Sequence record: OL615011
Direction: 5' to 3' (one strand)
Source: Shigella phage vB_SboS_Gloob
Length of the DNA: 64,000 nucleotides
Shown: positions 1 to 64,000 of the stretch, in pieces
How the letters are laid out: every line of letters starts with the position of its first letter
How positions within the stretch are numbered: position 1 is the stretch's first letter
Notes under the pieces: model-generated
What the model saw: only the letters and a program-made list of their open reading frames with translations
Databases searched by the model: none
What the model was told of the DNA's origin: nothing
Translations under genes and position numbers: made by a program

Positions 1-753
1 ACAGTTTCTCAGACTTGGAGGTATGCACTTCATCCACCACGATGTCACCGAACTGGTGGAACCATTCTTTCGGCTGGTCTTGAATGCCCTGCCATGTACT
101 GATGACGATTGGTTTGCTGATTTCCTTTGTCGCGCCCTCAAAGATCAACTGAGTGTTGACAACGGGCTTCCAATCACTGCCGTGTGCGTACTCTTCAAAG
201 TTGTCGTACAGCTGAGTGACCAGGTGAATCGACGGCACCACGATAAGCGTCTTCAGAGGACTTTCGAGAGCTTCTCTGCGCTGCCTGTAGTACCGCGCCA
301 TGACATACAGAATAAAGGACTTACCAGCACTTGTAGCCAGTTCACAGACGCATCTGGTTTGACGCATAGCCTTGGCGATGGTGTCGTACTGATAGTCACG
401 GGTCTCAGCATCGATGTATTCGTGATTTTCGGTGCGGATCTTTGGATGGAGACTGTCGATGAAGTCATGGATTTCTTGATCTGGGATGTCCTGAATGTAC
501 TTCAGAGCCGGATCCAGTTCAATGGTGTATTTGTTGTTCTTGCAGAACTTGAACACCTCAAACAGTAGGCCGATATCAATCAGGCCGGATGACTTGGTGA
601 ATAAGCGAACAACCCCGTCCCATTTAGAGAAGGGGTTGGGAACGAAGTTCGGGTCTTCGAATTTGAAGTAGTCATTCAGCTCTTCCCTGATAGAAAGATC
701 TGCGATGCAACGCATGCGGACTTCGTTAACCTTAACAATCTGAATGTCTGCCA
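1..753 (-). CDS. uvsW: UvsW-like SF2 helicase, N-terminal ~250 aa; gene runs off the window edge
   Basis: Minus-strand ATG at 753 with GGGAG SD; translation MADIQIVKVNEV...LATSAGKS (Walker A)...TWQGIQDQPKEWFHQFGDIVVDEVH (DEVH box) matches remembered T4 UvsW; not in ORF track because it is open at the edge. Confidence 0.85.
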
Positions 754-775
754 TACAAAATCTCCCAAGATATAT

Positions 776-786
776 GGGGTATTTAG
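776..786 (-). promoter_or_regulatory. late promoter motif CTAAATACCCC (read on minus strand)
   Basis: Exact 11-mer about 25 nt upstream of the uvsW-like ATG; overlaps stop codon of upstream gene. Confidence 0.5.
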
Positions 787-1556
787 CGATCCGGCCAGAC
801 TCCGTTCTGTTCTTTATCCATGCGATGGTACAGACGAACACGCTCAAACATCTTTGTCAGGATGTCATCGCGGTTGAACTCTATGATGGTTGGCGTCAAC
901 GATGACTCGTTGGCAATCACATTGATGAGGCGGGTGATCTTGACACCGAACATCTGCTGGAACATAACAGAGTACAAGCACAGCTGGATACTGTAGTCCT
1001 CGATCATTCCCCGCGTCTTCATGGTGTTCGATGTCTTGAAGTCGATGATAGCAGGCTTACCCTCATAAACCCCGATAAGGTCCACTCGACCTGCGAGACC
1101 AAGCACCTCGCTATATAACGGGATCTCCTGAGCATAGATCTTTGTCATCTTGTTCAGATAGGGGAACAGCTGCTTGAACATGAACATGTATTCGCCAGCC
1201 GCTTCCAACACTTCTTTCATTGGGCGGTTCTTCAAATACAGTTCACATGCAAGGTGCAGCTTCTCCCCTCGGTCAGCGCAACGCATGGTCTCAAGGTCGG
1301 CGGCCTCTGCACCCAGCTTCTCCCTCCAAGCCTCAAGCCATTCATGATCACCAGTACGCCCCAGCATCGTCGTTACAGACGTCAGCTTGACACCAGTTGG
1401 TGACACATAATGACGACCGTTCTCCGTCGTCACACACTCCAGTTCCTTATGAGGAAGTTCGTACTGCTGGAATGTGTAATGACGATTTTCGAAGTCGTTC
1501 AGCTTGCGCAGGGCTTGGAGAGATGCCATCAGGAACCATCCATATATTTTCGCCAA
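783..1556 (-). CDS. PD-(D/E)xK-type nuclease-like protein (257 aa)
   Basis: ORF track; motif VDLIGVYEGKPAIIDFKTS resembles D...ExK nuclease core; no search performed. Confidence 0.4.
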   Translation of the reverse strand: MAKIYGWFLMASLQALRKLNDFENRHYTFQQYELPHKELECVTTENGRHYVSPTGVKLTSVTTMLGRTGDHEWLEAWREKLGAEAADLETMRCADRGEKLHLACELYLKNRPMKEVLEAAGEYMFMFKQLFPYLNKMTKIYAQEIPLYSEVLGLAGRVDLIGVYEGKPAIIDFKTSNTMKTRGMIEDYSIQLCLYSVMFQQMFGVKITRLINVIANESSLTPTIIEFNRDDILTKMFERVRLYHRMDKEQNGVWPDR

Positions 1557-1981
1557 TCAATGGCATTCTTCACTTCGTATCCCAGCTTGTTCAGGCGATC
1601 CAAACAAGTCTCGATGAACTTGACTTTTGCTTTCTGCTCTTGCAACAGAACAGACAGCTCTACATAGTCATCGTCGGCTTTGACCCATGTATCCAGGTCA
1701 GACTTCAGGGGGCGAACCTTCAGGGGGCGCTCTGCGTAGATGTTCGGGGGTAACTCCCCTGCATAGTAGCGGCGCAGATAGAGATCGATCTGGCGGAAGC
1801 GCCCGTTGAGGAATTCAAGATAACGCCCCTCACGCAGATAATGTCGTTGTACGGCCATCCAAGAGCGCCCGATTTTCAGTGAGATCTGGTCAAGGTTCAT
1901 GTCTTCTGGGTCCACTGTAATCAGCGGCTCCAGTTCGTTCATGATGTCCTCGGTTGCCATTGTCTGTAGTTGTTCTTTCAT
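1529..1981 (-). CDS. uvsY: UvsY-like recombination mediator (150 aa)
   Basis: ORF track; pattern YYAGE...VKADDDYVELSVLLQ...LGYEVKNAIDWR parallels remembered T4 UvsY (YYSGR...VLSADKDVLKVDTSLQ...RGFAIKHIQDMR). Confidence 0.55.
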   Translation of the reverse strand: MKEQLQTMATEDIMNELEPLITVDPEDMNLDQISLKIGRSWMAVQRHYLREGRYLEFLNGRFRQIDLYLRRYYAGELPPNIYAERPLKVRPLKSDLDTWVKADDDYVELSVLLQEQKAKVKFIETCLDRLNKLGYEVKNAIDWRKYMDGS

Positions 1982-2023
1982 AAAATATCCCAGCTTGTCA
2001 ATGTCATAGAATTATACCGTATT

Positions 2024-2524
2024 TCATGGATTAGAATCAATCACCTTCCCACCAGATAGTGGGACCAGCTGCTGGAACTTGAACGTCACTGTCGTCACCA
2101 GCTGAGGTACAGCCGCATCCACATCCACCAGTACGTTGTCCAGAGCAGTCGGACGGGCTTCCTCCAGCACGAGAGTGAGGCCAATCGGTCGGTTGAGGTT
2201 ATCCAGTAATTCAATGGTAATGTCCTTGGAGACAGCCAAATCCTTGCCGACGTTGCTGGTGATCCATTGGTGGATCTGTAACCACGATTTCCAGTCCTCG
2301 TCTATAACGAAAGTAAATACGACGGGATCATAGGTTAAACGTTCTGAAGGGATAGAAACCAGTACGTCGCCAGGAGACGGACCATCGATGCCTTCGGAGT
2401 ACACTCCTGGTATACTGAAGTCGTGGATGTTACGGGTTAGGAGTACAAGGTCTCCGATAGTCAGACGCCACTTATCGGACGCCGCGAAATTAGGGTTTTC
2501 GTTCTTGAATTGTACGTCGGACAT
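2024..2524 (-). CDS. hypothetical protein (166 aa)
   Basis: ORF track, ATG start, non-biased composition. Confidence 0.5.
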   Translation of the reverse strand: MSDVQFKNENPNFAASDKWRLTIGDLVLLTRNIHDFSIPGVYSEGIDGPSPGDVLVSIPSERLTYDPVVFTFVIDEDWKSWLQIHQWITSNVGKDLAVSKDITIELLDNLNRPIGLTLVLEEARPTALDNVLVDVDAAVPQLVTTVTFKFQQLVPLSGGKVIDSNP

Positions 2525-2562
2525 AATAGCACCTTTTGCTGTGGAGATATTTTGTGACCCTG

Positions 2563-3207
2563 ATGCGCGGGATCAGTAGATTGTTGTTGTTGGCATGCGC
2601 GATGCTCTTGCTTACGAGCTGTCGCATCTTTGTCACGCCAATAATTTCTGTTTCCGAACTCTGGAACCCAGAAGTACGCACCGTACCTGTGACGTTGTCG
2701 GCCAGTGTTCCTACTTGTAACAAGGGTATGCTGGACATCATCGTGCAAGAGTTCCAGACCTTCCAGAAGCTCGTGCCTTTGGGTTGCTTCGAGGAGAACA
2801 CGAGCACCCTCAAGCCATACTGGAAGACCACGATTCCCCTCCTGCGTCGTGGCGATGAAGGGAAGATTCCATACCTATCAGCAAGTATTTATTACTCTCA
2901 GAACAACAGCATCATCATCACTTTTAATCCATCATTCTACGCCAAGCTGAAGCAACACATGGTTGGGCGACTGAGTGAAACGTCGGATATAATCGTGACG
3001 TTCAAAATCATGAATGACTCAGACAAGCCAGTACGAATCGCAACTCAGGGTGTGTTCGTCAACAACGACGCAGTTGGGAATGAGATGAATATCTTTGAAG
3101 TTAACCCAGGGGGAACCATCTGGATTAGACTGAGTAATGTGGGTGTGAACTCCCTACTGTTGGATGGCATCGAACCAGTGGGAGTTCTTCCGGCGCGGGA
3201 GCGCTGA
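2563..3207 (+). CDS. putative lipoprotein (214 aa from ATG 2563; track ORF begins at TTG 2536)
   Basis: N-terminus MRGISRLLLLACAMLLLTSC has a signal peptide and lipobox-like LTSC; plus-strand ORF exactly fills the gap between two minus-strand genes. Confidence 0.45.
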   Translation: MRGISRLLLLACAMLLLTSCRIFVTPIISVSELWNPEVRTVPVTLSASVPTCNKGMLDIIVQEFQTFQKLVPLGCFEENTSTLKPYWKTTIPLLRRGDEGKIPYLSASIYYSQNNSIIITFNPSFYAKLKQHMVGRLSETSDIIVTFKIMNDSDKPVRIATQGVFVNNDAVGNEMNIFEVNPGGTIWIRLSNVGVNSLLLDGIEPVGVLPARER

Positions 3208-3209
3208 GA

Positions 3210-3938
3210 TTACTTCAGGGCGCTCTTCAGATTATCAGAACCTATGTTGTTGATAACGCCACCAGCGCACAGGTCTTTAGCCCACTCAGACAGTACATTG
3301 GCGAACGAGAAGTTCAGACACTTGCTGACCATGTCTTGGATGTGGGCTAACTCTGAGGCAATACCATTGGCGATATCCTGACCGATTTGCGCCACCTGAG
3401 CAATAGCATCGTTGATATATCCGGTAACTTCGGCGGCCAGCGCCTGGATCTTTGCTAGGCCAGCGCTTACGCCCTGCGCAACTAACTCAGCCAGTTCGGC
3501 CATCTTGGCAGTAACAGTGCTGAGAGCACCCTCCATAGCCCCGATCCACTGGCGCCCAAGAGTCTGTATGACGCCGAAGGCATTGTTGATCAGATCACAG
3601 TTGGTCGGCTCGCGCTCGATTGACTTCAGGCCAGATTTGTACGACACGGAAGTCCCGATGCGGGAATACGCTTCGTTCACAGTCTGATCACCATAGTTGT
3701 TCAGCGTGGTGAGGCTGGTGTCGGCAGAGGTGAACATCGTGTTCGTTTCATTGAGTTTGGCTGTGGTTAGACCGCCTGCCGTCAGAGCGCCCTGGATTTG
3801 CGTATTTCCGGTGTTTGCCAGTGCAGCTGTAGTCGCCTTGCCGCTGGTGATTAAACCCTGAGACGTGCTGCTGAGGGACGGGAGAGGATTGTTAAATGCG
3901 TTACCCTGCTCAAGGGCGTCATAGATCTGTGCGTTCAT
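3210..3938 (-). CDS. hypothetical late protein, Ala/Gly/Thr-rich (243 aa)
   Basis: ORF track; start taken at MNAQIYD because the upstream in-frame ATG lies inside the promoter palindrome. Confidence 0.5.
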   Translation of the reverse strand: MNAQIYDALEQGNAFNNPLPSLSSTSQGLITSGKATTAALANTGNTQIQGALTAGGLTTAKLNETNTMFTSADTSLTTLNNYGDQTVNEAYSRIGTSVSYKSGLKSIEREPTNCDLINNAFGVIQTLGRQWIGAMEGALSTVTAKMAELAELVAQGVSAGLAKIQALAAEVTGYINDAIAQVAQIGQDIANGIASELAHIQDMVSKCLNFSFANVLSEWAKDLCAGGVINNIGSDNLKSALK

Positions 3939-3961
3939 AGAAAATACCCCCATGGATGATG

Positions 3962-3972
3962 GGGGTATTTAG
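3962..3972 (-). promoter_or_regulatory. late promoter motif CTAAATACCCC inside a palindrome (AAATACCCCCAT / ATGGGGGTATTT)
   Basis: Exact motif 25-30 nt upstream of gene start 3938; inverted repeat spans about 3936-3972. Confidence 0.5.
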
Positions 3973-4185
3973 GGGATCATGGCAGTTTGTAAACGAAGTT
4001 GGACCAGAACTTGCGAGCGAACTTCTTGGCATAGACCTTCCAGTCGGCGTATTCGCCCTCCTTCAGGTCATTGTAGGTCTCGAACCCTACTGCTCCCAAG
4101 AAGTACGCCGTGAAGATATAGCAGAACAGATTGACGACAAACATGATGTATCTCCGCTGTGTGAACTCAAATTATTTATGGTATG

Positions 4186-4608
4186 TTATAAAAGGCGCTT
4201 GGTCTTCGGCTTGCCCATTAGAGTGATGTCCACAGGGAGGCCAGTTTTCTTGCAACGGTTGATCATATCCAGAGTGCCAGTAGACGAGCCGTCCCACATC
4301 GCAATCGGATACACTTCCAGCCTGGTCTGCCTGACGAGTTCCAATGCCTTGTCTAACATGTCCTGATTGCGTTTGTTACCCATCCCTTTCCCATACCTTT
4401 CATAATAGCTCGGAGGGATTGGCATAGGAGTGATATGAACATAATTGATTTCAGCCCAATCACGGCAAATCGTGTCGACACCCGTGGCCTCACCCTCGAT
4501 CAACGTATAGACTTCATGAGGATCGAGAAGTTCGTCCAGCTTGGCGAATACCTTATCCCGCTCGGTGATTGAGCGGGAACCTGTAACGAGTACGATATAC
4601 TTCTTCAT
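4186..4608 (-). CDS. SLOG/DprA-like Rossmann-fold protein (141 aa)
   Basis: Start MKKYIVLVTGSRS; glycine-rich loop after a beta-strand resembles DprA/LOG-like families; weak, by eye only. Confidence 0.35.
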   Translation of the reverse strand: MKKYIVLVTGSRSITERDKVFAKLDELLDPHEVYTLIEGEATGVDTICRDWAEINYVHITPMPIPPSYYERYGKGMGNKRNQDMLDKALELVRQTRLEVYPIAMWDGSSTGTLDMINRCKKTGLPVDITLMGKPKTKRLL

Positions 4609-4613
4609 AGAAC

Positions 4614-4958
4614 TCACAGCGCCCCAAGATTGCCGATGACATACAGGGAGCACAGAGGAGTGCCTGACGAACGGGGTTCGATTGTCATCCCGCTCAGGCG
4701 GATCAGTTCCAGTAAGCCGTCAGTGGTTTGATACGCGCGTGTCGAACCGTTCGGACGGTATAGCTCCAGCTCGGTTCGCCCTTCCTTTAATGCGTTACGA
4801 ATGCGAGTGAACACACTGTGGCCGCCGAACTTCTGCTTCAGAAGGTCCAGCTTGGTGACCAGACGGCGCGATTTGCGCGGCTTACGCTTGTTTGGCTTTT
4901 CTAATTTGACGATGTGGGGGATCTCCACACGGTTGGTCATTTTGGTATCGCATGCCAT
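4614..4958 (-). CDS. hypothetical basic protein (114 aa)
   Basis: ORF track; ATG with GAGGA SD. Confidence 0.45.
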   Translation of the reverse strand: MACDTKMTNRVEIPHIVKLEKPNKRKPRKSRRLVTKLDLLKQKFGGHSVFTRIRNALKEGRTELELYRPNGSTRAYQTTDGLLELIRLSGMTIEPRSSGTPLCSLYVIGNLGAL

Positions 4959-5027
4959 GGTAAAGTCCTCTATTTGTAGGGGATAGGGTATGCGCTTAAC
5001 ATACCCCGTTCAAAGGTTTAGAACAAA

Positions 5028-5336
5028 TCAAGAAAAATTGAACTTGTTGTCAACGAAGGTCAGGCGGGAGCATACTTCTTCAACTGCATCAACCATCATA
5101 AAATCTTTGAATGCTTCATGCAAGGCATTCAGGAAGGAAGCTGGGACTAAACCACAAGCCGGGTTGTCAAACAGAGCTGAAGCAACTACTGCGTTGTAAG
5201 TTGAATCAGGAGTAGCAGACTGGCACAACATCATGGCTTCAGCGTTCTTTACCGCATGGTATTTAAAGGTGTTAACCACAGTGGTTTTGTTGGATTTTGC
5301 CAGTTGAGCTTCGAATTGTTCTTTGGTGATTGTCAT
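5028..5336 (-). CDS. hypothetical protein (103 aa from MTITKEQFE)
   Basis: ORF track; internal ATG chosen because it sits downstream of the promoter-like hairpin. Confidence 0.45.
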   Translation of the reverse strand: MTITKEQFEAQLAKSNKTTVVNTFKYHAVKNAEAMMLCQSATPDSTYNAVVASALFDNPACGLVPASFLNALHEAFKDFMMVDAVEEVCSRLTFVDNKFNFS

Positions 5337-5385
5337 GATATAGTTCCTTCGCTTCAAGTTGGTATTGTGTTGCTTGTCCTTGAAG

Positions 5386-5415
5386 TATACGGGGTTTATT
5401 GAAGAAGTAAACCCC
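5386..5415 (-). promoter_or_regulatory. sigma70-like early promoter overlapping a 10-bp-stem hairpin
   Basis: Minus strand reads GTTTAC-N17-TATACT; hairpin ACGGGGTTTA..TAAACCCCGT encloses the spacer; plus-strand flank is T-rich. Confidence 0.4.
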
Positions 5416-5436
5416 GTTTATTGAATAAATTTAAAA

Positions 5437-5673
5437 TTATTTGAAGCGATCCGGAAGGGTGTCGTGAACCTCGGCGCTCAGCACCAGGTACTTGCCGTCT
5501 TTAGTGGGGAAGCAATAGTCTTTCTTGATGTGTCGCATGTGTTCAGCCGTGGCCGCCACGCAGTCTTCGGTCACATCAGTCTTCTCACCGACCCACATGC
5601 TGGTCTTGGTGTTCAGGGTGCCCTGGAAGATTGTCCCAGTGAGTGGGCTTGCGCCGATCTTTTTAATTCTCAT
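5437..5673 (-). CDS. hypothetical protein (about 78 aa)
   Basis: ORF track. Confidence 0.4.
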   Translation of the reverse strand: MRIKKIGASPLTGTIFQGTLNTKTSMWVGEKTDVTEDCVAATAEHMRHIKKDYCFPTKDGKYLVLSAEVHDTLPDRFK

Positions 5674-6047
5674 AATTTCTCCCAAGTCCAGGTTTGAGCT
5701 TTAGCCTTTCCGATGACAGGAATATCCCGGTGCATATTCCGGAATGACCCAGTCTGATAGAAACTGATCTTCACCCGTTCATGGTTGACGCTCTGAGCCC
5801 ACACATGATGGCCGTCTGGGTAAAATTCACGTTCGTTACCGCCGTCTTTGGCCACCCGAGTTACGACATAAGTGTCGATCAGATAATCGAATACCGTGTT
5901 AGAATCCGGGGTGGCTTCGCCCTGGCTTGTGGTCCAATCACCAACGCAATTTGAGTAAAGAAGATGATTCGGAACCTCAGTCAGGACAGTCATTCCTTCT
6001 TTGATTTCGAACACATCACCAACTTGAAGCAGGGGTAAATTGCTCAT
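5670..6047 (-). CDS. hypothetical protein (125 aa)
   Basis: ORF track. Confidence 0.45.
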   Translation of the reverse strand: MSNLPLLQVGDVFEIKEGMTVLTEVPNHLLYSNCVGDWTTSQGEATPDSNTVFDYLIDTYVVTRVAKDGGNEREFYPDGHHVWAQSVNHERVKISFYQTGSFRNMHRDIPVIGKAKAQTWTWEKL

Positions 6048-6055
6048 AACAGACC

Positions 6056-6493
6056 TCAGCTAATGCGGAACAGATGTGGATAACCACCAGGATGGCCCTG
6101 ACCCGTAACGAACACATCGAACTTAGATCCTTTGATCAGGCCGGGGAGATTACCAGAGTCCAGCAGTTCGCGGATCTGATCCATCGCCAGCATCCAGTTC
6201 TTAGCAGGTTCAGCTTCAGCCTCTCCACGATTGAGGACGAGTTCACCTTCAGAATAATACTTCCCGCTGTCTTTCATATAGTACAGCTTGATATGGATGT
6301 ACTGAGGGGACGGGACCAAACGCCAGCCATCGTCAATCAGATCCTGGCGATCATTATCCAGGGACTGGTAATCGATCTCACCAGACGCCAGACCATAGCT
6401 GCGCATGTAGCGGAACTTCTCAACACGGTCTTTTACGTCAGAGATGAAGAACTCCTTCGTGGCAGGACTGATGAAAATGTATTTCTCTTTTGA
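6056..6493 (-). CDS. hypothetical protein (146 aa from MSKEKYIF)
   Basis: ORF track. Confidence 0.45.
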   Translation of the reverse strand, partial: SKEKYIFISPATKEFFISDVKDRVEKFRYMRSYGLASGEIDYQSLDNDRQDLIDDGWRLVPSPQYIHIKLYYMKDSGKYYSEGELVLNRGEAEAEPAKNWMLAMDQIRELLDSGNLPGLIKGSKFDVFVTGQGHPGGYPHLFRIS

Positions 6494-6513
6494 CATGATA
6501 TAGATCCTTCCTT

Positions 6514-6738
6514 TCAAAGAATGATGTGTTCGTCGATATCGGACTGCGTTGCAATCTCCCAGCGGACGACATTTTCGGTTGTGATGAAATCACGGTTCAG
6601 GTGAGAGGCTGGCACATACACCATCGTGTCGACCATGAAGTAACGCTGCTCGTTGTTCCAGGAGTCAACATAAGCCTCAATAAGGCATACTTCGATCACT
6701 TCGCCTTTCGGCTTCTTCACAGTCTTTTTCAGGTACAT
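6514..6738 (-). CDS. hypothetical protein (about 74 aa)
   Basis: ORF track. Confidence 0.4.
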   Translation of the reverse strand: MYLKKTVKKPKGEVIEVCLIEAYVDSWNNEQRYFMVDTMVYVPASHLNRDFITTENVVRWEIATQSDIDEHIIL

Positions 6739-6798
6739 GGCACAGCCCTCGGATAGTAGACGGGGCAATAATACCTCTCGCCCCGTTATTGAAAACTG

Positions 6799-6999
6799 TT
6801 ATCCTTCTTGTTCTTCCCAACCCCATTCATCTTCCCAAGACTGGCGAGGGGTCTTGCCCGCTTCGTAATCATCACGCCAGGCGTCGGCGTCGGCGGCCGA
6901 ACCACCCTGACTTTTCGCGACTTTGCACAATACGTCGTGCCACTCACGGAAAGTGGAGTTGGCGACTGTGGTGTTTACAGAATCTTCTTTCAGGCTCAT
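6799..6999 (-). CDS. small acidic Trp-rich protein (about 67 aa)
   Basis: ORF track; C-terminus WEDEWGWEEQEG. Confidence 0.4.
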   Translation of the reverse strand: MSLKEDSVNTTVANSTFREWHDVLCKVAKSQGGSAADADAWRDDYEAGKTPRQSWEDEWGWEEQEG

Positions 7000-7058
7000 T
7001 GTGATTTCCTCGATTAATAGAGAGGGTATTATTACCCTCATGCAATCTTTGAAACTCT

Positions 7059-7391
7059 TTATCCAGCCAAAGTCATATTCTGGGAACCAACCCCATCTTC
7101 ACATTCTGGATGACATGAAGTGCCCAGTTTTTCATGGATTACATCCAGATGGGTAAAGATAGCGTCGATGATATCGTCTTGGTCAGACTGGACGTCAATC
7201 ACCAAGCCGACCAGACCAGGCGCGGCCATTTCTTTATCTTCACCTTTCTGAGCGGTTGGGTAATCACCGTCGAGTTGGATACGGATGTTTCTGATATTGG
7301 TGAGGAGGTTGCACAAACGCTCTTTATGAGAACGAGCATTGACCAAGATTTGGGACACGGATTGTGTTGGTGATACGAGGTTACTTGACAT
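7059..7391 (-). CDS. hypothetical protein (about 111 aa)
   Basis: ORF track; SD partly inside an 11-bp perfect inverted repeat at about 7397-7437. Confidence 0.4.
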   Translation of the reverse strand: MSSNLVSPTQSVSQILVNARSHKERLCNLLTNIRNIRIQLDGDYPTAQKGEDKEMAAPGLVGLVIDVQSDQDDIIDAIFTHLDVIHEKLGTSCHPECEDGVGSQNMTLAG

Positions 7392-7483
7392 GATTTGTAC
7401 TCCTGTTGTATGGTTGACTGTACAAGCATACAACAGGCAGGTGTATTGAACAACGCGGGTATTAAATCGACACGATAAAGGAA

Positions 7484-7723
7484 TTAACTCGGAATGTGCC
7501 TAGCGATCTTCTTGTTGATGTCGTCTAGCAGAATATTCATCGTATCTTTGTAGACCTCTACAGCCAATATCGATTTGGAATTCATGAATGAGCTGAAGAT
7601 ACCAGATTTCAAACGCCTCAACTCCTTTTCCGCTTCTTCAATCTGTCTCATGATGTATTTCTTCGCGCCCTGTAGCTCTATAGCACGGATGTCTATTTCT
7701 TTATCGTTCATGATGGCCTCCAA
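7484..7723 (-). CDS. hypothetical coiled-coil protein (79 aa)
   Basis: ORF track. Confidence 0.45.
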   Translation of the reverse strand: MEAIMNDKEIDIRAIELQGAKKYIMRQIEEAEKELRRLKSGIFSSFMNSKSILAVEVYKDTMNILLDDINKKIARHIPS

Positions 7724-7760
7724 TTAGTTTGGCACATCATATAGCGAATCCCCATAATGA

Positions 7761-7784
7761 AAAACCCCGCCGAAGCGGGGTTTT
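7761..7784 (-). terminator. rho-independent terminator after capsid gene
   Basis: Minus strand CCCCGC-TTCG-GCGGGG followed by UUUUUC. Confidence 0.7.
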
Positions 7785-7803
7785 GTAGGACCAGCCTGTT
7801 AGA

Positions 7804-9135
7804 TTAGAACAGACCTTTGATCAGACCTTTACGGAAGTAAGGGTTGCTGTCCTGAGCGATACCATCGGCAGTCACGTAAACCTGTGGGTCCTGGTTCGCT
7901 GGGATCTGTACGAATGGGTTCGCGCAGATGCCGTAACGAGTTTTGAACGCCATACGTGGGCTGAAGGTGGTTTCACCCTGGGTGCGGTACATTTCCAGCG
8001 GCACATACGGCGCGAAGAAGATACCAGCATCCAGCGCGGTTGCGCCTTTGTACGCCAGGGTGATGTATTCAGCAACCGCATACGGGTCGATGTATACACG
8101 CATACCGTTGGACAGTACACCAGCGAAGGTCTGGCCAGTTGGGTCGATCGCCAGCTTGGTGTTTTCCTGCAGCGCCGGAGCGTAATCCAGCATGCCGGAC
8201 ATTGCCAGAGCGGATGCTACGTTCGGAGAACACAGAACACGGTTGCCTTTACCACGACGGGTGTCAACACCGATGCCGTTCGCTTCAACTTCCAGCATGA
8301 AAGTCATGTACTTCCATTTTTCCAGCGCCCAACGACCGGAGATGTCGGTGGAGATGTCTACAACGCCGTTTGCGCCGAATTTTTTGAAGCGTACTGCACT
8401 GAAGTTCATGGTACGGATGAACTCACGGTTCATTTCCGCCTGAATTTCAGTTACCATCACGTCGGACAGGATGCTGTCAACGTCTTCGCCGTGGATCGCC
8501 ATCATGTCCTGGCGCAGTTCATGGCTGTAGTCAGCGTACAGGCCACGAGACTTCGCAGTCACGGTTGCTTTCTGAACGGTGATACCAACACGCGCCCATG
8601 GGTTGGTGGTGGTGCCCAGCAGTTCAGCGTCGGTGGTTGGCATGCCTTTACCGATGGTGGTCACGCCAGCGCCGGAACCTTCGATCTCGGCCTGAGTAAA
8701 GCCAGATGGATCGCCAGCCTGTACAGTACCGTCACCAGAGTAGCCGGAATCAGCTTCCTGCATGAACAGTTCTTTACGGGACTGTTGGGTGTTGGATGAG
8801 TCGCCGACGCCCTGGCGAGCACGCAGAGCAAAGATCTGACCGTCAGGACCAGACAGCGGCTGTACGCCGAAGAAGTCCATCGCGATGTTGATCGGAGCCA
8901 GACGTTTTGCCATGTCGATCAGGACTGGCTGCCATTTGCCCACAGAGTTGTTCACAGAACCAGGAGCGTCAGATTCGCCCAGGTTTTTGGCGTTCCACTC
9001 AGCCTGGTTTTGCAGCAGGCGGACAGCAACGTTTTCGGCAGAAAGCGGCTGGATACTTTCAGATTCTTTCTGAAGAACTGGCAGCCACTGCTCGCGCATT
9101 TGTTCGGTAACAAGTTTCTTAGCCATGATGGTCAT
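7804..9135 (-). CDS. major capsid protein, T4 gp23-like (443 aa)
   Basis: GVQPLSGPDGQIFALRA and C-terminus YFRKGLIKGLF parallel remembered T4 gp23; position after scaffold and protease genes. Confidence 0.9.
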   Translation of the reverse strand: MTIMAKKLVTEQMREQWLPVLQKESESIQPLSAENVAVRLLQNQAEWNAKNLGESDAPGSVNNSVGKWQPVLIDMAKRLAPINIAMDFFGVQPLSGPDGQIFALRARQGVGDSSNTQQSRKELFMQEADSGYSGDGTVQAGDPSGFTQAEIEGSGAGVTTIGKGMPTTDAELLGTTTNPWARVGITVQKATVTAKSRGLYADYSHELRQDMMAIHGEDVDSILSDVMVTEIQAEMNREFIRTMNFSAVRFKKFGANGVVDISTDISGRWALEKWKYMTFMLEVEANGIGVDTRRGKGNRVLCSPNVASALAMSGMLDYAPALQENTKLAIDPTGQTFAGVLSNGMRVYIDPYAVAEYITLAYKGATALDAGIFFAPYVPLEMYRTQGETTFSPRMAFKTRYGICANPFVQIPANQDPQVYVTADGIAQDSNPYFRKGLIKGLF

Positions 9136-9186
9136 TCCTTACATTGATATTCAGTTAAGTTGAAATTACTTAGTAGTTCAAAATCA

Positions 9187-9204
9187 AGCCCCCTTTCGAG
9201 GGCT
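9187..9204 (-). terminator. hairpin terminator after scaffold gene
   Basis: AGCCC..GGGCT stem followed by U-rich tract on minus strand. Confidence 0.45.
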
Positions 9205-9217
9205 GTGGCTGCTAAAA

Positions 9218-10090
9218 TTAGCCGTTGATGCCGAAGCGACGATTATAGTCGGCCAACTGACGCTTGATAGATTCTTTCAGCTCTTTGTCTGTTTCATCTT
9301 CATCGTCTTTGCCATCATCGTCGCCATCATCGCCTTCTTTCTTAGACTTTTTGCCTTCGTCGACTTTGTCTTTGTCGCCTTTGTTGTCGTCGTCACCGTC
9401 TTTGCCGCCGACTTTGTCCTGGAAGTCGTCATCGTCATCGCCTTCTTTCTTAGCAGACTTACCTTCTACCAGGTTGCGGAAGGTGTGTACGCGGGAAGCG
9501 AATTCGCTTTCGGTGGTGAACTGCACCGCTTCCAGCAGATTGACAACCGTTGCTTTCTTGGTGTCGACCATGCCTTCACAGATACGGGCGATCACAGAGT
9601 CGCGCAGAGTCGCATTCGCGGCTTCTTTGATTTGACGGTTTTCGCTTTCAGCAGCCGCAGCGCGTTGTTCTGCTTCGGTCAGGCGGGCAGTCAGCGCAGC
9701 GATCTGGCCGTTTTCGTCAGTCGCAAAGTTGATACCAGCTTCTTTCAGAACGCCAGTCAGGCCAGTCAGCAGGTTTTCAGCTGCTTCACGCTTGATCTGA
9801 GCATCGATTGCAGGAGCGTTGGTGTTAGCCCACTCTTCTACAACAGCGTTCAGGAAGCTGTCAACTTTGGTTGCGATCTCCATCAAGTGAGACTCTTTCA
9901 GCTGAGCAATCTCAGACTGATGAGCTTCAACCAGACGCAGGCGCTCGACGTTGGCAGCGTTTTCGGTTTCTTGAATAGCGGTCAGGCGAGCGGCTTCTAC
10001 TTTAGATTCCAGCAGGCCAGACACTTTATCCAGGAAGTCGGGGCTGAGGCCGTTAACGCCCTCAAACAGTTTTTGCAATTCAGGTTTCAT
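9218..10090 (-). CDS. prohead scaffolding protein, gp22-like (290 aa)
   Basis: Coiled-coil plus poly-acidic D/E/K low-complexity tail; located between protease and capsid genes as in T4. Confidence 0.65.
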   Translation of the reverse strand: MKPELQKLFEGVNGLSPDFLDKVSGLLESKVEAARLTAIQETENAANVERLRLVEAHQSEIAQLKESHLMEIATKVDSFLNAVVEEWANTNAPAIDAQIKREAAENLLTGLTGVLKEAGINFATDENGQIAALTARLTEAEQRAAAAESENRQIKEAANATLRDSVIARICEGMVDTKKATVVNLLEAVQFTTESEFASRVHTFRNLVEGKSAKKEGDDDDDFQDKVGGKDGDDDNKGDKDKVDEGKKSKKEGDDGDDDGKDDEDETDKELKESIKRQLADYNRRFGING

Positions 10091-10114
10091 GATTGTTTCC
10101 TTCTGAACGATTTT

Positions 10115-10124
10115 CAGTATTTAG
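10115..10124 (-). promoter_or_regulatory. late promoter motif variant CTAAATACTG
   Basis: About 25 nt upstream of scaffold ATG 10090. Confidence 0.45.
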
Positions 10125-10135
10125 TGAGGCTGAAT

Positions 10136-10804
10136 TCAGCCCAGATGTCTCAATGCGATATCGAGGCGGCGCAGGAAGTCGTCTTCGAACTGAATATTGG
10201 TTTTCACCAATGAATCGACCACTTGCCCTTTGATGTCTTTAGGAACCCAAATCCCCGAAGATTCATCAAGCTGCCATTCAACAGATTCGCTCACAGCCTT
10301 TACATAACAAACTTGTCCAGAAGGACGGTCGACTGCATCAACAGCAGTGAGCATAAAGCCAGGTTGAACGTCGTCATAACCGTTCACCGACTTGGTCTCA
10401 CCAAGGCCACGTGTAGACACGGCCAAGTTGAAGTCTGCTTCAGCCAGAGCACGAATGATCTGGCCTTTTGGTGTATTTAGCACACGCGCTCGACCGATTG
10501 CGTTTGTACCCTCCCAACGGAGGCTCTCGGTCTTCAGCGCAGCTTCAGCAATATCTGGGAAAGGGTAGTCGGGATGTTTGAGTTCACCGATTGCGCGACG
10601 ATCCTGAACATACTCTTTGTCATATGCTTCGACAGCTGGTATGCCCACTTTCTGGAGATCGTAGTTGCGTCCATTACGGTTCACCTGATTACACATCACG
10701 AATGGACCTTCGATGAACATAGCCTTACCCCCGGTGGAGGTCGTGCTTTCACCAATTTGGAGGTCTTTCCCTATCGCCGTGATCTCACGCAACAGTTTCA
10801 TCAT
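10136..10804 (-). CDS. prohead core protease, gp21-like (222 aa)
   Basis: GELKHP, GRARV, STRGLG, AVDAV parallel remembered T4 gp21 motifs; conserved position. Confidence 0.8.
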   Translation of the reverse strand: MMKLLREITAIGKDLQIGESTTSTGGKAMFIEGPFVMCNQVNRNGRNYDLQKVGIPAVEAYDKEYVQDRRAIGELKHPDYPFPDIAEAALKTESLRWEGTNAIGRARVLNTPKGQIIRALAEADFNLAVSTRGLGETKSVNGYDDVQPGFMLTAVDAVDRPSGQVCYVKAVSESVEWQLDESSGIWVPKDIKGQVVDSLVKTNIQFEDDFLRRLDIALRHLG

Positions 10805-10811
10805 TCGCTCC

Positions 10812-11117
10812 TTAACTCAGTCCCATCATTTTGCGGAACTTCATCGCTTTCTTCTTACGACGCTCAATCTTGCGACTGTAGCCCATACCCATGCGTTTCT
10901 TGGCTCGGATTGCCTTGCGGTTGCCCAGCTTGCGGGTACGGCGCTCACTGGCGACCATAACCTCACAACGAGAACCATCCGCAGACAGTTTGAAACCAGG
11001 AGCGCACTGCAGGCGACGGCGGCGTTTACCTTTTGCATTCACCTTGTCAATGACTTTCTGCTCGTCCATGCGGGAAGCCAGGAAATCAGCGAATGTTGCA
11101 ACTTCTTCGATTTCCAT
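10812..11117 (-). CDS. basic prohead core/internal protein candidate (gp68 position, 101 aa)
   Basis: Highly basic K/R-rich ORF between portal and protease. Confidence 0.4.
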   Translation of the reverse strand: MEIEEVATFADFLASRMDEQKVIDKVNAKGKRRRRLQCAPGFKLSADGSRCEVMVASERRTRKLGNRKAIRAKKRMGMGYSRKIERRKKKAMKFRKMMGLS

Positions 11118-11127
11118 GATGCTCTCC

Positions 11128-11301
11128 TTATTCGTCTTGCGCAGGAGACATGTCTTGACTCAGAGAGTTCATGACATATGCGGTGCCCTGTTGAACGAGT
11201 TCCTGGGCGCGAGCGGACAGTTCAGTTTGACATTCAGCAACAGCAGCATCGGTGTCACCAGCGATGATTGCTTTTACCAGATCGATAGCGGCCATGTTCA
11301 T
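11128..11301 (-). CDS. small prohead core protein candidate (gp67 position, about 58 aa)
   Basis: ATG at 11301 (MNMAAIDLVKAIIAG); position matches T4 gp67. Confidence 0.35.
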   Translation of the reverse strand: MNMAAIDLVKAIIAGDTDAAVAECQTELSARAQELVQQGTAYVMNSLSQDMSPAQDE

Positions 11302-11332
11302 ATCCTCTAAATGTTTTCTATACTTAGTCGAA

Positions 11333-13024
11333 TTATTCTTCACCACCAGGAGGGTTAGTCGCTGGGATGACGTTAGGTCTGAATTTCAGTGGGCTGACTT
11401 CACCGCCGCCGAAGCCGCCTGATTCATCTGCCTGCACTTCAGGATATTTGCCTTCTTTCTTCTCTTGCGCGATCTTCTCTTGCTGATCTTTGATGTCTTC
11501 GTCAGACATACGCAGCAGATTGCGCTGAGCAAAATCGATAGAGAACAGGGTGCCAATGTACGGTTCGATCTGACCAAGAGCAGACATGCGTTGTGCCAGG
11601 ATTTCGTTTTCCTGCTGCTCACGAATGAAGCTGTCAGATGTAAATTCGAACTTGACAAACGGCTTGATCTTTTCGTTCCAATCAGTCTGGTCAGTGATGT
11701 TCTTCAGGATCAGCTGGCGACGAAGAAGTTCAAGGAAGAATCCTGAATAACGACGGCGCAGGCCTGCGCAGAATTTGTTGAAGCGCAGTTCTTCCTGGGT
11801 GATTTCGGCAAGATTGGAACCACCGATGTTGATGGAACCTTCCTCTTGGAGGCGGCTCTTAGGGATCATCAGAGCCTCGTAGAGCTTCTCGCGGAAGTAT
11901 ACCACATGATCCATTTGACCCAGTTGATCGCCGCCACCTACGTTGGATATCTCCGTTGCGTTCTGCCCTTCGCGGCGCGGCAACCAGTAGTCTTCAGCGA
12001 TACCCATCAGATGGGTGTTGCCTGCTACTTTACCAGTGGTGCGATCATACGCCAGACGGTTCTTGAATTTACCCATCATCGCCTGCATATACTCTTCCGC
12101 AGACTTCTTACCCAGAGTACCCACGTCGAGATAGAACGCTCGCTTCTCTGGGGCACGCGTGATGGCGTAGATGACCGTCGCATCCTCAGTTGTAACGAGG
12201 TTGTTCAGGGGACGGATAGCAGGGTTCAACAAGCCTGGGATAACCCCATTGGCCAACGGATCTTCACCACTGTCGATGTAGACAACGCTTTCTTCATCAA
12301 ACACCAGTTCCTGCTGTGACGGCTGGAAGTTCTGAGACGTGCCCGATTGCCCAGTAAACTGATTGCGGTTGTAGTTCGGGTTGTAGTAGTATTGAAGTTT
12401 GACTTCTCCAATTACCTCGATACCGTCGCGAACTTCTTTCTTCACGATGTATACAGGGCGGATGCAGCGCGAATCCAGCATCACCAGTTTGGCAATACCA
12501 CCTTTCTTGTTCTTTGGATCTACGACAACATGGTATGCTTGACGACCTTCTACATACCAACGACGGATCTTTTGATATGCGGTGTTATTGAAGTCCATGA
12601 GTTCAAGAACTTCCTTGAAGGCATCATTGATCTTTTCTTTGATGGAGTCGTCGATGCCTTCAACCTTTTCCAGATTGATTGTGACAGGAGTCTCATCCTC
12701 TTCACAGGTGACGACGTCGTTCACGATAATATCGACAGCCTTACGGATCTCAGGTTGCTGAGCCATAGACTGATATTCTTCGACGACTTGTTTGACGCTG
12801 AGTAGTTCACTCTCAACGCCTACGAAATTGAATGTGTTGGCACCGCCCTGCAAGATGATAGAACCATCCTGAGCATCGTCCAGCGCAACAACAGCCGCTT
12901 TTGAAAGCAACTTCTCTTCTTGGTTCGTTACCAGTTTGTCGGTGTCTACCGGGGCTTCAATCTTCCCGCCAGTACCGAACAGACCGAAGAACCCGTTACC
13001 GAATGCACCATTACCGAATGCCAT
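11333..13024 (-). CDS. portal protein, gp20-like (563 aa)
   Basis: RRWYVEGR, VIYAITRAPEKRAFYLD, EDYWLPRREGQ parallel remembered T4 gp20 (RRWYVDSR, VIYRITRAPDRRVWYVD, EDYWLQRRDGK). Confidence 0.9.
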   Translation of the reverse strand: MAFGNGAFGNGFFGLFGTGGKIEAPVDTDKLVTNQEEKLLSKAAVVALDDAQDGSIILQGGANTFNFVGVESELLSVKQVVEEYQSMAQQPEIRKAVDIIVNDVVTCEEDETPVTINLEKVEGIDDSIKEKINDAFKEVLELMDFNNTAYQKIRRWYVEGRQAYHVVVDPKNKKGGIAKLVMLDSRCIRPVYIVKKEVRDGIEVIGEVKLQYYYNPNYNRNQFTGQSGTSQNFQPSQQELVFDEESVVYIDSGEDPLANGVIPGLLNPAIRPLNNLVTTEDATVIYAITRAPEKRAFYLDVGTLGKKSAEEYMQAMMGKFKNRLAYDRTTGKVAGNTHLMGIAEDYWLPRREGQNATEISNVGGGDQLGQMDHVVYFREKLYEALMIPKSRLQEEGSINIGGSNLAEITQEELRFNKFCAGLRRRYSGFFLELLRRQLILKNITDQTDWNEKIKPFVKFEFTSDSFIREQQENEILAQRMSALGQIEPYIGTLFSIDFAQRNLLRMSDEDIKDQQEKIAQEKKEGKYPEVQADESGGFGGGEVSPLKFRPNVIPATNPPGGEE

Positions 13025-13054
13025 GATTAAGTCCTCAACATTTTCTTGTAATTA

Positions 13055-13083
13055 GTGCTGGGGGAATAAGATTCCCCCAGCAC
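13055..13083 (-). terminator. 13-bp-stem hairpin between tail tube and portal genes
   Basis: GTGCTGGGGGAAT-AAG-ATTCCCCCAGCAC; likely partial terminator after tube gene. Confidence 0.5.
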
Positions 13084-13091
13084 TGAGGACA

Positions 13092-13625
13092 TTACAGAGA
13101 CTTATCAGAAATGGCCTGGAAGTAACGCAGATCGACAGTGAACTGAGTATATGAGTCCATTGCAGACATATCCAGTTCCAGCTGGCCGAGGTTCTGAGGC
13201 CAACCCCCCTGCAGAGTCCAGGTCTTAGTGACGTTGTCGTTCGCATCCAGTAACTCCATGATCACGTCACGGAAATAATCATCTGGATTCGCCGCCGCAC
13301 GGTTGCTGTTGCTTCCGTTAATGTACTGCTGCCAAACTTCAAAGGCGTTGTAAGCAGAGTTGTTCACGACGTTGATGAACGTAATAGGAAGCGCTTCGAA
13401 GCGACGATCACCAGGGAATGGAAGTTCACGACCACCCCAAGGCACAAGGATCTCACCCAGCTGGCCAGTAGGAGTGTTGGTTGTTACTGCCAACAGAGAC
13501 ACGTCGCGAATGGTATCCGCGCCAGCTACGAATGCTGGGAAGTTGACGGTCACACGCCAGCGGTGCTGACGTTGTACGCCGCCCCCACGTGACATGGCCG
13601 CGCGAAATTCATTAACTGTAGCCAT
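13092..13625 (-). CDS. tail tube protein, gp19-like (177 aa)
   Basis: Size and position immediately downstream of sheath gene. Confidence 0.75.
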   Translation of the reverse strand: MATVNEFRAAMSRGGGVQRQHRWRVTVNFPAFVAGADTIRDVSLLAVTTNTPTGQLGEILVPWGGRELPFPGDRRFEALPITFINVVNNSAYNAFEVWQQYINGSNSNRAAANPDDYFRDVIMELLDANDNVTKTWTLQGGWPQNLGQLELDMSAMDSYTQFTVDLRYFQAISDKSL

Positions 13626-13678
13626 TATAGATTCTCCAAAAAGAGTTACACAATTCTAATTAGTGCCTTCAATGAAAT

Positions 13679-13696
13679 TGCCCTCCGAAGAGGGCA
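13679..13696 (-). terminator. hairpin with CUUCGG loop (GCCCTCTTCGGAGGGC) between sheath and tube genes
   Basis: Perfect stem with tetraloop; same 16-mer recurs at 26471. Confidence 0.5.
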
Positions 13697-13703
13697 TGTT
13701 CCA

Positions 13704-15599
13704 TCAGGAAGCGGCTACGATGCCACCGCCAGTTTCGATCTCGCTGAACTCCATGTCCGGACGTACTGCAGCAAAGTCCAGATACACCCAGTTGATGGAG
13801 TATTCTGGTTTCAGCCAGATACCCGCAACCATCTGGTTCGCAGCGATGATGTCGGCGGTGTTGTTGTCGGCGTCGCACTTCACCTGACCATCGTAGATCG
13901 CACCCATGTTGGCCAGCTGGCGGATATACGGGCGTACAGCGTTGCTGAACAGGCTACGAGTGAATTCATCGTTGTTCTCACCAAGGTAGTATTTGGCGAT
14001 TGCAGCGATGTTCTGCTCGGCCATGATGAACAGGCCGCGAACGTTGATGCGGTCAAACGCAGACGGGCGAGTCAGACCAGTCTTGTCGCCGTACAACACG
14101 ATGCCTTCGTTGGAGAAGGTGACGATGCTGTTGATCTGGTTGCGATACAGCACAGCACGCTCATCAGAAGACGCAGACCACGCCATGCGGTTATAGTTGT
14201 TGTATTTGCCACGGTTGTGGAACGCAGGGGATTTGTAGATGCCCGCGATCTCAATGCTGCGTGCCCAAACACCCGCCGTACCACCACAAGCAGGGATCCA
14301 GCGCATCTTGTCGTTGTACTTGTCGTACACATACGCCCAGTTGTCGTCCATGAAGAAGTAGGAAGAGTCACGTACCAGGCTTTCACGCCAGGCCACAACA
14401 TCTTCCATCTCACGACCACGGTTGCCGACCACAACGTCACGCAGAGGAGACACGAAGGACACAGTGTCTTTGCGCTCGGTGGAGAGATCAATCAGCGTCT
14501 GTTGCTCAATGAGTTCTTCGCAGAATGCAAACACAGGCTTGGCGTCATACGCTTCGGCATTGTTCAGGGCTTCAATGGCCGCCACACGGTTGCCAGTGTA
14601 ATCGTCTACACCACCTTCGAGTTCAGTGACGCCAGCAGCCAGGGTAGTGGCGAAGGTGTACACCCAATTTGAGGTGTCGTTGATCACGTCTTTGAAGTAC
14701 GCATTGGAGCCATCGGATTTCTTAGAACCCTGAGTGGCCTGCATCAGTTCATATTTTTCGATAATAGAACCGGAAGCACCAACAGTGGTGGTCACTGCAG
14801 TCGCAGTCAGACCGTTCGCATCAGGAACGATAGCAGTCACAGCCTGAGGACCGATTGCTTTGTGAGTGACGGTGACGGTGTTGGACTTCACGACAACAGA
14901 AGAATACACGTCAGTCAGAGCCGTCAACGCAGTGCCGATTTTGGTCGCCAGGGTGGCCGGGGTGTCAGTATCAGTGTACGCCACGTCTTCGCCAGCAACA
15001 GAGATTGAGCCTGCACCAGTAGCCGTACCGGATACAGAGATACGATCAACCTGACCAACAGCGCCAGAAGAATCTGTGATGCGACCGACTTTGTCAACGA
15101 TGACGATGTGGTATTCGCCAGCCTGTGGAGCATAGGCGAAGTTGTTACGGAATTCCCAAGTCGGGAATCCAGCAGCATCACACACGTTGATCGCAACGTC
15201 GTTACCCAGGGAGCCAGCATAGCGGCCTGTCCAGGTAATAGACGCAGATGGGGACGCGGTTTCGAAGTCCAGTTTGTTACGGATAAGGATTGCAGTCTGA
15301 CCTTTGGTTACAGCGTTACGTGCCGCCGGACCGACCACACGGGTCACCCATGCAACAGAGCTGTAAGACAGGAAGTCAGCAATCACCAGGAAGTCGGTGG
15401 CAGTTGCATCGTTTGGCTTGAAGAATTTCTTCACCAGACCAGTTTCACCACCAGTGACCAACACAGGGAGTTCTGCTTCACCCCATTGGAATTTACCGAC
15501 GGTCGCACCCTGAACAACAACGGATGGAGACGTCTGAAGCGTGGCATCACGCTCAGTCCACTGTACGGACGGCGCAACGCTGAAGCTTTGAGTTGCCAT
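13704..15599 (-). CDS. tail sheath protein, gp18-like (631 aa from MATQSFSV)
   Basis: C-terminal FDRINVRGLF and EYSINWVYLDF parallel remembered T4 gp18; AAGGA SD before ATG 15599. Confidence 0.9.
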   Translation of the reverse strand: MATQSFSVAPSVQWTERDATLQTSPSVVVQGATVGKFQWGEAELPVLVTGGETGLVKKFFKPNDATATDFLVIADFLSYSSVAWVTRVVGPAARNAVTKGQTAILIRNKLDFETASPSASITWTGRYAGSLGNDVAINVCDAAGFPTWEFRNNFAYAPQAGEYHIVIVDKVGRITDSSGAVGQVDRISVSGTATGAGSISVAGEDVAYTDTDTPATLATKIGTALTALTDVYSSVVVKSNTVTVTHKAIGPQAVTAIVPDANGLTATAVTTTVGASGSIIEKYELMQATQGSKKSDGSNAYFKDVINDTSNWVYTFATTLAAGVTELEGGVDDYTGNRVAAIEALNNAEAYDAKPVFAFCEELIEQQTLIDLSTERKDTVSFVSPLRDVVVGNRGREMEDVVAWRESLVRDSSYFFMDDNWAYVYDKYNDKMRWIPACGGTAGVWARSIEIAGIYKSPAFHNRGKYNNYNRMAWSASSDERAVLYRNQINSIVTFSNEGIVLYGDKTGLTRPSAFDRINVRGLFIMAEQNIAAIAKYYLGENNDEFTRSLFSNAVRPYIRQLANMGAIYDGQVKCDADNNTADIIAANQMVAGIWLKPEYSINWVYLDFAAVRPDMEFSEIETGGGIVAAS

Positions 15600-15639
15600 A
15601 ATCTTATTCCTTCTCGGTAGAGTTTCGCTCAATTTGAAA

Positions 15640-15648
15640 GTTATTTAG
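15640..15648 (-). promoter_or_regulatory. late promoter motif variant CTAAATAAC
   Basis: About 40 nt upstream of sheath ATG. Confidence 0.4.
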
Positions 15649-15651
15649 TGA

Positions 15652-17862
15652 TCACCGTCTCAGCCATTCTTCCATGGACATGCCAGAGCGTTCGTCATAC
15701 ACCTGAACTCCACCAAACCCTGGGATACTCTCTATAGAGTGAGGATCTGGTGTTGAAAGCACACCCCCGAAAGGTAACATCTGAGATTCTTCCATCGCAG
15801 ATAATCTTCCTCTCATGTCCACAGAGATACTTGAGTTTGTGAGATCACTAAACCATTCTTGTTTCACCGCCCATGCATAGAGCACGAGAGGCATCACACA
15901 GTCATCATGACAACCATCATCGGCTTCATACCTTGTCCCAGTCCATACGAATGTACTGAGTTCATCTATCGTGTCCTGGTCATCAACCACCAGCATCTCA
16001 CGTTCGATAAGCGCCTTGAGGTTAGCACAACCATTCGAACGCACTTTCTTGTTCGTGTTGATGCCAGGCTCAGGGCGGCGACCACCAATTCGTTTGCCAG
16101 TACCCTTCGCATCTGTGGTAGTGAAGATGATCTCTGGGTATTCAATTTCCTGGTATAGAATTGTGATTACCTGGCCGCCCACGTCGTTGTTGGTTTCAAC
16201 CAGCATCGGACACGTGCCATATTTCTCGCCCATGTCGGCGATAGTGTATGCATACATCATTGGAGGTATCGTGTTGTTCCGATACTTGGCCGCAATCTTG
16301 TGAGGATAGTCTGTGATGTCCAAGATGGTAAGGACAGAGTAATCCCCCTCCACGCCTTTGCCTGTATCGGCGATACCCATGTAGATGCGCTTCGGATCGT
16401 AATCGTGATAGATCTTGGTGAACTCGTTCGGCTCCTGATAGAGTTTCGAGGTCATCTTGTCTAAGCACTTGGCCGGAATCAATGAACCGACGGAACCACG
16501 GAACTTGATACCGAATTCCTGATCGAAACGTGCATCGCCCAGCTTCGCCCTCTGTTTGGATTCCCAGTTCGGATCCTTGGTGTATGTTGGAACACGATAC
16601 CAAGGCACCTCTGTGAGTTTGAAGTCGTTGTACTGAGGGTGTTCTGGGTTCGCCTTGGTGACGATGTCGTAGAACAACCCGCGCTGGCCTTTCGGCGTAC
16701 TGGTCAAGATACAACGTGAAGTCTCTGCAGATGCAATCGCAGGGAATGTTGACTCCCAGAATTCAAAGTCATTTTCGATGAACGCCACTTCGTCCACATA
16801 CAGGAGCGATACAGATCGACCACGGATAGAGTCAGAAGATGTCGCATAAGCATAGATCTTCGATCCGTTTTCGAACTCGATGAGCGTGGAGCCGAACTTC
16901 TCACAACCCTGCTGGAGGAAGAATGGCAAATCCTGGTATGCCTTGCGGATACGGTCTAGGATTTCAATCGCCTGCTTCTCTTTGTTCGCCAGTACCGCGA
17001 TCTCTTTGTCAGAGTGGAACATCGCATACCAGAGCAGGAACGCTGCTACGACTGTCGTGTTGTGGCTGAGGAAGCCGTTGGTGTAGTAGCGCTGATCACT
17101 AGATTTCACCTGTAGGTCATACATGTGATGCATCTCACCAGTCTGCCATACCTCAACGACTTCTTCTAGACCTTCTTCGGTCATCAGCCGTGAACCAGCA
17201 ACCAGATCTTTAGCAAACACTTCCTTCATGTTCTGATTGAAGAACATGTGATCATCGGCCACGTTGATACGACGACCACTGGAAGTGATGACAACGTACT
17301 CTTGGTACAGCTTGGTCTTGTGCGCGGCGATGACAGGCACCCAGCCTTTGTCACAGCGAACAAAATAACGCTTGCCGAAGCGGCTGTCTACGAACTTATC
17401 GTGTTTGCCAAAGGCATTCAGTGGCTCGGCGTGATTTGGTCCCTCGAAGCGGCTGTGAAGCTCCTCGATGGTGACTTTAAACTCTTCTTGGCTGAACGTA
17501 TCGTAAACCTCGACGATGCTGTCACCCTTCACACACTTGCCAGACTGACGCGCCTGGACTACGGCGTTGAAGCGGTGATCCTGGAAGTCATGGAACAGCT
17601 GCTTCTGATAATCATGCATATCGAAGAGGATGAAGCCCTTATCGATGGTCGTGATCTTGTAGTAGTTGGCGGCGAAGTAATGAGCGTCCATCGCGCACTC
17701 AACGAACTCCGATTCTTGATCGTCGGTCAACATCAACTCTACACGAGGAGCACGCACAGACGGCTTGCGCATGAACGTCTGGTCCATACGCAATCTGACA
17801 TCATCAATCTTGAATCCCGTCTTTATCGGGGCATATTCAATATCACGCTTCTGATACGCCAT
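15652..17862 (-). CDS. terminase large subunit, gp17-like, interrupted by a mini-intein
   Basis: Walker A QARQSGK|C...HN|TTVVAAF; ATG at 17862 (track start 17871 is GTG). Confidence 0.9.
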   Translation of the reverse strand: MAYQKRDIEYAPIKTGFKIDDVRLRMDQTFMRKPSVRAPRVELMLTDDQESEFVECAMDAHYFAANYYKITTIDKGFILFDMHDYQKQLFHDFQDHRFNAVVQARQSGKCVKGDSIVEVYDTFSQEEFKVTIEELHSRFEGPNHAEPLNAFGKHDKFVDSRFGKRYFVRCDKGWVPVIAAHKTKLYQEYVVITSSGRRINVADDHMFFNQNMKEVFAKDLVAGSRLMTEEGLEEVVEVWQTGEMHHMYDLQVKSSDQRYYTNGFLSHNTTVVAAFLLWYAMFHSDKEIAVLANKEKQAIEILDRIRKAYQDLPFFLQQGCEKFGSTLIEFENGSKIYAYATSSDSIRGRSVSLLYVDEVAFIENDFEFWESTFPAIASAETSRCILTSTPKGQRGLFYDIVTKANPEHPQYNDFKLTEVPWYRVPTYTKDPNWESKQRAKLGDARFDQEFGIKFRGSVGSLIPAKCLDKMTSKLYQEPNEFTKIYHDYDPKRIYMGIADTGKGVEGDYSVLTILDITDYPHKIAAKYRNNTIPPMMYAYTIADMGEKYGTCPMLVETNNDVGGQVITILYQEIEYPEIIFTTTDAKGTGKRIGGRRPEPGINTNKKVRSNGCANLKALIEREMLVVDDQDTIDELSTFVWTGTRYEADDGCHDDCVMPLVLYAWAVKQEWFSDLTNSSISVDMRGRLSAMEESQMLPFGGVLSTPDPHSIESIPGFGGVQVYDERSGMSMEEWLRR
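17059..17535 (-). mobile_element. mini-intein (159 aa, Hint domain only) inside terminase P-loop
   Basis: Begins CVKGDSIVEV, block B TSSGRRINVADDHMFF, ends MYDLQV...GFLSHN followed by T; excision restores QARQSGKTT. Confidence 0.8.
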
Positions 17863-18544
17863 CGTCTTCACCTTCTTCCTTCGGCTCTGCCTGAACTTCG
17901 ATTACATCTTCTTCGGGATCAGGTCCTTTGGACGCAGCTTTCGCTGCAGTACGTTCTTCAGCACGTTTACGGGCGTCTTCGATGGTCTTCAGTAGATCAC
18001 GGGAAGACCTGGCCTGTTTGCCGACGTTGACCGTGGTTGTACCATCAGGGGACGTGGTGACCTCGACAGTTGTTTCGTCCCCAGGAGGTGGCTCTTTGTC
18101 GCCTGTAACGGCCTTGATGGTCTTCTGGTTCTCCATCAGGTCTTTGTTCAGACCGCGCATGAGTTCGCCCAACTCTTTGAAGACTGTGAACGCGCGGGGT
18201 GCTTCAGTCGTCGTCGCGAGTTTGGCCGCCTGTCCCATCATGAACATCGTGGCTTCCTGCATGGCATAAGTCGTGTCACGGATGCGTTTGTAGTCGGTGG
18301 TGGCGTCCGTGTCTTCGAAGTCTGGAACCTTAGACTCCTTGGACTTCAGCTCTTCTGGGTCCAGAGAAGGAGGGAACACCACAGGCTCATACCCTGCAGG
18401 CTTTTCACCCAACCATTCGCCTGTATCCGGATCATAATCTTTTCCAGCCACAGGCGAGGTCTTCTCCATGACTTCTTGAGCGACCTCATCCCGCGCTTGG
18501 ATAGCACCGAGGGTGGACAATAGGCGTTCTGACATAGCACTCAT
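17843..18544 (-). CDS. putative terminase small subunit (gp16 position, about 233 aa)
   Basis: Immediately upstream of and overlapping terminase large gene; acidic C-terminus; by position only. Confidence 0.45.
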   Translation of the reverse strand: MSAMSERLLSTLGAIQARDEVAQEVMEKTSPVAGKDYDPDTGEWLGEKPAGYEPVVFPPSLDPEELKSKESKVPDFEDTDATTDYKRIRDTTYAMQEATMFMMGQAAKLATTTEAPRAFTVFKELGELMRGLNKDLMENQKTIKAVTGDKEPPPGDETTVEVTTSPDGTTTVNVGKQARSSRDLLKTIEDARKRAEERTAAKAASKGPDPEEDVIEVQAEPKEEGEDDGVSEA

Positions 18545-18546
18545 AA

Positions 18547-19242
18547 TCAATCTCCAGGATGATGTACACCGTCTTTGTCAACACGGAACCATTCTGGTAG
18601 TTCCGTCCACGGCGTTTTCAAATCATTAGACATTTCGATAATTATCTCTTTGATCCCGTTAGGATCCCCGCCACCACCATTGTCCACCCAATAGTCGTAC
18701 CCATAGATGAAGCCGCTCAGCTGGAACATGAAGGAGCAGTCGACGTGTGGTGAATCAGAAGCATCCCCTTCCCAGTTATCGGACATCTGGTGGTTAATCA
18801 GTTGGATCTTGATCTTCTGGTCTTGCTGTAGTGTATCGTTGTCCTTGATGCCACAGTCTAGAGAGGGGGTGAATACCGAATAAACCTGCTCTAGCACCTG
18901 TAACATCTCAACCAATTTCTTGGTTCGGATATTGTACTCAAAATCGATAATCAGGGGAATTCGCTGCTTCGCCCCGGCTGTTGGCGTCGATTGTCGATTG
19001 TGGTACGTCTTCGTCACCTGTTTGTTGATCTCAAACTGACCAAAAGAGAAGGTCGCAAATGGGAGCATGTTGGATGGCACGTTCCTGTTGAGGTCATTGC
19101 GTCTCCCGATGGCCATGTGTAATGGGACTTCCATAAGGCCACGCTCTGTGTTCACCTTCAGATCAGACATAATGGTGGCAAACAGATTGATGTATTTCAT
19201 CAATGAATCATGGTAGAAGTAATTTTCAAATGGTCTGGCCAT
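18547..19242 (-). CDS. tail completion / sheath stabiliser candidate (gp15 position, 231 aa)
   Basis: Gene order gp13-gp14-gp15-gp16-gp17 as in T4. Confidence 0.45.
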   Translation of the reverse strand: MARPFENYFYHDSLMKYINLFATIMSDLKVNTERGLMEVPLHMAIGRRNDLNRNVPSNMLPFATFSFGQFEINKQVTKTYHNRQSTPTAGAKQRIPLIIDFEYNIRTKKLVEMLQVLEQVYSVFTPSLDCGIKDNDTLQQDQKIKIQLINHQMSDNWEGDASDSPHVDCSFMFQLSGFIYGYDYWVDNGGGGDPNGIKEIIIEMSNDLKTPWTELPEWFRVDKDGVHHPGD

Positions 19243-19244
19243 GA

Positions 19245-19895
19245 TTATTCTCCAAAGTCGATCTTCATCTTGTCTACTGCAAGCCCCTTCTCAAGCACAT
19301 CCGCCAAAGCATTGTCGGTCTGCAGAGAAGAATCCTTGTACACGTCCGGTTCGTTCTCTTCGTCCAAGATGGACAGACGTTTGTCGATATCGTCGATCTC
19401 CGGAACGCCTGTATCGAAGTTTTCGTTGCCGTACTGGAACAACGTGCACGGCAGAGAGAACGTATACCATTTGCCAAATTGCATGAAGTCTTCATCGTTG
19501 TTTGGGTTGTTGACCTTGAAGATCTTGTTCGCCAGGGGCAGGTAGATCAGGTCACCTTCCTGAGGTTGTTGTTCAATCCCAACACCGTTGCCTATCACCT
19601 CAGCAAAGCGACGGCGCGAGATAGAGAACGTCACCTCATCCTGTAGATTAATACCCCCGAACTTCTCCCACATCTGGGTGTTGAAGCCCTGGTAATCCTG
19701 CATGTAAACTTCGATGTCGAACGCTTGGTCGAATCGATGGTTTGCATCGTTGGTAACTGGGAATTTTTCAACGATGGAACGTGGTATATACTTGACGTCT
19801 ATCCCACGCAACTGAATCATTTCTTGCACCAAATCTTCAATCAGCTTCTGTGTGCCTTGGTGATTGGTGGCGTTGAAATATTTTGAAGTGGCCAT
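19245..19895 (-). CDS. neck protein candidate (gp14 position, 216 aa)
   Basis: Gene order; late promoter motif upstream. Confidence 0.45.
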   Translation of the reverse strand: MATSKYFNATNHQGTQKLIEDLVQEMIQLRGIDVKYIPRSIVEKFPVTNDANHRFDQAFDIEVYMQDYQGFNTQMWEKFGGINLQDEVTFSISRRRFAEVIGNGVGIEQQPQEGDLIYLPLANKIFKVNNPNNDEDFMQFGKWYTFSLPCTLFQYGNENFDTGVPEIDDIDKRLSILDEENEPDVYKDSSLQTDNALADVLEKGLAVDKMKIDFGE

Positions 19896-19914
19896 ATCGA
19901 TACCCTCAATTTTG

Positions 19915-19925
19915 AAGGTATTTAG
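19915..19925 (-). promoter_or_regulatory. late promoter motif CTAAATACCTT
   Basis: About 20 nt upstream of ATG 19895. Confidence 0.45.
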
Positions 19926-19954
19926 TCGAAGTTTATTCTTTTGAGGAATAACTC

Positions 19955-20167
19955 ATGCAAGTGGAAGACATCAAAGAAGTTCGCAGCGGTCGTCGCGTCC
20001 GAATCATCTGTGTGGACGCCAAGATTGGAGGCGGTGATTACGACATCGTCGGTCTGGTGAAGGAAGTGGATGGCACAGACTTCATTGAGTGGTGGAACTC
20101 CAACGACAAGACCGAAGACGGCCTGCTGCGTGGTAGTGGTAACGGAAACCTGGATTTGAAAATCTAA
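19955..20167 (+). CDS. small hypothetical protein on opposite strand within the neck module (70 aa)
   Basis: GAGGAA SD, ATG start, followed by a strong hairpin. Confidence 0.45.
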   Translation: MQVEDIKEVRSGRRVRIICVDAKIGGGDYDIVGLVKEVDGTDFIEWWNSNDKTEDGLLRGSGNGNLDLKI

Positions 20168-20170
20168 AAG

Positions 20171-20192
20171 AAGGGCGGGGGAACCCGCCTTT
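20171..20192. terminator. bidirectional hairpin terminator AAGGGCGGG-GGAA-CCCGCCTTT
   Basis: Perfect GC stem flanked by A-run and T-run between convergent genes. Confidence 0.65.
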
Positions 20193-20194
20193 CC

Positions 20195-20947
20195 TTATCC
20201 CATAAAGAAGTCAATCGGGTACTGCTGACCAGTACGCAGTTCTTCCTCTAAACGCTCGATCTCGCTTTCGGCTTCACTGAACATAGTATCGCCATCCAGC
20301 TCGATACCACCTGGGAGACGGATGCCTCTTGCCTTCTTGAGTACTTCAGCCCAGCGGCGCTTGACCAACGCAGTTGCATACGCCTTCAGCCACATGTCAT
20401 TCCATGCTTCTTCATTACCCTCTACCTCTGGGTCGATGTTCTGGAAACATTTGAACGCCAAAGCCTCGTCCTTTGTCAGGGCGAATTGTGGGTAGAGTTT
20501 ACGCTGGAATTTCTTGTACACGAAGGTGCGCTTCACGTTCAACACACTGGTGATGTCGGATAAACGCTGTTGCATTGAAACATAGTCGATCAAGCGGATG
20601 GAAACGAGGGCGGCCTTTGGCACCAACATGGCTTGGGCCATCTGCCATTGAGGAGTTGCCCAGTTACCGATCGATTCAATCGGAGGACCGACGATGACTT
20701 CAACCACGTCGTCGATGTCTTTGGGGAATTCGATGTAACCGTTGGCGATAGTTTCTTCAGTCACCTGGTGAACAAAGAATGCGTCCTGACTGCCATCACG
20801 ATGATACTCCCAAAACTTCTGTAGAGCGTCATCGACAGCGTCGGATACCTGTGATGGGTCGAGGTTGATCTGAATTACGGGTGCCCCCAATTTCTTGAGG
20901 ATGTAATTCATAAACCCCTTGCGGTCTCTGATAGAATTAACGGCCAT
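20195..20947 (-). CDS. neck protein, gp13-like (about 250 aa)
   Basis: ILKKLGAPVIQINLDPSQV parallels remembered T4 gp13 ILRRLGAPIINVELTPDQI. Confidence 0.6.
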   Translation of the reverse strand: MAVNSIRDRKGFMNYILKKLGAPVIQINLDPSQVSDAVDDALQKFWEYHRDGSQDAFFVHQVTEETIANGYIEFPKDIDDVVEVIVGPPIESIGNWATPQWQMAQAMLVPKAALVSIRLIDYVSMQQRLSDITSVLNVKRTFVYKKFQRKLYPQFALTKDEALAFKCFQNIDPEVEGNEEAWNDMWLKAYATALVKRRWAEVLKKARGIRLPGGIELDGDTMFSEAESEIERLEEELRTGQQYPIDFFMG

Positions 20948-21275
20948 TGACGTTCCCCTTACCACTCTGGAGGTCAGATACCGTAATCCGCAGAGTTCGC
21001 ACGTCGTCGGACAGACTGCTGCTATTGAGTTTTAATTCAGCAACGTTCTGCTTGACGTAGTTGACGTCTGTGTTTAATACAGCGATCTTCTCACTCATAT
21101 CGTTGACTTTGACAAGGATCTGGTCAACCTTGTTGGAATCCCGCTCAACCACATCAAGACGGTTTTCGAACTTACCCATCATCCAAACAACCGAGCCAAC
21201 AGAGACTATCGCCGCCGTCAGCACCCCGGTGAGGATCGCTTTCACATCGATCACAGTGTTAGTTTGAGTTGTCAT
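20937..21275 (-). CDS. membrane-anchored coiled-coil protein (112 aa from MTTQTNTV)
   Basis: N-terminal TM segment AILTGVLTAAIVSVGSVVWMM then heptad-like region; AGGAGG SD. Confidence 0.45.
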   Translation of the reverse strand: MTTQTNTVIDVKAILTGVLTAAIVSVGSVVWMMGKFENRLDVVERDSNKVDQILVKVNDMSEKIAVLNTDVNYVKQNVAELKLNSSSLSDDVRTLRITVSDLQSGKGNVNGR

Positions 21276-21507
21276 CTTGGCCTCCTGACGGGAGTTCAAT
21301 CCCGAGGTGTTCCGCCATGAGTTGTACCGTCGCTGTCAGTTGATCGATTTGCGCTGCCTGCGCTGCAATAGTTCTGTCCTTTTCTTCCTGATTTCGACGG
21401 GCGTTCAGAGCCGCTAAACCAGCAGCACTGTCTGTGCAGATGATAGCCCCAGGGCAAGAGCTACTTCTCATCATCGATGCATGCCCCTGTACTTTTACAC
21501 CACGCAT
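21259..21507 (-). CDS. hypothetical protein (82 aa)
   Basis: ORF track; GAGGAT SD. Confidence 0.4.
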   Translation of the reverse strand: MRGVKVQGHASMMRSSSCPGAIICTDSAAGLAALNARRNQEEKDRTIAAQAAQIDQLTATVQLMAEHLGIELPSGGQDDNSN

Positions 21508-21526
21508 GATAATATCCTCTGTTGAT

Positions 21527-21545
21527 GGGCGGGGTTTCCCCCGCC
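21527..21545 (-). terminator. hairpin GGCGGGG-UUUC-CCCCGCC after the giant gene
   Basis: Perfect stem immediately downstream of stop at 21559. Confidence 0.45.
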
Positions 21546-21558
21546 TTGGTATTACTAC

Positions 21559-24500
21559 TTATGCCAGAGCAATCAAACGGAAATCTTTGAATGATGGCGG
21601 CGCTGTACGGTTGCCTCTCACCAGCAGGCGGATCTTCAGGCCAACAAACGGATTGGTGCTGTCCACAGTCTTGTCATATTCGTATTCAAAGAATGTGGAA
21701 CCATCGTTGACCAGAGGGGATGTTGGAGTCACGGTTTCCCATGCCACGTCATCCATCTCCTGACCAGCGCGGAGCAGTTTCACCTGTACAGTCATTGAAG
21801 ACTGAGAAGGCAGCATCGCACCGAAGTATTGCTTCAGGGTGGTGCAAGGGTTATCGAAGCCGATATCCTTGGTCACATAACTGAACACGTCTTCAAACGG
21901 ATCCACCCCGTAGGTGTTGAAGATGATAGTGAAATCATCTCCATCGATCATCGGAGCCGTGTACACGTTGCTTTCGTTACGCGTCATTGTCGCCCGCACC
22001 TGGAAGTCACCCACTTGACGATAGATCCCTTCCGTCGGCAGCGGTACGTCCGTATCGGATTCGAACTCAGCCCAATCAGAGAATGAGTTGGAGGTCGCAT
22101 CGCGGTAACGGTATTCCAGTTTCAACACAGATCCTTCCAGCGCAGAGTTGGTGACACTTGCATAGAACATGTCCACCAAGTAGTTACCCAGGAACGACGC
22201 CTCTTCCCCGCCGATCTGGCCGTCAGAGTCCGCGTTGGAACTCAGCACGACTTTGAAGCTGGTGAATGAAGCATCAGTTACAGTGTGCTGGGTGTTCAGC
22301 TGCTCCGGTGTGAATCCACAGCCGCCAGTCAGACCAGACAGCGTCACACTCTCACCAGCAGTCAGGCCATGGCCTGGTGCGTACACGGTAACAGTGGAAG
22401 AACCGCTCACGCAGTTGACCATGTTCAAGCCCAGCGGACGGATCTTCGGACCGACCTTGGCATCGAAGGTCACGATGTTATCACCAGCACTGAAGTTGCA
22501 GCGATATACACGGAACTTCATATCGGCAGTCTGGTTTGGAGTCCAGGTCGTACCGTTTGAAGATGTGAAGAACACGCCAGTGTACGGCTGTTTGGCAATG
22601 AACTCGTTGGTCAGCAGGTTTTTCTTGCCCATCTCGGCGATGTACGCGTTGTAATCCTGGGTGTTGGCCAGTAGTACAATCGCGAATTCAGTCTGAGCCT
22701 GCAGATACACAGGGTAATCGAACTTGAACATCGTCGGCACAGAAGAGTCCGTGGAGATGGAGACTTCTGATGGGTTCAACGTCTTACGAGTGACCACAGT
22801 TGTCGCTGGAAGCCCGTTGCTCATTTCACGTATTTCCAGAGTGATCGGGATATCTCGTGACTTGGTGGAGAAGAACACTTCGATCCCTTCGATGTACTCA
22901 CCACCAATATTGGTAGCAACCATGAAGGATTGAGCAATCGGGTCTTTCCACTTCGCAACTTCAACCGTCTCCGTCTTGTTCTCTGTGGACTTGGTCGCAG
23001 TGTAACCCAGGACGCGAGTGTTGACATAGGTCTTTTGAATGCCCTGTTTCTTACCGAAGGATTTGTGAACCGCTTCAGCATTGGTCAGGGTATCATCAGC
23101 AGACTTGCTGTCAACAGGGCTGTCGGTCAGACGGAAGACGTTGTCGCCCGTGTTGAACTTAACAGTCTCGTTCTGAGGAACTGCGAACACGCCTTTGATG
23201 TTGCCGTTGGCGTCAGTATTCAACGCACCACCCAGGGAGCCGCCGTTGGGTGTACAGTACGCGCTAACATCACGTCCAGAGAAGAACGGATACACGCGAG
23301 TAAACGGACGCAGACCTGTGGCTTCGAAGTTGATGTTCGTTTTGCGCATGTATGGGATTACCTGCGTTTCAACGATCTGCTCGCCAGTCAGGGTAGTGGT
23401 CGTCTTGTCGGTGTACGTGTACGTGGTGACGTCACGGGTAGACACAGTCGTGCGGTAGCGGTAGCCCCACCATACGCCGCCTGCGCCATGCGGTTCCCAC
23501 ACACGCTCAGACACAGACACAGTACGCCATGTGCCATACACGGAACCTTCTTTGATCGCGCCGCGTGTGTTGATCGTTTCGTTGATTACACGTGGAGCAA
23601 CATAGTAGTTCTCGAACCAGTAGTCGGTGGTTGGGTTCAGTTTCAGGAAACCTTCCCAGTTGAACACCGCATATGGGTTCACGTTGATGGTCGTGGTCGC
23701 ATAATCCTGGCGCACAGAGATCTCACGGGTGTAGTTGCATACAACCATGCCATCCTGAACGTTGTTCCAGCCCACTGGCGTCAGGTCAACCGCATTCTGC
23801 TGAACGAACGGGCGTAGGCGACCATTGTCAGTGTCGATTGAACCTACCCAGTCAGCGGACAAATCGTCGATCAGACGGAAGTCTTTGAACGGGTCGGCAG
23901 CGATACCGTTTTTGAAGCGCGGGTTGCCAGTGATCGGGTCGAACACCTGCTGAGTCATAGCTGAAGATTCCAGCTGTGACAGTGAGGTGTAGTATTCAAC
24001 ATTGGAGATACGGGTCTCCAGTTTACCGATATCACGCATCGTGTAACGACGGTTGTCGATGGTACGAATCTGAATATCGTCGATGTTGGCCGTGTAAGGC
24101 GGGATCATCAATTCGTACAGACGCATGCCGTTGTCTGGGATCGCAGGCGAAGCCAGGTTGTTGGAACTCACACCACGCGCAACGTTAAACACGCCGTTGT
24201 CGGCCAGATACACGGCATCAATACGAGGCAGATAGTACTCCGCATCGAGGACGATGGCAGTGTTCGGGCGAACCATGTCCGTGTCGGACGCTCCGCTGGT
24301 GATCTTAGGACGGAAGTCCAGGCTGTCTGCCAGACCATACACAGTACCAGAACTGGATGAAACATAGTTCGGGATGTCTTGGTAGTCGATAGACGAATAG
24401 GAGTCCGCCGTAAAGAAGTCACCGGAGCTGTGGGCGAAATACTGATACACCACCGTGAACACGCCTGAGATGGCTCCAGTAGACGATACGAGGTTAGAAC

Positions 24501-26397
24501 GGTAGTACGCCGCATCGCGCTGGCCGCCGTCCAGAGTGAAGTTCGAGGTGACGTCAGCGCCATTTGCGTTCTTCACGCTGACCAGTTTGTAGCCGTCGTG
24601 ATTGTTCAGCTGTACGCTGGCCGCCGAAGTGAACGTTGCGGTCTCGGTGACTTCGGTCACAGTCTTTGTCTTGATCGTTGCTGTGGTACGCACCATCAGA
24701 GCCAACAGGTTGATGGATTGGTTGGCATAGCCAGCACCCAAAGAGATCTGGAGAGCAGAACCCACTGGTGTACCTGTCAGAGACAGTCCTGAAGAAATAT
24801 CGAACTGAGCTGCAGTGCCATCTGCCTTCGCCGCCGAATACAAAGAGAATTCAGGACTGAAGCTGTAGCCCAGAGGAGCAGAGATAGAGCCTGTGCCTGC
24901 CGCACTCAACGTGATCTTGTTTGACCGCAGGACGGTGTAGTTGATATCAATGGTTCCAGTAGGAGCCAAGGTCTTCACGCCGAATACAGGCAGAGGGAAG
25001 ATCAGGTCAATCGCCGAACTCTGGCTGAACTGATTAGACTCCAGTTCGCAAGAGAACATTGTTGTACCGCTTTCTTCATAAGCGACTTTGGTCACCGTGC
25101 CCATGTCCCCAGTCACGACCAGATCACGCATGTACAGACGGAATTCAGTACCGGAGCGCTCTGCTGAAATCAGCAGCGCCGTTGCCTGGGTCACGCTCGA
25201 AGCGTTCAGGAACTTGTAACGGATTGTGCGAGAGACAACCGGAACCCCTTTGGAGTTCTTGGACACCAGATAGTTGCCAGTCGCAACAGCCACAGGGTTG
25301 TTGTTCAGGGTATCAGTGTCACGGGCTTTATCAATGGTGACCAGCTCTTCGCCGAGGTTTTCGATACGACGGCCACGAACGTAGGAGATCCCTGGCTTCA
25401 TGACCGCCACGAATTTGCTTGCGTCACCACCTTCAGCCGGAGTGTACACGCCGCCGTTGTTGTTCTCTTTCAGATGTTCACGCAGGTCGATCTGATGCGT
25501 AGACACGTTGTAGTCACCATTGGTCTCATAGGTACGCTGAGCCATGGTGTCTTCGAGGATGTTGTACGTTGACTGGGTGACCATGGACTGAATGCGACCG
25601 TCTTTCACCTTCGCCAGTTCAACGAAGTCGGCCACTTCTTCATCATAACCGTAGCGAGACAACACGAGGTCGACGCGCAGGCGATGCGCGCCAGGCGCTT
25701 TAGAGTTCGGAGTACCCTGCGCATTGGAATACAGGCTTTCGTCTTCTGCTTCTGTAACAATGGTTTCTGTTACTTTGAATCCAACGCGGTGTGAAGTAGA
25801 GTTGGACGCGTTATCTACGATCAGAGTAGCTGGTTCAACATCTAGGAACATACCACGAACAAAATAAACACCCTTTGTCATGCGAGCAACAATCGAACCG
25901 CCAACAGTAGCAGCCACACCATAGCCGACGCGGATGAAGTTATCGTTCACGTCGTAGGTGTTGAAGTACAGGTTATCCCCAGCTTCGAAACCGTCTGAAC
26001 TACCACTCTCAGTCATCTCTAAGATGGCATACATTGTATCCGGCTCAGCCAGGTAACGTTCCAGAGACAGGACGCGTGCTTTCGCATTGTTGTCCTTGCC
26101 CAGAACATAGAGTTCGGAGATACCTTCCAGATCAGTGAACTCGCTACCACCAGCCAGAGTGAACTTCATGGACACTGCGGTGTTGGTGATTGTCAGACCG
26201 CCGGGAATAACCATAGATCCTTCTTTGAAAAGATGGTTGCCGATCTTTTCAAGCTGGTCTTGGAAGATAGTCTGAAGCTGGTTCAGTTCACGCGTCTGTA
26301 CTTTGATAGGAGCCGGACGGAACAGGATGCGTGAAAAACGCTTCTCTGGATTCCAGTCATCCCAGTACGGGCGGCGGTTGAGGTTCATTTCTTGCAT
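21559..26397 (-). CDS. giant virion structural protein (1612 aa), function unassigned
   Basis: ATG at 26397 (MQEMNLNRRPYWDDW); the 88-codon extension in the track overlaps the upstream tailspike 3' end and is rejected. Confidence 0.6.
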   Translation of the reverse strand: MQEMNLNRRPYWDDWNPEKRFSRILFRPAPIKVQTRELNQLQTIFQDQLEKIGNHLFKEGSMVIPGGLTITNTAVSMKFTLAGGSEFTDLEGISELYVLGKDNNAKARVLSLERYLAEPDTMYAILEMTESGSSDGFEAGDNLYFNTYDVNDNFIRVGYGVAATVGGSIVARMTKGVYFVRGMFLDVEPATLIVDNASNSTSHRVGFKVTETIVTEAEDESLYSNAQGTPNSKAPGAHRLRVDLVLSRYGYDEEVADFVELAKVKDGRIQSMVTQSTYNILEDTMAQRTYETNGDYNVSTHQIDLREHLKENNNGGVYTPAEGGDASKFVAVMKPGISYVRGRRIENLGEELVTIDKARDTDTLNNNPVAVATGNYLVSKNSKGVPVVSRTIRYKFLNASSVTQATALLISAERSGTEFRLYMRDLVVTGDMGTVTKVAYEESGTTMFSCELESNQFSQSSAIDLIFPLPVFGVKTLAPTGTIDINYTVLRSNKITLSAAGTGSISAPLGYSFSPEFSLYSAAKADGTAAQFDISSGLSLTGTPVGSALQISLGAGYANQSINLLALMVRTTATIKTKTVTEVTETATFTSAASVQLNNHDGYKLVSVKNANGADVTSNFTLDGGQRDAAYYRSNLVSSTGAISGVFTVVYQYFAHSSGDFFTADSYSSIDYQDIPNYVSSSSGTVYGLADSLDFRPKITSGASDTDMVRPNTAIVLDAEYYLPRIDAVYLADNGVFNVARGVSSNNLASPAIPDNGMRLYELMIPPYTANIDDIQIRTIDNRRYTMRDIGKLETRISNVEYYTSLSQLESSAMTQQVFDPITGNPRFKNGIAADPFKDFRLIDDLSADWVGSIDTDNGRLRPFVQQNAVDLTPVGWNNVQDGMVVCNYTREISVRQDYATTTINVNPYAVFNWEGFLKLNPTTDYWFENYYVAPRVINETINTRGAIKEGSVYGTWRTVSVSERVWEPHGAGGVWWGYRYRTTVSTRDVTTYTYTDKTTTTLTGEQIVETQVIPYMRKTNINFEATGLRPFTRVYPFFSGRDVSAYCTPNGGSLGGALNTDANGNIKGVFAVPQNETVKFNTGDNVFRLTDSPVDSKSADDTLTNAEAVHKSFGKKQGIQKTYVNTRVLGYTATKSTENKTETVEVAKWKDPIAQSFMVATNIGGEYIEGIEVFFSTKSRDIPITLEIREMSNGLPATTVVTRKTLNPSEVSISTDSSVPTMFKFDYPVYLQAQTEFAIVLLANTQDYNAYIAEMGKKNLLTNEFIAKQPYTGVFFTSSNGTTWTPNQTADMKFRVYRCNFSAGDNIVTFDAKVGPKIRPLGLNMVNCVSGSSTVTVYAPGHGLTAGESVTLSGLTGGCGFTPEQLNTQHTVTDASFTSFKVVLSSNADSDGQIGGEEASFLGNYLVDMFYASVTNSALEGSVLKLEYRYRDATSNSFSDWAEFESDTDVPLPTEGIYRQVGDFQVRATMTRNESNVYTAPMIDGDDFTIIFNTYGVDPFEDVFSYVTKDIGFDNPCTTLKQYFGAMLPSQSSMTVQVKLLRAGQEMDDVAWETVTPTSPLVNDGSTFFEYEYDKTVDSTNPFVGLKIRLLVRGNRTAPPSFKDFRLIALA

Positions 26398-26432
26398 TTT
26401 GATGCTCCATCGATAGGTGCCATTATAGACAT

Positions 26433-26443
26433 ATTTAGTATAC
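26433..26443 (-). promoter_or_regulatory. late promoter motif variant CTAAATATGTC
   Basis: About 35 nt upstream of giant-gene ATG. Confidence 0.4.
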
Positions 26444-26470
26444 AGCCAACCGAGGAATAGAAAGAAATAA

Positions 26471-26486
26471 GCCCTCCGAAGAGGGC
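26471..26486 (-). terminator. terminator GCCCTCTTCGGAGGGC plus U-tract after tailspike array
   Basis: Stem-tetraloop followed by UAUUUCUUUCU on minus strand. Confidence 0.65.
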
Positions 26487-26492
26487 TCTGAT

Positions 26493-28955
26493 TTAGTTGA
26501 CAGAATCCAGCATCGACAAACATTTCAGCTGAACTTGCACAACACTTTCGTTGGTCACGGCTGGAACAGTCAACCCAGATGCAGATATGCCGAAATTCGC
26601 TATGAAGCCTGTGGTCTGACTCCGCACGACATCTGTACCCGTGCCGCTCCCACCGTTGCAAGCAAACTGGGTCTGTTTCGAACCGAAAGCATCACCATTA
26701 CCACTTACACATAACTGCCAAACTCCGCGAGGAAGAGTTCCCGGTATTGTTATGGAAGCCGCCCCCGCAGGCCTGGTGAATTTAATATTTTCAAAGAAAA
26801 TAGTATCTTCAATTGTAGCCGTGTTTCGTGTTCCGAAACTCAGTGCCTGGTTTCCAACAAAACTGATGGATGTGCGACTGTCAAGAACAAAGCTAGACAA
26901 AAGCCCAGTCTGTGCTGTGACGTTACAGTCGACGATGTTGCCGTGTGCAGTGACCGCTTTCGGAATACCCTGAATTTTGTAACCAACAGTCCGGTAATTC
27001 AGAGAAAGGTTATTCAATTGTTTAACAGTATTCCCGATCATCTTGACTTTCTGGCCGCGATAAACCTGACCAGAAGTTGCCCCCGCATTAACGCAAATCC
27101 CCTCCGTTTTGTTATTAGAGGTATTGCATTTCATGACCACGGTATTATGGCTGATGTCTATATCGTTGTAAACAAAGTACGAGCTGTCCCCCGCACCAGT
27201 TGCTATGGAAACACCGTCGACAGAACGGAGTTCGCAATAGTTGTTTAGCACTTTCACGAAAGGTTCAGGATAAGTTGTGCTCGTGGGTTCACCCCCGCCC
27301 CCGACGTCGATAGACCTGGTATACTTCGCCCCAATCAATGGACCCGTGGTCTCACTGTCTGGAATGTCGCGAGAACGGACGTAGTTGTTTGCAATTATCA
27401 GGTTATACGGCTCATAATTTGGACTCCAGCCGACGCCACATTTGGCATAAATACCCACAACGCCGTGTTCTAAACATTGGTTTCCCGTGATGATCGCTTG
27501 TCCACCACCATGGAAATCAATACATTTTCTACGACAATTTTGGATCTGATTGTTGGTGACTGTAACGTTTCTGACTCGGCGGTTTCGGCCGTGTGTAATG
27601 CCATACCCAGGGTCATAACTGGCGTTGACCAAGTCATCACCGGATGGATGCCCGATATCATTAATGACGTTGGCGTCGTAGTTCAGGCGATAACCAGATA
27701 GCACATAAATGCCGCCACTGTAGCATTTACTGATAGTAGAATTGACCACCAAAATACCGTTCGGTACGTCTGAATCCACGGTGTAGTCGGCTGTCCCATA
27801 AGCAACAGCGGCGTTCCTGATACCGATACCAACCCCAGCAAAGTTGAATCCGGTTATATGACAGTTATTAATCAAAATGCCACGACATGCTCTCTGCACT
27901 TTAATCCCACACGCCCAGCTTCCGATGTAACCACCAAGGAAAGTGCCCCAAGTGCTCCTCCAACCCGCAATTTGGGTGCCTGCGGAGTCGTAGGAAGGGA
28001 ACTGCCCAGATACACCAGAATAAGCACCACTAGTGTAAGCAGAACTGTCAACTGAATTGTTGGGTCCTGTGATTTGAGCTGAATCATACCCAAAGCCAGT
28101 TTCACCTTTCTCTGCATACCCGGTGGTTGGGTCTATCGCTGGGAAAATGCTGGGTCCGGTTATCGTCAGTTGCACAGTAACGTTTTCACAATTAACTAAT
28201 GATAAAGCGTCAAGTCCGTGTGTATTGACTTTAATCGAACCATTGAATACCTTTATCCCTTTCTTGTTCACGAGCGCTAAACAAGGGCTGAAGTTTCTTG
28301 TTCCATCAGAAAAGTCAGATTCACCGGGATATTTGTTAGCCAACGCAGGATTTTTGGACACGAGGTAATTTCCTCCACCCAAATTCAAATCCCCAGAAAC
28401 TGATTCAAAGAAAGCTTGGAGGGCTAACGTGTCGTCCGTGCTACCATCACCGATAGCACCGAAGTCTTTTGGAGTCAAAATTCTTTTGGCTGGGTTAGAT
28501 TGTAAAACCCAGGTAGAAGAAGAAATGCCTCCTGTGTTAGAGACTGTGTCGTTCGCCGATACCGTCTTCGGCAGAGAACCCGCCCAACGATACAATTCCT
28601 TCCCGTCACTCACCAATTCGTTCTTGACGCGGATAGTGAATCCAGACGTAAAGTTTTCGACCAGAGTAACGAACTCCCCACGTATTACAGCCAAAGCACC
28701 CAGGTCGACAGTGCCCGTATTGTGTACAAGAATGCCGTCTGTCAGGCTGGTGATGGTAGCGCCAGCAGGCAGGTTAGAAGGTAGTGCATAGGAGCGCTGA
28801 GTGACCTTATCGTAGATTACCTTGTAACCAGTCAGGGTGGAACCTGGTTTAGCATACAGAACTTCGGACTTCTTGCATCCAAACTTGCGAGCAATGGAGT
28901 CCTTGTTTGTCTCTTTGGAGACAGAGCCTTTCGGCTGTGAAAATTGCGGATTCAT
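26493..28955 (-). CDS. tailspike protein (about 820 aa), beta-helix depolymerase-like
   Basis: Start MNPQFSQPKGS with AGGAG SD; N-terminal WAGSLPKTV docking motif; Asn/Gly-rich repeats typical of right-handed beta-helix. Confidence 0.7.
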   Translation of the reverse strand: MNPQFSQPKGSVSKETNKDSIARKFGCKKSEVLYAKPGSTLTGYKVIYDKVTQRSYALPSNLPAGATITSLTDGILVHNTGTVDLGALAVIRGEFVTLVENFTSGFTIRVKNELVSDGKELYRWAGSLPKTVSANDTVSNTGGISSSTWVLQSNPAKRILTPKDFGAIGDGSTDDTLALQAFFESVSGDLNLGGGNYLVSKNPALANKYPGESDFSDGTRNFSPCLALVNKKGIKVFNGSIKVNTHGLDALSLVNCENVTVQLTITGPSIFPAIDPTTGYAEKGETGFGYDSAQITGPNNSVDSSAYTSGAYSGVSGQFPSYDSAGTQIAGWRSTWGTFLGGYIGSWACGIKVQRACRGILINNCHITGFNFAGVGIGIRNAAVAYGTADYTVDSDVPNGILVVNSTISKCYSGGIYVLSGYRLNYDANVINDIGHPSGDDLVNASYDPGYGITHGRNRRVRNVTVTNNQIQNCRRKCIDFHGGGQAIITGNQCLEHGVVGIYAKCGVGWSPNYEPYNLIIANNYVRSRDIPDSETTGPLIGAKYTRSIDVGGGGEPTSTTYPEPFVKVLNNYCELRSVDGVSIATGAGDSSYFVYNDIDISHNTVVMKCNTSNNKTEGICVNAGATSGQVYRGQKVKMIGNTVKQLNNLSLNYRTVGYKIQGIPKAVTAHGNIVDCNVTAQTGLLSSFVLDSRTSISFVGNQALSFGTRNTATIEDTIFFENIKFTRPAGAASITIPGTLPRGVWQLCVSGNGDAFGSKQTQFACNGGSGTGTDVVRSQTTGFIANFGISASGLTVPAVTNESVVQVQLKCLSMLDSVN

Positions 28956-28988
28956 AACGAATCTCCTGTTGTTATTCTCAATGGAAAG

Positions 28989-29011
28989 CCCCACTTAGTT
29001 AATAAGTGGGG
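28989..29011 (-). terminator. hairpin CCCCACTTA-GTTAA-TAAGTGGGG between tailspike genes
   Basis: 9-bp perfect stem downstream of stop at 29034. Confidence 0.45.
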
Positions 29012-29033
29012 AAAGGAAAGGTGTAAAATTAAT

Positions 29034-31241
29034 TTAAGAAGATGCAGACCATTGTGGCATGCTGAGTGTCCACTTACCAATTGACGTCCAATAAGTAGCA
29101 GTAAATGTAGCAGTCTTAGTTGTGGCAGTATTCGCACCCGTAACATCAACAGGAACACCTGCAAAACTCAAAGATGCAATGTTACTACCACGAACCAACA
29201 TATTAATTTTTTGCCCGTTATACGGTGTTCCAGACACTGTGATATTCAAACCGGAAGTCACATTTAGATAATATAATGCGTATCCCTGTCGGACATCTAT
29301 AGGAAGTGTTCCAGCTGTATATTGTGCAAAGGATTGTGTACCACGGTCTACAGCCAAGCCGTCTGTGTTACCTATTGGGATAACGGTTCCGCCAGGGAAT
29401 GCCCTAGCCCTTGGAATATAGGCGTAACATTGGCTTGCCCCAGAGAAATCAAACCAACGGGTTCTCAGTCCATTATTAGGAGCATGGATCACAGCCCCAA
29501 CACAACCACGACCTCGATACATACAGTCACCGATGGAATGACTATGATTTATACCGGCACAATAAAAGTCCCGGCTTCCTCCGCTTAGGTTGATATCAGC
29601 AATATCATTACGCTCAAAGTACATTCCGTAGACGTTTGTTCCGTCTGCGCTGTCGTAAAGTCCAAACTGACTGGTGTTCTGGCTAAATCCACCTGTAATG
29701 CACACGGCAGATGTGGAAAAGGTATTCACGTAATCGACATCAGTGCTTCCGTCAGTGCTGTTAAAAACTACGATGCCATAATCGCACTTGTTAGCAGGGT
29801 CGCCAGAGTATCCTCGATGGTCTTTAATCGTAATAGCATTCGGGCCATTAAGGACAAACAGACGTTTACCACCTATTCCACCGTTCAAAACCTCAGAGTT
29901 AGATATAATAACCCCATAACTCATAAACTCGATTCTAATTCCGGTGTTTCCTGTTCCTAGCCCCATATCAATCCAAGGGTCGAAAACACCAGTGTTGTTT
30001 CTGGCGCTGTATAAATGCAAGCCGATACAGTTGTTAAACCCAGAAAGGTCAATACGTATATCGTGAGTCTTACAGTTTCGAATAAAGGCGCTATTAACGT
30101 CTAATGAAGAAGCTCGTGCTACAGTGACTCCATCCGCCCCAGCTTTAATTTTTGCATTGGGATGGAAAAATACTTGGGTGTTCTGACCGAATTTAATGGT
30201 TTCTGCTGCCGTTGATACGGTGTAGTCTCCTGCATTGAAATAAATCCCACCACCAGCGGCCAAAATTGTGTTGATTTCCGCGTTGGTCATCGTCGGATAG
30301 ATGTTTTTCAACGGGAAAACGCCGGTTTTAACGGCATAATCATCGAAAATAGTACCACCATACCCGCTGCCAATTAATTTAGTTCCTATATCAGAAGCCA
30401 ATTGGTCACGTAAAGAATTTTGGTCTACTCGTACCCAAGCATCAACATCAATACCACCAGTGGTAACTGGAGTAGATCCGGCTACCACAGTTTTAGGCAG
30501 CGTGCCTGCCCAACGATACAATTTACCTTCTGCCTTATATCCGACAGACTGAGAAGCCGTAATAACAGTAGCACCAGCTTCAAACGTGCCTACCATAGGC
30601 AAACCAGATTCGGCAGCTAATCGACTCAGGATAGGATCGAGAGCACCACTGAAATTACCAGAGGCTTGTTTAAGTGTATTAATCTCCTCTTGCACCGTCT
30701 GCCCAGAAGACGTACCAATCAGACTTGCTCCTCCATCGGAAGAGAGCGCCAGGTAATTTTGTTTGATGGACATCTCGGCCACGACCCAAACCCCAGCCGC
30801 TGGTGAACCTGTAAGGAAACTCACAACTCCTGTTGTGCTATTGTAGGTGTAGTCAACCCCAGGAACCTGGAACTTACCATCGATATACAGGGTCTGCACA
30901 CCATATGTGGTGAAGTCGGGTGTGAACGTTGTTTCGTTGCCAACGGCCTGGAACTTGTAGATTCGGATCCCGTTTTCATAATCTTCTGGGGACAGGATCT
31001 TGTCAAACAGACAGTACACAACGTCTTCTGGTTCAAGAGATCGACCGAGGTTGACAGTGTTACCATCGATTTCATAATTGTCGACAGGAACCTGGACGCC
31101 GCCGTTGATGGTGATGAAGCCCGTAACAGGATAGAACGGGAGGGAGATAAACGTCTCTCCGCCCGTTGCGGTATAAGTGTATGGAATCTGGTGCGGGGCT
31201 GTTACAACCGCTCCAAAGATACTCTCGACGTTTCTGGTCAT
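29034..31241 (-). CDS. tailspike protein with extended N-terminal attachment domain (about 735 aa)
   Basis: Start MTRNVESIFG; WAGTLPKTV motif at about residue 250; beta-helix-like repeats. Confidence 0.7.
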   Translation of the reverse strand: MTRNVESIFGAVVTAPHQIPYTYTATGGETFISLPFYPVTGFITINGGVQVPVDNYEIDGNTVNLGRSLEPEDVVYCLFDKILSPEDYENGIRIYKFQAVGNETTFTPDFTTYGVQTLYIDGKFQVPGVDYTYNSTTGVVSFLTGSPAAGVWVVAEMSIKQNYLALSSDGGASLIGTSSGQTVQEEINTLKQASGNFSGALDPILSRLAAESGLPMVGTFEAGATVITASQSVGYKAEGKLYRWAGTLPKTVVAGSTPVTTGGIDVDAWVRVDQNSLRDQLASDIGTKLIGSGYGGTIFDDYAVKTGVFPLKNIYPTMTNAEINTILAAGGGIYFNAGDYTVSTAAETIKFGQNTQVFFHPNAKIKAGADGVTVARASSLDVNSAFIRNCKTHDIRIDLSGFNNCIGLHLYSARNNTGVFDPWIDMGLGTGNTGIRIEFMSYGVIISNSEVLNGGIGGKRLFVLNGPNAITIKDHRGYSGDPANKCDYGIVVFNSTDGSTDVDYVNTFSTSAVCITGGFSQNTSQFGLYDSADGTNVYGMYFERNDIADINLSGGSRDFYCAGINHSHSIGDCMYRGRGCVGAVIHAPNNGLRTRWFDFSGASQCYAYIPRARAFPGGTVIPIGNTDGLAVDRGTQSFAQYTAGTLPIDVRQGYALYYLNVTSGLNITVSGTPYNGQKINMLVRGSNIASLSFAGVPVDVTGANTATTKTATFTATYWTSIGKWTLSMPQWSASS

Positions 31242-31247
31242 TTGAAG

Positions 31248-31288
31248 ATACCCCATAGAGGATTTGCCAATATGGGGTATTTAGTGAA
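31248..31288 (-). repeat. 41-nt module ATACCCCATAGAGGATTTGCCAATATGGGGTATTTAGTGAA, copy 1 (late promoter plus leader palindrome)
   Basis: Identical to 33467-33507; contains CTAAATACCCC on minus strand and inverted repeat ATACCCCATA / TATGGGGTAT. Confidence 0.75.
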
Positions 31289-31440
31289 TGGATAAGGAGT
31301 CGCAGGACTCCCACTTGTTTTATATGATTACGAATTTACCCAGGCTGATATCGTTAATCAGCGTAGCCACTATGTTTGCCAGTTGGGTGGTTGTTAACGT
31401 GTTCACATGACCACGCAATTGCTGGCTACAACAATGATTG

Positions 31441-33462
31441 TTAGCTTAGATTTAGACTAAACCCACCATTTGACTTGCTTATCATACCACGAACAGTTTT
31501 GTTGCCTCCACCGCTGTATTCGTCATATTGCATTTTGACATTTACAGCGATGTTGGCGTCAATTGAATCCCATCCAGCAAAGTTCAGGAACACATTTCCG
31601 CTAGTGTCTACTGATATTGTTGGCGTGGCGGCTGTTCCTTTTGTGAACGTACTTTGCACTGAACCTTCCATTGTGCTTGCTGCTGGAGTTGTGCCCATCA
31701 CCAATGTTCCCTGCAATCGCCCATGCCATGCGCTAGAAACACCTGAAACCGGGGAGTTGGCTACAACATCAACCGTCCACAAACTTACGTTTCGGTACGT
31801 ACTCACAGTGCCAATTTTAAAATTCCTGGAATCTCCAGCGGCTTTAATGAACAGCATTGAACCCGTAGCGCATTTACTTGAATCAGGCGCTGCACCTACA
31901 GATGCAAAATCAGAGAATGTGCAATTATCAAATTTTACTTTGCTATAATCGGTAGCTGTTAACTTAGCTTCTGGCGCATTAACATTTTCGAATTTAACTC
32001 CGCCATAGTTCGCCACTGCGCCTGTAAGCTGATTGGTATTGACATATACATCACCACCATTCAGCTTTCGGACCACCAGGTCACGACAGATAAATCCGTT
32101 AATAGAATCTCCCGACGTCCAGTTGTCGTTGGTGTTGAAGTTAAAGAACCATGCATGGTTACCAGAGTCTCCGCCGCCAAGTTCTATGCGTCCGGTGATC
32201 ACAATATTTGAATAACCATATCCACGCGGGTTATTATCTGCTACAGACTCGTCAATCAGCTTTGTTGCGCCAATAACACTTCCCCAATTCCCCCCGACGA
32301 CATCATAATTGATGGTTATGTTACGCATCAGTCCGGCAATCATCGTCTCTGTTATGGTGCTGTCCCAACCCCAATCCAGCCATATTGGTGCTACGCGGTA
32401 CGGAAGCGTGTAACGCCCTGTGCTACGATATTTGTAATTGACTGTAAGATTAGATATTTGATTATCCATGTTACCGTTATAGAAATACATTTTGATTGGC
32501 GTACCCTGTTGAGTATCAATGGCATCAACAGTTATCTGGCCACCACCACAATTGTTCGTCAGAAAGAAATCACGACGGCAACCATTATTAACTGTATGGA
32601 TGTCAACTACACCAACATTACCAAGGAGATGTGGATAGCGAGTGTCATTGTTCACACTGCGAGCAAAAAGATTTTTTACATTAGTACATTCGTAGCCCTG
32701 ATAGCACTTGTTAGTCTTGCCAATAAATGTGAAATTATTGCATCCATTCAGGCGCAGCGGGGTTAGTCCGCGTTTGTCATCACCGACATACTCAAGGGTG
32801 GAAGAAGCATCCACTTCAAACACCAGATTGGTGATATTCGTCAGGTCGAACACGCGCGTCAGGTCAAATGCACCGGAGTAAAGCAGGGTGTCCCTGATAA
32901 CCAGTCCGCGAATTTCAAGGCAGTCCATATTACTTAAAGTAAAGATGGTACTAAGACCGCCACTACCAGGACCAAAGTTCACAACCTGGTCAAAAATAAT
33001 TTCAACACTTTTTAGGTTGTTAGACGTGATGTAAGACTGTAAAGATTGCAGTGTACCGAATCGGGAGAAGTAAAGGACACGTTTGTTTACAACCGAATCA
33101 AGAGCATCTTTTACTGTAGATGATTCGTATCCGACAAGACTTGCCTTTTCACCCGTCAGCAGTTCAGAACCCAGCGTTTTGCTTTCAACGCTAACCCATG
33201 CTGAAGATGATACACCACCAGTTGATTGTGGTGTTGAGTTTTTGTCTACAGTCTTGGGCAAAGACCCACCCCAGGTATAACACTGGGCACCATTGATGTG
33301 CCACACGGCGTCGGTTGCGGTCGTTACAGTAGCACCGTCTTCAAAACTACCTTCGACCAAATTAAGACCCGATTCCAACAAAGCCCGCCGCCACAATTCG
33401 CGCGGGTTTTTGTTGATTTCTTTGGCTGTTGAACCTTTCGGCTGATTGAATTGCGGATTCAT
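31441..33462 (-). CDS. tailspike protein (about 673 aa)
   Basis: Start MNPQFNQPKGS; WGGSLPKTV motif; beta-helix-like. Confidence 0.7.
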   Translation of the reverse strand: MNPQFNQPKGSTAKEINKNPRELWRRALLESGLNLVEGSFEDGATVTTATDAVWHINGAQCYTWGGSLPKTVDKNSTPQSTGGVSSSAWVSVESKTLGSELLTGEKASLVGYESSTVKDALDSVVNKRVLYFSRFGTLQSLQSYITSNNLKSVEIIFDQVVNFGPGSGGLSTIFTLSNMDCLEIRGLVIRDTLLYSGAFDLTRVFDLTNITNLVFEVDASSTLEYVGDDKRGLTPLRLNGCNNFTFIGKTNKCYQGYECTNVKNLFARSVNNDTRYPHLLGNVGVVDIHTVNNGCRRDFFLTNNCGGGQITVDAIDTQQGTPIKMYFYNGNMDNQISNLTVNYKYRSTGRYTLPYRVAPIWLDWGWDSTITETMIAGLMRNITINYDVVGGNWGSVIGATKLIDESVADNNPRGYGYSNIVITGRIELGGGDSGNHAWFFNFNTNDNWTSGDSINGFICRDLVVRKLNGGDVYVNTNQLTGAVANYGGVKFENVNAPEAKLTATDYSKVKFDNCTFSDFASVGAAPDSSKCATGSMLFIKAAGDSRNFKIGTVSTYRNVSLWTVDVVANSPVSGVSSAWHGRLQGTLVMGTTPAASTMEGSVQSTFTKGTAATPTISVDTSGNVFLNFAGWDSIDANIAVNVKMQYDEYSGGGNKTVRGMISKSNGGFSLNLS

Positions 33463-33466
33463 GATA

Positions 33467-33507
33467 ATACCCCATAGAGGATTTGCCAATATGGGGTATT
33501 TAGTGAA
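33467..33507 (-). repeat. 41-nt promoter/leader module, copy 2
   Basis: Identical to 31248-31288. Confidence 0.75.
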
Positions 33508-33518
33508 ACATTTTACCG

Positions 33519-36500
33519 CTACACGTATACAATGCGCATTATTGCGTTCGTTCCGGCCTCAACAATTGATGTGACAGAACCAATTTTTACGCCAGTCGAA
33601 TCAGTAATTCTTACTACCCCGTCCACATTGTCAATCTTTGAATTAACAGTCTGGTTAATCTGTATGGCATTCACTTTGTTTGAGGATATTTCGCTTGCAA
33701 CCAGAGTACCAGTGGTCATGACTATACCCACAGAAGAACTTCCCTGGTTTAATACAGCGTCACGGATAATGGCTTTGGTGACATTTCCACCAAACTGAAT
33801 ATCTGCAGACGTAGTTGATGCCTGATTAATACGTTTTACACCAGATATTGTGATCAAAGATATTACACCTGAAGTGATGTCCAAGGAAATAGCACCTTTG
33901 TTCGTGGCTGGACTGGACAAGGAAATATCAGACAAGTGAACAACGCCAATGGTATTCCCAGCCCTTTGTTGAAAACGAATACCGCCGCTGTATCCTTGTC
34001 CGTATATCCCATTTATATGGGCATACGGAACGTTACCCAGCGCGTCGCGAATCGCAACTACATATTCAGCACCTTCGGACCATATATTTGTTGCGTTAAC
34101 TTGTCCTGAGTTTATCAACAAACCCGCACCGATCCCCGCCAATGTGTCAGAACCTGTGCGCTCTGTATTCAAGAACAGATTGCTAACATGGTTTAGGCCA
34201 TACGCACAATCAACTCCATTCGATATGCGTCCGCGTCCTGTGATCGATTCCGCCCACCCATTTTCACCATATAAACTAACGATAGAATACATGGCCGTGT
34301 CTGTGGTATCGCAAACTGCGTTAACAATCTTAACTGAAACATCATTGGCTTGAATTTTAACAGCACGTTTACGAACGTTGTAACAATCAATGTCTTCGAC
34401 GCGAATATTCTTTGCGCTCAACATCGTCGAGGTCGAGTCATATATCTGTACAACGACCCCATCACAATCTTCAAATGGAGCCAATTCGCGAACACGTATT
34501 GATTTGATCAAACCACTGGAAACTGTGGATTGCGTCGGCGCAGGATCGAGTGCTGTTCCGACGATAATGCCACGACATGGGCCATCCGCATCCCCTTGTG
34601 AGCCGTTCGCAACTGAAGTCAGGTTACGAATAGTCACATCATAAACCAAAAAATCTGTGATACCATTAGCATCGACAAATATCCCGTTGGCATTGGTTGC
34701 TCCTGTGCTGTCAAATACTTCAACAGAAACAACTCGAGGTCTAGAAGATCCCGTTTTAAGGTGAACGGCGCGGCGAATTGCTTTGTTATTACAATTCACC
34801 TTTACGTCCCGTAGAGTTGTAGAATTTACGGTTACAAACGAACCAGTATCACCCAATGCTACAACTTCACCATTGAATAATTTCTTGACAATATTCAAGC
34901 TAGAAACAGGAACGGCATATCCGTTCAAATCAACATCGAGTCCAAATTCCATGATGGCTTCGATGGATTCTTTTGCATCAGCAAGTCCCGTGGTATACAC
35001 ACCAGGCCAGCGCAGCTTACCACCATTGGGTAATAATTTGTACGAATTGGAATTGTAAGTCAGATACAAATGAGAACTCTGAACTGAAAATCCTTCAGAA
35101 AGACCCGTCACCGAAGTATCCAAGACGTAAACTTCGCCAGAAATGATTATGGTTTCAAACGCTTCGGTATCCATTTCTTGCCCAGCGTGAACCCCGCCAC
35201 CAATATAGTTGATCCCTACACTGGAACCCAAGAGACTAGACAAATGGTCTGCAGAGCCCAAGTATGGTATCAAAGTCACAACGACGTCACCAGGAGCATA
35301 CGTCAGGGTGCTACCGCTGACAGACACGATAGAAGCGCCCGTTGGAATGCCCGCAGGTAAACCCCAAATCTTCTGAGCAACTACATCGTAAATGATCGTC
35401 TTGCCGCCCAATTTGGTCACAGTATCCGAAGTCATGATCACCTGGGAAAGAGGGACATTGGTTGCCCGCGCCACTTCGTTTGGTGTGCGGTCAATCTGAT
35501 TGTACAGTGTTGGATCACCATTAATGACGACAACAACCTCATCACCAGCTTCGAGTTCGTCGGCCAGCGTGATGATCTTCGTAACAGAGTCATAAGTGAA
35601 GCCCAGGCCTTTCTGCTGGCGGGATCCATCGATAAAGATCTCAGAAACATCTTCGGCATCCACGTCCAACTCAATCTCAGTTTCACCACCCACAGCTGAT
35701 CCACTATTGTAGATCCAAGTGATAACCGTACCACCACCCGCACCGCCGGAGCCATTGCCCAACTGGATCGGGACGTATTGGATGACCTGCAGCTCGGAAC
35801 CTGATGGGATTGATGGACTGAAGTCGACATTGAAACCATTGAGGGAATACTTTGACTCTAGCAGGCGCTTCCCGTCAACATACACATCAACAATGGACGG
35901 CTGTGTGGTGAGAGTTACCTGAGCTGTGTCTGATGCAACTGTCTCAGTGAAGATGGTACGACTGTAAACGCGCCCCTGACCAAGACCGACGCCAGCAGTC
36001 ACAATCCAACCACGCGCGTCTCCAGACCAGGTAAAGGTCGCAGACACGCTATCGGTGGAGAGAGTCATAGGCTCTACAGAGCCGTACATTGGGCGACCAT
36101 TTGGGTCAATGGTCAGAGGATACAGGGAGAACTTTCCATACAAGTCACAGACTGTAACAGAATCACCAATGCGCGTAGGGGAAGGAAACACCACCGTAGA
36201 GACGCCCGTGGAGTTGTCTACCAGATAGCCTCGCCCTTCAGTGAGCGTTGCCGTAGAGGCATGCGGAAGGGCTTCCCAGCGAATACCACCGCCACCCAGC
36301 GGCATCCATCCACCATTTTCGTAGAAGCCCTCAAATTCGTCGGAGTCGGCATTGTAGCGAACAGAAGACGGGAGACCTGCGCTGGCATTACCCTCGGGTA
36401 AAGTCAGGACAGCATCTGGTCCATGCTCAATCGTACCCGTGTTGAGGATACCAGCCAAAGTAGACTGCTCTTCAGCCACCAGACCGAGAGGGAAAACAGG

Positions 36501-36521
36501 CTGTGTTGGTTTATTAGCCAT
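33519..36521 (-). CDS. large tailspike / branch-anchor protein (about 1000 aa)
   Basis: Start MANKPTQPVF; long N-terminal region then beta-helix-like C-terminal part; first gene of the array. Confidence 0.65.
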   Translation of the reverse strand: MANKPTQPVFPLGLVAEEQSTLAGILNTGTIEHGPDAVLTLPEGNASAGLPSSVRYNADSDEFEGFYENGGWMPLGGGGIRWEALPHASTATLTEGRGYLVDNSTGVSTVVFPSPTRIGDSVTVCDLYGKFSLYPLTIDPNGRPMYGSVEPMTLSTDSVSATFTWSGDARGWIVTAGVGLGQGRVYSRTIFTETVASDTAQVTLTTQPSIVDVYVDGKRLLESKYSLNGFNVDFSPSIPSGSELQVIQYVPIQLGNGSGGAGGGTVITWIYNSGSAVGGETEIELDVDAEDVSEIFIDGSRQQKGLGFTYDSVTKIITLADELEAGDEVVVVINGDPTLYNQIDRTPNEVARATNVPLSQVIMTSDTVTKLGGKTIIYDVVAQKIWGLPAGIPTGASIVSVSGSTLTYAPGDVVVTLIPYLGSADHLSSLLGSSVGINYIGGGVHAGQEMDTEAFETIIISGEVYVLDTSVTGLSEGFSVQSSHLYLTYNSNSYKLLPNGGKLRWPGVYTTGLADAKESIEAIMEFGLDVDLNGYAVPVSSLNIVKKLFNGEVVALGDTGSFVTVNSTTLRDVKVNCNNKAIRRAVHLKTGSSRPRVVSVEVFDSTGATNANGIFVDANGITDFLVYDVTIRNLTSVANGSQGDADGPCRGIIVGTALDPAPTQSTVSSGLIKSIRVRELAPFEDCDGVVVQIYDSTSTMLSAKNIRVEDIDCYNVRKRAVKIQANDVSVKIVNAVCDTTDTAMYSIVSLYGENGWAESITGRGRISNGVDCAYGLNHVSNLFLNTERTGSDTLAGIGAGLLINSGQVNATNIWSEGAEYVVAIRDALGNVPYAHINGIYGQGYSGGIRFQQRAGNTIGVVHLSDISLSSPATNKGAISLDITSGVISLITISGVKRINQASTTSADIQFGGNVTKAIIRDAVLNQGSSSVGIVMTTGTLVASEISSNKVNAIQINQTVNSKIDNVDGVVRITDSTGVKIGSVTSIVEAGTNAIMRIVYV

Positions 36522-36554
36522 TTCAAATACCCCTAAATGTGTTCGTTTCATCTA

Positions 36555-36565
36555 GGGGTATTTAG
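36555..36565 (-). promoter_or_regulatory. late promoter motif CTAAATACCCC with downstream palindrome
   Basis: Exact motif about 30 nt upstream of ATG 36521. Confidence 0.5.
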
Positions 36566-36573
36566 TTTTCACT

Positions 36574-37785
36574 TTAGAAAGAAGCGACTAGATTGTAGTC
36601 AACGGAGCAAGCAGTCGTCGTGTTCGCATTTGTTATCGTCAAACGAAGTTTTGAAGACACTACAGAACCCGCGAATGTCACCGTACCGGAAGTGGACTTC
36701 TGAATCAACAACTCCGACTTGATAGTCCCGTCACGAGTGATCGTCACTCGATACGTATCCACGACGTTGCCCGTACCCCATTGCGCGCTAATCAACACCT
36801 GGCAAAGGTTCACCAAGTCGAAGTCAGGCAATGCCGAGTTACCAGAAGCAGAGATAGTGATACTGCTTAGGTTGGTCTTCCCGATCTTTACACGGGCGGC
36901 AATGTCGGCGTCCAGGCTCGTCATTTTGGCGTTGTAGGTCGATGTGTTGACCTTTCCAGACAACGTGGTATTGATCGTGCCGATATCACTCTGAATGCCG
37001 CTGATGGAACTGTCCAACGCCGCCATCTTCGTGTTATACGTACTGACGTTCACTTTGTTGTTCGTCAGATCCAGTATACTGGTGTCCAGGCTAGACATCT
37101 TGGAGTTGTAAGTCGACGTGTTGACCTTCGCAGCCAGAGTGGTGTTGACAGTGTTGAACTGAGACTGGATATCCAACATATCGGCATCATATTCAACAAC
37201 CTTCAGATACGCGTTGAAACGCGTATCATTGAAGATAGAAGTCACAAACGCAGATGTGTCGTACTTGACAGTGTCGGTTCCACTCACCAGTAACATGGTA
37301 GTTGGCACACCAGTACCAGAGTAAGTGGTCAGATTTGTGCCATCGAAAGTGAGTTTGTTGTAGCCGCCAGATAACAACTCGATTTTCAGACCAGAGTTAA
37401 CCCCGGCAGTGTCTTCACTCACGCCGTGCTTGCGCAGCATAGACAGATTGACGCCATCAGTGGAATCAACTGGCTCATCTGCGATGGTAAGTTTCTTCCC
37501 CGTAGGGATACTGACACCAGCATTGGCTCGGATTTCTGCGGCAAAAGTCTTCCGCCCGTTGATAGTTTGTTCCCCGCCGTCGGTGCGAATCACCTTATTA
37601 TCCAACGTGTCGTAGATGTTATCCACAGAACGCTTCAGTTCATACGTCAAACGAGCAGACGGTGGAAACAGAGGATCGTTCACCGCAAAGTCGTCGATGA
37701 CATCGTTCTTGCTTACTTTATCGTCAACAGAAGAAAGGATTTCATCAATCTGCTGACCTGTGTATTGACTCAGAAAATCGGCCAT
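36574..37785 (-). CDS. tail fibre-like protein with internal tandem repeats (403 aa)
   Basis: AAGGAG SD; three about 25-aa repeats (KVNTSTYNSKMSSLD, KVNVSTYNTKMAALD, KVNTSTYNAKMTSLD). Confidence 0.55.
   Translation of the reverse strand: MADFLSQYTGQQIDEILSSVDDKVSKNDVIDDFAVNDPLFPPSARLTYELKRSVDNIYDTLDNKVIRTDGGEQTINGRKTFAAEIRANAGVSIPTGKKLTIADEPVDSTDGVNLSMLRKHGVSEDTAGVNSGLKIELLSGGYNKLTFDGTNLTTYSGTGVPTTMLLVSGTDTVKYDTSAFVTSIFNDTRFNAYLKVVEYDADMLDIQSQFNTVNTTLAAKVNTSTYNSKMSSLDTSILDLTNNKVNVSTYNTKMAALDSSISGIQSDIGTINTTLSGKVNTSTYNAKMTSLDADIAARVKIGKTNLSSITISASGNSALPDFDLVNLCQVLISAQWGTGNVVDTYRVTITRDGTIKSELLIQKSTSGTVTFAGSVVSSKLRLTITNANTTTACSVDYNLVASF
36880..37200 (-). repeat. about 75-nt imperfect tandem repeats inside the fibre gene
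   Basis: Repeated GTTGACCTT / GTCGA(C/T)GTG units encoding the repeated peptide. Confidence 0.5.
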
Positions 37786-37787
37786 TT

Positions 37788-38642
37788 TTAACTCCTTGAA
37801 CTTTCCAGGAATACAGTAAACCCAGCAGGATGGAAATGCTGACGGAAGACGCGCTCAAACACACCTTCAAAATCAGATACGTCGCCAGGAACTCTTATCA
37901 CATACGTGAATTCATCATAGTAGTAATCGTCACGCATTCCTGTCGCGCCGTCACATTCAAAGTTATCGTCCAGACCACCAATTTCTTCCTTGGGATAGTA
38001 CACACTCACAGGGCAACCAAAATAAATCCAGAAAAACAATTCAATCGCTTTCTTCGTCCCACGAATGCGATAAATGTGTTTAAGCAACTTCAACCAGCGG
38101 ACATGGTCCAGCGTTCGACGTTTGGTTCCCTCGACATACACAGAGAGCGTGTCTCCGTCTGAAGTCACCAAACTGTCCGAACCAACTGGCACAAACTTCC
38201 CGAACTCCAGGAAGGTCTTATCAACCGTTCTCTGGAATCCAAAATCAGCATACCAATCGTCGATGCGTTCGTTCTTGTCTTCCATTGAGATTAATGGCCG
38301 ACCGTCTACATCCAGCAAATTTTCGAAGTCTAGCGCCATCATGTTCTCAAACGTGCGCGTCAGGAACTTGTCTTCCAAGAAGTCCTTGGCCTCGGTCCCT
38401 GGTGTCTTGCGCTTCTTGATGTCAATCAGCTGCTCAATAGGAGATTGATCCGTATTTGGGTTCACCCAACCATCAGTGTCTGCCAGATACGCCAAGATCT
38501 CCTCTTCGGTGAATCCCTGCTGGCGATACAGCCAGTTGAAGAACGTGTCCATGAACTCGATGAACACTGGGAATTCATTCTGGTAGAACAATGGGGTTTC
38601 ATATTTCACCCCATTGTGTCCGTTATTGAGATCTTTGGACAT
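37788..38642 (-). CDS. baseplate-associated protein candidate (284 aa)
   Basis: Position between gp6-like gene and fibre gene; by position only. Confidence 0.35.
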   Translation of the reverse strand: MSKDLNNGHNGVKYETPLFYQNEFPVFIEFMDTFFNWLYRQQGFTEEEILAYLADTDGWVNPNTDQSPIEQLIDIKKRKTPGTEAKDFLEDKFLTRTFENMMALDFENLLDVDGRPLISMEDKNERIDDWYADFGFQRTVDKTFLEFGKFVPVGSDSLVTSDGDTLSVYVEGTKRRTLDHVRWLKLLKHIYRIRGTKKAIELFFWIYFGCPVSVYYPKEEIGGLDDNFECDGATGMRDDYYYDEFTYVIRVPGDVSDFEGVFERVFRQHFHPAGFTVFLESSRS

Positions 38643-40404
38643 AACGCACCTCCGGCTCCACAGTTACAGCACCGATGCGAAGCACCTGGTTCTGTGTGGC
38701 CTGAATGTTCTGGTCAAGACCGTCTGGAGACACGATGATAGTCACTCCCTCGGTGTTGTAGTTGGATACTGTGATGCGCTGGAGTTCAACAACGCCATTC
38801 ACATAATCAACCGTTCCAACAGCTTGTACCAGATATTCCTTGGTCGTGTCTGCTGTACTCACCTTGTAGATATTCAGGACACCGCTGACATCGCGCATGT
38901 AGTAAGTGAAGTCGACCTCGGCCGGAAGCGGCTTAAACCCACTGATACGCACAGAACCAGATGCAATTGAGCGTCCATAATCGAACGTGAAGCTGTCCAG
39001 TACCCCATAGTCTGGCTTGAAGTGGCGCTTGTACTTCACGGAAGCGATGTTTGACGCTATCGATCTGTCCATGTCGGTGATGGCCGACTGCAACTGCTCT
39101 TTATCGAACAGTTCGTCGAATCCTTCCAGGTTCCCCAAGCCCCAGTTGACAACACCGTTCTTTACGACTGTCTTCAACTGCTCTTCGGTGTAGGCTGTGG
39201 AAGTCGGATCCCAGAACACGCGGGTGGTGACATCAACATAAGTCAGTTCGGCGTCGACAATCTTGGGTGTGATCGTACCCACATTGTACTTGTCCAAAGT
39301 CGCCACGATATCTGCCTTCTCAGCGTCCGACAGCGTCTCACCAACAGAAGGTACTACAGCAATGTAAACGTATCCAGAGTCGGGCGGAGATAGCGTGTCT
39401 CCGCCATATGCTTTGGCGCGGGAGACGTTGGAGAACAGACGCTCGGTCAACACAGCATAATCGACTTCGGCTACCGCCGCACCCTCAGCCTGATAAGCCA
39501 GCGGAGCAAGGCGCTTGATGTCCTCAATGCTCTCTGGGTCTGTACCGCCAGAAGAACGTTCTGACACCAGTTCAACATCTACAAGGTTGAAGCCCCCGAT
39601 GGAAGACGCAGAGGACAAGGCAGTGATGTCATTGCCGTCTGCACCAGAGGTCTCCAGATACTGAAGGTACACGACGTTCCCGTCTTCTACTCGTTTACAG
39701 ATATACCCATCACCGAATTCAAACGTGTACATCCCGTCTAACCCCAGCTCAACGAAGTAGAGTTGTGCATACTGGCTCAAATCGAACGGGCTGACATATC
39801 GTGAGAAGGTAGACCGCACGTCGGAGGTCTCAGATTCCTGTACCTGCACCACCATGTGGTTGATGTCCACGGAAGAAGATGGGATCACATAGGTAGAGAT
39901 CGCGCTGCCTTCCACGTCATAGGACTTGTACAGCCAGTTGCCCTGCACGAGTTTGATGTTCTCGAACTTGTAAGAGCCGTCTACAAGAGAGGCGCTCACA
40001 GGTTGGTCAACCGTGAAGTTGTAGGATTTGCCATCCTTCGCCCCAATGAACATCGCCCGGCGATCCATTACAATCGTGTCTGGAGCCGTGCTGGCGTCAT
40101 ATGGAGTGACTGTGACGTTTGCGTACAGGAACGCCGCCTGGTAGTTGTGAGGGGTGTAAGACAAGAACCCCGCCGCCAGACCGACATTAGAACGCTGTTG
40201 AGCAGAGTGAAGATGGCTTTCGCCATTCAGCATGTTCTGCATGAACCCGATAGAGTTGGCATCCGAGGCCAAGATACGCACGATTGCACTGAGACCAGAA
40301 CCTTCAAAGTCATAATCCTTGAAAGTTGGATCAGCTTTCATGCGCTTCTTGATAAGATACTCGAAAGCCCTGACATCGAGTGAAGGAACTGTTTGTGTGG
40401 CCAT
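38623..40404 (-). CDS. baseplate wedge protein, gp6-like candidate (about 593 aa)
   Basis: Start MATQTVPSL at ATG 40404; size and position; no search. Confidence 0.45.
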   Translation of the reverse strand: MATQTVPSLDVRAFEYLIKKRMKADPTFKDYDFEGSGLSAIVRILASDANSIGFMQNMLNGESHLHSAQQRSNVGLAAGFLSYTPHNYQAAFLYANVTVTPYDASTAPDTIVMDRRAMFIGAKDGKSYNFTVDQPVSASLVDGSYKFENIKLVQGNWLYKSYDVEGSAISTYVIPSSSVDINHMVVQVQESETSDVRSTFSRYVSPFDLSQYAQLYFVELGLDGMYTFEFGDGYICKRVEDGNVVYLQYLETSGADGNDITALSSASSIGGFNLVDVELVSERSSGGTDPESIEDIKRLAPLAYQAEGAAVAEVDYAVLTERLFSNVSRAKAYGGDTLSPPDSGYVYIAVVPSVGETLSDAEKADIVATLDKYNVGTITPKIVDAELTYVDVTTRVFWDPTSTAYTEEQLKTVVKNGVVNWGLGNLEGFDELFDKEQLQSAITDMDRSIASNIASVKYKRHFKPDYGVLDSFTFDYGRSIASGSVRISGFKPLPAEVDFTYYMRDVSGVLNIYKVSTADTTKEYLVQAVGTVDYVNGVVELQRITVSNYNTEGVTIIVSPDGLDQNIQATQNQVLRIGAVTVEPEVRYVQRSQ

Positions 40405-40442
40405 GTTTATCTCCATCACCTGAACTTGAATATGGTGTTGAA

Positions 40443-40451
40443 GATATTTAG
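40443..40451 (-). promoter_or_regulatory. late promoter motif variant CTAAATATC
   Basis: About 40 nt upstream of ATG 40404. Confidence 0.35.
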
Positions 40452-40753
40452 CGGGATGGGATTGAATCTTCCTCGCGCGTTATTTTATTATACTATCACT
40501 CGCTCCACTGCGTTCCGCTCGGATAACACCGCCTTGACAGGCAGTCCCATTCCACAGCCATGGAGGCTGCTTTTCGTTGTTCGTTAACACTCACAACTCA
40601 AAGGGCACCACAGTAAGATACAGTCTCTGAGTGGTGTAGAAAAGTAGTTTTTGCCTATTAATAAACCACGCTCCTATTTGTTGGCCTTTAATTCAATAAC
40701 ACTTCCACCAATATAATAGTCCGGTCAATCAACCGTATATTAAGGAACCTCTC

Positions 40754-41326
40754 ATGCACATCAACACTGCTATCACGAAACACATCATTCCTTTGTTAGA
40801 GAAATATGAAGGGAAGAAATCAAAGGATATTTCGTTTGAAGATATATCCGCCGAAGTGAAGCGCTTGACACGTAAAGAAGTCAATTTCCGCCGTGTCCCC
40901 CCATCTGCAGTAGATCGGGCAAAGTCAGATTTGAACACGGCTTCCACTTTCTCCTTTAATATCGATGCCACGGCGACATTGGTATCCGAATTAACGCAGT
41001 CGTCACAAGCCCGTCGCGATCGCTTCCGCCATTTATGTGTGGCCAACGACTACCCCAGCACCCGTGTCGGCATCAAGCTTGAAGCAATCCGCTCCGAGGT
41101 GTGCTTCACAGTGAACTACATCCTGGAGCCTGAAACCAGCAACATTTATTTCGCAGCCATCATCGGCTTCTATGGTACATCCATTAATGGTTGGGCTGAG
41201 CGCGTTGAATTAAAAGAGACTCTGAACAAACACAGCATCCCGTCCACCCATTATATGTCGCTGGCCGCCGCTCGCGAATATGTGTATCTGCTCGAGCGTG
41301 ATGTGAAGTTAAAAGTGGTAAAATAA
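40754..41326 (+). CDS. hypothetical protein (190 aa)
   Basis: ORF track; AAGGA SD. Confidence 0.5.
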   Translation: MHINTAITKHIIPLLEKYEGKKSKDISFEDISAEVKRLTRKEVNFRRVPPSAVDRAKSDLNTASTFSFNIDATATLVSELTQSSQARRDRFRHLCVANDYPSTRVGIKLEAIRSEVCFTVNYILEPETSNIYFAAIIGFYGTSINGWAERVELKETLNKHSIPSTHYMSLAAAREYVYLLERDVKLKVVK

Positions 41327-41383
41327 CGCTTTATTCAATACAGAATTGCAGTAAAGTTAGTTGCATGGAAGGGAGGGAACACT

Positions 41384-41530
41384 ATGTTTTACATGATGTT
41401 GCTCCTCATCCTCCTGATCGGGATTACCTTTACTCTCCTGGGTCTACCCGATCAGTCCGGTAAACAGTCGCCCACTTCGGTGCATCCGGTTTTGAGTGAA
41501 GGTTCGTCCGCACTGCTGTGGGTAGTGTAA
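41384..41530 (+). CDS. small hydrophobic peptide (48 aa)
   Basis: Strong SD GGAAGGGAGGG; MFYMMLLLILLIGITFTLLGL is a single TM helix; too short for the ORF track. Confidence 0.4.
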   Translation: MFYMMLLLILLIGITFTLLGLPDQSGKQSPTSVHPVLSEGSSALLWVV

Positions 41531-43413
41531 CTCAAAGAGGAGAGGACTTTTCAAATTAGCTGGGCTGCGGTAAAGTATTAAACGTGAGGCGAACAGCGCA
41601 TTGAGTTAGGCATCTAAAGCCGACCTCACTAATCCCAGTCTCAGGGGCATGCGTGAATAGAGGCGTGACATCCACCTTGCATGGTGTTAGTGGACGCACT
41701 GACCGTCGGAGAACGAAACTCCCTGTTGTAGCGTGATTAGCTCAGAAATAGAGAGCACCCCGTTGGCAAGTCGACACCAACACATAGGGGAGGTCGGGGG
41801 CGCTAATCTCCATCACGCCGACAACATTATGAGTCTTCACAGAGGGTTCATAATGTTGCGTCAAAGGGCAACACAAAGGTTCCTGTTGGTTGAATTAACT
41901 TGATTCATAGTTCCTGCTGATCTTCCCGGATTCGAAGGAGCACCAACAGGCGAGGCCGGATGCGTAAGTTCCGGCAAATCGATGGCGAGGTGGTGCATTG
42001 GTGACACGGGGTAGCGCCCAGAAGTGTGGTTCGATTCCACACCCTCGCCAACAAATTAAAGGGTTTTCAATAACGGGTTGTAGAGTATAGTTAACCCACT
42101 GAACGAAAAGCTGTTTGGGCATTAGACAAACACTTCGATGTGAACCCAGGACATGGCGTCTTGTGCTCAAACAGGTTTTCGTTCTCGTTGCTTGCGGCTT
42201 TGCGGGTTTTAAGAAACAGACCACAAAGATAAATGCAAATGATAACGCTTATCTGGCAGTAGCTTAACAGCTAAAACACCAGTGAGGTCTTCCGACTCCT
42301 CATAACGAAATTCGGCGCACTAAAATAGGCGGGAGGGTGTGATTAATAAGCTCCCGCCGACATCTGAGAGGGCACTTGATCGAGGTCGGTATCCGCTATA
42401 CGGGATGCTGTAAAATGAATCCACGGAGTGTCCTCCCAGATGTGACTCACAGCACATCAGTTTGCAGTTATGCAAGCTTCAATAAGTTAAAACACGCCTC
42501 AGGCGTTCTGGGATGAAGCCCTGAAAAGTGGAATCCCCAGGGCTGGCAATCCCTGTTAAAGAAGTAGCCGTGTGGGGGTCAGCCCCCCACAACGCAAAGT
42601 AGAGTCCTCTGGACATTGAACTTAACCCAAGGGTTGATTCACATGGTGAACGTTCCCGGCGGCGATAGTACAAGATGAGGGGTCATTGAAGTTCAGAGAA
42701 CTCTACTTTGCGGCAGGTACTGCAAAACAGTGATCATCCTGACAAGTGTGATCACTCTACGATACAAACTGAGTTCGGGCTATCAACCCATACCGTTCTG
42801 GCGGGTCACAAAATACCAGAGAACAAGTTTGCTATCGGCCAGCCTCGTTTGGTCTGAACGTTAGAGGACAAGTGCTGAAGTGTGACGAAGACACTGAAGT
42901 GCGGGTTGTTTAGTGAATCCTGCTAAGCGCAAGGGTTGAGTGGCAAGAACCACCTGAGGATAAGTCAACGCCATTATTCGCCATGATAATGGCATCGGGA
43001 GGCACCCGACACTAAACCGTTTGGCCTGGCGAAAGCAGGCAAGTATCTGGGGTCGATCACCTTATCCTCACCCAGATGCGGGTTGCAGCCTGGCTGCAAC
43101 TCTGATGGCTCTCAATATTCCATAATGTATATCGGTTGTGGATGACAGGTAAATGAGCGGAAAGGCGAGAGCCATCAGAGTTGTGACCAACCCGATCTTG
43201 CAAGCCCGTATCCCTGTATGGTCAAGACTTGCAAGTGGAAAGCCCTGGAAAAATAAACGCCTGTTGTGAGGCCACGGTGCAAGCCAATGACCAACAGAAG
43301 CGCATGCCGTGAGGCGCACAAAGAGGCCTGCATGAACTGATCATGCACAAACGGGATAAAGGGTTGACAGTCCTTGGTTGGTTGCACAATAATGTGTATT
43401 AGGAGCAACATCA
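41531..43413. other. ORF-free, hairpin-dense region; candidate structured ncRNA(s) or cis-acting DNA element
   Basis: No credible ORF on either strand; long perfect inverted repeats and reiterated GGGTTG motif (see findings). Confidence 0.5.
41949..42050 (+). other. tRNA-like element with canonical T-arm and acceptor 3' half but aberrant 5' half
   Basis: TGTGG-TTCGATT-CCACA then CCTCGCC pairing with upstream GGCGAGG; body does not fit a standard cloverleaf. Confidence 0.25.
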
Positions 43414-43635
43414 ATGAGTTATTTTGTATGTGTCTGTGATGTTGAATATTTTGATAAATTTGCTAGGGAATCTTTCTATTCTTTCTTACCGATCCAATCG
43501 TTTAAAACTGAATCGGAAGCAAATAAATCAATGGAACTAATGAGACCTCTTTACAGGAAGGAACTTGCTATTTTGCAGGATTCTGACCTAATAATCATGG
43601 GTAATAGGATCACAAGATCGGTGCCCAAGATATAA
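43414..43635 (+). CDS. hypothetical protein (73 aa) abutting tRNA-Met
   Basis: AGGAG SD; stop 6 nt before tRNA. Confidence 0.45.
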   Translation: MSYFVCVCDVEYFDKFARESFYSFLPIQSFKTESEANKSMELMRPLYRKELAILQDSDLIIMGNRITRSVPKI

Positions 43636-43641
43636 AATTTC

Positions 43642-43717
<76 letters not shown>

Positions 43718-44126
43718 TATTAAGGGGCGATAGTTTAAGGGATAGCTGTCCGGACAGCGAATCCTCATAGAGAACGGCTGGGCGGCCAAACCCAGCAGGT
43801 GAGGTGAAAAGCCTCAGACCCCGCCAAATTTGTGTTGAAGAGACGTTGGGTCAGAACCAACTCGCCCGAAAGGGGGATCGTATAGCGGTAATTATGCTTC
43901 GACACAACAGCATTATGGGGAGCACCGATGAGATGAGGGTTCGGGCGAGTTAAGCGACGGCCGATTAAGTCCTGTACTCTGTTCAAGGTGGTCTTAACCT
44001 CCCCACCAAATATTGTTGGACTGCCAGCAAGCTCCGGTCTACGGCAGGCGTGATGGGATCGCGGAATTCAAATACCGCCTTGGGAGCACCTAAATAAACC
44101 AGTTGTTCAATAAACAGTTGGTGAGT

Positions 44127-44327
44127 ATGATGAAAACGTTCGGTGATTTTATTGCTGAGTGGGATGGCCTCGCTACCGACAACAAAGAGATTGTCGAGTT
44201 TGTTGAAAAGCGAGGTGACAAGTGGGTTGTCCTTGACCACACCAAGACGAAGGTTCTTGGTACACATGACACCAAAGCTGACGCTGATGCCCAATTAAGG
44301 GCGATTGAAGCGAACAAGCACGGATAA
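44127..44327 (+). CDS. hypothetical protein (about 66 aa) abutting tRNA-Asn
   Basis: ORF track (track start is TTG at 44103; ATG at 44127). Confidence 0.4.
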   Translation: MMKTFGDFIAEWDGLATDNKEIVEFVEKRGDKWVVLDHTKTKVLGTHDTKADADAQLRAIEANKHG

Positions 44328-44328
44328 A

Positions 44329-44404
44329 GACGATGTAGTTCAGTCGGTAGAACGGTGGACTGTTAATCCATATGTCACAGGTTCAAGTCCTGTCATCGTC
44401 GCCA
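44329..44404 (+). tRNA. tRNA-Asn (anticodon GTT)
   Basis: GACGATG acceptor, D-arm GTTC-AGTCGGTA-GAAC, anticodon loop CTGTTAA, T-arm ACAGG-TTCAAGT-CCTGT, CCA encoded. Confidence 0.8.
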
Positions 44405-44661
44405 GACAATGGGTGTGAACGAAAGTGAATAGGCACGAAGTACGCGACCGACAAGCTCCAAGCCTCTGTCCAATAGCCGAACGGAATCTGAAGACGACGA
44501 TAGTAACGCCCACCAAATTCAGAGTGTAGAGGCTACAGTAGTGCGCACCTCACGGGTTGCTACACCGGACACTCTGATACAAATCTGCCGCTGCGTGGAT
44601 TAGCTGAGGAAGGATGGCCGATGTCCTCGAGCGTGGCCCAGCACGCAGCGGTAGACCAAAT

Positions 44662-44745
44662 GTGAGTGTGGCAGAGCGGTCGAATGCAGGAGACTGTAAA
44701 TCTCCCCGTAACAGCGCGGTGGTTCGAATCCATCCACTCACACCA
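44662..44745 (+). tRNA. tRNA-Tyr (anticodon GTA), long variable arm
   Basis: Acceptor GTGAGTG/CACTCAC, anticodon stem GGAGA/TCTCC with loop CTGTAAA, T-loop TTCGAAT, CCA encoded. Confidence 0.7.
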
Positions 44746-44886
44746 AACACAGTAAGCGTTGCAGCCACGCTGTGTATCTGGCCAGAAGGCACTGGTCGCC
44801 AGTTAACCAATCGGCGCTGAGAAGCGCGGGGAGTTGGGCTACGGCAGATCAAATGCTCAATCGGGTGTGAAGCCCGTCTAAATTTC

Positions 44887-44970
44887 GCGGGAGCCATAGG
44901 GGTTGGACAGTAGCCGACTGATCATCGGCGACGATCACTGGACAGGTTCGAATCCTGATCTCCCGCTCCA
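44887..44970 (+). tRNA. probable tRNA-Ile (anticodon GAT) with atypical T-stem and long variable region
   Basis: Acceptor GCGGGAG/CTCCCGC, anticodon stem GCCGA/TCGGC with loop CTGATCA, T-loop TTCGAAT; geometry imperfect by eye. Confidence 0.4.
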
Positions 44971-44974
44971 AATT

Positions 44975-45063
44975 GGAAGGTTGCCCGAGAGGTTTAAGAG
45001 ACTCGACTGCTAATCGAGTGGGGCTTTTAGCCCCCGAAGGTTCGAATCCTTCACCTTCCGCCA
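44975..45063 (+). tRNA. tRNA-Ser (anticodon GCT), long variable arm
   Basis: Acceptor GGAAGGT/ACCTTCC, anticodon stem CTCGA/TCGAG with loop CTGCTAA, variable arm TGGGGCTTTTAGCCCCC, T-arm GAAGG-TTCGAAT-CCTTC, CCA encoded. Confidence 0.75.
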
Positions 45064-45158
45064 AATTTGCGATCATCGCGGAAATCCCAGACGCGAGTGG
45101 AGGCCAGGGTGAAGACTGGCACAGTTCATCGACGGCAAAGATGGCTGTCTCCTGGAAT

Positions 45159-45224
45159 TGGGTGGCCTGAATGGTAGGGAAAGCGAGCCAAGCGTCGTGG
45201 GTTCAATTCCCACTCACCCAGCCC
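45159..45224 (+). other. truncated tRNA-like element (about 62 nt)
   Basis: T-arm GTGGG-TTCAATT-CCCAC and acceptor TGGGTGG/TCACCCA but only about 31 nt where D and anticodon arms should be. Confidence 0.25.
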
Positions 45225-45474
45225 CAGATGGAATGGGTCCATCATCGCAAATCATATTTTGGGCGTGACTTCCTGAAGAGTTAGAAGATGTGCATGTCGA
45301 CTCTCTCGTAATCAGGTGTTTAGGAAGTTAAGAAAATCGGAGCGAGGATGGTGAAATGCAAATAGCTTTCTCTACGCTTACGACTTCGGGTTCGATTCCC
45401 GACGCGCTCTCCCATAGGGCAGTACCAGTGCAAAGTGTGTAGTCTTTTCAACCCATCCCCATCGATGTGGCATA

Positions 45475-45503
45475 GCCAGGTAAGGAAACCTGGCTTTCTT
45501 TTG
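45475..45503 (+). terminator. rho-independent terminator ending the tRNA region
   Basis: GCCAGGT-AAGGAA-ACCTGGC followed by TTTCTTTTG. Confidence 0.7.
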
Positions 45504-45508
45504 TCCGG

Positions 45509-45516
45509 TATAAATA
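45509..45516 (+). promoter_or_regulatory. T4-type late promoter box TATAAATA
   Basis: Exact T4 late consensus about 28 nt upstream of ATG 45544. Confidence 0.4.
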
Positions 45517-45543
45517 GATCTGAACTTGTACAGGAGGTGTATC

Positions 45544-45780
45544 ATGGCAACAGCCAAGTTTACTCTGGATGCAAGTACATGGACGCAAGTCTCAGATGGC
45601 ACATCATTGAAAACAATACAAGTGACTCAAGGTTCTGTGTATTTGTGCGATAACCCAACCACGCCGAGTGCTTCCTCTCCGGCTCATACTCTCTATCAAG
45701 GTAATATCGTTGTGCTCACCCCGCCGACTGTTGGGTGGGTTAAGAGCGCGTCTTCTGCTTCCTCTGTTATCGTGTCCTAG
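45544..45780 (+). CDS. hypothetical protein (78 aa)
   Basis: AGGAGG SD; ATG. Confidence 0.5.
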   Translation: MATAKFTLDASTWTQVSDGTSLKTIQVTQGSVYLCDNPTTPSASSPAHTLYQGNIVVLTPPTVGWVKSASSASSVIVS

Positions 45781-45788
45781 GAGGAGCC

Positions 45789-46307
45789 ATGGCCATTCTA
45801 CCTTCTCCTTACCTGGGCAATATGCTCCAGACGCACCGCATCAAAGTTGAAGTGAGGTTCTCTGGCCTCACAGCGGCTTTGCCTGCTGGAGCGACTGGTG
45901 TTGATCTCTTAACGTTGTTGGACGGCAAAACACCGCATCCTTCGTCTGTGACTGGGTTAGCCCCTTTCTTCAAATTGTCCGACCATAAGTTCCATGCATT
46001 TCCGGTCGATTCTATCTTGCCTGTCAAGGTGAACATCATCGGAACATGGTCCGGGTCGACCTCCAACCGAACAATGTTGCTGGACTTTGTCGGCTCAACA
46101 GGCAACCAGATATCCAAGAGTCGAGATTCCAGCGTACCACCCCCAGACGTTCTCTCCTTCATCACGTTCTTCAGTGTTGACAAGGCGGGGAACCTCGCGA
46201 CCAACGGGGCGCAGATGAAGCTGTATTCTTATGGTGGCGACTTCACCGTTAATGAGATCGTTCTGATCGCAGAGCAGGTGGTTCCTCTCTACATGAATAT
46301 CATCTAA
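45789..46307 (+). CDS. hypothetical protein (172 aa)
   Basis: GGAGGAG SD; ATG. Confidence 0.5.
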   Translation: MAILPSPYLGNMLQTHRIKVEVRFSGLTAALPAGATGVDLLTLLDGKTPHPSSVTGLAPFFKLSDHKFHAFPVDSILPVKVNIIGTWSGSTSNRTMLLDFVGSTGNQISKSRDSSVPPPDVLSFITFFSVDKAGNLATNGAQMKLYSYGGDFTVNEIVLIAEQVVPLYMNII

Positions 46308-46324
46308 TTTGTTCAACAACTAAT

Positions 46325-46354
46325 AGGGGTTTAAAATTTAACCGTTAAACCCCT
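46325..46354 (+). terminator. hairpin GGGGTTTAA...TTAAACCCC
   Basis: Perfect 9-bp stem after stop at 46307. Confidence 0.5.
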
Positions 46355-46377
46355 ATCATTGATTTGAGGATACACCA

Positions 46378-47076
46378 ATGCGTAATGTTTCTATCTGGGA
46401 AAATACTGAAGAATGGGAATTGCAGTCCACCCCAACTATAATCCGTATGTTCCAATACAAAGGCAACAAGCGTACTCTGAACGAGTTCTTGTCGCCGAAT
46501 TATATCCATCGCGGCTCCCAGCTCGCTCCGCGTGATCTCAACCAGCCTGGCGAATGCACGCCCTTTGATCTCGACGTGAAGGGGCAGGTTGTTCTTATGG
46601 GTTACTCTAGTATTACCGCCGCCGAAGAGGGCGACGGTCAGCCGTTCAAAGTATTCTATACGCGTGAACAGGCAATCCATTGGCTGGTCAAAAACTTCTT
46701 CTATTTCTATGGTGATGAAAGCGCAACCCGCCGTTGTCGTAAAGCCGTTTCTATGGACTTCGACGCAGAGAATCGGAAGTACCAGGCCATGGCTCGCGAG
46801 TACGAAAAGAATCTCGTCAAGCCTGTCACTGTGGTTGACAACAAATACGTCGCTGAATCCCCGCGTCATACAGTGAATATCGTTCCGGCTACGAAGGACG
46901 CCTCATTGGGCGAGATTGAAGAAAGCCTGAATCGAAAATATGTAGAGCCACCTGTGGCTCCTACCCCTCCGGCCAGTCGTGTTCTGAATGATCAGGGTGC
47001 TCCGGTAAAACAAAAGGTCAAGAAGCCGACTTTCATGGAAAACATGATGAAGTTCCTTCGTCTGTTCAAGAAGTAA
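46378..47076 (+). CDS. hypothetical protein (232 aa)
   Basis: ORF track. Confidence 0.5.
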   Translation: MRNVSIWENTEEWELQSTPTIIRMFQYKGNKRTLNEFLSPNYIHRGSQLAPRDLNQPGECTPFDLDVKGQVVLMGYSSITAAEEGDGQPFKVFYTREQAIHWLVKNFFYFYGDESATRRCRKAVSMDFDAENRKYQAMAREYEKNLVKPVTVVDNKYVAESPRHTVNIVPATKDASLGEIEESLNRKYVEPPVAPTPPASRVLNDQGAPVKQKVKKPTFMENMMKFLRLFKK

Positions 47077-47145
47077 GCCGAGATTCTCCTTTTCTATACT
47101 CCTGTAGATACGCTATGATAAGCCAATGTCTACAGGAGAAATAGA

Positions 47146-48444
47146 ATGAACGACAAAACTCAGAAACTTATAGATATCACCAAACAGGCGATAGAAGAAA
47201 ACGCCAGCCCTTTTATCTTTGCTCCATATACCCCGGATGCCCTTATGGGCGACCGCAAAACTATCTTCAATGCTCTCTCGCTTGACCGCAATGTCATCCA
47301 CTGGGAAGACTATCTCTACAAGCACACCCCGTGCGAACTCGTTGCCAACCCCGAAACCAATCAGCAGGTCTGGTTCAAGCGTGAAGATTACTTTGCACCG
47401 CTGTCCAATTACGCAAATGGTCAGCAGGGCATCAATGGCAGTAAGTTGCGCCAGGCCATCTGGCTGATGGTTGAGCACCTGAAGGCCGGAGGTTCCCCTG
47501 ACATCATCCACGGCACTGTCGTTGGTAGTCCGCAATCCCCTATGGCGACGGCAGTCTCTCGGCACTTCGGCGGCAAGACAACCACTGTACTCGGCGCGAC
47601 CAAACCAACCACTTGCATGAACCATGGCATGGTTGAGATGAGCGCCTGGTTCGGCAGTGAGTTCAACTTCGTCGGCTCCGGCTACAACAGCACGATCCAG
47701 CCGCGCTGTAAGAAGCTCATCGAGCAGGTGAATCCAAAGGCGTACTACCTGGAATATGGTATTACCCTGGACCACACAGTGCATTCCCCCGAGCGCATCG
47801 CAGGATTCCATATGCTGGGCGGCGAGCAGGTTGCTAACATCCCGGACCATATCACCGACCTGATCATCCCGGCTGGCTCATGCAACTCATGTACGAGTAT
47901 CCTGACCGGACTGGCGATGCATCCGAAGCCTAATCTGAAGCGTGTGTATCTGATCGGCATCGGTCCGAACCGCCTGGACTTCATTGAGAGCCGCCTGCGC
48001 ATCATCGGCAAACAGGCCAATCTACCGCATATCACAGACTTCACCCGCCGTTATCACGACAACCCAGACTATGTCCACGGCAAGAAGGAGCTTCAGCATG
48101 CCTCTAAGAGCGTTTCGCTGGCTGGCCTCCTAAGTGGTATCAGGCAGAAGGGAGAGCCAGAGGTCGTGCTTCCTCGTTTTGAGGTACACCATTGGGATCT
48201 CCACACCACCAATTGGGTTCGTTACAATGACCTGATGGATTATCAGTGGGGTGATATCGAATTGCACCCGCGTTATGAAGGCAAGGTCATGACCTGGGTC
48301 CAGCAACACAAGCCCGAGTTGCTCAATGAGAACACTCTGTTCTGGATTGTGGGCAGCAAGCCGTACATCGAGCCAATGAAGGCCGCATGCCCTGAGCTGG
48401 CTATCCCAGATGAAGTGAACGTCAACACCTTCACTCCTTCCTGA
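47146..48444 (+). CDS. PLP-dependent fold-type-II enzyme candidate (432 aa)
   Basis: GINGSKLRQAIWLM resembles the GGNKxRKLE lysine loop of the ACC deaminase / D-cysteine desulfhydrase family; by eye. Confidence 0.45.
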   Translation: MNDKTQKLIDITKQAIEENASPFIFAPYTPDALMGDRKTIFNALSLDRNVIHWEDYLYKHTPCELVANPETNQQVWFKREDYFAPLSNYANGQQGINGSKLRQAIWLMVEHLKAGGSPDIIHGTVVGSPQSPMATAVSRHFGGKTTTVLGATKPTTCMNHGMVEMSAWFGSEFNFVGSGYNSTIQPRCKKLIEQVNPKAYYLEYGITLDHTVHSPERIAGFHMLGGEQVANIPDHITDLIIPAGSCNSCTSILTGLAMHPKPNLKRVYLIGIGPNRLDFIESRLRIIGKQANLPHITDFTRRYHDNPDYVHGKKELQHASKSVSLAGLLSGIRQKGEPEVVLPRFEVHHWDLHTTNWVRYNDLMDYQWGDIELHPRYEGKVMTWVQQHKPELLNENTLFWIVGSKPYIEPMKAACPELAIPDEVNVNTFTPS

Positions 48445-48450
48445 TCCCTC

Positions 48451-48461
48451 CTAAATACCCC
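48451..48461 (+). promoter_or_regulatory. late promoter CTAAATACCCC with leader palindrome (ATACCCCA / TGGGGTAT)
   Basis: Exact motif about 22 nt upstream of ATG 48484. Confidence 0.5.
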
Positions 48462-48483
48462 ATACAATCCGTGTGGGGTATCT

Positions 48484-48942
48484 ATGAAAACCTTCCTGCA
48501 ATACCTACAAGAATCAGAACATCCTGTTTTCGGCAACCTGTTGTTGTATCATGGGTCTAATTGTGAATTCGATGAGTTCGACTTCAAGCGCTTCGGTCAG
48601 ACAGACTGCGGTACGCTCGGTCCTGGCTTCTATCTGACTGGGTTAGAAGAAGAGGCGCAGCGTTATGCAGACAACGCTGTCCGATATCGACAGGAAGGGG
48701 AACCCCACGTGATGAGTTTCCGTGTTCGCCTCAACAACCCTATTGTGCTGGATTCCAACAATGCCTCAGCCTGGGAAGACCGGATGAGGGAACTTGGCAT
48801 AGAACCAGGAAAGGTTCACGACAATGCAAAAGAGTTGATGGCTCAGGGCTATGACTCCGTCATCATTATTGATCCGGCGGCTCTGCCTATGGTGAGGGAA
48901 GTTGTTGTGTACAAACCAGGCCTGGCAGTGCGGGAAGCCTAA
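48484..48942 (+). CDS. late-expressed hypothetical protein (152 aa)
   Basis: ORF track; contains LLLYHGSN; function unassigned. Confidence 0.5.
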   Translation: MKTFLQYLQESEHPVFGNLLLYHGSNCEFDEFDFKRFGQTDCGTLGPGFYLTGLEEEAQRYADNAVRYRQEGEPHVMSFRVRLNNPIVLDSNNASAWEDRMRELGIEPGKVHDNAKELMAQGYDSVIIIDPAALPMVREVVVYKPGLAVREA

Positions 48943-48949
48943 ATACCCC
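48939..48949 (+). promoter_or_regulatory. late promoter CTAAATACCCC
   Basis: Exact motif about 28 nt upstream of ATG 48978. Confidence 0.5.
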
Positions 48950-48977
48950 ATATGGCTAACCCACTGAGGAACCCAAC

Positions 48978-49436
48978 ATGCCAACCTCCAAATTGTTTGA
49001 ATCAGAATACACCAATGACATCCCCGTATGGACTGGTGTTCAAGACGGTATCACGATTGAGCTGTTTGATCGTGAAGAGACGGGCGCGGAAGAGATCTAT
49101 GCAGGCGTTGAAGGCACTGATGTTGTTCGCGCCGCCGTAGCCCTTGCCACCTTCCTTGAAGATGCACCGATTGATGGTGTGCCGTTCGAGGCGCACGTAG
49201 ATCCCGAGGATCCAACGTCTATCATTATTACAGTGAATGGGGTGCCATACACTTCGTACAGTATCGAGACGGACGAAGAGGGCAGCGGAGCGCTGTATAT
49301 TGCCACTGACCTGCAGCTGGAAGACGATGAGATGGATTATCTGATTCAGAATGGGGTACTGCCGCCGTTCACCGATGAAGACCTGGACACAGAACTGGCC
49401 GCCGTCGGTGATGATGACGACTTCTGGGAAGAATAA
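48978..49436 (+). CDS. late-expressed strongly acidic protein (152 aa)
   Basis: D+E about 25 percent, almost no K/R; GAGGAA SD. Confidence 0.5.
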   Translation: MPTSKLFESEYTNDIPVWTGVQDGITIELFDREETGAEEIYAGVEGTDVVRAAVALATFLEDAPIDGVPFEAHVDPEDPTSIIITVNGVPYTSYSIETDEEGSGALYIATDLQLEDDEMDYLIQNGVLPPFTDEDLDTELAAVGDDDDFWEE

Positions 49437-49437
49437 C

Positions 49438-49464
49438 AAAAGGGGCGTTAAGCCCCTTTCTTTT
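49438..49464. terminator. bidirectional terminator AAAGGGGCG-TTAA-GCCCCTTTCTTTT
   Basis: Between convergent genes. Confidence 0.65.
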
Positions 49465-49837
49465 AAATCTCGCCCGTGTGGGCTGTGAATCTCATGGTAA
49501 CGATTTCGGTTCGCTCATCCTTTCGGAATTCGAATTTCAGACCTTCCCGGAGCATCCTTTCTTCCAGCAACTTCTTGAACTTTTTCATTTCGTGCTCTGA
49601 CGGATAATGAGAACATCTGTAAGCCTGGTGGAATGCCGTGAACATATTGTCAAAGGTGTGCCCACAAACGACGTATGCCATATCGTCAATTTCAACGCCT
49701 CGTGACGCCTCGAGCATAAGGTTTTTCTTCACTTCCTTGACAAAGATGTCGACAGCCTTTTCAACTTTGCTCATAGCATTCCAGGCCTGAGCCTGGGTTA
49801 TGGTTGCTTGCAGTTCCTGCGCGAAATTGTTCATCAT
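49463..49837 (-). CDS. hypothetical protein (124 aa)
   Basis: ORF track. Confidence 0.45.
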   Translation of the reverse strand: MMNNFAQELQATITQAQAWNAMSKVEKAVDIFVKEVKKNLMLEASRGVEIDDMAYVVCGHTFDNMFTAFHQAYRCSHYPSEHEMKKFKKLLEERMLREGLKFEFRKDERTEIVTMRFTAHTGEI

Positions 49838-50400
49838 TTCACCTTCCGAGTTGGATATTGGTTAAAGAGTTTACCCAGCTTCGACACGTTGATGATAGTC
49901 TGGGTCTTCCAGCGCTGGATCCCTTCCGGAGTAGTCACGGTCAGAATTGAATGCCCCCAAATATGGGAACCGTCCAGCACAGCCGCGCTGTGGCCGCCAA
50001 TCTTGTCTTCCAGTTTGCAGATGAAAGACTCATACTGATGTGCAGCGTTGCGACGGGCTTCCTTGATGAACAGACGTTGGCGCTCTGGATCGGCCTTGAC
50101 GATGTTCGGTGCACCTGGCCGATAAGAGCGGGTTGGTGGGTTATTGTCGGCAGTCAGGCTCATATACAAAGACTGCTTTGCCTTCATCCGATGGTAATCG
50201 TGATGCCCCATTCGGATGCCGACAGTTGACGGCCAAGGAGCACACTTCTGAAGATCCCAGCCATTGGCGGCCAGGTCGTCCATCACGTTCTTGATGATTT
50301 TGTTCGCGTACTGCTCGGCAGCTTCTTCGGCCTGCGACAGCAGAGGCTCAACAGCGATACGGACAGGAGTTTTGGGCATAGCCATGATATAGTCCTTCAT
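49834..50400 (-). CDS. hypothetical protein (188 aa)
   Basis: ORF track; start ATG overlaps stop of upstream small ORF (ATGA). Confidence 0.45.
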   Translation of the reverse strand: MKDYIMAMPKTPVRIAVEPLLSQAEEAAEQYANKIIKNVMDDLAANGWDLQKCAPWPSTVGIRMGHHDYHRMKAKQSLYMSLTADNNPPTRSYRPGAPNIVKADPERQRLFIKEARRNAAHQYESFICKLEDKIGGHSAAVLDGSHIWGHSILTVTTPEGIQRWKTQTIINVSKLGKLFNQYPTRKVK

Positions 50401-50561
50401 TCAGATACTTCAAATGCTAACAGGGTCACCATAGACATCATGGCACGAGTGAGTTCTTCTTTGACATCAGCGGAGAATGGGTACTCGCGGAGGAGTTTGG
50501 CCAATTCTTCCAATTTCGCGCCCACCTTCCGGTGCTCTGATTCGGTATATTCGATTGCCAT
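50397..50561 (-). CDS. small hypothetical protein (54 aa, MAIEYTESEH...)
   Basis: AAGGA SD; translationally coupled to downstream gene; too short for the ORF track. Confidence 0.35.
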   Translation of the reverse strand: MAIEYTESEHRKVGAKLEELAKLLREYPFSADVKEELTRAMMSMVTLLAFEVSE

Positions 50562-50583
50562 GATATAGTCCTTCAGTTCAAAG

Positions 50584-50606
50584 TAAGCCCCCGCAGGGGC
50601 TTCATC
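50584..50606 (-). terminator. hairpin GCCCC-UGCG-GGGGC
   Basis: Downstream of stop at 50610. Confidence 0.45.
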
Positions 50607-50609
50607 ATA

Positions 50610-51137
50610 TTAAAGACGGGAATCCAGCCAGGCGTTCTTTTCGTTCTGCCACTCCCAGGCCGCCTGGCCGCCTGCCATGATCACTTCCAAGGAAGGAGTA
50701 TTGTCATCTTCACCGCCATGAAGATCAGGGTCGAAGCCGTCATCTTCAGGATCGTCTTCGCATTCATTCTGATAAGCGGAATATTCGATATAATGGGCTT
50801 CGGCTTCGCAATCCATGTCGCCCAGAGCAGCCTCAAGAGTCATTTTACCTTCTGCGATCAGTTCGGCAGTCGCGTCGTCCAGGCCTGCGTCTTTCGCTTC
50901 AACGAAGAGTTCGTGACGTTTCTGGAAGAGGAAGAAGTTCATGGCATCAACGTATGAGTCAAATTTCTGTTTCAACTCTTGGCGGACGCCTTTCATGATA
51001 AGATGATACACCACCATGTAACGGCCAGCAGAAAGTTTGTCGCCGTCTGCCGCGCCGAAGAAGTTACCGAAGACGTGACCTTCACCTGCGTCAGACAGAA
51101 CTGTGTTTTTGTTTGCGGTTTCTGCTAAAATTTTCAT
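50610..51137 (-). CDS. hypothetical protein with acidic C-terminus (about 176 aa from MKILAET)
   Basis: ORF track; internal ATG chosen because early-promoter-like element lies just upstream. Confidence 0.45.
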   Translation of the reverse strand: MKILAETANKNTVLSDAGEGHVFGNFFGAADGDKLSAGRYMVVYHLIMKGVRQELKQKFDSYVDAMNFFLFQKRHELFVEAKDAGLDDATAELIAEGKMTLEAALGDMDCEAEAHYIEYSAYQNECEDDPEDDGFDPDLHGGEDDNTPSLEVIMAGGQAAWEWQNEKNAWLDSRL

Positions 51138-51232
51138 GATGTATTTCCTTCTCTTCAGATTGTTGTTTGTTCGTACTACAATTAGAAGTATACGCCAGTT
51201 ATTGAAGAAGTAAACTTTATTCAATAAATATT

Positions 51233-51445
51233 TTAATAAATTTTGAACTCTGCTCCCTTGTACGTTGCCGACCCTCGTTCTATGAGACCGTCTGGGACAA
51301 TCACCTTTGTCGGCCAACCACCATCTGGAGCCTTAACAGTCAGGCGTGTCTTGTGATCACCCAGCTGTGTCTGTTCATAGATCCTTCCGCGCACTATCGT
51401 CGCCCCGCCTTGGGTGACGAGCAATCTCTTGTTTACCACTTTCAT
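51233..51445 (-). CDS. hypothetical protein (70 aa)
   Basis: ORF track. Confidence 0.4.
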   Translation of the reverse strand: MKVVNKRLLVTQGGATIVRGRIYEQTQLGDHKTRLTVKAPDGGWPTKVIVPDGLIERGSATYKGAEFKIY

Positions 51446-51463
51446 TCCCTAAACACCAAAAGA

Positions 51464-51483
51464 AAGGGGAGTTTCCTCCCCTT
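51464..51483 (-). terminator. terminator AAGGGGAG-GAAAC-CTCCCCTT plus U-run
   Basis: Immediately after stop at 51488. Confidence 0.6.
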
Positions 51484-51487
51484 GAAC

Positions 51488-52060
51488 TTATTTCTTCAGA
51501 TCAGGCCACGCACCAGAGGTCGCAGTAGACCCAGCTGGGGGAGCAGACTCAAGATCGGGAGCACCCGACTGAGTAACAACAGTGGGATCTTTCTGTACGA
51601 CCCGGACCCCAAACTGCTTGAGAGCATCCACAGCCTGGGCTTTTCGCCCGTTGCTTTTGTAGTGGTTGTAGCCTTTGATACCGAATGATGCACTAATTGC
51701 TGTCAATAATGAATAGGTATACCATTCAGGTGCGGTATCGAGCGCCTGGAGGCCACCGATTACTGCTTTGATGAAATCCCCTTTATGATACTCACCAGGG
51801 AACAAAATCAGTTCCACAACCGGAGCAGTCATGACGAGGATAGCGGGTACGGCTAACACGATAGTCCAGAATTCGTCTTTCCAAGATCCGCCGACTTCGG
51901 TGATCTTAGACAGCTCCCAATCTGAGGAGGACTTGATGGCCTCCAGCTTGACGTCGTGTTTGGCTTGAACAACTTCCCGCTTATATTGAATCAAATCAGT
52001 CCCGAGGTTCCAGAGTTGCTTGAGCGCCCCTGGGATCATACCAACGAGGGGGATTGCCAT
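51488..52060 (-). CDS. membrane protein (about 191 aa)
   Basis: AAGGAG SD; hydrophobic segment FWTIVLAVPAILVMTAPVV. Confidence 0.45.
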   Translation of the reverse strand: MAIPLVGMIPGALKQLWNLGTDLIQYKREVVQAKHDVKLEAIKSSSDWELSKITEVGGSWKDEFWTIVLAVPAILVMTAPVVELILFPGEYHKGDFIKAVIGGLQALDTAPEWYTYSLLTAISASFGIKGYNHYKSNGRKAQAVDALKQFGVRVVQKDPTVVTQSGAPDLESAPPAGSTATSGAWPDLKK

Positions 52061-52139
52061 AATAAACTCCTTGGTCAATGAATGGCTCTATGGTTAAATA
52101 TGCCCACGTGCTAACGGCACGGATAACCTGGAGAATTAC

Positions 52140-55139
52140 ATGACCGTTTTCTATACGAACGTTGCCCGTCGGGGCAATGACCTGTTGATTCGAATCGCAG
52201 ATGACATGGGTAATCGCCGTCTGTTGAAAAAGAAATTCGAACCCACTCTCTATTTACCCACGGCTGATTATTCAAATGTTGAAAAGGTCGGCTTGCTCAA
52301 TGAACCCCTGGTGGCCAAGCAGTTCCCTGACATGCGCACTGCTGACAACTACCTTGAAGAGTACAAGGAAGTCCAGGGCGCGGCCATCTATGGACAGACG
52401 GATTATGCATACCAGTTCATCGCCCACAGTTTCCCCGGGAAGATCGAACCGGATTACTCCAACATCCATATCGCCAACCTCGATATCGAAGTGTTCACCG
52501 CCGGGTGGAAAGACGGGGAGATGACCAAGGGTCCATTTCCTCATCCGACTATTGAGCAGCAGACGTTCAAAGGTAGCGAGGCACGCATCCGCCGCTTCCA
52601 TCAGCAGGTACTGGCCAACCATGACTTCATCCGTGAGCACTTTCCCAGTTCCTTTATCAGCAACAACGTGACCGACCAGTTCCCTATCATTGATAGCAAT
52701 GGCAAGATCACCCAGGACATGAATGCAGCGTTCCCTATCACGCTCATCCAGCTTCAGGACATGGCGACCAATAAGTTCATGGTGTGGGGTATGCCGTGCG
52801 CGAAGGATCGTGCGAAGTTCAGATACGATCCAGAAGACGCGGAGATCGGTGGACTTGAGGTGGAGTACAAGGAGTTTGTCACCGAGCAGGATCTGCTGCG
52901 ATCTTTCCTTGACTTCTGGTCACAGCGTCAGTTTGATGGCTGGACAGGCTGGAACATCGAGACGTTTGATAGCCCGTACCTTGTTGAGCGCATGAACCAG
53001 GTTCTGGGCGAAGCCGAAACATCTCGCCTCAGCCCGTGGGGAATCATCAAGAAGCGCACCATCCGCGATAAGAAGGGTGACATCACGACATATCAGTTCG
53101 TGGGCTGCCCTATGCTTGACTACATGCAGATCTACAAGAAGCACACGTACACCACGCGTGAGCGGTACTCTCTTGATTGGATTGCGTATTGTGAGCTGGG
53201 TGAGAAGAAGATGGACTACAGTGAGAGCAAGTCGCTCTTTGACCTGTACTTCAACGACTATGCCAAACACACCCGATATGGTATCAAGGACGTCAAGCTG
53301 GTATGGCGTCTTGAGCAGAAGCTGCGTTTGCTTCAGCTGATGTTCGTCCTTGCGTACCGCACCAAGTCCAACTATGAAGACGGCCTGGGTACAGTGGCTC
53401 CGTGGCTGGCCATGTGCTACTATCGTCTGTATGAGAAGGGGATAGTGCCTAAGATCCAGCGTGTATACGATGGTCCGACCGATTTTGAGGGCGCATACGT
53501 CATGGAGGTGACACCAGGAATCTACTTCTGGGTCTTCTCTGAGGACTTGAACTCCCTCTACCCTCACATCATCCAGCAATACAACCTCGGTCCTGAGACT
53601 ATCGTTGGCGACAAACACCAGCGCCGTGAGATCATTGAGGCTATGTGTGAAGAGCTGGCTGCTCAGATGAATAACATGGCAACGCCGATGCACAAACGTC
53701 GGTTGATGAAAGCCCTTCACGACAAACTGTTGCGTGCGATTGACGAACGCCTGCAGGTTGTTGATGAACTGGTTGCCCTGGGTGAGTTCCACTTTGAGAC
53801 CCTGCGCCGCTACAACGTGTCCTTCACGCCGAACGTTCAGTTCTTCAGCAACGAGAAGATGTCGTTCCTGTCTGAAATCATGCGTGGTATCTACAGCGAC
53901 CGTAAAGTAGAGAAAGCCAAGGGTCTGAAGTATGAGCAGTGGGCTGGCTGGTGTAAAGAGATGGCGAAGGGTGACTTCCATCTTGAATCTGCGATGAAGT
54001 CGCGCTTCTATGATCCAGAGTGGTATGAAGAGCACAAGAACATTGATCTTGATGCACTGACCGAAGTGATGAAGAAGTGGGAAGATCTGGGGGTTGCCCA
54101 AGATACTCTTCAGCAAGGTCTGAAGATCTTGATGAACGCAGGTTATGGTGCGATCTCAAACGTCTGGTTCAAAGAGTACTTCAACCTCAACATCGCCGAA
54201 GCCATCACAACGTCCGGTCAGCTGATCAACAAGTGGAACAAGCGCTACACCGATGACTATCTGAACAAGCTGTGCGGCACGACAGGCCAGGACTTCGTCA
54301 TCGCGGGTGATACTGACTCCAACTACATCTGCATTGAGCGTCTTGTCAAGCAGTTGTGGCCTGATGTTACTGACCATCATGCTATGGTTGATAATATCGA
54401 CCAATGGATCAAGGACAACTACCAGCCGAAGACCAATGAGTGGGCACAGCTTCTGTGTAACACCATGAACGGATTTGAACAGCGCATGGTGTGGGAGCGT
54501 GAAGTAATTGCATCAGCTGCCGTCTGGCGAGCCAAGAAGATGTATGCCATGGCCGTGTACGACAGTGAGGGTATCAAGTACGAGAAGCCGAAGATCAAGT
54601 TCAAAGGTCTGGAAGCCCGTAAGTCCACCACGCCGGAATGGTGTCGTGAGCGTCTTGTTAAGTGCTATGAGAAGATCCTGCTCGGCACCGAAGAGGAAGT
54701 ACAGACGCTCATCTCCCAGTACAAAGAGGAGTACATGAAGCTCTCTGTAGACGATATCGCCAAGGCATCCGGTGTGTCCGACATAGAGAAGTGTGTGGCC
54801 GCCGACGGCTCGTTCATCTCTGGTGCTCACTATGCTGCCAAGGCATGTGTGGGTTACAACCGCATGGTAGAGAAGAACGAAGACCTCGGCCTGCCGATGA
54901 TTGAGTCGGGTGATAAGGTCAACATGGTACTGCTGAAGAATGGCAACCCGTTTGGCCAGAATTACTTCGCATATCCTGAGTTCTTCCCCGAGGAACTGGG
55001 TATGGGTAAATGGGTGGATTACCATACAGCCTTTGAGAAGTCCTTCATCGACCCTATTCAGTCCATCCTTGACGTGGTCGGCTGGTCACACAAGCGTCGT
55101 GTGAACCTTCTTGCCATGATGCAAAAGAAGAAAGGTTGA
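52140..55139 (+). CDS. DNA polymerase, family B, T4 gp43-like (999 aa)
   Basis: Exo I NLDIEVF, motif A DLNSLYPHII, motif C IAGDTDS. Confidence 0.95.
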   Translation: MTVFYTNVARRGNDLLIRIADDMGNRRLLKKKFEPTLYLPTADYSNVEKVGLLNEPLVAKQFPDMRTADNYLEEYKEVQGAAIYGQTDYAYQFIAHSFPGKIEPDYSNIHIANLDIEVFTAGWKDGEMTKGPFPHPTIEQQTFKGSEARIRRFHQQVLANHDFIREHFPSSFISNNVTDQFPIIDSNGKITQDMNAAFPITLIQLQDMATNKFMVWGMPCAKDRAKFRYDPEDAEIGGLEVEYKEFVTEQDLLRSFLDFWSQRQFDGWTGWNIETFDSPYLVERMNQVLGEAETSRLSPWGIIKKRTIRDKKGDITTYQFVGCPMLDYMQIYKKHTYTTRERYSLDWIAYCELGEKKMDYSESKSLFDLYFNDYAKHTRYGIKDVKLVWRLEQKLRLLQLMFVLAYRTKSNYEDGLGTVAPWLAMCYYRLYEKGIVPKIQRVYDGPTDFEGAYVMEVTPGIYFWVFSEDLNSLYPHIIQQYNLGPETIVGDKHQRREIIEAMCEELAAQMNNMATPMHKRRLMKALHDKLLRAIDERLQVVDELVALGEFHFETLRRYNVSFTPNVQFFSNEKMSFLSEIMRGIYSDRKVEKAKGLKYEQWAGWCKEMAKGDFHLESAMKSRFYDPEWYEEHKNIDLDALTEVMKKWEDLGVAQDTLQQGLKILMNAGYGAISNVWFKEYFNLNIAEAITTSGQLINKWNKRYTDDYLNKLCGTTGQDFVIAGDTDSNYICIERLVKQLWPDVTDHHAMVDNIDQWIKDNYQPKTNEWAQLLCNTMNGFEQRMVWEREVIASAAVWRAKKMYAMAVYDSEGIKYEKPKIKFKGLEARKSTTPEWCRERLVKCYEKILLGTEEEVQTLISQYKEEYMKLSVDDIAKASGVSDIEKCVAADGSFISGAHYAAKACVGYNRMVEKNEDLGLPMIESGDKVNMVLLKNGNPFGQNYFAYPEFFPEELGMGKWVDYHTAFEKSFIDPIQSILDVVGWSHKRRVNLLAMMQKKKG

Positions 55140-55173
55140 TTCAATAAACCAAAGGGGGATATAATTCCCCCTG
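55136..55173 (+). promoter_or_regulatory. sigma70-like promoter TTGATT-N18-TATAAT with the -10 hexamer in the loop of hairpin AAGGGGGA..TCCCCCT
   Basis: Overlaps polymerase stop codon; also plausible as polymerase terminator. Confidence 0.4.
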
Positions 55174-55201
55174 TTAACCCTTTGACAAACAGGTGATTGA
55201 A

Positions 55202-55543
55202 ATGAAACTCAATAAGATTCTTCTGGTGTGTGCTCTGGCTTTCTCTACCACCGCATGCTCTACCCTTGTGGACGTTGCGTCTACTGTAGACCTTGACGCG
55301 CCGACGTTCACCAATGAGCAGGCCGTGTCTAAGATGGAAGATACCATCAAGGCTCATGCCGCTCTTGACAACACCACTCCTGGTCCATTACAGACCGTCT
55401 GCAACTATGACGATTCCATCCAGGAAGACGAAACCTACCACTGCACCACCCACGTGAAGCAGGCTTCCGTCGTTCTGTATGCGGATTGTACCGAAGAACA
55501 GTGCGTTGCTACGGGCTACGACAAAGTTGAGGAAGACAAATGA
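55202..55543 (+). CDS. putative lipoprotein (about 113 aa)
   Basis: MKLNKILLVCALAFSTTACS has a signal peptide and lipobox-like motif. Confidence 0.5.
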   Translation: MKLNKILLVCALAFSTTACSTLVDVASTVDLDAPTFTNEQAVSKMEDTIKAHAALDNTTPGPLQTVCNYDDSIQEDETYHCTTHVKQASVVLYADCTEEQCVATGYDKVEEDK

Positions 55544-56319
55544 ACAACCTGGTCTGTCTCTATGATATGAAATCAAAGGTCGGTGGTCTGTATCGCGTCC
55601 TCGTGGATGTTGACCTGACGCTGGTCGACAGCCTCTCCCCTTGGGTGCAGTGGTTCAACGAAGAGAACATCGCTGCCGCTGCTATTGCTACGGGGGAACA
55701 TAAGTCATATCAGTTCCAGCCGATCACCAAAGAGTGCTATATGGCTCATGCTGGCGACCTGGCTATTCTGATGCGAGAACGTGCACATCCGGCGTGGTTG
55801 ATACGCCGCGTGTACCTCGCTGGGCAATGGATGTATGCTCCTACAGGGCGTGATCCTATGGATTGGTGGCGTCGCCCTGACCTGTACGCCAAGATGAACC
55901 CGCTTCCAGGTGCTTACGAGTTCCTGGTGAATCTGAAGAAGATTCTGCTCGAAGACTTTGACAATGTTGAATTCATCGCAGTGTCCAAGTGTGAGCCGGA
56001 ACACGAGCGCAGCAAGCGCCAGTTTGTCTATGACAAGTTCCCTGGTATCTTCAACGGATTTGTCAGTACTGACGAAAAGCATCTGCTGGCAGGCGATGTC
56101 CTGATTGATGACAATCCGAAGTATGTTGAGCCGTGCGGCCTGAACAACATCTTCGTCATCTTTGTTCCTCAGGGCAATTATGAAAAACTGGATCTTTCGA
56201 ATTCGGAAGATATGCTTTATATTAAACCAGTAGAAGGCCAGAACCACTTCGACTTCCTGAATCACAATATTGTTGAAGTGGTGAACCGCTTGATTGGTCA
56301 TTATCAATACGTCCGATAG
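55540..56319 (+). CDS. HAD-superfamily hydrolase, 5'(3')-deoxyribonucleotidase-like (259 aa)
   Basis: Motif I VLVDVDLTLVD (DxDxT). Confidence 0.55.
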   Translation: MNNLVCLYDMKSKVGGLYRVLVDVDLTLVDSLSPWVQWFNEENIAAAAIATGEHKSYQFQPITKECYMAHAGDLAILMRERAHPAWLIRRVYLAGQWMYAPTGRDPMDWWRRPDLYAKMNPLPGAYEFLVNLKKILLEDFDNVEFIAVSKCEPEHERSKRQFVYDKFPGIFNGFVSTDEKHLLAGDVLIDDNPKYVEPCGLNNIFVIFVPQGNYEKLDLSNSEDMLYIKPVEGQNHFDFLNHNIVEVVNRLIGHYQYVR

Positions 56320-56328
56320 GAGGACATC

Positions 56329-56634
56329 GTGCAAGAACAATCCAAGTTTGGGGAAACCCCAGACAAGCGTTCCGGTGATAGCGATATGGATGGCGTGATT
56401 ATCCATGTCAACAACTTTATTCGCCAGCAGGAGACTCCGACTCCTATCGGCGCAGCCAAGGCTCTTCATGACGTACTGGTGGAGATCGGTCAGCGCTCTG
56501 AAGCGGATGAAATCTTCTATAACTTCGACGACCAGTATAAAGTGAAGTTTGAAGAGAATGGCCGCCCACAGGTTGCTGTATTCTGGGCACCATGGATGGG
56601 CGGCGTGAGCTGGCGTATTGAGGATATTGCATAA
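56329..56634 (+). CDS. hypothetical protein (101 aa, GTG start)
   Basis: AGGAGG SD 7 nt upstream of GTG. Confidence 0.4.
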   Translation: MQEQSKFGETPDKRSGDSDMDGVIIHVNNFIRQQETPTPIGAAKALHDVLVEIGQRSEADEIFYNFDDQYKVKFEENGRPQVAVFWAPWMGGVSWRIEDIA

Positions 56635-57551
56635 TGGCTAAAATAATTGTAGTGAAAGGAACCAGTGCTACGGGCAAGGGTACGAGAGTGGTTCAGTTCA
56701 TCGAATGGCTCCGTACGAAGCTGGAGCCTACCGAACTAACCTACACTATCGGCGACAAGACGCGTCCGTTTGGGCTGAAGTTTGAAGAGATGAAGTTAAT
56801 CTTCGTCGGCCAGTACACTGTGTCCAACAAATCTGGCCTGGCCTCCTGGACTTCCATGGATGCTATCCACGCGGCCACAGGCTCCGGCGATATCGCTCGT
56901 GACCTGGTCAAAGGCTGGCTGGCCCAGGGTTACACCCTGGTGTGTGAGGGCGAACCTCTGATGCTGTCGGATAAATGGCGTCCTGAATGGATGTTCAAGA
57001 ACTATCCGATTGAATCACTGTCACTGCTGTACTTTGCATACCCTGACCGCTATCAGTACGATGCCCGCATCCGTGGTCGCTCTGGTAAAGAAGCAGGGGA
57101 CTCCGGCTGGTCGCGCAACGAATCTTACTCCAAGGAGTTTGAGAAGTCGAAGGCCGAAATGCTGGCGCTGGGCTTTACTGTGGCTGTTGATGATTTCAGC
57201 GGACAGGATATCCTGTATAAAGCACCAGAGGCCAACACCCAGGAGTTCACGACCAAACAGCAGTCCGAGTTGGCGGTGCTCCCATACGACGCCCCGCTGT
57301 GGGTTGTGGGTATTGCGATTTGTCATCAGATACGCTCTGAACTGCGCGATGTTGACATGCATACCAAAGACTTCTACGCCTACTGCGAAACCAATCCGAT
57401 GACCCGTGAGGTCGGTGGCCGGGATCCTTTGGCGCACAGAGTCCCTGAGAAGCCGCAGAAGGCATCCAAAACTAAAACCAAGGCGAGCGCCCAGCCAGAA
57501 GCACCGAAGGCAGCGTCGCGCTCTCTCCTTGACCTGATGAAGAAGGGGTGA
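56634..57551 (+). CDS. P-loop kinase, candidate 5-hydroxymethyluracil DNA kinase (305 aa)
   Basis: Walker A VVKGTSATGKGT; association with polymerase and PLP-enzyme genes. Confidence 0.45.
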   Translation: MAKIIVVKGTSATGKGTRVVQFIEWLRTKLEPTELTYTIGDKTRPFGLKFEEMKLIFVGQYTVSNKSGLASWTSMDAIHAATGSGDIARDLVKGWLAQGYTLVCEGEPLMLSDKWRPEWMFKNYPIESLSLLYFAYPDRYQYDARIRGRSGKEAGDSGWSRNESYSKEFEKSKAEMLALGFTVAVDDFSGQDILYKAPEANTQEFTTKQQSELAVLPYDAPLWVVGIAICHQIRSELRDVDMHTKDFYAYCETNPMTREVGGRDPLAHRVPEKPQKASKTKTKASAQPEAPKAASRSLLDLMKKG

Positions 57552-57553
57552 TC

Positions 57554-57751
57554 ATGAAACGGTTGTCTAATTATCTGTTATTCGTCGGTCTGGTTATGGC
57601 AGCCGTTTCAATGTGCGCTGCCCTAGCCTATCATTTCACCCCTCTGGACTTAACAACCTCAGAGAAGTTGAACGTGACTGTGATGTACTGTATTGGCGCG
57701 GTGATGTCTATCGGCGCTGCTGGTTACAAAATATTCAAGGAACCAAAATGA
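57554..57751 (+). CDS. small membrane protein (about 65 aa, two predicted TM segments)
   Basis: ORF track; ATG at 57554. Confidence 0.4.
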   Translation: MKRLSNYLLFVGLVMAAVSMCAALAYHFTPLDLTTSEKLNVTVMYCIGAVMSIGAAGYKIFKEPK

Positions 57752-58104
57752 AAATTCAAATCCCTCGCGATGCTGTGGCTGTCGCAATTGACTACACCGG
57801 AAACGCCAAGCACATTACTGCTGTGCGCCTGATTCCTGAAAAGAACTGCGTGATCCCTCAGTTCCAGCTGAATGCCAACCCGTCGTCTAAAGACTTCGGT
57901 CAGTGGCTGCAAGCGGCTCCGTTCCGTACCCAGACGAATGCCCAGATGTTCATCTCGGGTAAGACTCACACTGCAGCCCGTCTGTGGTTCGTGACCGCTG
58001 ACCGTCGCTTTATCGATATGTGGGAACGCCCGATGGGGTTCGTGAAACCAGAAGACATTCAGCTGGCTCCTGAAGAGGAAGCGAAAGATGACGCATCTAT
58101 CTAA
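57748..58104 (+). CDS. hypothetical protein (118 aa)
   Basis: AAGGAA SD; ATG 57748 inside longer track ORF. Confidence 0.45.
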   Translation: MKIQIPRDAVAVAIDYTGNAKHITAVRLIPEKNCVIPQFQLNANPSSKDFGQWLQAAPFRTQTNAQMFISGKTHTAARLWFVTADRRFIDMWERPMGFVKPEDIQLAPEEEAKDDASI

Positions 58105-59314
58105 AATGCCGACGGGATATACACCCCCGGCTGAATGGAAGTACCCGATTGACCTGGCTGTTGACTATCGCAAGCCGGAGAATCGCATGTACCTGCTCAA
58201 GGCTTGGGTGGAGGCGCTGTCCTACACCGAAGAGCACAACCAGCAGATGCGTCTGATGGATTATGCGATCGAAGTCACAGAAGGCATCACGCAGATTGAG
58301 AAGATCGAGCGCAAAATCTGGATGTCGTTCCTTTGGGGCTGCTGTTACAACGCCATCGGACCGTGGACAATCTACAGTGAGTTCCCTGTACCTCCTCAGT
58401 CCAAAGAAGAGATGCAGCGCTTCTCTGATTGGTACAACCTGAACTTTGAACGCATGCGCTTCGATACCGATTGCCGTTACCGCAAGTCCAAGATGATCCC
58501 GTGTGTTCAGTCCTACATTGATTGGCTGGCTGGGCGCTCCCAGATGGATGCTTTCCGCCCGATGTTAGAATTGGATATTCCTGTACACCAATTCACGAAT
58601 TTGTGGGATACGGCGATGTCCTGGAAATACTTCGGCCGCCTGAGCGCCTGGAACTTCCTGGAAGCCCTGAACATGGTGTTTGGCAACATGTGGGAGATTG
58701 ACGTCCCTGGCTTCATGCTGCGTGACCGTGATGGTAGTGAATCCAACCGCAACGGTGCGGCGTTCTTGTCCAACCGTGACGACTGGGTGACTAAGCACGG
58801 GAAGAAAAAGATCAACGGCTGTCCTATCACGGATGAAGAGTGTGACATCCTTGAGGCCGACCTTGAGCAGGCGTTCCAGGATTGTGTGGCCGAGTTCGGG
58901 CATCTGACGTTCATCAATCGCCTGAACTTTGAGACCTCCGGTGCATGCTGGCTGAAGAAGTTCTTCCGTGAAAAGAACACCCGTTACATTGGTTGGGATG
59001 CCGAGCGTACCTGGGATGAGATCGACTACATGGAACGCATCTGGCCGGAGTACTCCTGCGCAGCGCTCTGGGAAGCCCGTTCACTCTGGCTACCAGATAC
59101 CCTGTTGTGCGAAAAGGCTCCTCCAGGGCACGTTCCAGGCGTCCAGAAGTGGAAGATGCCTGTGTTCTTTGAGACTGGCGTTCCTCTACATATCTGGCAT
59201 CTGCAAAAGGGTACGCGCTGGGAGCCTGGCCAGGTGTATCGAGAATTGGGTAAACCGAAGATTGATAAACCGAAGTCCAACAGCGTCAACCTCATGGCAC
59301 TCTTGAAACGCTGA
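58088..59314 (+). CDS. hypothetical enzyme-sized protein (408 aa), candidate DNA base-modification transferase
   Basis: Size and neighbourhood only; no motif recognised. Confidence 0.3.
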   Translation: MTHLSKMPTGYTPPAEWKYPIDLAVDYRKPENRMYLLKAWVEALSYTEEHNQQMRLMDYAIEVTEGITQIEKIERKIWMSFLWGCCYNAIGPWTIYSEFPVPPQSKEEMQRFSDWYNLNFERMRFDTDCRYRKSKMIPCVQSYIDWLAGRSQMDAFRPMLELDIPVHQFTNLWDTAMSWKYFGRLSAWNFLEALNMVFGNMWEIDVPGFMLRDRDGSESNRNGAAFLSNRDDWVTKHGKKKINGCPITDEECDILEADLEQAFQDCVAEFGHLTFINRLNFETSGACWLKKFFREKNTRYIGWDAERTWDEIDYMERIWPEYSCAALWEARSLWLPDTLLCEKAPPGHVPGVQKWKMPVFFETGVPLHIWHLQKGTRWEPGQVYRELGKPKIDKPKSNSVNLMALLKR

Positions 59315-59350
59315 TATAAATATCCTCGCCTATAAAGTGAGGATATTATC

Positions 59351-59518
59351 ATGTTACAAGATCTGTTGGTCTACGCACTTCCGGGTGTGGTTGTTGGATT
59401 CATCGCAGGTGCTCTGGTCTTCCGTAAACACGCGCAAGACGGTGAAGTGATTGTTCAAAAGGGTAAAGACATCCTGGAACAAATCGAAGCCAAACTGGAA
59501 GAGCTGAAGAAAAAGTAA
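59351..59518 (+). CDS. small membrane protein (55 aa)
   Basis: GTGAGGA SD; TM segment LVYALPGVVVGFIAGALVF; too short for the ORF track. Confidence 0.4.
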   Translation: MLQDLLVYALPGVVVGFIAGALVFRKHAQDGEVIVQKGKDILEQIEAKLEELKKK

Positions 59519-59545
59519 TCTGACTGCGATTGCGTTCTTCAATAA

Positions 59546-59585
59546 AGGGGAATGGGTTATTATTAGCCCGTTCCCCTTTCTTTTT
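59546..59585 (+). terminator. terminator GGGGAATGGG-TTATTATTA-GCCCGTTCCCC plus T-run; -10-like TATTAT in loop
   Basis: Preceded by GTTCTTCAATAAA; same architecture at 62342. Confidence 0.6.
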
Positions 59586-59600
59586 GCAAGGAAATACATC

Positions 59601-59813
59601 ATGGCAATGCAACGAATTGAAGATATGTCCCTACTGGATATGGAAGCGACTTTTGGTGATTACTTTGAGTCCACTCCGAAACAAAAAGACCCTCTGGTTG
59701 GCCGTCTGGTGGTTTCTGAAGCGTTCGCACAGAAAGTTCGCGAAGGTCTTCCACCTGAATATGGGTGCTTCCGTAATGGCGCTTCCGTTATCGTCATGGG
59801 TGAATCTAAATGA
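59601..59813 (+). CDS. hypothetical protein (70 aa)
   Basis: ORF track. Confidence 0.45.
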   Translation: MAMQRIEDMSLLDMEATFGDYFESTPKQKDPLVGRLVVSEAFAQKVREGLPPEYGCFRNGASVIVMGESK

Positions 59814-60196
59814 CACAGTCCGAATACAAACAGTACCTGTACGATCTGTTCATGAAAGAAACGGATGGTACACTCCACCCTAAGAAAGCCACTATCGTCG
59901 TGCTGTATTCACAAGGTGCCCTGTCATTCTCCTATCTTTTCAAAGAATTGGATCTGATGGGCATTGAATATAAAAAGCACATTACGCCAGAACGCACTCT
60001 GAAGCGCGCAACCGCTCACTGCGTCCACTCGGTGGCGACTATCATGTTCCGCCATCATATTACATTCGATGAAGCGCTGGACCCACAGTATCACGAAGAA
60101 CGCTGGGGACTGCTGTTGCATAACGGTGCCAAGCCTGAGCACAAAGATCAACTCCTTGGGATGACCAAGGCGCAACTCGTGGATGGTGTGTTATGA
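59810..60196 (+). CDS. hypothetical protein (128 aa)
   Basis: ORF track. Confidence 0.45.
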   Translation: MTQSEYKQYLYDLFMKETDGTLHPKKATIVVLYSQGALSFSYLFKELDLMGIEYKKHITPERTLKRATAHCVHSVATIMFRHHITFDEALDPQYHEERWGLLLHNGAKPEHKDQLLGMTKAQLVDGVL

Positions 60197-61308
60197 TCTA
60201 TCTCCTGTTTGGTGTGCCATTGATATTGGCCATCCTGTTTGTGGTCTACCACCGCAAGACCCATGAGCCGAAAGAGACTCTGATTGCGACGGCGATTGTG
60301 GTGGTGCTGTCCTGTCTGATTCAGGTCGGGGCTTATGCTGCGTTCTCCCTCGGCAGTTCAGGGGACGTTGAGATCCTGAACGGTTACGTCACTGGCAAAG
60401 AGCGCAATAAGGTGAGCTGCGAGCACTCGTATCAGTGCAACTGCTATTACACCACATCATGCTCCGGCTCCGGTAGCAGCAAGTCCTGCACCCGTACCCG
60501 TCATTGTAGTACCTGCTATGAGCATTCGTATGACGTGGACTGGGATGTGTTGACGACTGTTGGTAATCTGACGATTGACCGCATTGACCGCCGTGGTCTT
60601 GGCCAGCCGCCGCGCTGGGCGCAGGTTCAGATTGGTGAGCCAGCCGCCCGTGAGCACTCCTACATGAACTATGTGCTGGGCAACAAGGACTCTCTGTTCT
60701 CCCGCTCAGACCAGCAGTTTGCTGAGCGCTTCAAAGACAAGATTCCCAAGTACCCTGAGGTCTATGACTACTATCGTGTCACTCGTGTCCTGAACGTGTC
60801 CGGCCTGACTTTGCCAACCACATACTGGAACGACTACCTGAATGATGTTCTGAAGAAGCTGGGCGCAGCCAAGCAGGTGAACATCGTCTGGGTTGTCACA
60901 TCCGGCCAGCCAGTTGAATATTTCCAGGGCTTGGTCTATGCATGGGATGGCGGTAAAAAGAACGACGTTATCGTCGTGACCGACATCAGCAAAGATCTGA
61001 AGATCAATTGGGGTAAGAGCACTTCGTTCGCTGATGGTATGCACAACCGTGAACTTCACTCCCGCAACGGTATGGACCTGACTGGGCATGATATGGGTAT
61101 CGGCGTCATGACAGACGTTGTTGCCAACATCACCAAAGGCTACAACCGCGTTGAGATGAAGGAAATGGAGTACCTGAAGTGGCGGGAACTCAAGACCTGG
61201 GAAGTTGTGGTTGTTGTTCTGCTGGGCTGCTTGCCGTTCACCGCAATTTTCATATTGCAGCGAATGGAGTACAATGGTGGCCGTCGTCGTTATCCGTTTA
61301 AATTTTAA
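60193..61308 (+). CDS. Cys-rich integral membrane protein (371 aa)
   Basis: N- and C-terminal TM segments; 12 Cys within about 40 residues (CEHSYQCNCYYTTSCSGSGSSKSCTRTRHCSTCYEH). Confidence 0.5.
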   Translation: MIYLLFGVPLILAILFVVYHRKTHEPKETLIATAIVVVLSCLIQVGAYAAFSLGSSGDVEILNGYVTGKERNKVSCEHSYQCNCYYTTSCSGSGSSKSCTRTRHCSTCYEHSYDVDWDVLTTVGNLTIDRIDRRGLGQPPRWAQVQIGEPAAREHSYMNYVLGNKDSLFSRSDQQFAERFKDKIPKYPEVYDYYRVTRVLNVSGLTLPTTYWNDYLNDVLKKLGAAKQVNIVWVVTSGQPVEYFQGLVYAWDGGKKNDVIVVTDISKDLKINWGKSTSFADGMHNRELHSRNGMDLTGHDMGIGVMTDVVANITKGYNRVEMKEMEYLKWRELKTWEVVVVVLLGCLPFTAIFILQRMEYNGGRRRYPFKF

Positions 61309-61326
61309 TCAAAAGAGGAAGTAAGA

Positions 61327-61896
61327 ATGTCTCAATCTAAGGGTATTTCAACAGGATGGATCGTTGGTTTGGTTGTTCTGGCACTGGTGGTGGTCGGCTT
61401 CGGCACCGTGATCAGCTACTTCAACGACTTCAACCGCACTGAGCAGCAGGTCAAGAAGTTCAACAAAGACTCTGAGAACTATCTGAGCAACTACACGCTC
61501 AAGGTTCAGGAGACGGCGCAGATTCCTGACATGTACAAAGACGGCCTGAAGGAAGTGATCAAAGGCACGTTCGAAGGTCGTTATGGTGCCGATGGTTCCA
61601 AGGCGGTGATGCAGTGGATCCAGGAACAGAACATCCAGTTTGATTCAAGCCTGTACAAAGAGATTCAGGTGGTGATCAGTTCTGGCCGTGACGAGTTCCG
61701 TATCAGCCAGACCAAGAAGCTGGATATTTGCGCAATGTACGAAACCAAGCTGGCTCAGTTCCCTGGTTCGTTGATTGCTGGCATGTTCGGCTACCCGCGC
61801 ATCGATCTTGACAAGACCTGTCAGGTGGTGAGCGATACCCGTACCCAGGCTGCGTTTGACGCTGGGGTTCAGAAACCGATCAACTTCAAAGGCTGA
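61327..61896 (+). CDS. LemA-family protein (189 aa)
   Basis: N-terminal TM; FPGSLIAGMFGYPRID matches the LemA C-terminal signature as I remember it. Confidence 0.55.
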   Translation: MSQSKGISTGWIVGLVVLALVVVGFGTVISYFNDFNRTEQQVKKFNKDSENYLSNYTLKVQETAQIPDMYKDGLKEVIKGTFEGRYGADGSKAVMQWIQEQNIQFDSSLYKEIQVVISSGRDEFRISQTKKLDICAMYETKLAQFPGSLIAGMFGYPRIDLDKTCQVVSDTRTQAAFDAGVQKPINFKG

Positions 61897-61900
61897 TATC

Positions 61901-62326
61901 ATGAGCGTGAAACTCACTGAATCACTGACGCTGGACCAGCAGCAGGCGCTGTTAGACGAAGTGGTGATCTCTGCTGTCAAACAGGGGATCATCCGTGACG
62001 ACACACTGATCAACCGCCCGGAGATGATTCATCATCTGGCGGTGTGCCTGGGTGAGGCCAGCAACCCTCGCAAGAAGATCCGTATGTTCAAGGGCGGCGT
62101 GATCTATCCAAACGGGCGTTTCGGTTTCATTGAACCAGTGCTGAAGACCGACGGCACCCCAAACAATAATGGTGGTCATATCAAGACCTCTGTTCCAGTA
62201 ACGCCGTATACTGAAGGGGTCGATCAGCTGTCTTGGTTCGAGACAATCAACACCATCTATATCATGGCACCTGACGGAGAGCCTGTTCAGGATTTGCGAG
62301 GCGTCAAAGTAGAATCTGAAGACTAA
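61901..62326 (+). CDS. hypothetical protein (142 aa)
   Basis: ATG 61901 inside longer track ORF. Confidence 0.4.
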   Translation: MSVKLTESLTLDQQQALLDEVVISAVKQGIIRDDTLINRPEMIHHLAVCLGEASNPRKKIRMFKGGVIYPNGRFGFIEPVLKTDGTPNNNGGHIKTSVPVTPYTEGVDQLSWFETINTIYIMAPDGEPVQDLRGVKVESED

Positions 62327-62341
62327 TCGTTCTTCAATAAA

Positions 62342-62375
62342 AGGGGATAGGGTATTATTGCTCTATCCCCTTTTT
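62342..62375 (+). terminator. terminator GGGGATAGGG-TATTATTG-CTCTATCCCC plus TTTTT
   Basis: Preceded by GTTCTTCAATAAAA. Confidence 0.6.
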
Positions 62376-62388
62376 CGTGGACAGGAAC

Positions 62389-62754
62389 ATGACAGACAAG
62401 CCAAGAAAGATCGCGATTATTGGAGCCGGACTGGGATCTCGGTTGATCAAAGTTCTACTGGAAGAGAAGCTGCCAGGAGTTGAGGTTGTGCACATCACTC
62501 CCGATGATATCCCGAAGCGTCGAAGTGAATCGGGTGAACGCATGATCATCTGTGACGATCTACAGCAGATGCCAGACACCAAGGAATTGATCGCCAAGCT
62601 GAAACGACTGGATGAAAGAGAATTACCAGCCGAGGCCAGCATGCGTGAATTTTACGCCGACCGCCGCTATCAAGAACCCACACGCCTGCGTGGAGCCGCT
62701 GCTCACAAACGTCAGGCCACTAAAATGAAGAACAAACGCCGGAGCAAACGCTGA
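62389..62754 (+). CDS. hypothetical basic protein (about 121 aa)
   Basis: ATG at 62389 (track start is GTG 62377). Confidence 0.4.
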   Translation: MTDKPRKIAIIGAGLGSRLIKVLLEEKLPGVEVVHITPDDIPKRRSESGERMIICDDLQQMPDTKELIAKLKRLDERELPAEASMREFYADRRYQEPTRLRGAAAHKRQATKMKNKRRSKR

Positions 62755-63191
62755 TGACTACCAAACCAACTTATGAAGAACTGGCGCAGACCGTTCTGAC
62801 CTTCGACAGCACCCTGAAGAATCTGTACAAGGTGCTGGGAAATAACCCGACTTCGGAGTCAGGCAACACAGTCAATCTTCTGTTACTGCTGAACCCTCTG
62901 TGGGATATTGATGCCACTGTTGCTGCCCTGAAGGAACCCACACCAGAGCCAGCCCCTGTATCCACGGGCATTCAGAATTATCTGGAGAACTTTGATGAGT
63001 ACTCCTTCACCGACCTGCTCCTGCGTGATATGATCAACGCAGAACGCCGTCGCCAGGAAAAGAACTGTCCTGTGGTCCAGTCTGATGAAGAAATCGAGCA
63101 GAGCGTTCGCGAAGGGCTGGAGGCTTCTATTGGCCTGGCTGTGATGATTGTTCAGGCGCTGTCCTATGCTGCCAAGGGGGAAACGAAATGA
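62754..63191 (+). CDS. hypothetical protein (145 aa)
   Basis: ORF track; TGATG stop-start overlap. Confidence 0.45.
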   Translation: MTTKPTYEELAQTVLTFDSTLKNLYKVLGNNPTSESGNTVNLLLLLNPLWDIDATVAALKEPTPEPAPVSTGIQNYLENFDEYSFTDLLLRDMINAERRRQEKNCPVVQSDEEIEQSVREGLEASIGLAVMIVQALSYAAKGETK

Positions 63192-63391
63192 AGCCGAAGA
63201 TGTCTTCAGTTGTTGTGGCTGCGGCTCTGGCGTTGTCGGAGAGCGTTCAGGTTGCCAAATACCGTGGTGATTTCTGGGATGAAAGTCGCTACGTCAACAG
63301 TGGTCCTGGCACCGCCGGACATGGTCGCCCGTCTGTAACCCGCAAGAAGAAGGCGAAGACCAATGGAAAGAACAAGCGCAAACGTAAGTGA
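63188..63391 (+). CDS. small basic protein (67 aa)
   Basis: ORF track. Confidence 0.4.
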   Translation: MKPKMSSVVVAAALALSESVQVAKYRGDFWDESRYVNSGPGTAGHGRPSVTRKKKAKTNGKNKRKRK

Positions 63392-63546
63392 GGAGCGCCT
63401 GAAGGATTTGTCCGTTGGCAATCCCAAGTTAGCCAGATCATGGGTGATGTTTGAAGAAGGTAAGATGATGGCCGACGAGATCATCTTCCTTCGAGCAGAG
63501 GTCGCTCGATTAAGTAAAACCGAACCCAAAAAGTAGAGGATATGTT

Positions 63547-63894
63547 ATGAGTTCTATTGAACAGCTGATCACCCCACAGTATGTGTACTCCAACATCGTT
63601 GAGCACCTGCGCTCACAGTTGAACGTGGGAACCCTGAGCAGCACTGACCTGAAAGATCTACAGATCACTGAAGTTGAAGTGGCCGCGTTCGGTAGCCGTT
63701 ATCACTTCAATGTGGACTACACGCGTGTAGAAGAGCAGCAGTCCTCTATCATCGCACTGGCCACTCCGGTCAACCCTCGCAAAGAGCCTGTGTCAGTCAC
63801 CCGCACGGTCGTGGGTTATCTTGAGGAAACTCTTGAGCCTGGGGCAACCCGACCGACATTCAACTTCCAGGCACGATTTGCCACCGAAGATTGA
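63547..63894 (+). CDS. hypothetical protein (115 aa)
   Basis: ORF track. Confidence 0.45.
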   Translation: MSSIEQLITPQYVYSNIVEHLRSQLNVGTLSSTDLKDLQITEVEVAAFGSRYHFNVDYTRVEEQQSSIIALATPVNPRKEPVSVTRTVVGYLEETLEPGATRPTFNFQARFATED

Positions 63895-63901
63895 TCTGAA
63901 C

Positions 63902-63925
63902 AAAGCCCTCAGCCGAGGGCTTTTT
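63902..63925 (+). terminator. terminator AAAGCCCTC-AGCC-GAGGGCTTTTT
   Basis: Perfect stem plus T-run after stop. Confidence 0.7.
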
Positions 63926-64000
63926 CAATTGAAGCCCACCACAGTATCATACCCACTCAAACAATATGTTTCCCTTTGACATTGATAGGATTTCTATACT

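Follow-up and report, generated by a model that had tools for sequence, protein, structure and literature searches.

The late boxes of bacteriophage T4 are read by host RNA polymerase with a gp55-like sigma factor, gp33 and the sliding clamp. In the Aeromonas phage Aeh1, which belongs to another family of T4-related phages, the late promoter carries the variant heptamer CTAAATA from -12, with C replacing A at -12, and lies 5' of late-gene orthologues (PMC1524935; PMC2988020). The same heptamer, in the form CTAAATAcCcc, is listed as a regulatory motif of the ViI-like phages (Viunalikevirus, Ackermannviridae), at five genome positions in EspM4VN (PMC7283392). The CBA120 paper calls the late promoter unidentified, and a literature search found no paper on transcription-start mapping in Ackermannviridae. 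The texts consulted on the ViI-like motif mention neither an inverted repeat nor an overlap with the Shine-Dalgarno sequence.

Some T4 late promoters are embedded in a hairpin, and the transcripts that start from them lack its 5' strand, a documented mechanism (PMC3014915; PMC2988022) of which gene e (lysozyme) is an example (PMC3014915). The gene e sequence, which we read directly, is TATAAATACCTTCT-loop-AGGAGGTATTATG (dG -14.9, z -3.95): the 5' strand comprises the last bases of the late box and a C-rich run, the 3' strand the Shine-Dalgarno sequence and UAU, and the start codon follows the stem by 2-6 nt. The same design is present at T4 soc, 49, I-TevI, I-TevII, I-TevIII and segB and at Aeh1 mobE; in T4, the late genes gated in this way ride on early or middle polycistronic RNA.

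We analysed a window of 64,000 nucleotides from Shigella phage vB_SboS_Gloob (OL615011), an Agtrevirus with about 96% identity to Shigella phage Ag3 and at least 99% identity in gp6 to Salmonella phage P46FS4, whose genome is near-identical and encodes gp55, gp33 and the sliding clamp.

Putative late-promoter boxes in the window

The 11-mer CTAAATACCCC occurs in seven exact copies (0.01 expected), five on the minus strand, starting at 776, 3962, 31274, 33493 and 36555 (heptamer starts 780, 3966, 31278, 33497 and 36559), and two on the plus strand, starting at 48451 and 48939. A single copy with one mismatch, missing from the first-pass annotation, lies within the gp21 protease gene (10470-10480, minus strand). 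CTAAATA itself is found 14 times against 3.4 expected, a count reached in none of 100 shuffles, and 13 of these copies are located 23-42 nt 5' of a start codon, in the orientation of the gene. All twelve copies reported in the first-pass annotation are present where it placed them, on the same strand as the gene that follows and 23-42 nt (heptamer to ATG) from it; its count of 11-mers was nevertheless overstated, five of the twelve sites carrying the heptamer only (scaffold 10118, sheath 15642, gp14 19919, giant protein 26432 and gp6 40445).

The CTAAATA boxes precede virion and morphogenesis genes. A thirteenth copy, outside the reported list (44090-44096, plus strand), precedes a 66-aa ORF (44130-44327) adjoining tRNA-Asn, and its local stem is not significant (z -0.7). 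The canonical T4 box TATAAATA is also present twice, at 59315 (see below) and at 45509-45516 (plus strand); the latter, without a hairpin, lies 27 nt before an ATG, at a place syntenic to a late-promoter annotation of LIMEstone1. A CATAAATA box (4173-4180, minus strand) lies 5' of a 55-aa ORF (3977-4144). As previously described, the capsid, portal and tube genes show variant boxes, CTAAGTA at the capsid gene (9167-9173) and CTAATTA at the portal (13049-13055) and tube (13657-13663) genes; a further CTAAGTA is found at 11321-11327 (all on the minus strand). An ordinary terminator-like hairpin stands 14-20 nt upstream of the capsid, portal and tube variant boxes, and the tube-gene box is CTAAATA in EspM4VN and pSal-SNUABM-02.

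The heptamer aligns with the T4 late box TATAAATA (-13 to -6), with C at -12 as in Aeh1. The CCCC extension has not been reported in Aeh1, and the window differs from it in that CTAAATA coexists with the canonical box. The motif of the ViI-like phages is identical to that of the window: at least three of the five EspM4VN positions are at orthologues of the window's sites, and the LIMEstone1 record carries 'putative late promoter' annotations at syntenic ones. The T4/Aeh1 alignment, the late-gene placement, the gp55, gp33 and clamp genes of P46FS4 and these annotations support, in silico, the earlier proposal that CTAAATA is a late promoter, and CTAAATA(CCCC) would be the already reported T4-type late promoter of the ViI-like (Ackermannviridae) phages.

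Palindromes spanning the promoter and the Shine-Dalgarno sequence

Seven boxes are embedded in palindromes with stems of 9-15 bp (dG -11.4 to -21.4 kcal/mol, z -3.0 to -6.9); those at 3966, 31278, 33497, 36559 and 48451 have 10-15 bp and that at 19919, a CCTTCA variant, has 9. On the minus strand, the box at 3962-3972 begins 4 nt after the stop codon of a 55-aa ORF and precedes the gene of a phrog_2114 protein, whose real ATG is at 3938 (the PHROG profile begins at the second ATG); its hairpin pairs AAATACCCCCAT (3959-3970) with ATGGGGGTATTT (3942-3953) across a loop of 5 (dG -17.2, z -3.0). At the neck gene gp14 (box 19919-19925, ATG 19895), ATACCTTCA (19913-19921) pairs with TGAGGGTAT (19900-19908; dG -11.4, z -3.6), and the arm is nearly the T4 gene e sequence. 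The tailspike A gene (box 31274-31284, ATG 31241) has ATACCCCATA (31271-31280) and TATGGGGTAT (31248-31257), with an inner GG/CC pair (dG -17.1, z -4.5), and the tailspike B gene (box 33493-33503, ATG 33462) a hairpin of 33490-33500 with 33466-33476 (dG -17.5, z -3.4). These two leaders form one duplicated 46-nt cassette, 96% identical, and are therefore not independent sites. A 15-bp hairpin, AAATACCCCTAGATG (36549-36563) with CATTTAGGGGTATTT (36525-36539), precedes the gene of a 1000-aa tailspike-like protein (box 36555-36565, ATG 36521; dG -21.0, z -6.3). On the plus strand, the box at 48451-48461, 6 nt after the stop codon of a PLP-enzyme-like gene, precedes the gene of a 152-aa virion protein (ATG 48484) and has ATACCCCATAC (48455-48465) and GTGTGGGGTAT (48471-48481; dG -18.1, z -4.9). 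Finally, beyond the range of the first-pass annotation, the canonical box at 59315-59322 (plus strand) lies in a hairpin of ATATCCTCGC (59320-59329) with GTGAGGATAT (59337-59346) over a GAGGA Shine-Dalgarno sequence (dG -21.4, z -6.9), before a 55-aa one-transmembrane protein (ATG 59351).

Folding gave no stem at 780, 10118, 15642, 26432 and 48939. At the UvsW-like helicase gene (ATG 754; annotated as UvsW in P46FS4), the upstream exonuclease gene has its stop codon within the box (776-786, minus strand), and pairing of the box with the Shine-Dalgarno sequence, GGGAG, is limited to a degenerate 4 bp, CCCA/UGGG (z +0.65). Hairpins are likewise lacking on the minus strand at the scaffold (gp22-like; 10118-10124, ATG 10090), sheath (15642-15648, ATG 15599) and giant structural protein (26432-26438, ATG 26397) genes, and box and Shine-Dalgarno sequence do not pair with each other at the second 152-aa virion protein gene (48939-48949, plus strand, ATG 48978). 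The gp6 gene (box 40445-40451, minus strand, ATG 40404) is borderline, with an 8-bp stem, TATCTTCA with TGGAGATA, over a GGAG Shine-Dalgarno sequence (40408-40451 overall, z -2.2). The reported match between CCCC and a downstream GGGGTAT holds at five of the seven CCCC sites and fails at 780 and 48939; since these two carry CCCC without a stem, CCCC is not there for pairing alone. Elsewhere, with motif and partners excluded, GGGGTAT is no commoner than chance would have it, with 4 copies against 4.0 expected.

A stem score of at least 7.5 was obtained at seven of the twelve listed sites; across 2000 shuffles, the number of such sites averaged 0.09 and never exceeded 2. Relative to a T4-type start, the promoter itself makes up the 5' arm, from -10 to +2 (+5 at 36559); the Shine-Dalgarno region makes up the 3' arm, which ends 2-6 nt before the ATG, with no further Shine-Dalgarno sequence in that interval at the hairpin sites. 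GGGG is an unusual Shine-Dalgarno sequence in the window: of 46 crude leaders, 3 have it, and two of these are hairpin sites.

The geometry is nearly base-for-base that of T4 gene e, TATAAATACCTTCT...AGGAGGTAT: the counterparts of the T4 TATAAATACCTTCT...AGGAGGTATTATG are CTAAATACCTTCA...TGAGGGTAT (gp14) and CTAAATACCCCAT...ATGGGGTAT. Unlike in T4 e, the box has C at -12, and in most cases the arm is CCCC, with the atypical GGGG as its partner.

Conservation of the stems

Conservation in relatives, by which the first-pass annotation had proposed to judge the palindrome, speaks in its favor: the stems are kept in four genera in all, including Limestonevirus, Kuttervirus and Taipeivirus. The gp14 hairpin is conserved in Ag3, EspM4VN and IME250; LIMEstone1 and Mutine have a hairpin-less leader in its place. 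Across orthologues, variable columns number 0 of 28 in the box, 2 of 31 in the 5' arm and 24 of 50 in the loop (stem vs loop, P = 7e-4), and the changes seen in relatives keep or restore pairing (GU to AU or GC). Within each orthologous group, however, the stems are invariant (10 of 11 pairs never vary), so that there is no true covariation there, and the functions of promoter and Shine-Dalgarno sequence place constraints of their own on both arms. Between independent sites, which differ in their arms, 92% of cells are paired in a paralogue alignment anchored with the pairing already known, against 76% in shuffles (none of 500 reaching 92%); 7 of 11 pairs differ on both sides, and slid registers are 33-56% paired.

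Function of the hairpins

We consider it probable that the palindrome, present at about one third of the sites, is a device in the style of the T4 lysozyme gene that masks the ribosome-binding site in RNA coming from upstream and in no other. CTAAATA, like TATAAATA, would be the -12 to -6 box of a T4-type late promoter; at seven promoters its last bases and a C-rich stretch (CCCC, CCTTC or TCCTC) would form the 5' strand of the hairpin, and the 3' strand would consist of the downstream gene's own Shine-Dalgarno sequence (GGGG, GAGGG or GAGGA) followed by TAT. RNA from the upstream gene would hold both strands and fold, burying the ribosome-binding site. With a start site placed by T4 and Aeh1 spacing, RNA from the embedded promoter would begin just past CCCC; given where the 5' arm lies, it would retain no more than 2-5 nt of this arm and be translatable, and the hairpin would therefore form only in read-through RNA. 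The predicted folding energy is -14 to -29 kcal/mol for read-through RNA, and the predicted unpaired probability of the Shine-Dalgarno sequence is 0.00-0.21 in read-through RNA versus 0.33-0.50 in late RNA. Five hairpin sites lie 0-15 nt after a co-directional gene without a terminator between, and at two of these, 48451 and 59316, the upstream genes look non-structural. Unlike in T4, three of the seven genes with such a hairpin are tailspike genes inside a late operon, where the T4 rationale (silencing of a late gene on early RNA) is not obviously applicable, and the gp14 site sits behind a bidirectional terminator, which counts against this interpretation.

Alternatively, the hairpins could be rho-independent terminators, attenuators or 3'-end stabilizers of the upstream gene, overlapping the next promoter because intergenic spaces are short, with incidental burial of the Shine-Dalgarno sequence. 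They share with terminators a GC-containing stem past a stop codon and sometimes a U-rich tail (GGGGGUAUUUUCU at 3966, GGGGUAUUUU in Taipeivirus and Mutine), and in two relatives they are so annotated: the Mutine record marks a tailspike A-type hairpin (29393-29427 of L004) as a terminator, and KWBSE43-6 marks three such hairpins as ARNOLD terminators (dG -10.6 to -12.5). Moreover, an ordinary terminator-like hairpin takes their place at the corresponding tailspike junction of EspM4VN and at the fourth tailspike of the window, and the ordinary terminators of the phage are likewise weak in T tracts. However, a consensus terminator scan of the window flagged none of the promoter hairpins, which differ from rho-independent terminators in having promoter and Shine-Dalgarno sequence inside the stem, weak tails (just 4 T in 8, 3966 excepted) and loops of up to 9-13 nt. 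At the clear terminators (capsid, portal and tube) the promoter is 3' of the hairpin, not within it; the promoter hairpins are followed by no separate Shine-Dalgarno sequence, and T4 gene e, of the same form, is a documented translational gate. We hold this explanation, which is compatible with a ribosome-site gate, to be rather unlikely.

The first-pass annotation proposed that the palindrome folds the 5' leader of late mRNAs; on this view late transcripts would carry both arms, and the hairpin would act as a cap or regulator of the leader (stability or translation control). The palindromes are indeed real, stable and conserved, and T4 spacing is an assumption for the window. Yet, with the box at -12 to -6 as in T4 and Aeh1, the 5' arm falls at -10 to +2/+5 and would be transcribed only if the RNA started within or upstream of the box; the predicted folding energy of the promoter's own transcript is only about -3 to -5 kcal/mol, and T4 gene e late transcripts, of the same geometry, lack the 5' strand (PMC3014915). 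This proposal is not supported, and we regard it as improbable.

A role of the palindrome at the DNA level, whether it serves a dimeric phage protein as operator or forms a cruciform, is still less probable. Inverted repeats do overlap the promoter, and I-TevI represses its own late promoter via an operator (PMC2988022), but the arms differ between sites (CCCCCAT, CCCCTAGATG, CCTTCA, TCCTCGC) and are 4 to 13 nt apart, a poor fit to one common DNA-binding dimer, and G-T wobbles are tolerated, and relatives have them 'repaired' to A-T or G-C, as fits RNA pairing and not DNA recognition. Equally hard to credit, and already disfavored, is an accidental complementarity of C-rich promoter extension and G-rich ribosome-binding site without selected function: any anti-Shine-Dalgarno-like C run pairs with a Shine-Dalgarno sequence, CCCC lacks a partner at 780 and 48939 and the gp6 stem is equalled by 15% of control leaders, but the complementarity covers 10-15 bp, past CCCC/GGGG into the ATA of the box and the flanks, none of 34 real control leaders equals any of the six strong sites (shuffle P <=0.0005 for five of the six), and loops drift while stems stay conserved.

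These sites combine a known motif with a known regulatory design, in new places. The hairpins may, in addition, attenuate read-through transcription. If they hide the ribosome-binding site in RNA from upstream, translation of the gated genes would be tied to the firing of their own late promoter.

Distribution of the CTAAATA motif

On sequence matches, the window is assigned to the genus Agtrevirus of the Ackermannviridae (the ViI-like phages), because a 10-kb piece of it matches Shigella phage Ag3 at 96%, its gp6-like protein shares 99.5% identity with the one encoded by Salmonella phage P46FS4, and a test piece of 201 nt is found at 100% identity in Shigella phage ChubbyThor. Annotation transferred from Ag3, LIMEstone1 and P46FS4, together with PHROG scans, gave the following layout: a recombination and repair block (UvsW, exonuclease, UvsY; 1 to about 7,800), the head, neck, tail, tailspike and baseplate genes on the minus strand (7,800 to 40,400), tRNAs (43,600–45,100), a plus-strand block with two virion proteins (about 45,500 to 49,400) and a DNA polymerase and nucleotide-metabolism block (from 52,140). 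An Rfam scan returned tRNAs only.

The heptamer CTAAATA occurs 14 times in the window (3.4 copies expected), and 13 of the 14 lie 23–42 nt 5' of an ATG start codon, on the same strand as the gene; the genes concerned are those for sheath, scaffold, gp14, gp6, tailspikes, virion proteins and UvsW. The zones that lie 20–45 nt before the gene starts, of which there are roughly 90, make up about 2% of both strands, and by our own arithmetic about 0.1 copies would fall there by chance. The first-pass annotation had counted twelve copies, a figure that holds for the heptamer but not for the 11-mer, CTAAATACCCC, which is exact at only 7 places (0.01 expected). The sites it listed are real, but one hairpin promoter (59315) and several boxes, e.g. 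a thirteenth site at 44090, had been missed. A one-mismatch copy, CTAAATACACC, lies at 10470–10480 (−) within the coding sequence of the gp21 protease, some 380 nt before the scaffold gene; Ag3 has the identical copy, which could be an internal promoter or a chance occurrence.

The CTAAGTA and CTAATTA forms that had been noticed before the capsid, portal and tube genes were indeed found there and, since the tube-gene box is CTAAATA in two relatives, they are variants of one element. The canonical T4 box TATAAATA is present twice (45509 and 59315) and CATAAATA once (4173), each 25–31 nt before a start codon. The rest of the P46FS4 genome, 95 kb outside the part corresponding to the window, carries about 8 more boxes upstream of genes, including gp5, gp48 and gp54, and in these 95 kb neither CTAAATACCCC nor a Shine-Dalgarno hairpin was found. 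The distant Vibrio phage D504 has CTAAATA before structural genes, with neither CCCC nor hairpins.

Two observations concern individual loci. The 152-aa virion protein encoded at 48484–48942 (+) is 99.3% identical to its Dickeya Limestonevirus version and only about 72% identical to the product of the same gene in the close Agtrevirus relatives pSal-SNUABM-02 and RPN242; the surrounding genome is otherwise Ag3-like, and the gene looks like a recent between-genus exchange. Two separate ORFs at 3210–4653 (−) match PHROG 289, a 'GTP-binding domain' family of 500 aa: ORF 4186–4653 corresponds to profile positions 7–146 and ORF 3210–3938 to positions 258–500, the latter also matching the stand-alone family phrog_2114. 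Between them lie a CATAAATA box (4173–4180), a 55-aa hydrophobic ORF (3977–4144, phrog_4845) and a hairpin promoter; the locus may be a split or nested gene.

CTAAATA as a putative T4-type late promoter

The T4 late promoter is an 8-bp box, TATAAATA, at −13 to −6, without a −35 element, and single deviations from it are tolerated, Aeromonas phage Aeh1 having a C at −12 (PMC2988020; PMC1524935). The Aeh1 box is CTAAATA starting at −12 (PMC1524935), and the window heptamer is the same variant. No −35 element is conserved: among orthologues, 23 of 32 columns are variable in the 8 nt that precede the box, against 0 of 28 in the box. The AT-rich segment that tends to follow the box in T4 is absent at seven sites, which have CCCC at −5 to −2 instead; the T4 e promoter P1 likewise lacks this segment and has CCTTC after the box, which makes the segment a tendency, not a rule. 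In P46FS4, gp55, gp33 and the clamp are annotated as ORF72, ORF109 and ORF40, respectively, and Ag3 is also stated to encode gp55, gp33 and gp45 clamp homologues.

As late as 2011, the family's late promoter was described as unidentified (PMC3184105). 'CTAAATAcCcc' is already in print as one of the two regulatory motifs given for ViI-like phages (PMC7283392), and the LIMEstone1 record bears the label 'putative late promoter' at syntenic sites. Our literature search returned no transcription-start mapping or transcriptome study for the family, none since 2011, and a search by motif sequence did not retrieve the original description of the motif. Box, placement, gp55, gp33 and clamp genes and published motif agree in supporting, in silico, the late-promoter reading made previously; CTAAATA as a putative T4-type late promoter is well founded and, being already published, not new. 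A divergent promoter on the opposite strand of the palindrome was considered and rejected, the reverse reading (TTCAAATA, AGAAAATA) having 2–3 mismatches to the box.

Hairpins that span the promoter and the Shine-Dalgarno sequence

We searched for ungapped pairing between promoter positions −10 to +3 and the 22 nt before the start codon. With sites named by the position of their box, stems of 12 bp (3966), 10 bp (31278), 11 bp (33497), 15 bp (36559), 11 bp (48451), 9 bp (19919) and 8 bp (40445) were found, and nothing above chance at the other five sites of the search. Shuffling of the 3' windows gave a mean of 0.09 such sites per trial and a maximum of 2. None of 34 real Shine-Dalgarno-containing leaders of the window paired with the six strong 5' arms, i.e. 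the hairpin strands that overlap the promoter. With the gp6 arm (40445), 15% of the 34 control leaders paired as well as the real leader, and this site is therefore borderline. RNA folding of the six strong sites gave dG values of −11.4 to −21.0 kcal/mol (z −3.0 to −6.3), and a seventh hairpin was recognized at the canonical TATAAATA at 59315 (ATATCCTCGC/GTGAGGATAT; dG −21.4, z −6.9). One 46-nt cassette in two copies accounts for both 31278 and 33497, which leaves six independent strong elements.

At every site the 5' arm starts three to five bases before the end of the box (with ATA, AATA or AAATA) and continues through the C-rich bases that follow; the G-rich 3' arm has TAT(T)(T) at its end, 2–6 nt before the ATG. 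There is no further purine-rich stretch between hairpin and ATG, and the G run is therefore the Shine-Dalgarno sequence. GGGG is rare in this role in this genome (3 of 46 crude leaders, of which two belong to hairpin sites), the dominant words being AGGA, GGAG and GAGG, and GGGGTAT is at chance level away from the motif and its partners. In the 59316 hairpin the AUG is paired as well. Note that ATGs within three hairpins (3953, 31256 and 36551) lengthen the mechanical ORFs; automatic start picking took in-frame ATG, TTG or GTG codons inside hairpins, and starts were set instead by the PHROG profiles, which begin at the downstream ATGs 3938, 31241 and 36521. In the 33497 hairpin the internal ATG is out of frame.

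Other pairings were observed nearby. At the 48939 CCCC site (48926–48970, +), a stretch upstream of the box pairs with one that directly precedes the Shine-Dalgarno sequence, leaving the box in the loop (CAGTG.GG..AGCC / GGCT..CC.CACTG, z −2.3); Serratia phage IME250 has a counterpart at 8420–8470 (−) (CAGTGTGG / CCACACTG), and two Klebsiella/E. coli Taipeiviruses lack it. A hairpin at 4985–5007 (−), GGGTATG-ttaagcg-CATACCC, 27–49 nt upstream of the gene starting at 4958, has the GGGTAT/ATACCC words in reverse order, without a late box.

Conservation and covariation of the helix

The arms of the independent elements differ and are all complementary: CCCCCAT/ATGGGGG, CCCCATA/TATGGGG, CCCCTAGATG/CATTTAGGGG, CCCCATAC/GTGTGGGG, CCTTCA/TGAGGG and TCCTCGC/GTGAGGA. 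When these elements were aligned on the box and the TAT, T4 e being included and the 3' anchor having been chosen with the pairing known, 92% of cells were paired, compared to 76% in shuffles (0 of 500 reached 92%) and 33–56% in slid registers; 7 of 11 pairs changed on both sides.

Relatives were compared in 10 GenBank genomes, phage 38 being excluded from the column statistics because its genes are fragmented and it looks error-ridden; an IMG/VR scan for relatives of the 152-aa gene gave only two loci. The palindrome, whose conservation in relatives had been named beforehand as a critical comparison, is kept as a helix in four genera, Agtrevirus, Limestonevirus, Kuttervirus and Taipeivirus (including a Serratia phage). 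Within orthologous groups the stems are nearly invariant and the loops drift, as at 48451 (aatcc, aaccc, aacca, agtaa): variable columns, none of the 28 in the box, number 2 of 31 in the 5' arm beyond the box, 24 of 50 in the loop and 23 of 32 in the upstream flank (stem versus loop, P = 7e-4). The rare stem changes convert G-U to A-U or G-C, and no double compensatory change was seen within these groups, the stems being invariant. The evidence from orthologues is one of conservation, not covariation, and both arms are otherwise constrained too; covariation is present between independent sites.

Predicted effect of the transcription start on translation

A hairpin gate, in which the Shine-Dalgarno sequence is hidden in read-through RNA only and free in RNA started at the gene's own late promoter, is a design familiar from T4 since the 1980s. 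On long early or middle RNA, a helix hides the ribosome-binding sites of T4 e, soc, 49 and I-TevI, and the late promoters are sited such that late RNA lacks the 5' strand, which relieves the block, about 100-fold for e (PMC3014915); I-TevII, I-TevIII, segB and Aeh1 mobE have the same arrangement (PMC2988022). Reading the T4 gene e sequence directly (TTTTATAAATACCTTCTATAAATACTTAGGAGGTATTATG), we found that ATACCTTCT pairs with AGGAGGTAT (dG −14.9, z −3.95). The gp14 element of the window (CTAAATACCTTCA...TGAGGGTAT) is nearly base for base alike, and so are the CCCC elements, except that they have CCCC in place of CCTTC.

With the box at −12 to −6, the T4 spacing, CCCC falls at −5 to −2 and +1 on the A or T right after it. 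On this assumed spacing the 5' arms span −10 to +2, reaching +5 only at 36559, and the promoter's own transcript would therefore keep 2–5 nt of an arm of 9–15 nt. The earlier proposal that the palindrome folds the leader of late mRNAs is not supported at this spacing, most of the 5' arm being lost from the promoter's own transcript. Folding energies were predicted at −14 to −29 kcal/mol for RNA started 40 nt upstream versus −3 to −5 for RNA started at +1, and the mean predicted unpaired probability of the Shine-Dalgarno window at 0.00–0.21 for upstream-started RNA versus 0.33–0.50 for late RNA. In RNA started upstream, both arms would be present, the Shine-Dalgarno sequence buried and translation repressed; in RNA started at the embedded late promoter, the 5' arm would be missing, the Shine-Dalgarno sequence freed and translation relieved. 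The best reading of the window hairpins is that they would represent the T4 gene e design at seven genes, three of them tailspike genes. They would be a new set of members of a known design, and no concept is changed. The 'cCcc' of the published consensus would largely be the anti-Shine-Dalgarno strand rather than a sigma-factor contact.

These very hairpins are annotated as terminators in the Mutine and KWBSE43-6 records, a role compatible with that of a gate. UAUUUU tails occur in several orthologues, and some phages have, at the corresponding tailspike junctions, a terminator-like hairpin of the ordinary kind. However, a consensus scan (GC-rich stem, loop of 3–8 nt, then at least 5 U in 8) flagged 0 of the 7 window hairpins, and T4 gene e shares their shape. 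Moreover, the capsid, portal and tube genes have a terminator-like hairpin followed by the promoter, which does not lie inside it: ordinary GC-rich hairpins with short T-rich tails are found at 9187–9204, 13074–13089 and 13679–13696 on the minus strand, 14–20 nt upstream of variant boxes. This 'terminator, then promoter' layout contrasts with the 'promoter inside the hairpin' layout elsewhere. Either way, terminator or gate, the element would insulate the gene from upstream transcription. That the palindrome is a DNA operator is unlikely, as arm sequence and spacing differ between sites and G-T positions are tolerated.

Genomic setting of the hairpin promoters

Five of the seven hairpin sites lie 0–15 nt behind a co-directional gene without a terminator, and only at 48451 and 59316 does the upstream gene look non-structural. 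The T4 rationale, that a late gene riding on early RNA is kept silent, fits 59316, where a 55-aa membrane protein gene lies 1 nt behind a 408-aa gene in the polymerase block, and 48451, where a virion protein gene lies 6 nt behind a PLP-enzyme-like gene; perhaps it fits 3966. By contrast, the three tailspike elements are preceded by other late genes, at 8, 15 and 157 nt, and gp14 by a bidirectional terminator. The gp14 leader of LIMEstone1 and Mutine is hairpin-less, after an insertion, and in Ag3, EspM4VN and Taipeivirus the orthologues of tailspike B are preceded by another leader, which is unpaired. Some genes can thus do without the hairpin. The CCCC sites at 780 and 48939 are without this hairpin, so that CCCC(ATA) has some value of its own.

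At gp14, the promoter-hairpin and the first gp14 codons are left as a remnant beyond the inserted gene, both in LIMEstone1 (2286–2316 versus 1511–1542) and in Mutine (about 40567 versus 41311). The inserted gene, ORF152, is annotated as an endonuclease in Mutine, and the live gp14 gene has a new, hairpin-less leader.

The product of the gene at 59351–59518 (+) is a protein of 55 aa (phrog_3879) that has a single N-terminal transmembrane helix and a charged tail. The gene, a candidate for a lysis-timing (holin-like) role, combines a canonical TATAAATA with the strongest Shine-Dalgarno hairpin inside a replication and nucleotide-metabolism block, a setting similar to that of T4 e. In the ViI-like family the holin has been reported as unidentified (PMC3184105).

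Tailspike leaders and significance

The promoter-hairpin leader is duplicated before two tailspike genes (31243–31288 and 33462–33507; 46 nt, 96% identical). The fourth tailspike repeats (75%) the N-terminal coding sequence of tailspike B (28903–28955 versus 33410–33462), but its own leader is of another, unpaired type (aacaacaggagatt); in Ag3, EspM4VN and Taipeivirus it is the orthologue of tailspike B that bears this unpaired leader. From this duplication and these leader swaps it follows that leaders and tailspike heads recombine as modules. A bolder proposal, to which we give little credence, is that the CCCC-type leader of roughly 45 nt is a self-contained, portable 'insulator cassette' combining an attenuator of incoming transcription, a late promoter and either a translational gate or, in place of the gate, a coupling device that a ribosome terminating 4–15 nt upstream would open, and that it travels and duplicates with tailspike genes. 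If that were true, each receptor-binding module would be expressed independently of its neighbours and be swappable between phages.

For annotation, the reading as promoter plus ribosome-binding-site gate corrects the start codons at 3938, 31241 and 36521; in several GenBank records these hairpins are called terminators, or an ATG within the hairpin is taken as the gene start. Ackermannviridae phages are candidate agents of therapy and biocontrol, and tailspike swaps change their host range; the tailspike leader probably combines promoter, insulation and translation control, which decides the cut point in engineering. If confirmed, the gate would mean that the T4 gene e design is of old origin and is shared widely by T4-related lineages.

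Follow-up and report, generated by a model that had tools for sequence, protein, structure and literature searches.

A DUF7424 lipoprotein gene conserved across the Ackermannviridae on the opposite strand of a minus-strand gene block: a possible envelope exclusion or protection factor

Introduction

The strictly lytic T4-like lineage carries, as conserved genes, the exclusion functions Sp (spackle) and Imm, which act in the envelope against incoming tails or DNA. The llp gene of phage T5 forms a separate transcription unit that adjoins a tail gene (pb5), and tail-module morons are, next to lysogeny modules, the other classic site for exclusion genes. Two periplasmic lipoproteins of the outer membrane, T5 Llp and Rtp45, bind the receptor from within, block entry, and protect progeny from debris (PMC12685063, PMC9586334). 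Another lipoprotein exclusion factor, Ltp, is encoded by the Streptococcus thermophilus phage TP-J34, in which ltp, a gene transcribed in the prophage, is located in the lysogeny module, next to int and ahead of a cI-like gene (PMC3952083). The o-spanins, such as lambda Rz1 and T4 PseT.2, are likewise phage outer-membrane lipoproteins with a Lol-sorted lipobox, and their genes lie within, overlap, or stand beside the i-spanin gene, in or near lysis cassettes. [quoted passage not shown] 2018, PMC6139136).

Here, we describe a lipoprotein gene in the window, i.e., the 64,000-nt stretch of Shigella phage vB_SboS_Gloob (record OL615011). A number of comparisons can be made with the systems above. 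(i) Like Llp, Rtp45, and the Cor-type lipoproteins, its product would be a phage-encoded lipoprotein made in the infected cell and placed at the inner leaflet of the outer membrane, facing the periplasm. It differs from them in size, since Llp and Rtp45 have ~6-7 kDa, whereas the mature DUF7424 lipoprotein has 21.8 kDa and two sub-domains, and it differs in the target, since Llp and Rtp45 act on the protein receptors of their own phages (FhuA, LptDE), whereas the variable tailspikes of Ackermannviridae use polysaccharides and the DUF7424 lipoprotein does not co-vary with these tailspikes. No sequence or fold relationship between the DUF7424 lipoprotein and Llp, Rtp45, or Cor-type lipoproteins was detected. 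(ii) The likeness to Ltp, a lipoprotein exclusion factor, lies in a similar repressor-lipoprotein-integrase gene order around remote DUF7424 members, but Ltp has 142 aa and is tethered to the cytoplasmic membrane of a Gram-positive host; we detected no sequence relation between the two, and Pfam matched DUF7424 only. (iii) As in o-spanins, the window gene carries the signal for outer-membrane sorting, whereas its product is large and folded, the gene adjoins tail genes, and homologues are found in repressor operons. (iv) Neither Sp nor Imm is a lipoprotein, and no homology between them and the DUF7424 lipoprotein was detected.

Results

A genuine lipoprotein gene on the plus strand of a minus-strand block

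Bases 1 to ~26,600 of the window form a minus-strand block that contains the genes for UvsW, exonuclease, UvsY, gp3, and head, tail, terminase, and neck proteins. Only two plus-strand genes lie inside this block, namely, the lipoprotein gene and a gene of 70 codons (Table 1); a third long plus-strand ORF at 10891..11310 was rejected as spurious, as it runs across two minus-strand genes that are annotated. The window is Agtrevirus DNA (Ackermannviridae), and its bases 2000-4000 share 98.6% identity with the Agtrevirus phages SKML-39 (Salmonella) and Ag3 (Shigella) and 88-80% with other Aglimvirinae.

Table 1. Coordinates of the genes, signals, and candidate signals considered in this study (positions in the window)
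Feature	Position	Strand	Remarks
gp3 tail completion/sheath stabilizer gene	2024..2524	-	Divergent from lipoprotein gene
TAAATA late-promoter-like core inside gp3	2314..2319	+	240 nt upstream of lipoprotein start; candidate; atypical G at -1
Shine-Dalgarno GGAG	2543..2546	+	7 nt ahead of GTG 2554
DUF7424 prolipoprotein gene	2554..3207	+	217 aa from GTG 2554; 214 aa from ATG 2563
Predicted signal peptide and lipobox	2554..2622	+	n-region with Arg5 and Arg9; h-region LLLLACAMLLL; lipobox L-T-S-C
aaTAAATAct inside lipoprotein ORF (Ile-Tyr-Tyr codons)	2886..2891	-	Candidate late promoter for gp3
Weak stem-loop over two convergent stops	3198..3225	.	Annotated as stem_loop in Ag3; z -0.9 and -0.8; no U tract
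DUF7217 virion structural protein gene	3210..3953	-	Convergent with lipoprotein gene; LIMEstone1 virion ORF129
cTAAATAccccc late-promoter-like motif	3966..3971	-	Upstream of DUF7217 gene
gp14-like neck/head-closure gene	19245..19895	-	Own cTAAATAcc motif at 19919-19924
70-aa gene (phrog_4466)	19955..20167	+	Acidic 7.8-kDa protein; no signal peptide; predicted small beta-barrel
Two-way intrinsic terminator hairpin GGCGGG-GGAA-CCCGCC, 10-bp GC-rich	20170..20193	.	Between convergent 70-aa and gp13-like genes
gp13-like neck gene	20195..20965	-	Neighbor of 70-aa gene
Type-II membrane coiled-coil protein ORF, i-spanin-like	20937..21299

A preliminary description of this DNA had reported a plus-strand ORF with a signal peptide and a lipobox that fills the gap between two minus-strand genes, and both observations were borne out. 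The ORF is separated by 29 nt from gp3 on its 5' side and by 2 nt from the DUF7217 gene on its 3' side. Its product matches Pfam family DUF7424 (PF24199) with 202.6 bits (cut-off, 27; 7e-60), with residues 23-213 covering model positions 2-196 of 196, and phrog_3832 with 3e-101; judged by these matches, it is a genuine gene and not a chance ORF. Its assignment as a lipoprotein is already known from Pfam and from some GenBank annotations, in which counterparts are labeled 'lipoprotein', 'putative lipoprotein', or 'putative conserved lipoprotein'.

The ORF ends with a TGA stop at 3207 and has three in-frame candidate starts, TTG 2536, GTG 2554, and ATG 2563. The sequence favors GTG 2554 as a better start than ATG 2563, because the GGAG is found at 7 nt from the former (16 nt from the latter), because the GTG and its Shine-Dalgarno sequence are kept as a pair in Kuttervirus, Taipeivirus, Miltonvirus, and Nezavisimistyvirus, and because the Ag3 annotation uses the same GTG. 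The mature lipoprotein is identical for either of these two starts.

The product is predicted to be an outer-membrane lipoprotein

We assessed the N-terminus with the PROSITE PS51257 rule, which combines a positively charged n-region, an uncharged hydrophobic h-region, and a lipobox [LVI][ASTVI][GAS]C with the Cys ~15-35 residues from the start. The sequence MTLMRGISRLLLLACAMLLLTS followed by Cys agrees with this rule, with the lipidation-site Cys at position 23 (codon 2620-2622) and an Arg at +2. The same pattern is present in 58 of 70 Ackermann-like homologues, and of the others, most are gene calls truncated at the N-terminus, whereas a few have a near-miss lipobox (N at -2) or a short n-region. 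In the 58 Ackermann-like homologues that could be scored, position +2 is invariably Arg and never Asp, and Arg or Lys is found there in the Ackermann-like homologues as a whole. Since an Arg at +2 is read by the E. coli +2 rule as an outer-membrane signal, the lipoprotein is predicted to be sorted to the outer membrane via Lol.

The mature protein has 195 aa, 21.8 kDa, a pI of 6.8, and 6.7% Pro. Among 20 sequences with identities as low as 25%, residues C23, C55, C78, W90, N154, G175, S194, L201, G205, E207, and P213 show no variation, so that the lipobox Cys is among the fixed positions, and the invariant pair Cys55-Cys78 probably forms a periplasmic disulfide. Conservation is highest in residues 21-30, 91-120, 161-170, and 191-210, and the stretch between Cys55 and Cys78 is variable. 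The predicted fold (pLDDT 74, pTM 0.69) has many strands as well as helices, with an alpha/beta part followed by a beta-sandwich; the C-terminal tail GIEPVGVLPA is conserved and is modeled with low confidence. We found no fold match for the lipoprotein and no hits in a PDB sequence profile search, NCBIfam, or PADLOC.

The gene is conserved at the same site throughout the family

The preliminary description regarded the two plus-strand genes as moron-like acquisitions and proposed to inspect related genomes for their presence. This inspection leads to the opposite view. The lipoprotein was found by tblastn (≥80% query coverage) in 293 phage records, which are distributed among the hosts Salmonella (164), Klebsiella (44), Escherichia (29), Dickeya (19), Serratia (10), Shigella (5), Erwinia (4), Enterobacter (3), and Aeromonas (3), among others. 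For all enterobacterial and Aeromonas hosts, the per-host counts equal those of gp3. The Vibrio phages alone differ, with 9 records for the lipoprotein and 69 for gp3, at ~25% identity, where the sensitivity of tblastn is reduced. The position and orientation of the gene are the same in the lineages examined: the genes for UvsW, exonuclease, UvsY, and gp3 on one strand and the divergent lipoprotein gene were seen in eight genera or lineages (Agtrevirus, Limestonevirus, Kuttervirus, Taipeivirus, Miltonvirus, Nezavisimistyvirus, Vibrio K476, and Aeromonas TSW001), as exemplified by phages Ag3, CAU_YEP3, JA15, Marshall, 0507-KN2-1, Serratia 3M, Erwinia phiEa2809, K476, and TSW001. A 128-kb metagenomic phage also has helicase, exonuclease, and gp3 genes beside the lipoprotein gene. 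In Erwinia phiEa2809, the lipoprotein ORF is intact but unannotated.

The base composition of both genes agrees with that of their surroundings. The lipoprotein gene has a GC content of 0.495 and a GC3 of 0.615, compared to 0.47-0.55 and 0.56-0.63, respectively, in the neighbors, and the 70-aa gene (GC, 0.516; GC3, 0.620) falls within its neighbors' range. Neither gene thus shows the patchy presence or the deviant base composition expected of a moron, and because of this and of the constant site in the lineages examined, the reading as recent inserts is unsupported. As judged by its distribution, the lipoprotein gene is an old, vertically inherited core gene of the Ackermannviridae, and the family DUF7424 may have originated as a moron in temperate phages. 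Between Agtrevirus and Kuttervirus, the lipoprotein is 62% identical, compared to 81% for gp3 and 92% for a second lipoprotein; by this measure, it evolves faster than its neighbors.

The second plus-strand gene has its own two-way terminator

The 70-aa ORF and the bidirectional terminator, which had been described as interrupting the run of neck genes, are also real. The ORF is preceded by a GAGGA Shine-Dalgarno sequence 7 nt upstream, its product matches phrog_4466 (6e-35; 284 records), and it is found between gp14-like and gp13-like neck genes also in Det7 and Ag3. The hairpin that follows has predicted energies of -19.6 kcal/mol (z -3.3) on the plus strand and -16.8 kcal/mol (z -1.7) on the minus strand, is T-rich on both sides, and is annotated in Ag3 as two rho-independent terminators, one per strand. 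Promoter matches upstream of the gene were no better than chance. On these data, the 70-aa gene, too, is a real gene that is conserved in the family and has a terminator of its own, and its product is predicted from modeling to be a small, acidic, cytoplasmic beta-barrel, with a weak CarD-like resemblance.

The virion proteome of phage LIMEstone1 comprises 39 proteins, and, with ORF identities taken from gene order, includes ORF127 (gp3) and ORF129 (25 kDa, DUF7217) but lacks ORF128 and ORF152/153, which occupy the positions of the two plus-strand genes. The 70-aa protein would therefore be a non-virion protein. We also considered the operon gp214-217 of phage Sajous1, detected by mass spectrometry and described as 'tail completion, molybdate-binding, helicase, ferritin' (Harris et al. 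2024), as a possible lipoprotein locus and rejected it; in GenBank, gp214-217 are other plus-strand genes (795, 189, 79, and 117 aa) at a different locus.

Transcription signals around the lipoprotein gene

The motif cTAAATAcc(cc) occurs 15-40 nt upstream of at least 10 structural genes and resembles a T4-type late promoter. Such a promoter would be expected, because homologues of gp55, gp33, and gp45 have been reported in Ag3 (PMC3121705). No late motif was found in the 29-nt gap upstream of gp3, and no sigma-70-like promoter was predicted upstream of the lipoprotein gene. A CATAAT that overlaps the gp3 start codon was evaluated as a -10 box and rejected, since its distance from the -35 is unsuitable and it lacks conservation. 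As for the plus-strand TAAATA core within gp3, a synonymous-site check revealed that the corresponding GTA-TTT codons are kept in 6 of 7 enterobacterial lineages. Phage Ea2809 is without this gp3-internal core and has aTAAATAccc at another upstream position, and in Vibrio K476 cCTAAATAcc is located 77 nt upstream of the lipoprotein gene. The conservation of the gp3-internal TAAATA as a promoter signal is suggestive only.

At the other end of the gene, the stem-loop at 3198..3225 is not a convincing terminator. With no convincing signal of this kind between the DUF7217 gene and the lipoprotein gene that converges on it, late transcripts starting from 3971 probably run antisense through the lipoprotein gene and into gp3.

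Remote relatives are located in lysogeny and tail modules

To our word-indexed search, the family appeared as 70 clusters, all on phage-sized contigs of ~150 kb, and an exhaustive profile HMM search retrieved 335 cluster representatives of the DUF7424 lipoprotein (E ≤ 1e-3). The remote relatives are located in bacterial chromosomes and temperate-phage contigs. All 30 relatives that were sampled have 190-370 aa and match DUF7424 (in the Pfam comparison, 31 of 31 diverse relatives), and 29 of 30 share the aligned lipobox Cys and the motifs N-D-T and L-S-D-V. The strict lipobox rule holds in 127 of 148 among the matches listed, and no subgroup with Asp at +2 was found in viral contigs. Prophage copies align with the Ackermann profile with an hhalign probability of 96.6-98.1% over 194-198 columns.

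We inspected the gene neighborhoods of 28 loci from IMG/VR, most of them on 30-65-kb contigs, with 55 flanking genes in total, along with a number of bacterial loci. The homologues in these contexts are only 20-25% identical to the Ackermann lipoprotein, so that their function may have diverged. The following contexts were found. (i) In 7 of the 28 loci, a CI-type repressor gene in the same orientation directly precedes the lipoprotein gene, at a distance of 4-90 nt, and in 3 of these 7 loci an integrase gene follows directly downstream of the lipoprotein gene. (ii) Two bacterial loci have a similar lysogeny-module arrangement. In an Atlantibacter prophage, a CII-like gene is on one strand and a 186-type CI repressor, the lipoprotein, and an integrase are on the other; in a Halomonas prophage, an S24/HTH repressor gene is followed after 62 nt by the lipoprotein gene and then by phage genes. 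The window gene, in contrast, belongs to a lytic phage and has no repressor or integrase gene nearby. (iii) At least 5 of the 28 loci adjoin genes for tape-measure, DNA-circulation, or baseplate-hub proteins. (iv) Lysis genes (holin, endolysin, spanin) were absent from the 55 flanking genes. (v) In Methylophaga, the DUF7424 gene adjoins a YafQ toxin gene, and in a Latescibacterota genome it is near AAA ATPase and PD-(D/E)XK nuclease genes.

Discussion

We propose, with a probability of roughly 0.4, that the DUF7424 lipoprotein acts as a superinfection-exclusion or envelope-protection factor. This role is suggested because its remote homologues sit in prophage lysogeny and tail modules, which are the classic positions of exclusion genes. 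A lipoprotein that is co-transcribed with the prophage repressor would be made in the lysogen, and the genes of this kind known to us serve superinfection exclusion or conversion. The exclusion genes known to us from lytic phages are early genes, which counts against the proposal, given that only late-type TAAATA is seen upstream of the window gene. Our literature searches on DUF7424 and on Ackermannviridae transcriptomes returned nothing relevant and no paper mentioning DUF7424.

According to this proposal, the prolipoprotein would be exported through its Sec-type signal peptide, lipidated at the lipobox Cys23, and anchored in the outer membrane, with its 21.8-kDa body facing the periplasm. 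There, it would act in the envelope of phage-carrying cells and block a post-adsorption step of incoming phages. Possible targets include a conserved outer-membrane component, approached from the periplasmic side, and the incoming tail tip or DNA-entry machinery. The lipoprotein could also spare progeny from wasted ejection on infected cells and debris. Owing to its placement on the opposite strand, the gene would be transcribed separately from the late operons around it. The preliminary description had named both superinfection exclusion and receptor masking. The remote homologues speak for the former, whereas masking of the primary receptor fits poorly with a lipoprotein that is well conserved across phages with widely differing tailspikes and primary receptors. 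Because it is kept across differing tailspikes and hosts, a conserved target is likelier than the primary polysaccharide receptor, and its retention in phages from Vibrio to Salmonella suggests that this target is a conserved envelope component.

The same localization evidence is shared by a reading in which the lipoprotein is some other envelope accessory factor, with roles such as inhibition of a host periplasmic or outer-membrane defense or protease, control of vesiculation, or lysogenic conversion. The lysogeny-module and island contexts, the latter in Methylophaga and Latescibacterota, also suit conversion genes, and an orphan fold excludes no function. No positive pointer to a specific alternative emerged, though, with PADLOC and NCBIfam giving no match, and the repeated association with tail modules agrees better with functions in entry; we consider this reading unlikely.

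The main rival, although somewhat less probable again, is a part in lysis, with the lipoprotein serving a non-canonical system at the outer membrane, be it as a distant substitute for an o-spanin or as a new disruption factor, possibly with the protein encoded at 20937..21299 as a partner. Kongari et al. (2018, PMC6139136) class all analyzed Ackermannviridae as spanin-less, namely, Vi01, CBA120, PhaxI, ECML-4, SFP10, Maynard, SJ2, SJ3, phiSboM-AG3, and RC-2014, and 31 spanin-less genomes have a lipoprotein gene without a linked i-spanin (PMC6139136). Upstream of the vWA gene in phage SP-9-14, the region for which another paper tabulates spanins, three candidate proteins were inspected, and none has a TMD or lipobox. 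Furthermore, all members of a strictly lytic family carry the gene, as would be expected of an essential lysis gene, its outer-membrane sorting signal is conserved, late-type TAAATA is present upstream and matches well in Ea2809 and K476, and the conserved GIEPVGVLPA at the C-terminus could bind a partner. Several observations argue against this part. (i) The mature lipoprotein is long and globular, with 6.7% Pro and a conserved Cys pair, whereas o-spanins are typically short and largely unstructured (also Kongari et al. 2018). (ii) The neighboring genes are gp3 and a virion protein gene, and no i-spanin, holin, or endolysin gene is among them. (iii) The nearest i-spanin-like ORF (20937..21299) is ~18 kb away, and Kongari et al. 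found no spanin pair. (iv) The homologues of temperate phages are in a repressor operon, where a lytic factor would be harmful, and lysis genes account for 0 of the 55 flanking genes in the 28 viral loci. A still bolder version, to which we give a low probability, is that the DUF7424 lipoprotein is a large, folded outer-membrane disruption factor that acts alone or together with the unlinked type-II coiled-coil protein; if true, the final step of lysis in Gram-negative hosts would here have a new architecture.

Two further readings are very improbable. Recent moron-like insertion of both plus-strand genes into a late operon would agree with their strand, with the terminator of the 70-aa gene, and with the moron-like remote DUF7424 members of temperate phages, but not with the fact that essentially every family member, down to relatives with 25% identity, has them at these sites, or with the matching composition. 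Equally, the lipoprotein adjoins gp3 and the DUF7217 gene in all Ackermann-like phages, and some temperate homologues are beside tape-measure or hub genes, as might be expected of a virion or assembly component, but an exported, lipid-anchored periplasmic protein cannot join tail assembly in the cytoplasm, and the 39-protein LIMEstone1 proteome has both neighbors without it.

An exclusion or envelope-protection role would be of practical interest, since Ackermannviridae such as Kuttervirus, Agtrevirus, Limestonevirus, and Taipeivirus are widely used, and also proposed, as biocontrol and therapeutic agents for Salmonella, E. coli O157, Shigella, Klebsiella, and Dickeya. By way of a 22-kDa protein in the outer membrane of the host, such a core gene could govern exclusion between the members of a phage cocktail, and it may affect the loss of progeny on debris. 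The lipoprotein is also a candidate for the unexplained outer-membrane lysis step in Ackermannviridae. A core gene of lytic phages is now linked to hundreds of prophage lipoproteins, some of which are encoded beside a repressor, and an anonymous DUF may thus be given a testable function.

Candidate late promoters in the window

A repeated motif, cTAAATAcc(cc), is located 15 to 40 nt 5' of many structural genes in the window and probably serves as the late promoter in this group of phages; examples from both strands are listed in the table. A ccccat...atgggg hairpin that takes in the ribosome-binding region is often found 3' of this motif. In addition, the DUF7424 lipoprotein ORF contains an antisense aaTAAATAct, which is also present at the matching position in the lipoprotein ORFs of Kuttervirus, Taipeivirus, Limestonevirus, and Ea2809. 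Serratia phage 3M lacks aaTAAATAct at the site equivalent to 2886..2891 and instead carries caaTAAATAct ~130 nt nearer gp3, the tail completion/sheath stabilizer gene. For gp3, the antisense motif inside the lipoprotein ORF may serve as an embedded late promoter. The 29-nt gap upstream of gp3 contains no TAAATA-type motif.

Motifs and ORFs in the window
Feature	Position	Strand	Remarks
cTAAATAcc(cc), examples	785, 3971, 10123, 15647, 19924, 31283, 33502, 36564, 40450	-	
cTAAATAcc(cc), examples	48452, 48940	+	
aaTAAATAct in lipoprotein ORF	2886..2891	- (antisense)	Conserved Ile-Tyr-Tyr codons
139-aa ORF	10891..11310	+	Longest at its site
120-aa ORF	20937..21299	-	N-terminal transmembrane helix, then coiled-coil region
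Second predicted lipoprotein gene, 113 aa	55202..55543	+	MKLNKILLVCALAFSTTA-C

Further ORFs in the window

The second predicted lipoprotein gene, situated immediately downstream of the DNA polymerase gene, is carried by 277 phage records, and the Kuttervirus version of its product shows 92% identity. The protein has four further cysteines besides that of MKLNKILLVCALAFSTTA-C; its homologues are annotated as hypothetical in most records and as "putative lipoprotein" in a few. The 120-aa ORF, which shares bases with the beginning of the gp13-like neck gene, has an i-spanin-like architecture; Ackermannviridae are included in the spanin-less list of Kongari et al. 2018 (PMC6139136). The 139-aa ORF is almost certainly not a gene and was rejected: in the annotation of the close relative Ag3, two minus-strand genes, one of 55 aa and the other a gp68-like scaffold gene, overlap with it.

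Annotation and genomic context of the DUF7424 family

The lipoprotein gene is intact in Erwinia phage phiEa2809 (L010, about 2446..3110), where it is not annotated, and in Serratia phage 3M (L004, about 2444..3106), where the annotation gives just a truncated ORF of 102 aa. Several database homologues have N-terminally truncated gene calls, resulting in the loss of the signal peptide. Among the remote relatives, P0143 and P0129 possess C-terminal extensions, one with ankyrin repeats (370 aa) and the other with a Cys-rich tail (332 aa). In a subset of temperate phages (IMG/VR contigs L038, L039, L041, L043, and L046), the DUF7424 gene is found inside the tail module and on the same strand, where it adjoins tape-measure, DNA-circulation, or baseplate-hub genes. 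In lytic Ackermannviridae, the DUF7424 lipoprotein gene is linked to the tail gene gp3.

Follow-up and report, generated by a model that had tools for sequence, protein, structure and literature searches.

The SLOG gene and its surroundings in the Gloob window

The window analyzed here is a stretch of 64,000 nucleotides from Shigella phage vB_SboS_Gloob (record OL615011). Near its beginning it carries a genuine phage gene for a small SLOG domain protein, which lies among short genes on the minus strand together with the following features:

4186–4608, minus strand: SLOG gene, coding sequence including the stop codon; 140-aa stand-alone SLOG domain protein of the YspA clade
4614–4958, minus strand: upstream 114-aa gene, with its stop 5 nt before the SLOG ATG; PHROG 4663, no Pfam match
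3210–4144, minus strand: conserved downstream genes, encoding a 55-aa hydrophobic protein (3977–4144; PHROG 4845) and the DUF7217 virion protein (3210–3953; Pfam, 1.7e-98)
4169–4181: late-promoter-like motif ccATAAATAattt, with one mismatch, before the 55-aa gene
3966–3972: late-promoter-like motif CTAAATA, before the DUF7217 gene
7760–7784, minus strand: terminator-like hairpin AAAACCCCGC-TTCG-GCGGGGTTTTT, about 20 nt after the major capsid gene, at the opening of the small-gene block

The open reading frame (ORF) extends from an ATG at 4608–4606 to a TAA at 4188–4186, and its 140-aa product has the N-terminus MKKYIVLVTGSRS. A program-made ORF list took the same frame back to a GTG at 4653 (155 aa). 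Since this extension runs into the 3' end of the upstream gene (4614–4958), and since homologues down to 44% identity all begin at the ATG and the first strand of the fold starts from residue 4, position 4608 is the likely start. The first-pass annotation of 4186–4608 had given no strand; the ORF is on the minus strand.

All genes of this region are encoded on the minus strand. Sheath, tube, portal and prohead genes and the major capsid gene (7804–9135) are followed by about nine small genes without assigned function and then by the SLOG gene. Beyond it, the 55-aa hydrophobic protein and the DUF7217 protein are encoded, followed by a tail completion protein and then by UvsY, a PD-(D/E)XK nuclease and a helicase; these last three genes are located 2–5 kb downstream of the SLOG gene. 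Erwinia phage Bue1 has a SLOG protein of 45% identity and maintains the order SLOG, DUF7217, UvsY, nuclease and helicase. The upstream 114-aa gene was also considered as a conserved SLOG partner and rejected, as Bue1 has an unrelated small ORF at that place, overlapping the SLOG start.

At the DNA level, the SLOG region is 94–95% identical to that of the Salmonella phages SW16-7 and SKML-39 and of Shigella phage Ag3, all of them Ackermannviridae with genomes of about 155–160 kb, and the gene is conserved across this family. The codons of the C-terminal tail differ synonymously among three phages while the peptide is unchanged, which indicates that selection acts on the protein.

Assignment to the YspA clade

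A resemblance of the N-terminal loop to DprA/LOG-like (SLOG) domains had initially been called by eye, and profile comparisons bore it out well above chance level. The Pfam family PF10686 YAcAr ("YspA, cpYpsA-related SLOG family") matched residues 5–58 on model positions 2–55 of 66, with an E-value of 3.8e-11 and 43.1 bits compared with a gathering score of 28.2. A profile of relatives retrieved DprA among solved structures (see below), so that, far from a lack of any SLOG or DprA match in profile searches, both the YspA/SLOG family and DprA were recovered. PHROG 289 was matched at E 6.4e-39, and the close relatives all carry the same precomputed PF10686 domain. The protein is a stand-alone, single-domain member of the YspA clade (DUF2493, Pfam YAcAr) of the SLOG superfamily.

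This protein is not new. Salmonella phage SKML-39 (Ackermannviridae) has a protein of 100% identity, which UniRef names "YspA cpYpsA-related SLOG domain-containing protein", and the Gloob protein is thus already catalogued and named within the same family; as it stands, the finding is an ordinary one. The 34 closest relatives range from 37 to 100% identity, with the motif residues invariant throughout. A tblastn search with the protein found relatives in 555 phage records, and an exhaustive profile search reached 24,340 representative clusters (50% identity) at E ≤ 0.001, or 5,968 at E ≤ 1e-10, whose representatives are mostly stand-alone proteins of 113–145 residues. In BFVD, members are found in phages of many hosts, in one archaeal virus and in giant viruses.

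With other YspA/DUF2493 proteins, including those of the mycobacteriophage D29 gp61 type, the Gloob protein shares its size (113–147 aa), stand-alone architecture and invariant residues. The Ackermannviridae clade differs from these other members in its acidic core, most others being basic, in its last loop, where two residues are inserted (WDGSSTGT versus FPGGxGT), and in an invariant basic C-terminal peptide that is confined to it.

Viral SLOG domains were surveyed in 2022 by Iyer, Burroughs and Aravind (PMC9503650), who assigned most of them to the YpsA-like clade and reported them in 7% of small, 19% of medium and 31% of jumbo phages. Citing Macro and NADAR fusions, these authors proposed that such domains sense or degrade cADPR-type immune signals. 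The suggestion of the first-pass annotation that the protein might take part in counter-defence through NAD or nucleotide signalling is the same as that prediction; the idea of viral SLOG domains acting against NAD/ADP-ribose-based immunity is therefore not new, and the Pfam entry is years old. In the literature on YspA, DUF2493 and PF10686, we found no experimental characterization of any member. PADLOC and NCBIfam gave no match for the protein, and in a single-sequence search of solved structures its sole match was a metallothionein (E 2.1).

Predicted fold and invariant residues

The AlphaFold model, calculated with 82 diverse relatives as input, had a pLDDT of 94.9 and a pTM of 0.88. It showed a regular alternation of strands and helices, uncertain only in the last ten residues (pLDDT 63), and the predicted fold is a Rossmann-like three-layer alpha/beta arrangement resembling solved SLOG domains. 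DprA and the DprA-like antitoxin ShosA ranked first in Foldseek. The Rossmann-type fold that had been proposed from the N-terminus alone was in this way confirmed at the level of the model.

Across the 82 relatives, G10, R12, G39, G43, D45, R80 and G111 are invariant, and A41, A76 (Met in the Gloob protein), G77, N81, M84 and T112 nearly so. These residues are grouped into four motifs:

[quoted passage not shown]
4474–4494, minus strand: codons of G39-E-A-T-G-V-D45, GxAxGxD at the start of helix 2; equivalent to the GxD/E motif of the YpsA clade
4366–4383, minus strand: codons of M76-G77-N-K-R80-N81, in the long helix 3; consensus A-G-x-x-R-N, with R-N equivalent to the end of DprA motif 2
4273–4296, minus strand: codons of W105-D-G-S-S-T-G111-T112, in the loop after strand 4; counterpart of the LOG motif PGGxGT

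In the second motif, A41 accompanies the three invariant residues G39, G43 and D45 in 81 of 82 sequences, and the GxE residues that correspond to it were found to be required for YpsA function (PMC6459960). In the helix 3 motif, R80 is joined by N81 (80/82), G77 (77/82) and an alanine at position 76 (80/82), and in the strand 4 loop G111 is joined by T112 (81/82), the form FPGGxGT being present in 26 of the 82. In the model, the conserved residues belong either to one face of the long helix 66–95 or to the loops that follow strands 1, 2 and 4. It is with this combination of loops and helix face that Rossmann-like domains usually form their ligand crevice. Within the limits of a predicted structure, it is thus established that the invariant residues line a crevice at the C-terminal edge of the sheet and that this ligand crevice is intact.

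Comparison with solved SLOG domains

When the profile of the 82 relatives was compared with all solved chains, DprA alone was retrieved (E 0.0035–0.019). VTGSR was aligned with VVGSR/IIGTR of DprA, and GEAxGVD with GLAKGID/GGALGVD. Several distant YspA relatives also match the DprA Pfam model PF02481, below or near threshold, and a scan of the Gloob protein itself with PF02481 gave no match at E ≤ 1. The Rossmann-like SLOG core is common to this protein, to DprA/Smf (PF02481; PDB 3UQZ and 4LJK) and to ShosA (8ZVA).

In DprA, motif 1 (G-S/T/A-R) follows the first Rossmann strand, with Arg52 of HpDprA being a switch of the ssDNA pocket, and motif 2 has the form F/L/Y-x-x-R-N/D, in which Phe140, Arg143 and Asn144 hold a base (PMC3950713). 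The elements G-S-R of motif 1, GxAxGxD and the R-N pair of this ssDNA pocket are all present in the Gloob protein. The aromatic or hydrophobic platform of motif 2 is replaced by glycine in YspA relatives (77/82), and the Gloob sequence G77-N-K-R80-N81 does not conform to the motif. In addition, the DprA domain comprises about 205 residues as opposed to about 125 here, and the SAM or winged-helix extensions of DprA (PMC12961424) as well as its dimerization and RecA-binding parts are lacking. The glycine in motif 2 and the absence of these parts count against an ssDNA-binding role.

The LOG phosphoribohydrolases (PF03641) differ from the Gloob protein by the catalytic Glu of PGGxGTxxE, whose position is taken here by Met115 (G107-S-S-T-G-T-L-D114-M115); the adjacent D114 varies between D, H and N, and no further invariant acidic residue was found among the 82 relatives. 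The Pfam scan gave no match to the LOG model PF03641. These data bear on the idea that the protein might be a LOG-like nucleotide N-glycosidase or nucleotide-pool enzyme, clearing, for instance, unwanted dNMPs in a phage that hypermodifies thymidine. The motif FPGGxGT of 26 relatives is close to PGGxGTxxE, and by our reading of the motifs the invariant Arg80 would be the LOG Arg. The window also encodes a 5-hmdU DNA kinase, an amino acid:DNA transferase and a 5'-nucleotidase, and some neighbours of the family elsewhere (described below) belong to nucleotide metabolism. However, besides the missing Glu, the hypermodification genes are about 50 kb away from the SLOG gene in the window, and the family occurs in very many phages without hypermodified thymidine, including mycobacteriophages, and in giant viruses. 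We consider such an enzyme improbable.

YpsA (DUF1273; PDB 2NX2) and the SLOG domain of Thoeris ThsA (7UXS, with 3'cADPR) gave no match to the protein at the sequence level, although in the fold comparison both score as well as DprA. Sensors of the ThsA type have a fused effector (SIR2 or Macro) and an adjacent TIR gene, neither of which accompanies the Gloob protein. Similarly, a ShosTA-like pair includes an adjacent PRTase gene, and none was present among the SLOG neighbours or the window ORFs scanned. Within the family, such a pair is seen in mycobacteriophage Smeadley, where the YspA gene lies beside a phosphoribosyltransferase gene (gp75 and gp74).

Altogether, a binder appears more likely than an enzyme. 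An enzyme is the less likely option because the LOG-type Glu is absent and the acidic residue next to its position varies, because DprA, which is non-catalytic, has an equivalent for each invariant residue, and because an NAD/ADP-ribose gene is absent beside the SLOG gene in the Gloob window.

The apparent fusion with DUF7217 and the GTP-binding label

The PHROG 289 profile (500 positions) matches both the SLOG protein (positions 20–146) and DUF7217 (positions 258–500), and the best BFVD match to the SLOG protein is a 475-aa protein of Salmonella phage 38. A natural SLOG-DUF7217 fusion was examined and rejected. In the underlying record, KR296692, SLOG residues 1–121 are in one frame and residues 121–140 in another, and the annotated ORF skips the SLOG stop and continues through the next two genes. 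This corresponds to a frameshift near residue 121 in an error-rich record, in which many other genes are also split (capsid, portal, terminase, sheath, gp46, ribonucleotide reductase). Since the fusion is a frameshift artefact, no functional link between SLOG and DUF7217 follows from it, and PHROG 289 is apparently composite because of this frameshifted record.

The same composite family is the source of the "GTP-binding domain" label that is common for YspA proteins and appears in many GenBank and RefSeq records. The only support for a GTP-binding protein is this PHROG 289 label, copied into records. A regular-expression search of the SLOG protein for Walker A (GxxxxGK[ST]) detected no such P-loop, no GTPase family was matched in Pfam or NCBIfam, and the fold is SLOG and not P-loop, with SRP-type GTPases giving only weak Foldseek matches (E about 0.01). 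The label is therefore unsupported, and the chance that it describes the protein correctly is negligible.

Expression class and virion association

The heptamer CTAAATA occurs 14 times, compared with 3.4 expected, mostly just 5' of structural genes. No exact copy was present in the small-gene block, which runs from 7723 down to 4186 with SLOG as its last gene. The T4-type late promoter TATAAATA was also considered as the late motif of this phage and rejected in favour of CTAAATA, as it was not enriched (2 versus 0.67 expected). Sigma-70 and terminator scans remained at background level, and in the small-gene block the sigma-70-like matches were all weak.

With regard to virions, the proteome of Kuttervirus Sajous1 (PMC10892097) contains gp166 (putative structural) and gp168 (tail completion), and nothing at gp163–165. 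By synteny, we infer that Sajous1 gp164 is the SLOG orthologue and that the counterpart of DUF7217 is a virion-detected protein.

A virion-associated or morphogenetic role could be proposed from the position of the SLOG gene between the major capsid and DUF7217 genes, as well as from PHROG 289 and the 475-aa BFVD "fusion" that join the two proteins. As shown above, this fusion is an artefact; moreover, the terminator-like hairpin after the capsid gene is strong, no exact CTAAATA precedes the SLOG gene, and in Sajous1 virions, with the numbering matched by synteny, nothing was detected at the corresponding place. We regard this role as very unlikely. Taken together, the motifs, the hairpin and the Sajous1 synteny suggest a non-late, non-virion protein, and given that its gene is in a block without the late-promoter motif, the product would probably be made before the structural proteins.

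Gene neighbourhoods and domain fusions across the family

In eight annotated GenBank phages, the YspA gene lies beside or overlaps genes for DNA polymerase, sliding clamp, Dda, other helicases, primase or ParB. Five metagenomic contigs carry near it an Mre11/Rad50-like pair (one contig), RusA, dCMP deaminase, RNA ligase and Thg1. For a broader view, 160 IMG/VR YspA loci from two sub-alignments were reduced to 98 clusters at 70% identity, and the directly adjacent genes of these 98 viral loci with products of 110 aa or more, 123 in total, were scanned with Pfam. Among the 25 of 56 neighbour families listed, the commonest were DNA_pol_A (3) and Thy1, dGTP diphosphohydrolase, gyrase B/Toprim, Metallophos and 5'-3' exonuclease (2 each), while Pol III alpha, topoisomerase IV, SSB, ERF, DnaB, AAA_24 and a few structural proteins appeared as single neighbours. 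Thymidylate synthases belong to the commonest families of this listed set; together with the dCMP deaminase and the dGTP diphosphohydrolase they are the nucleotide-metabolism neighbours that would favour a LOG-like enzyme. No single partner recurred among the 98 viral loci.

A replication-module neighbourhood is in itself weak evidence, because most Pfam-matching non-structural phage genes are replication genes and no partner recurs.

Domain fusions point both ways. On the one hand, the YspA domain is fused to DNA enzymes, namely to the SF1B helicase HelB of ICP1 (10.1101/671271) and to DciA (10.1101/2022.01.24.477630), and SLOG fusions to HNH, exonuclease and helicase have also been described (PMC9503650). 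On the other hand, YAcAr is fused to NADAR-DarT1 and DUF4326 in polyproteins, which relates it to ADP-ribose processing; this was the case in 3 of 10 long relatives.

The latter fusions, together with the published prediction for viral SLOG domains and its Macro and NADAR fusions (PMC9503650), are consistent with a pocket that acts as a sponge for free ADP-ribose-derived signals, such as the Thoeris-type cADPR isomers made by TIR, or as their N-glycosidic cleaver, and thereby blunts abortive infection. The location of the gene amid small genes without the late motif would also be in line with this, as would an ART-PolyVal (ADP-ribosyltransferase-like) gene at 48484–48942 of the same phage, 44 kb from the SLOG gene, and the fold does not discriminate, given that YpsA and ThsA score as well as DprA. 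By contrast, the YspA sequences resemble DprA more closely than ThsA, YpsA or LOG, the LOG-type Glu is missing and D114 varies. Furthermore, no NAD/ADP-ribose gene is adjacent; apart from the ART-PolyVal gene, neither the window nor about 100 kb of Yersinia phage CAU_YEP3 showed any NAD-salvage, Macro, NADAR, Nudix or PRTase genes, and Macro, NADAR, Nudix, TIR and SIR2 were not among the 25 of 56 neighbour families listed for the 98 loci. Neither PADLOC nor NCBIfam matched the protein, and no YspA protein was found in the literature as a factor against Thoeris or CBASS. In view of both sets of observations, this function is the main alternative, with a somewhat lower probability than the reading favoured below.

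Charge distribution and the C-terminal tail

The last codons of the gene encode a peptide that is specific to the Ackermannviridae:

4189–4221, minus strand: codons of L-M-G-K-P-K-T-K-R-L-L, basic C-terminal peptide, predicted to be disordered

Relatives down to 44% identity carry the tail LMGKPKTKRLL in near-invariant form, and outside the clade it is absent. Its charge is about +3.4, whereas the core is acidic (pI 5.7, net charge -2.3); the YspA members outside the Ackermannviridae are mostly basic, with a median pI of about 9.3. A GKPKTKRLL-like C-terminus was seen in no other ORF of the window, nor in about 100 kb of a relative, and we found no previously described instance of an acidic core combined with the invariant basic tail GKPKTKRLL. 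A role of the tail as a tether, holding the protein on DNA or on an acidic partner, is conjecture.

The acidic core is unusual for a DNA binder and, as such, speaks against an ssDNA-binding function.

Proposed function

The reading that we favour, with a probability of roughly 0.4, is that the SLOG protein is a non-catalytic accessory of replication, recombination or repair that grips a nucleotide or ssDNA, rather than a binder or hydrolase of ADP-ribose signals. It is preferred because DprA offers a counterpart for every invariant residue and there is no additional conserved residue of a catalytic kind, because sequence comparison detects no solved relative other than DprA, and because the physical fusions are mostly to DNA enzymes. 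The synteny with UvsY, nuclease and helicase, which is kept in the 45%-identical relative, and the basic character of most other members argue in the same direction. DarT-type toxins modify ssDNA, so that even the NADAR-DarT1 fusions concern ssDNA modification.

Under this proposal, the crevice would grip one nucleotide unit in a DprA-like manner, with Arg12 on the phosphate and Arg80 and Asn81 on the base or ribose. The likeliest ligand would be a nucleotide within ssDNA, possibly damaged or modified. The disordered basic tail GKPKTKRLL could provide a second contact, either with the DNA backbone or with an acidic partner, and the protein, produced ahead of the structural proteins, would serve the replication, recombination and repair machinery of the phage as an accessory.

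A further reading, to which we assign a low likelihood, would have the protein act as a derived anti-defence factor that recognizes ADP-ribose, either linked to phage DNA or serving as a signal about it. It would dock on ssDNA ADP-ribosylated by DarT-type toxins or capture a cADPR isomer made by TIR, with the tail tethering it to the replisome or to DNA. This would unite the DprA-like pocket, the NADAR-DarT1/DUF4326 fusions and the replication-module contexts and, if true, it would be the first function for the very large DUF2493 family. More generally, a first ligand for a YspA/DUF2493 protein would account for a gene that is common in phages, and could bring to light a widespread accessory of replication or counter-defence.

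Conserved tail of the SLOG protein and its profile label

4189-4221, minus strand: LMGKPKTKRLL, C-terminal peptide of the YspA-clade SLOG protein

The peptide LMGKPKTKRLL is near-invariant across Ackermannviridae, among which overall identity of the SLOG protein ranges from 44 to 100%, and its codons carry synonymous changes. This tail is predicted to be disordered and is borne by an unusually acidic core; a similar ending was found in no other ORF of the window or of about 100 kb of a relative.

With regard to the existing annotation, PHROG 289, a profile of 500 positions annotated as "GTP-binding domain", is composite and matches both the SLOG protein (4186-4608) and the unrelated DUF7217 virion protein (3210-3953). 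It likely stems from Salmonella phage 38 (KR296692; locus L181, 29289-30716), where a frameshift near SLOG residue 121 produces a 475-aa ORF, in a record containing numerous split genes. The "GTP-binding" label is without support.

Gene neighbourhood in other phages

Mycobacterium phage Smeadley, locus L003, 3248-4363: gp75-gp74, phosphoribosyltransferase and YspA/SLOG gene
Erwinia phage Bue1, locus L006, 4846-5004: unannotated small ORF, beginning MSSEEIELLLKKFRDT

In Smeadley, a phosphoribosyltransferase gene lies directly 5' of the YspA/SLOG gene. This domain pair is identical to that of the ShosTA defence system, composed of a PRTase toxin and a DprA-like antitoxin (PMC12961424); in Smeadley it sits inside a phage replication module. 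In Bue1, the stop codon of the small ORF overlaps the SLOG start (ATGA), and therefore predicted translational coupling to an upstream gene recurs, even though the gene at that position differs between the window and Bue1.

Hairpins and late-promoter-like motifs

4986-5006, minus strand: hairpin GGGTATG-ttaagcg-CATACCC, 5' of the 114-aa gene
5389-5419, minus strand: hairpin AAACGGGGTTTA...TAAACCCCGT, 5' of the 5028-5357 gene

Within the small-gene block, two hairpins could serve as terminators, as sites of RNA processing or as regulatory structures; the one at 4986-5006 is devoid of a T-run, and that at 5389-5419 overlaps a weak sigma-70-like match.

The motif CTAAATA occurred 14 times in the window (e.g., at 3966-3972, 10118-10124, 15642-15648, 48451-48457 and 48939-48945) compared to 3.4 expected, a count reached in none of 100 shuffles. 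Most copies are located just 5' of structural genes and in the same orientation, and the motif looks like the late promoter of the phage family to which vB_SboS_Gloob belongs. No enrichment of the T4 late-promoter form TATAAATA was observed in the window.

ADP-ribosyltransferase-like and DNA-modification genes

48484-48942, plus strand: ART-PolyVal-like protein, 152 aa (Pfam)
55540-56319, 56634-57551, 58088-59314 and 47146-48444, plus strand: thymidine hypermodification and nucleotide genes

The 152-aa protein scored 46.6 bits with Pfam ART-PolyVal (ADP-ribosyltransferase in polyvalent proteins), for which the gathering score is 31.2; its match to DUF3990 was weaker. Its gene is directly preceded by the CTAAATA copy at 48451-48457, and its product may represent an ADP-ribosyltransferase similar to T4 Alt, made late and possibly delivered with the virion.

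The hypermodification and nucleotide gene set comprises a 5'-nucleotidase-like NT5C, 5-hmdU DNA kinase 2 (HMUD2; E 3.4e-158) and an amino acid:DNA transferase (ADDT), together with a weak match to a PLP enzyme. In addition, the window encodes a family B DNA polymerase, which is probably the 999-aa ORF at 52140-55139.
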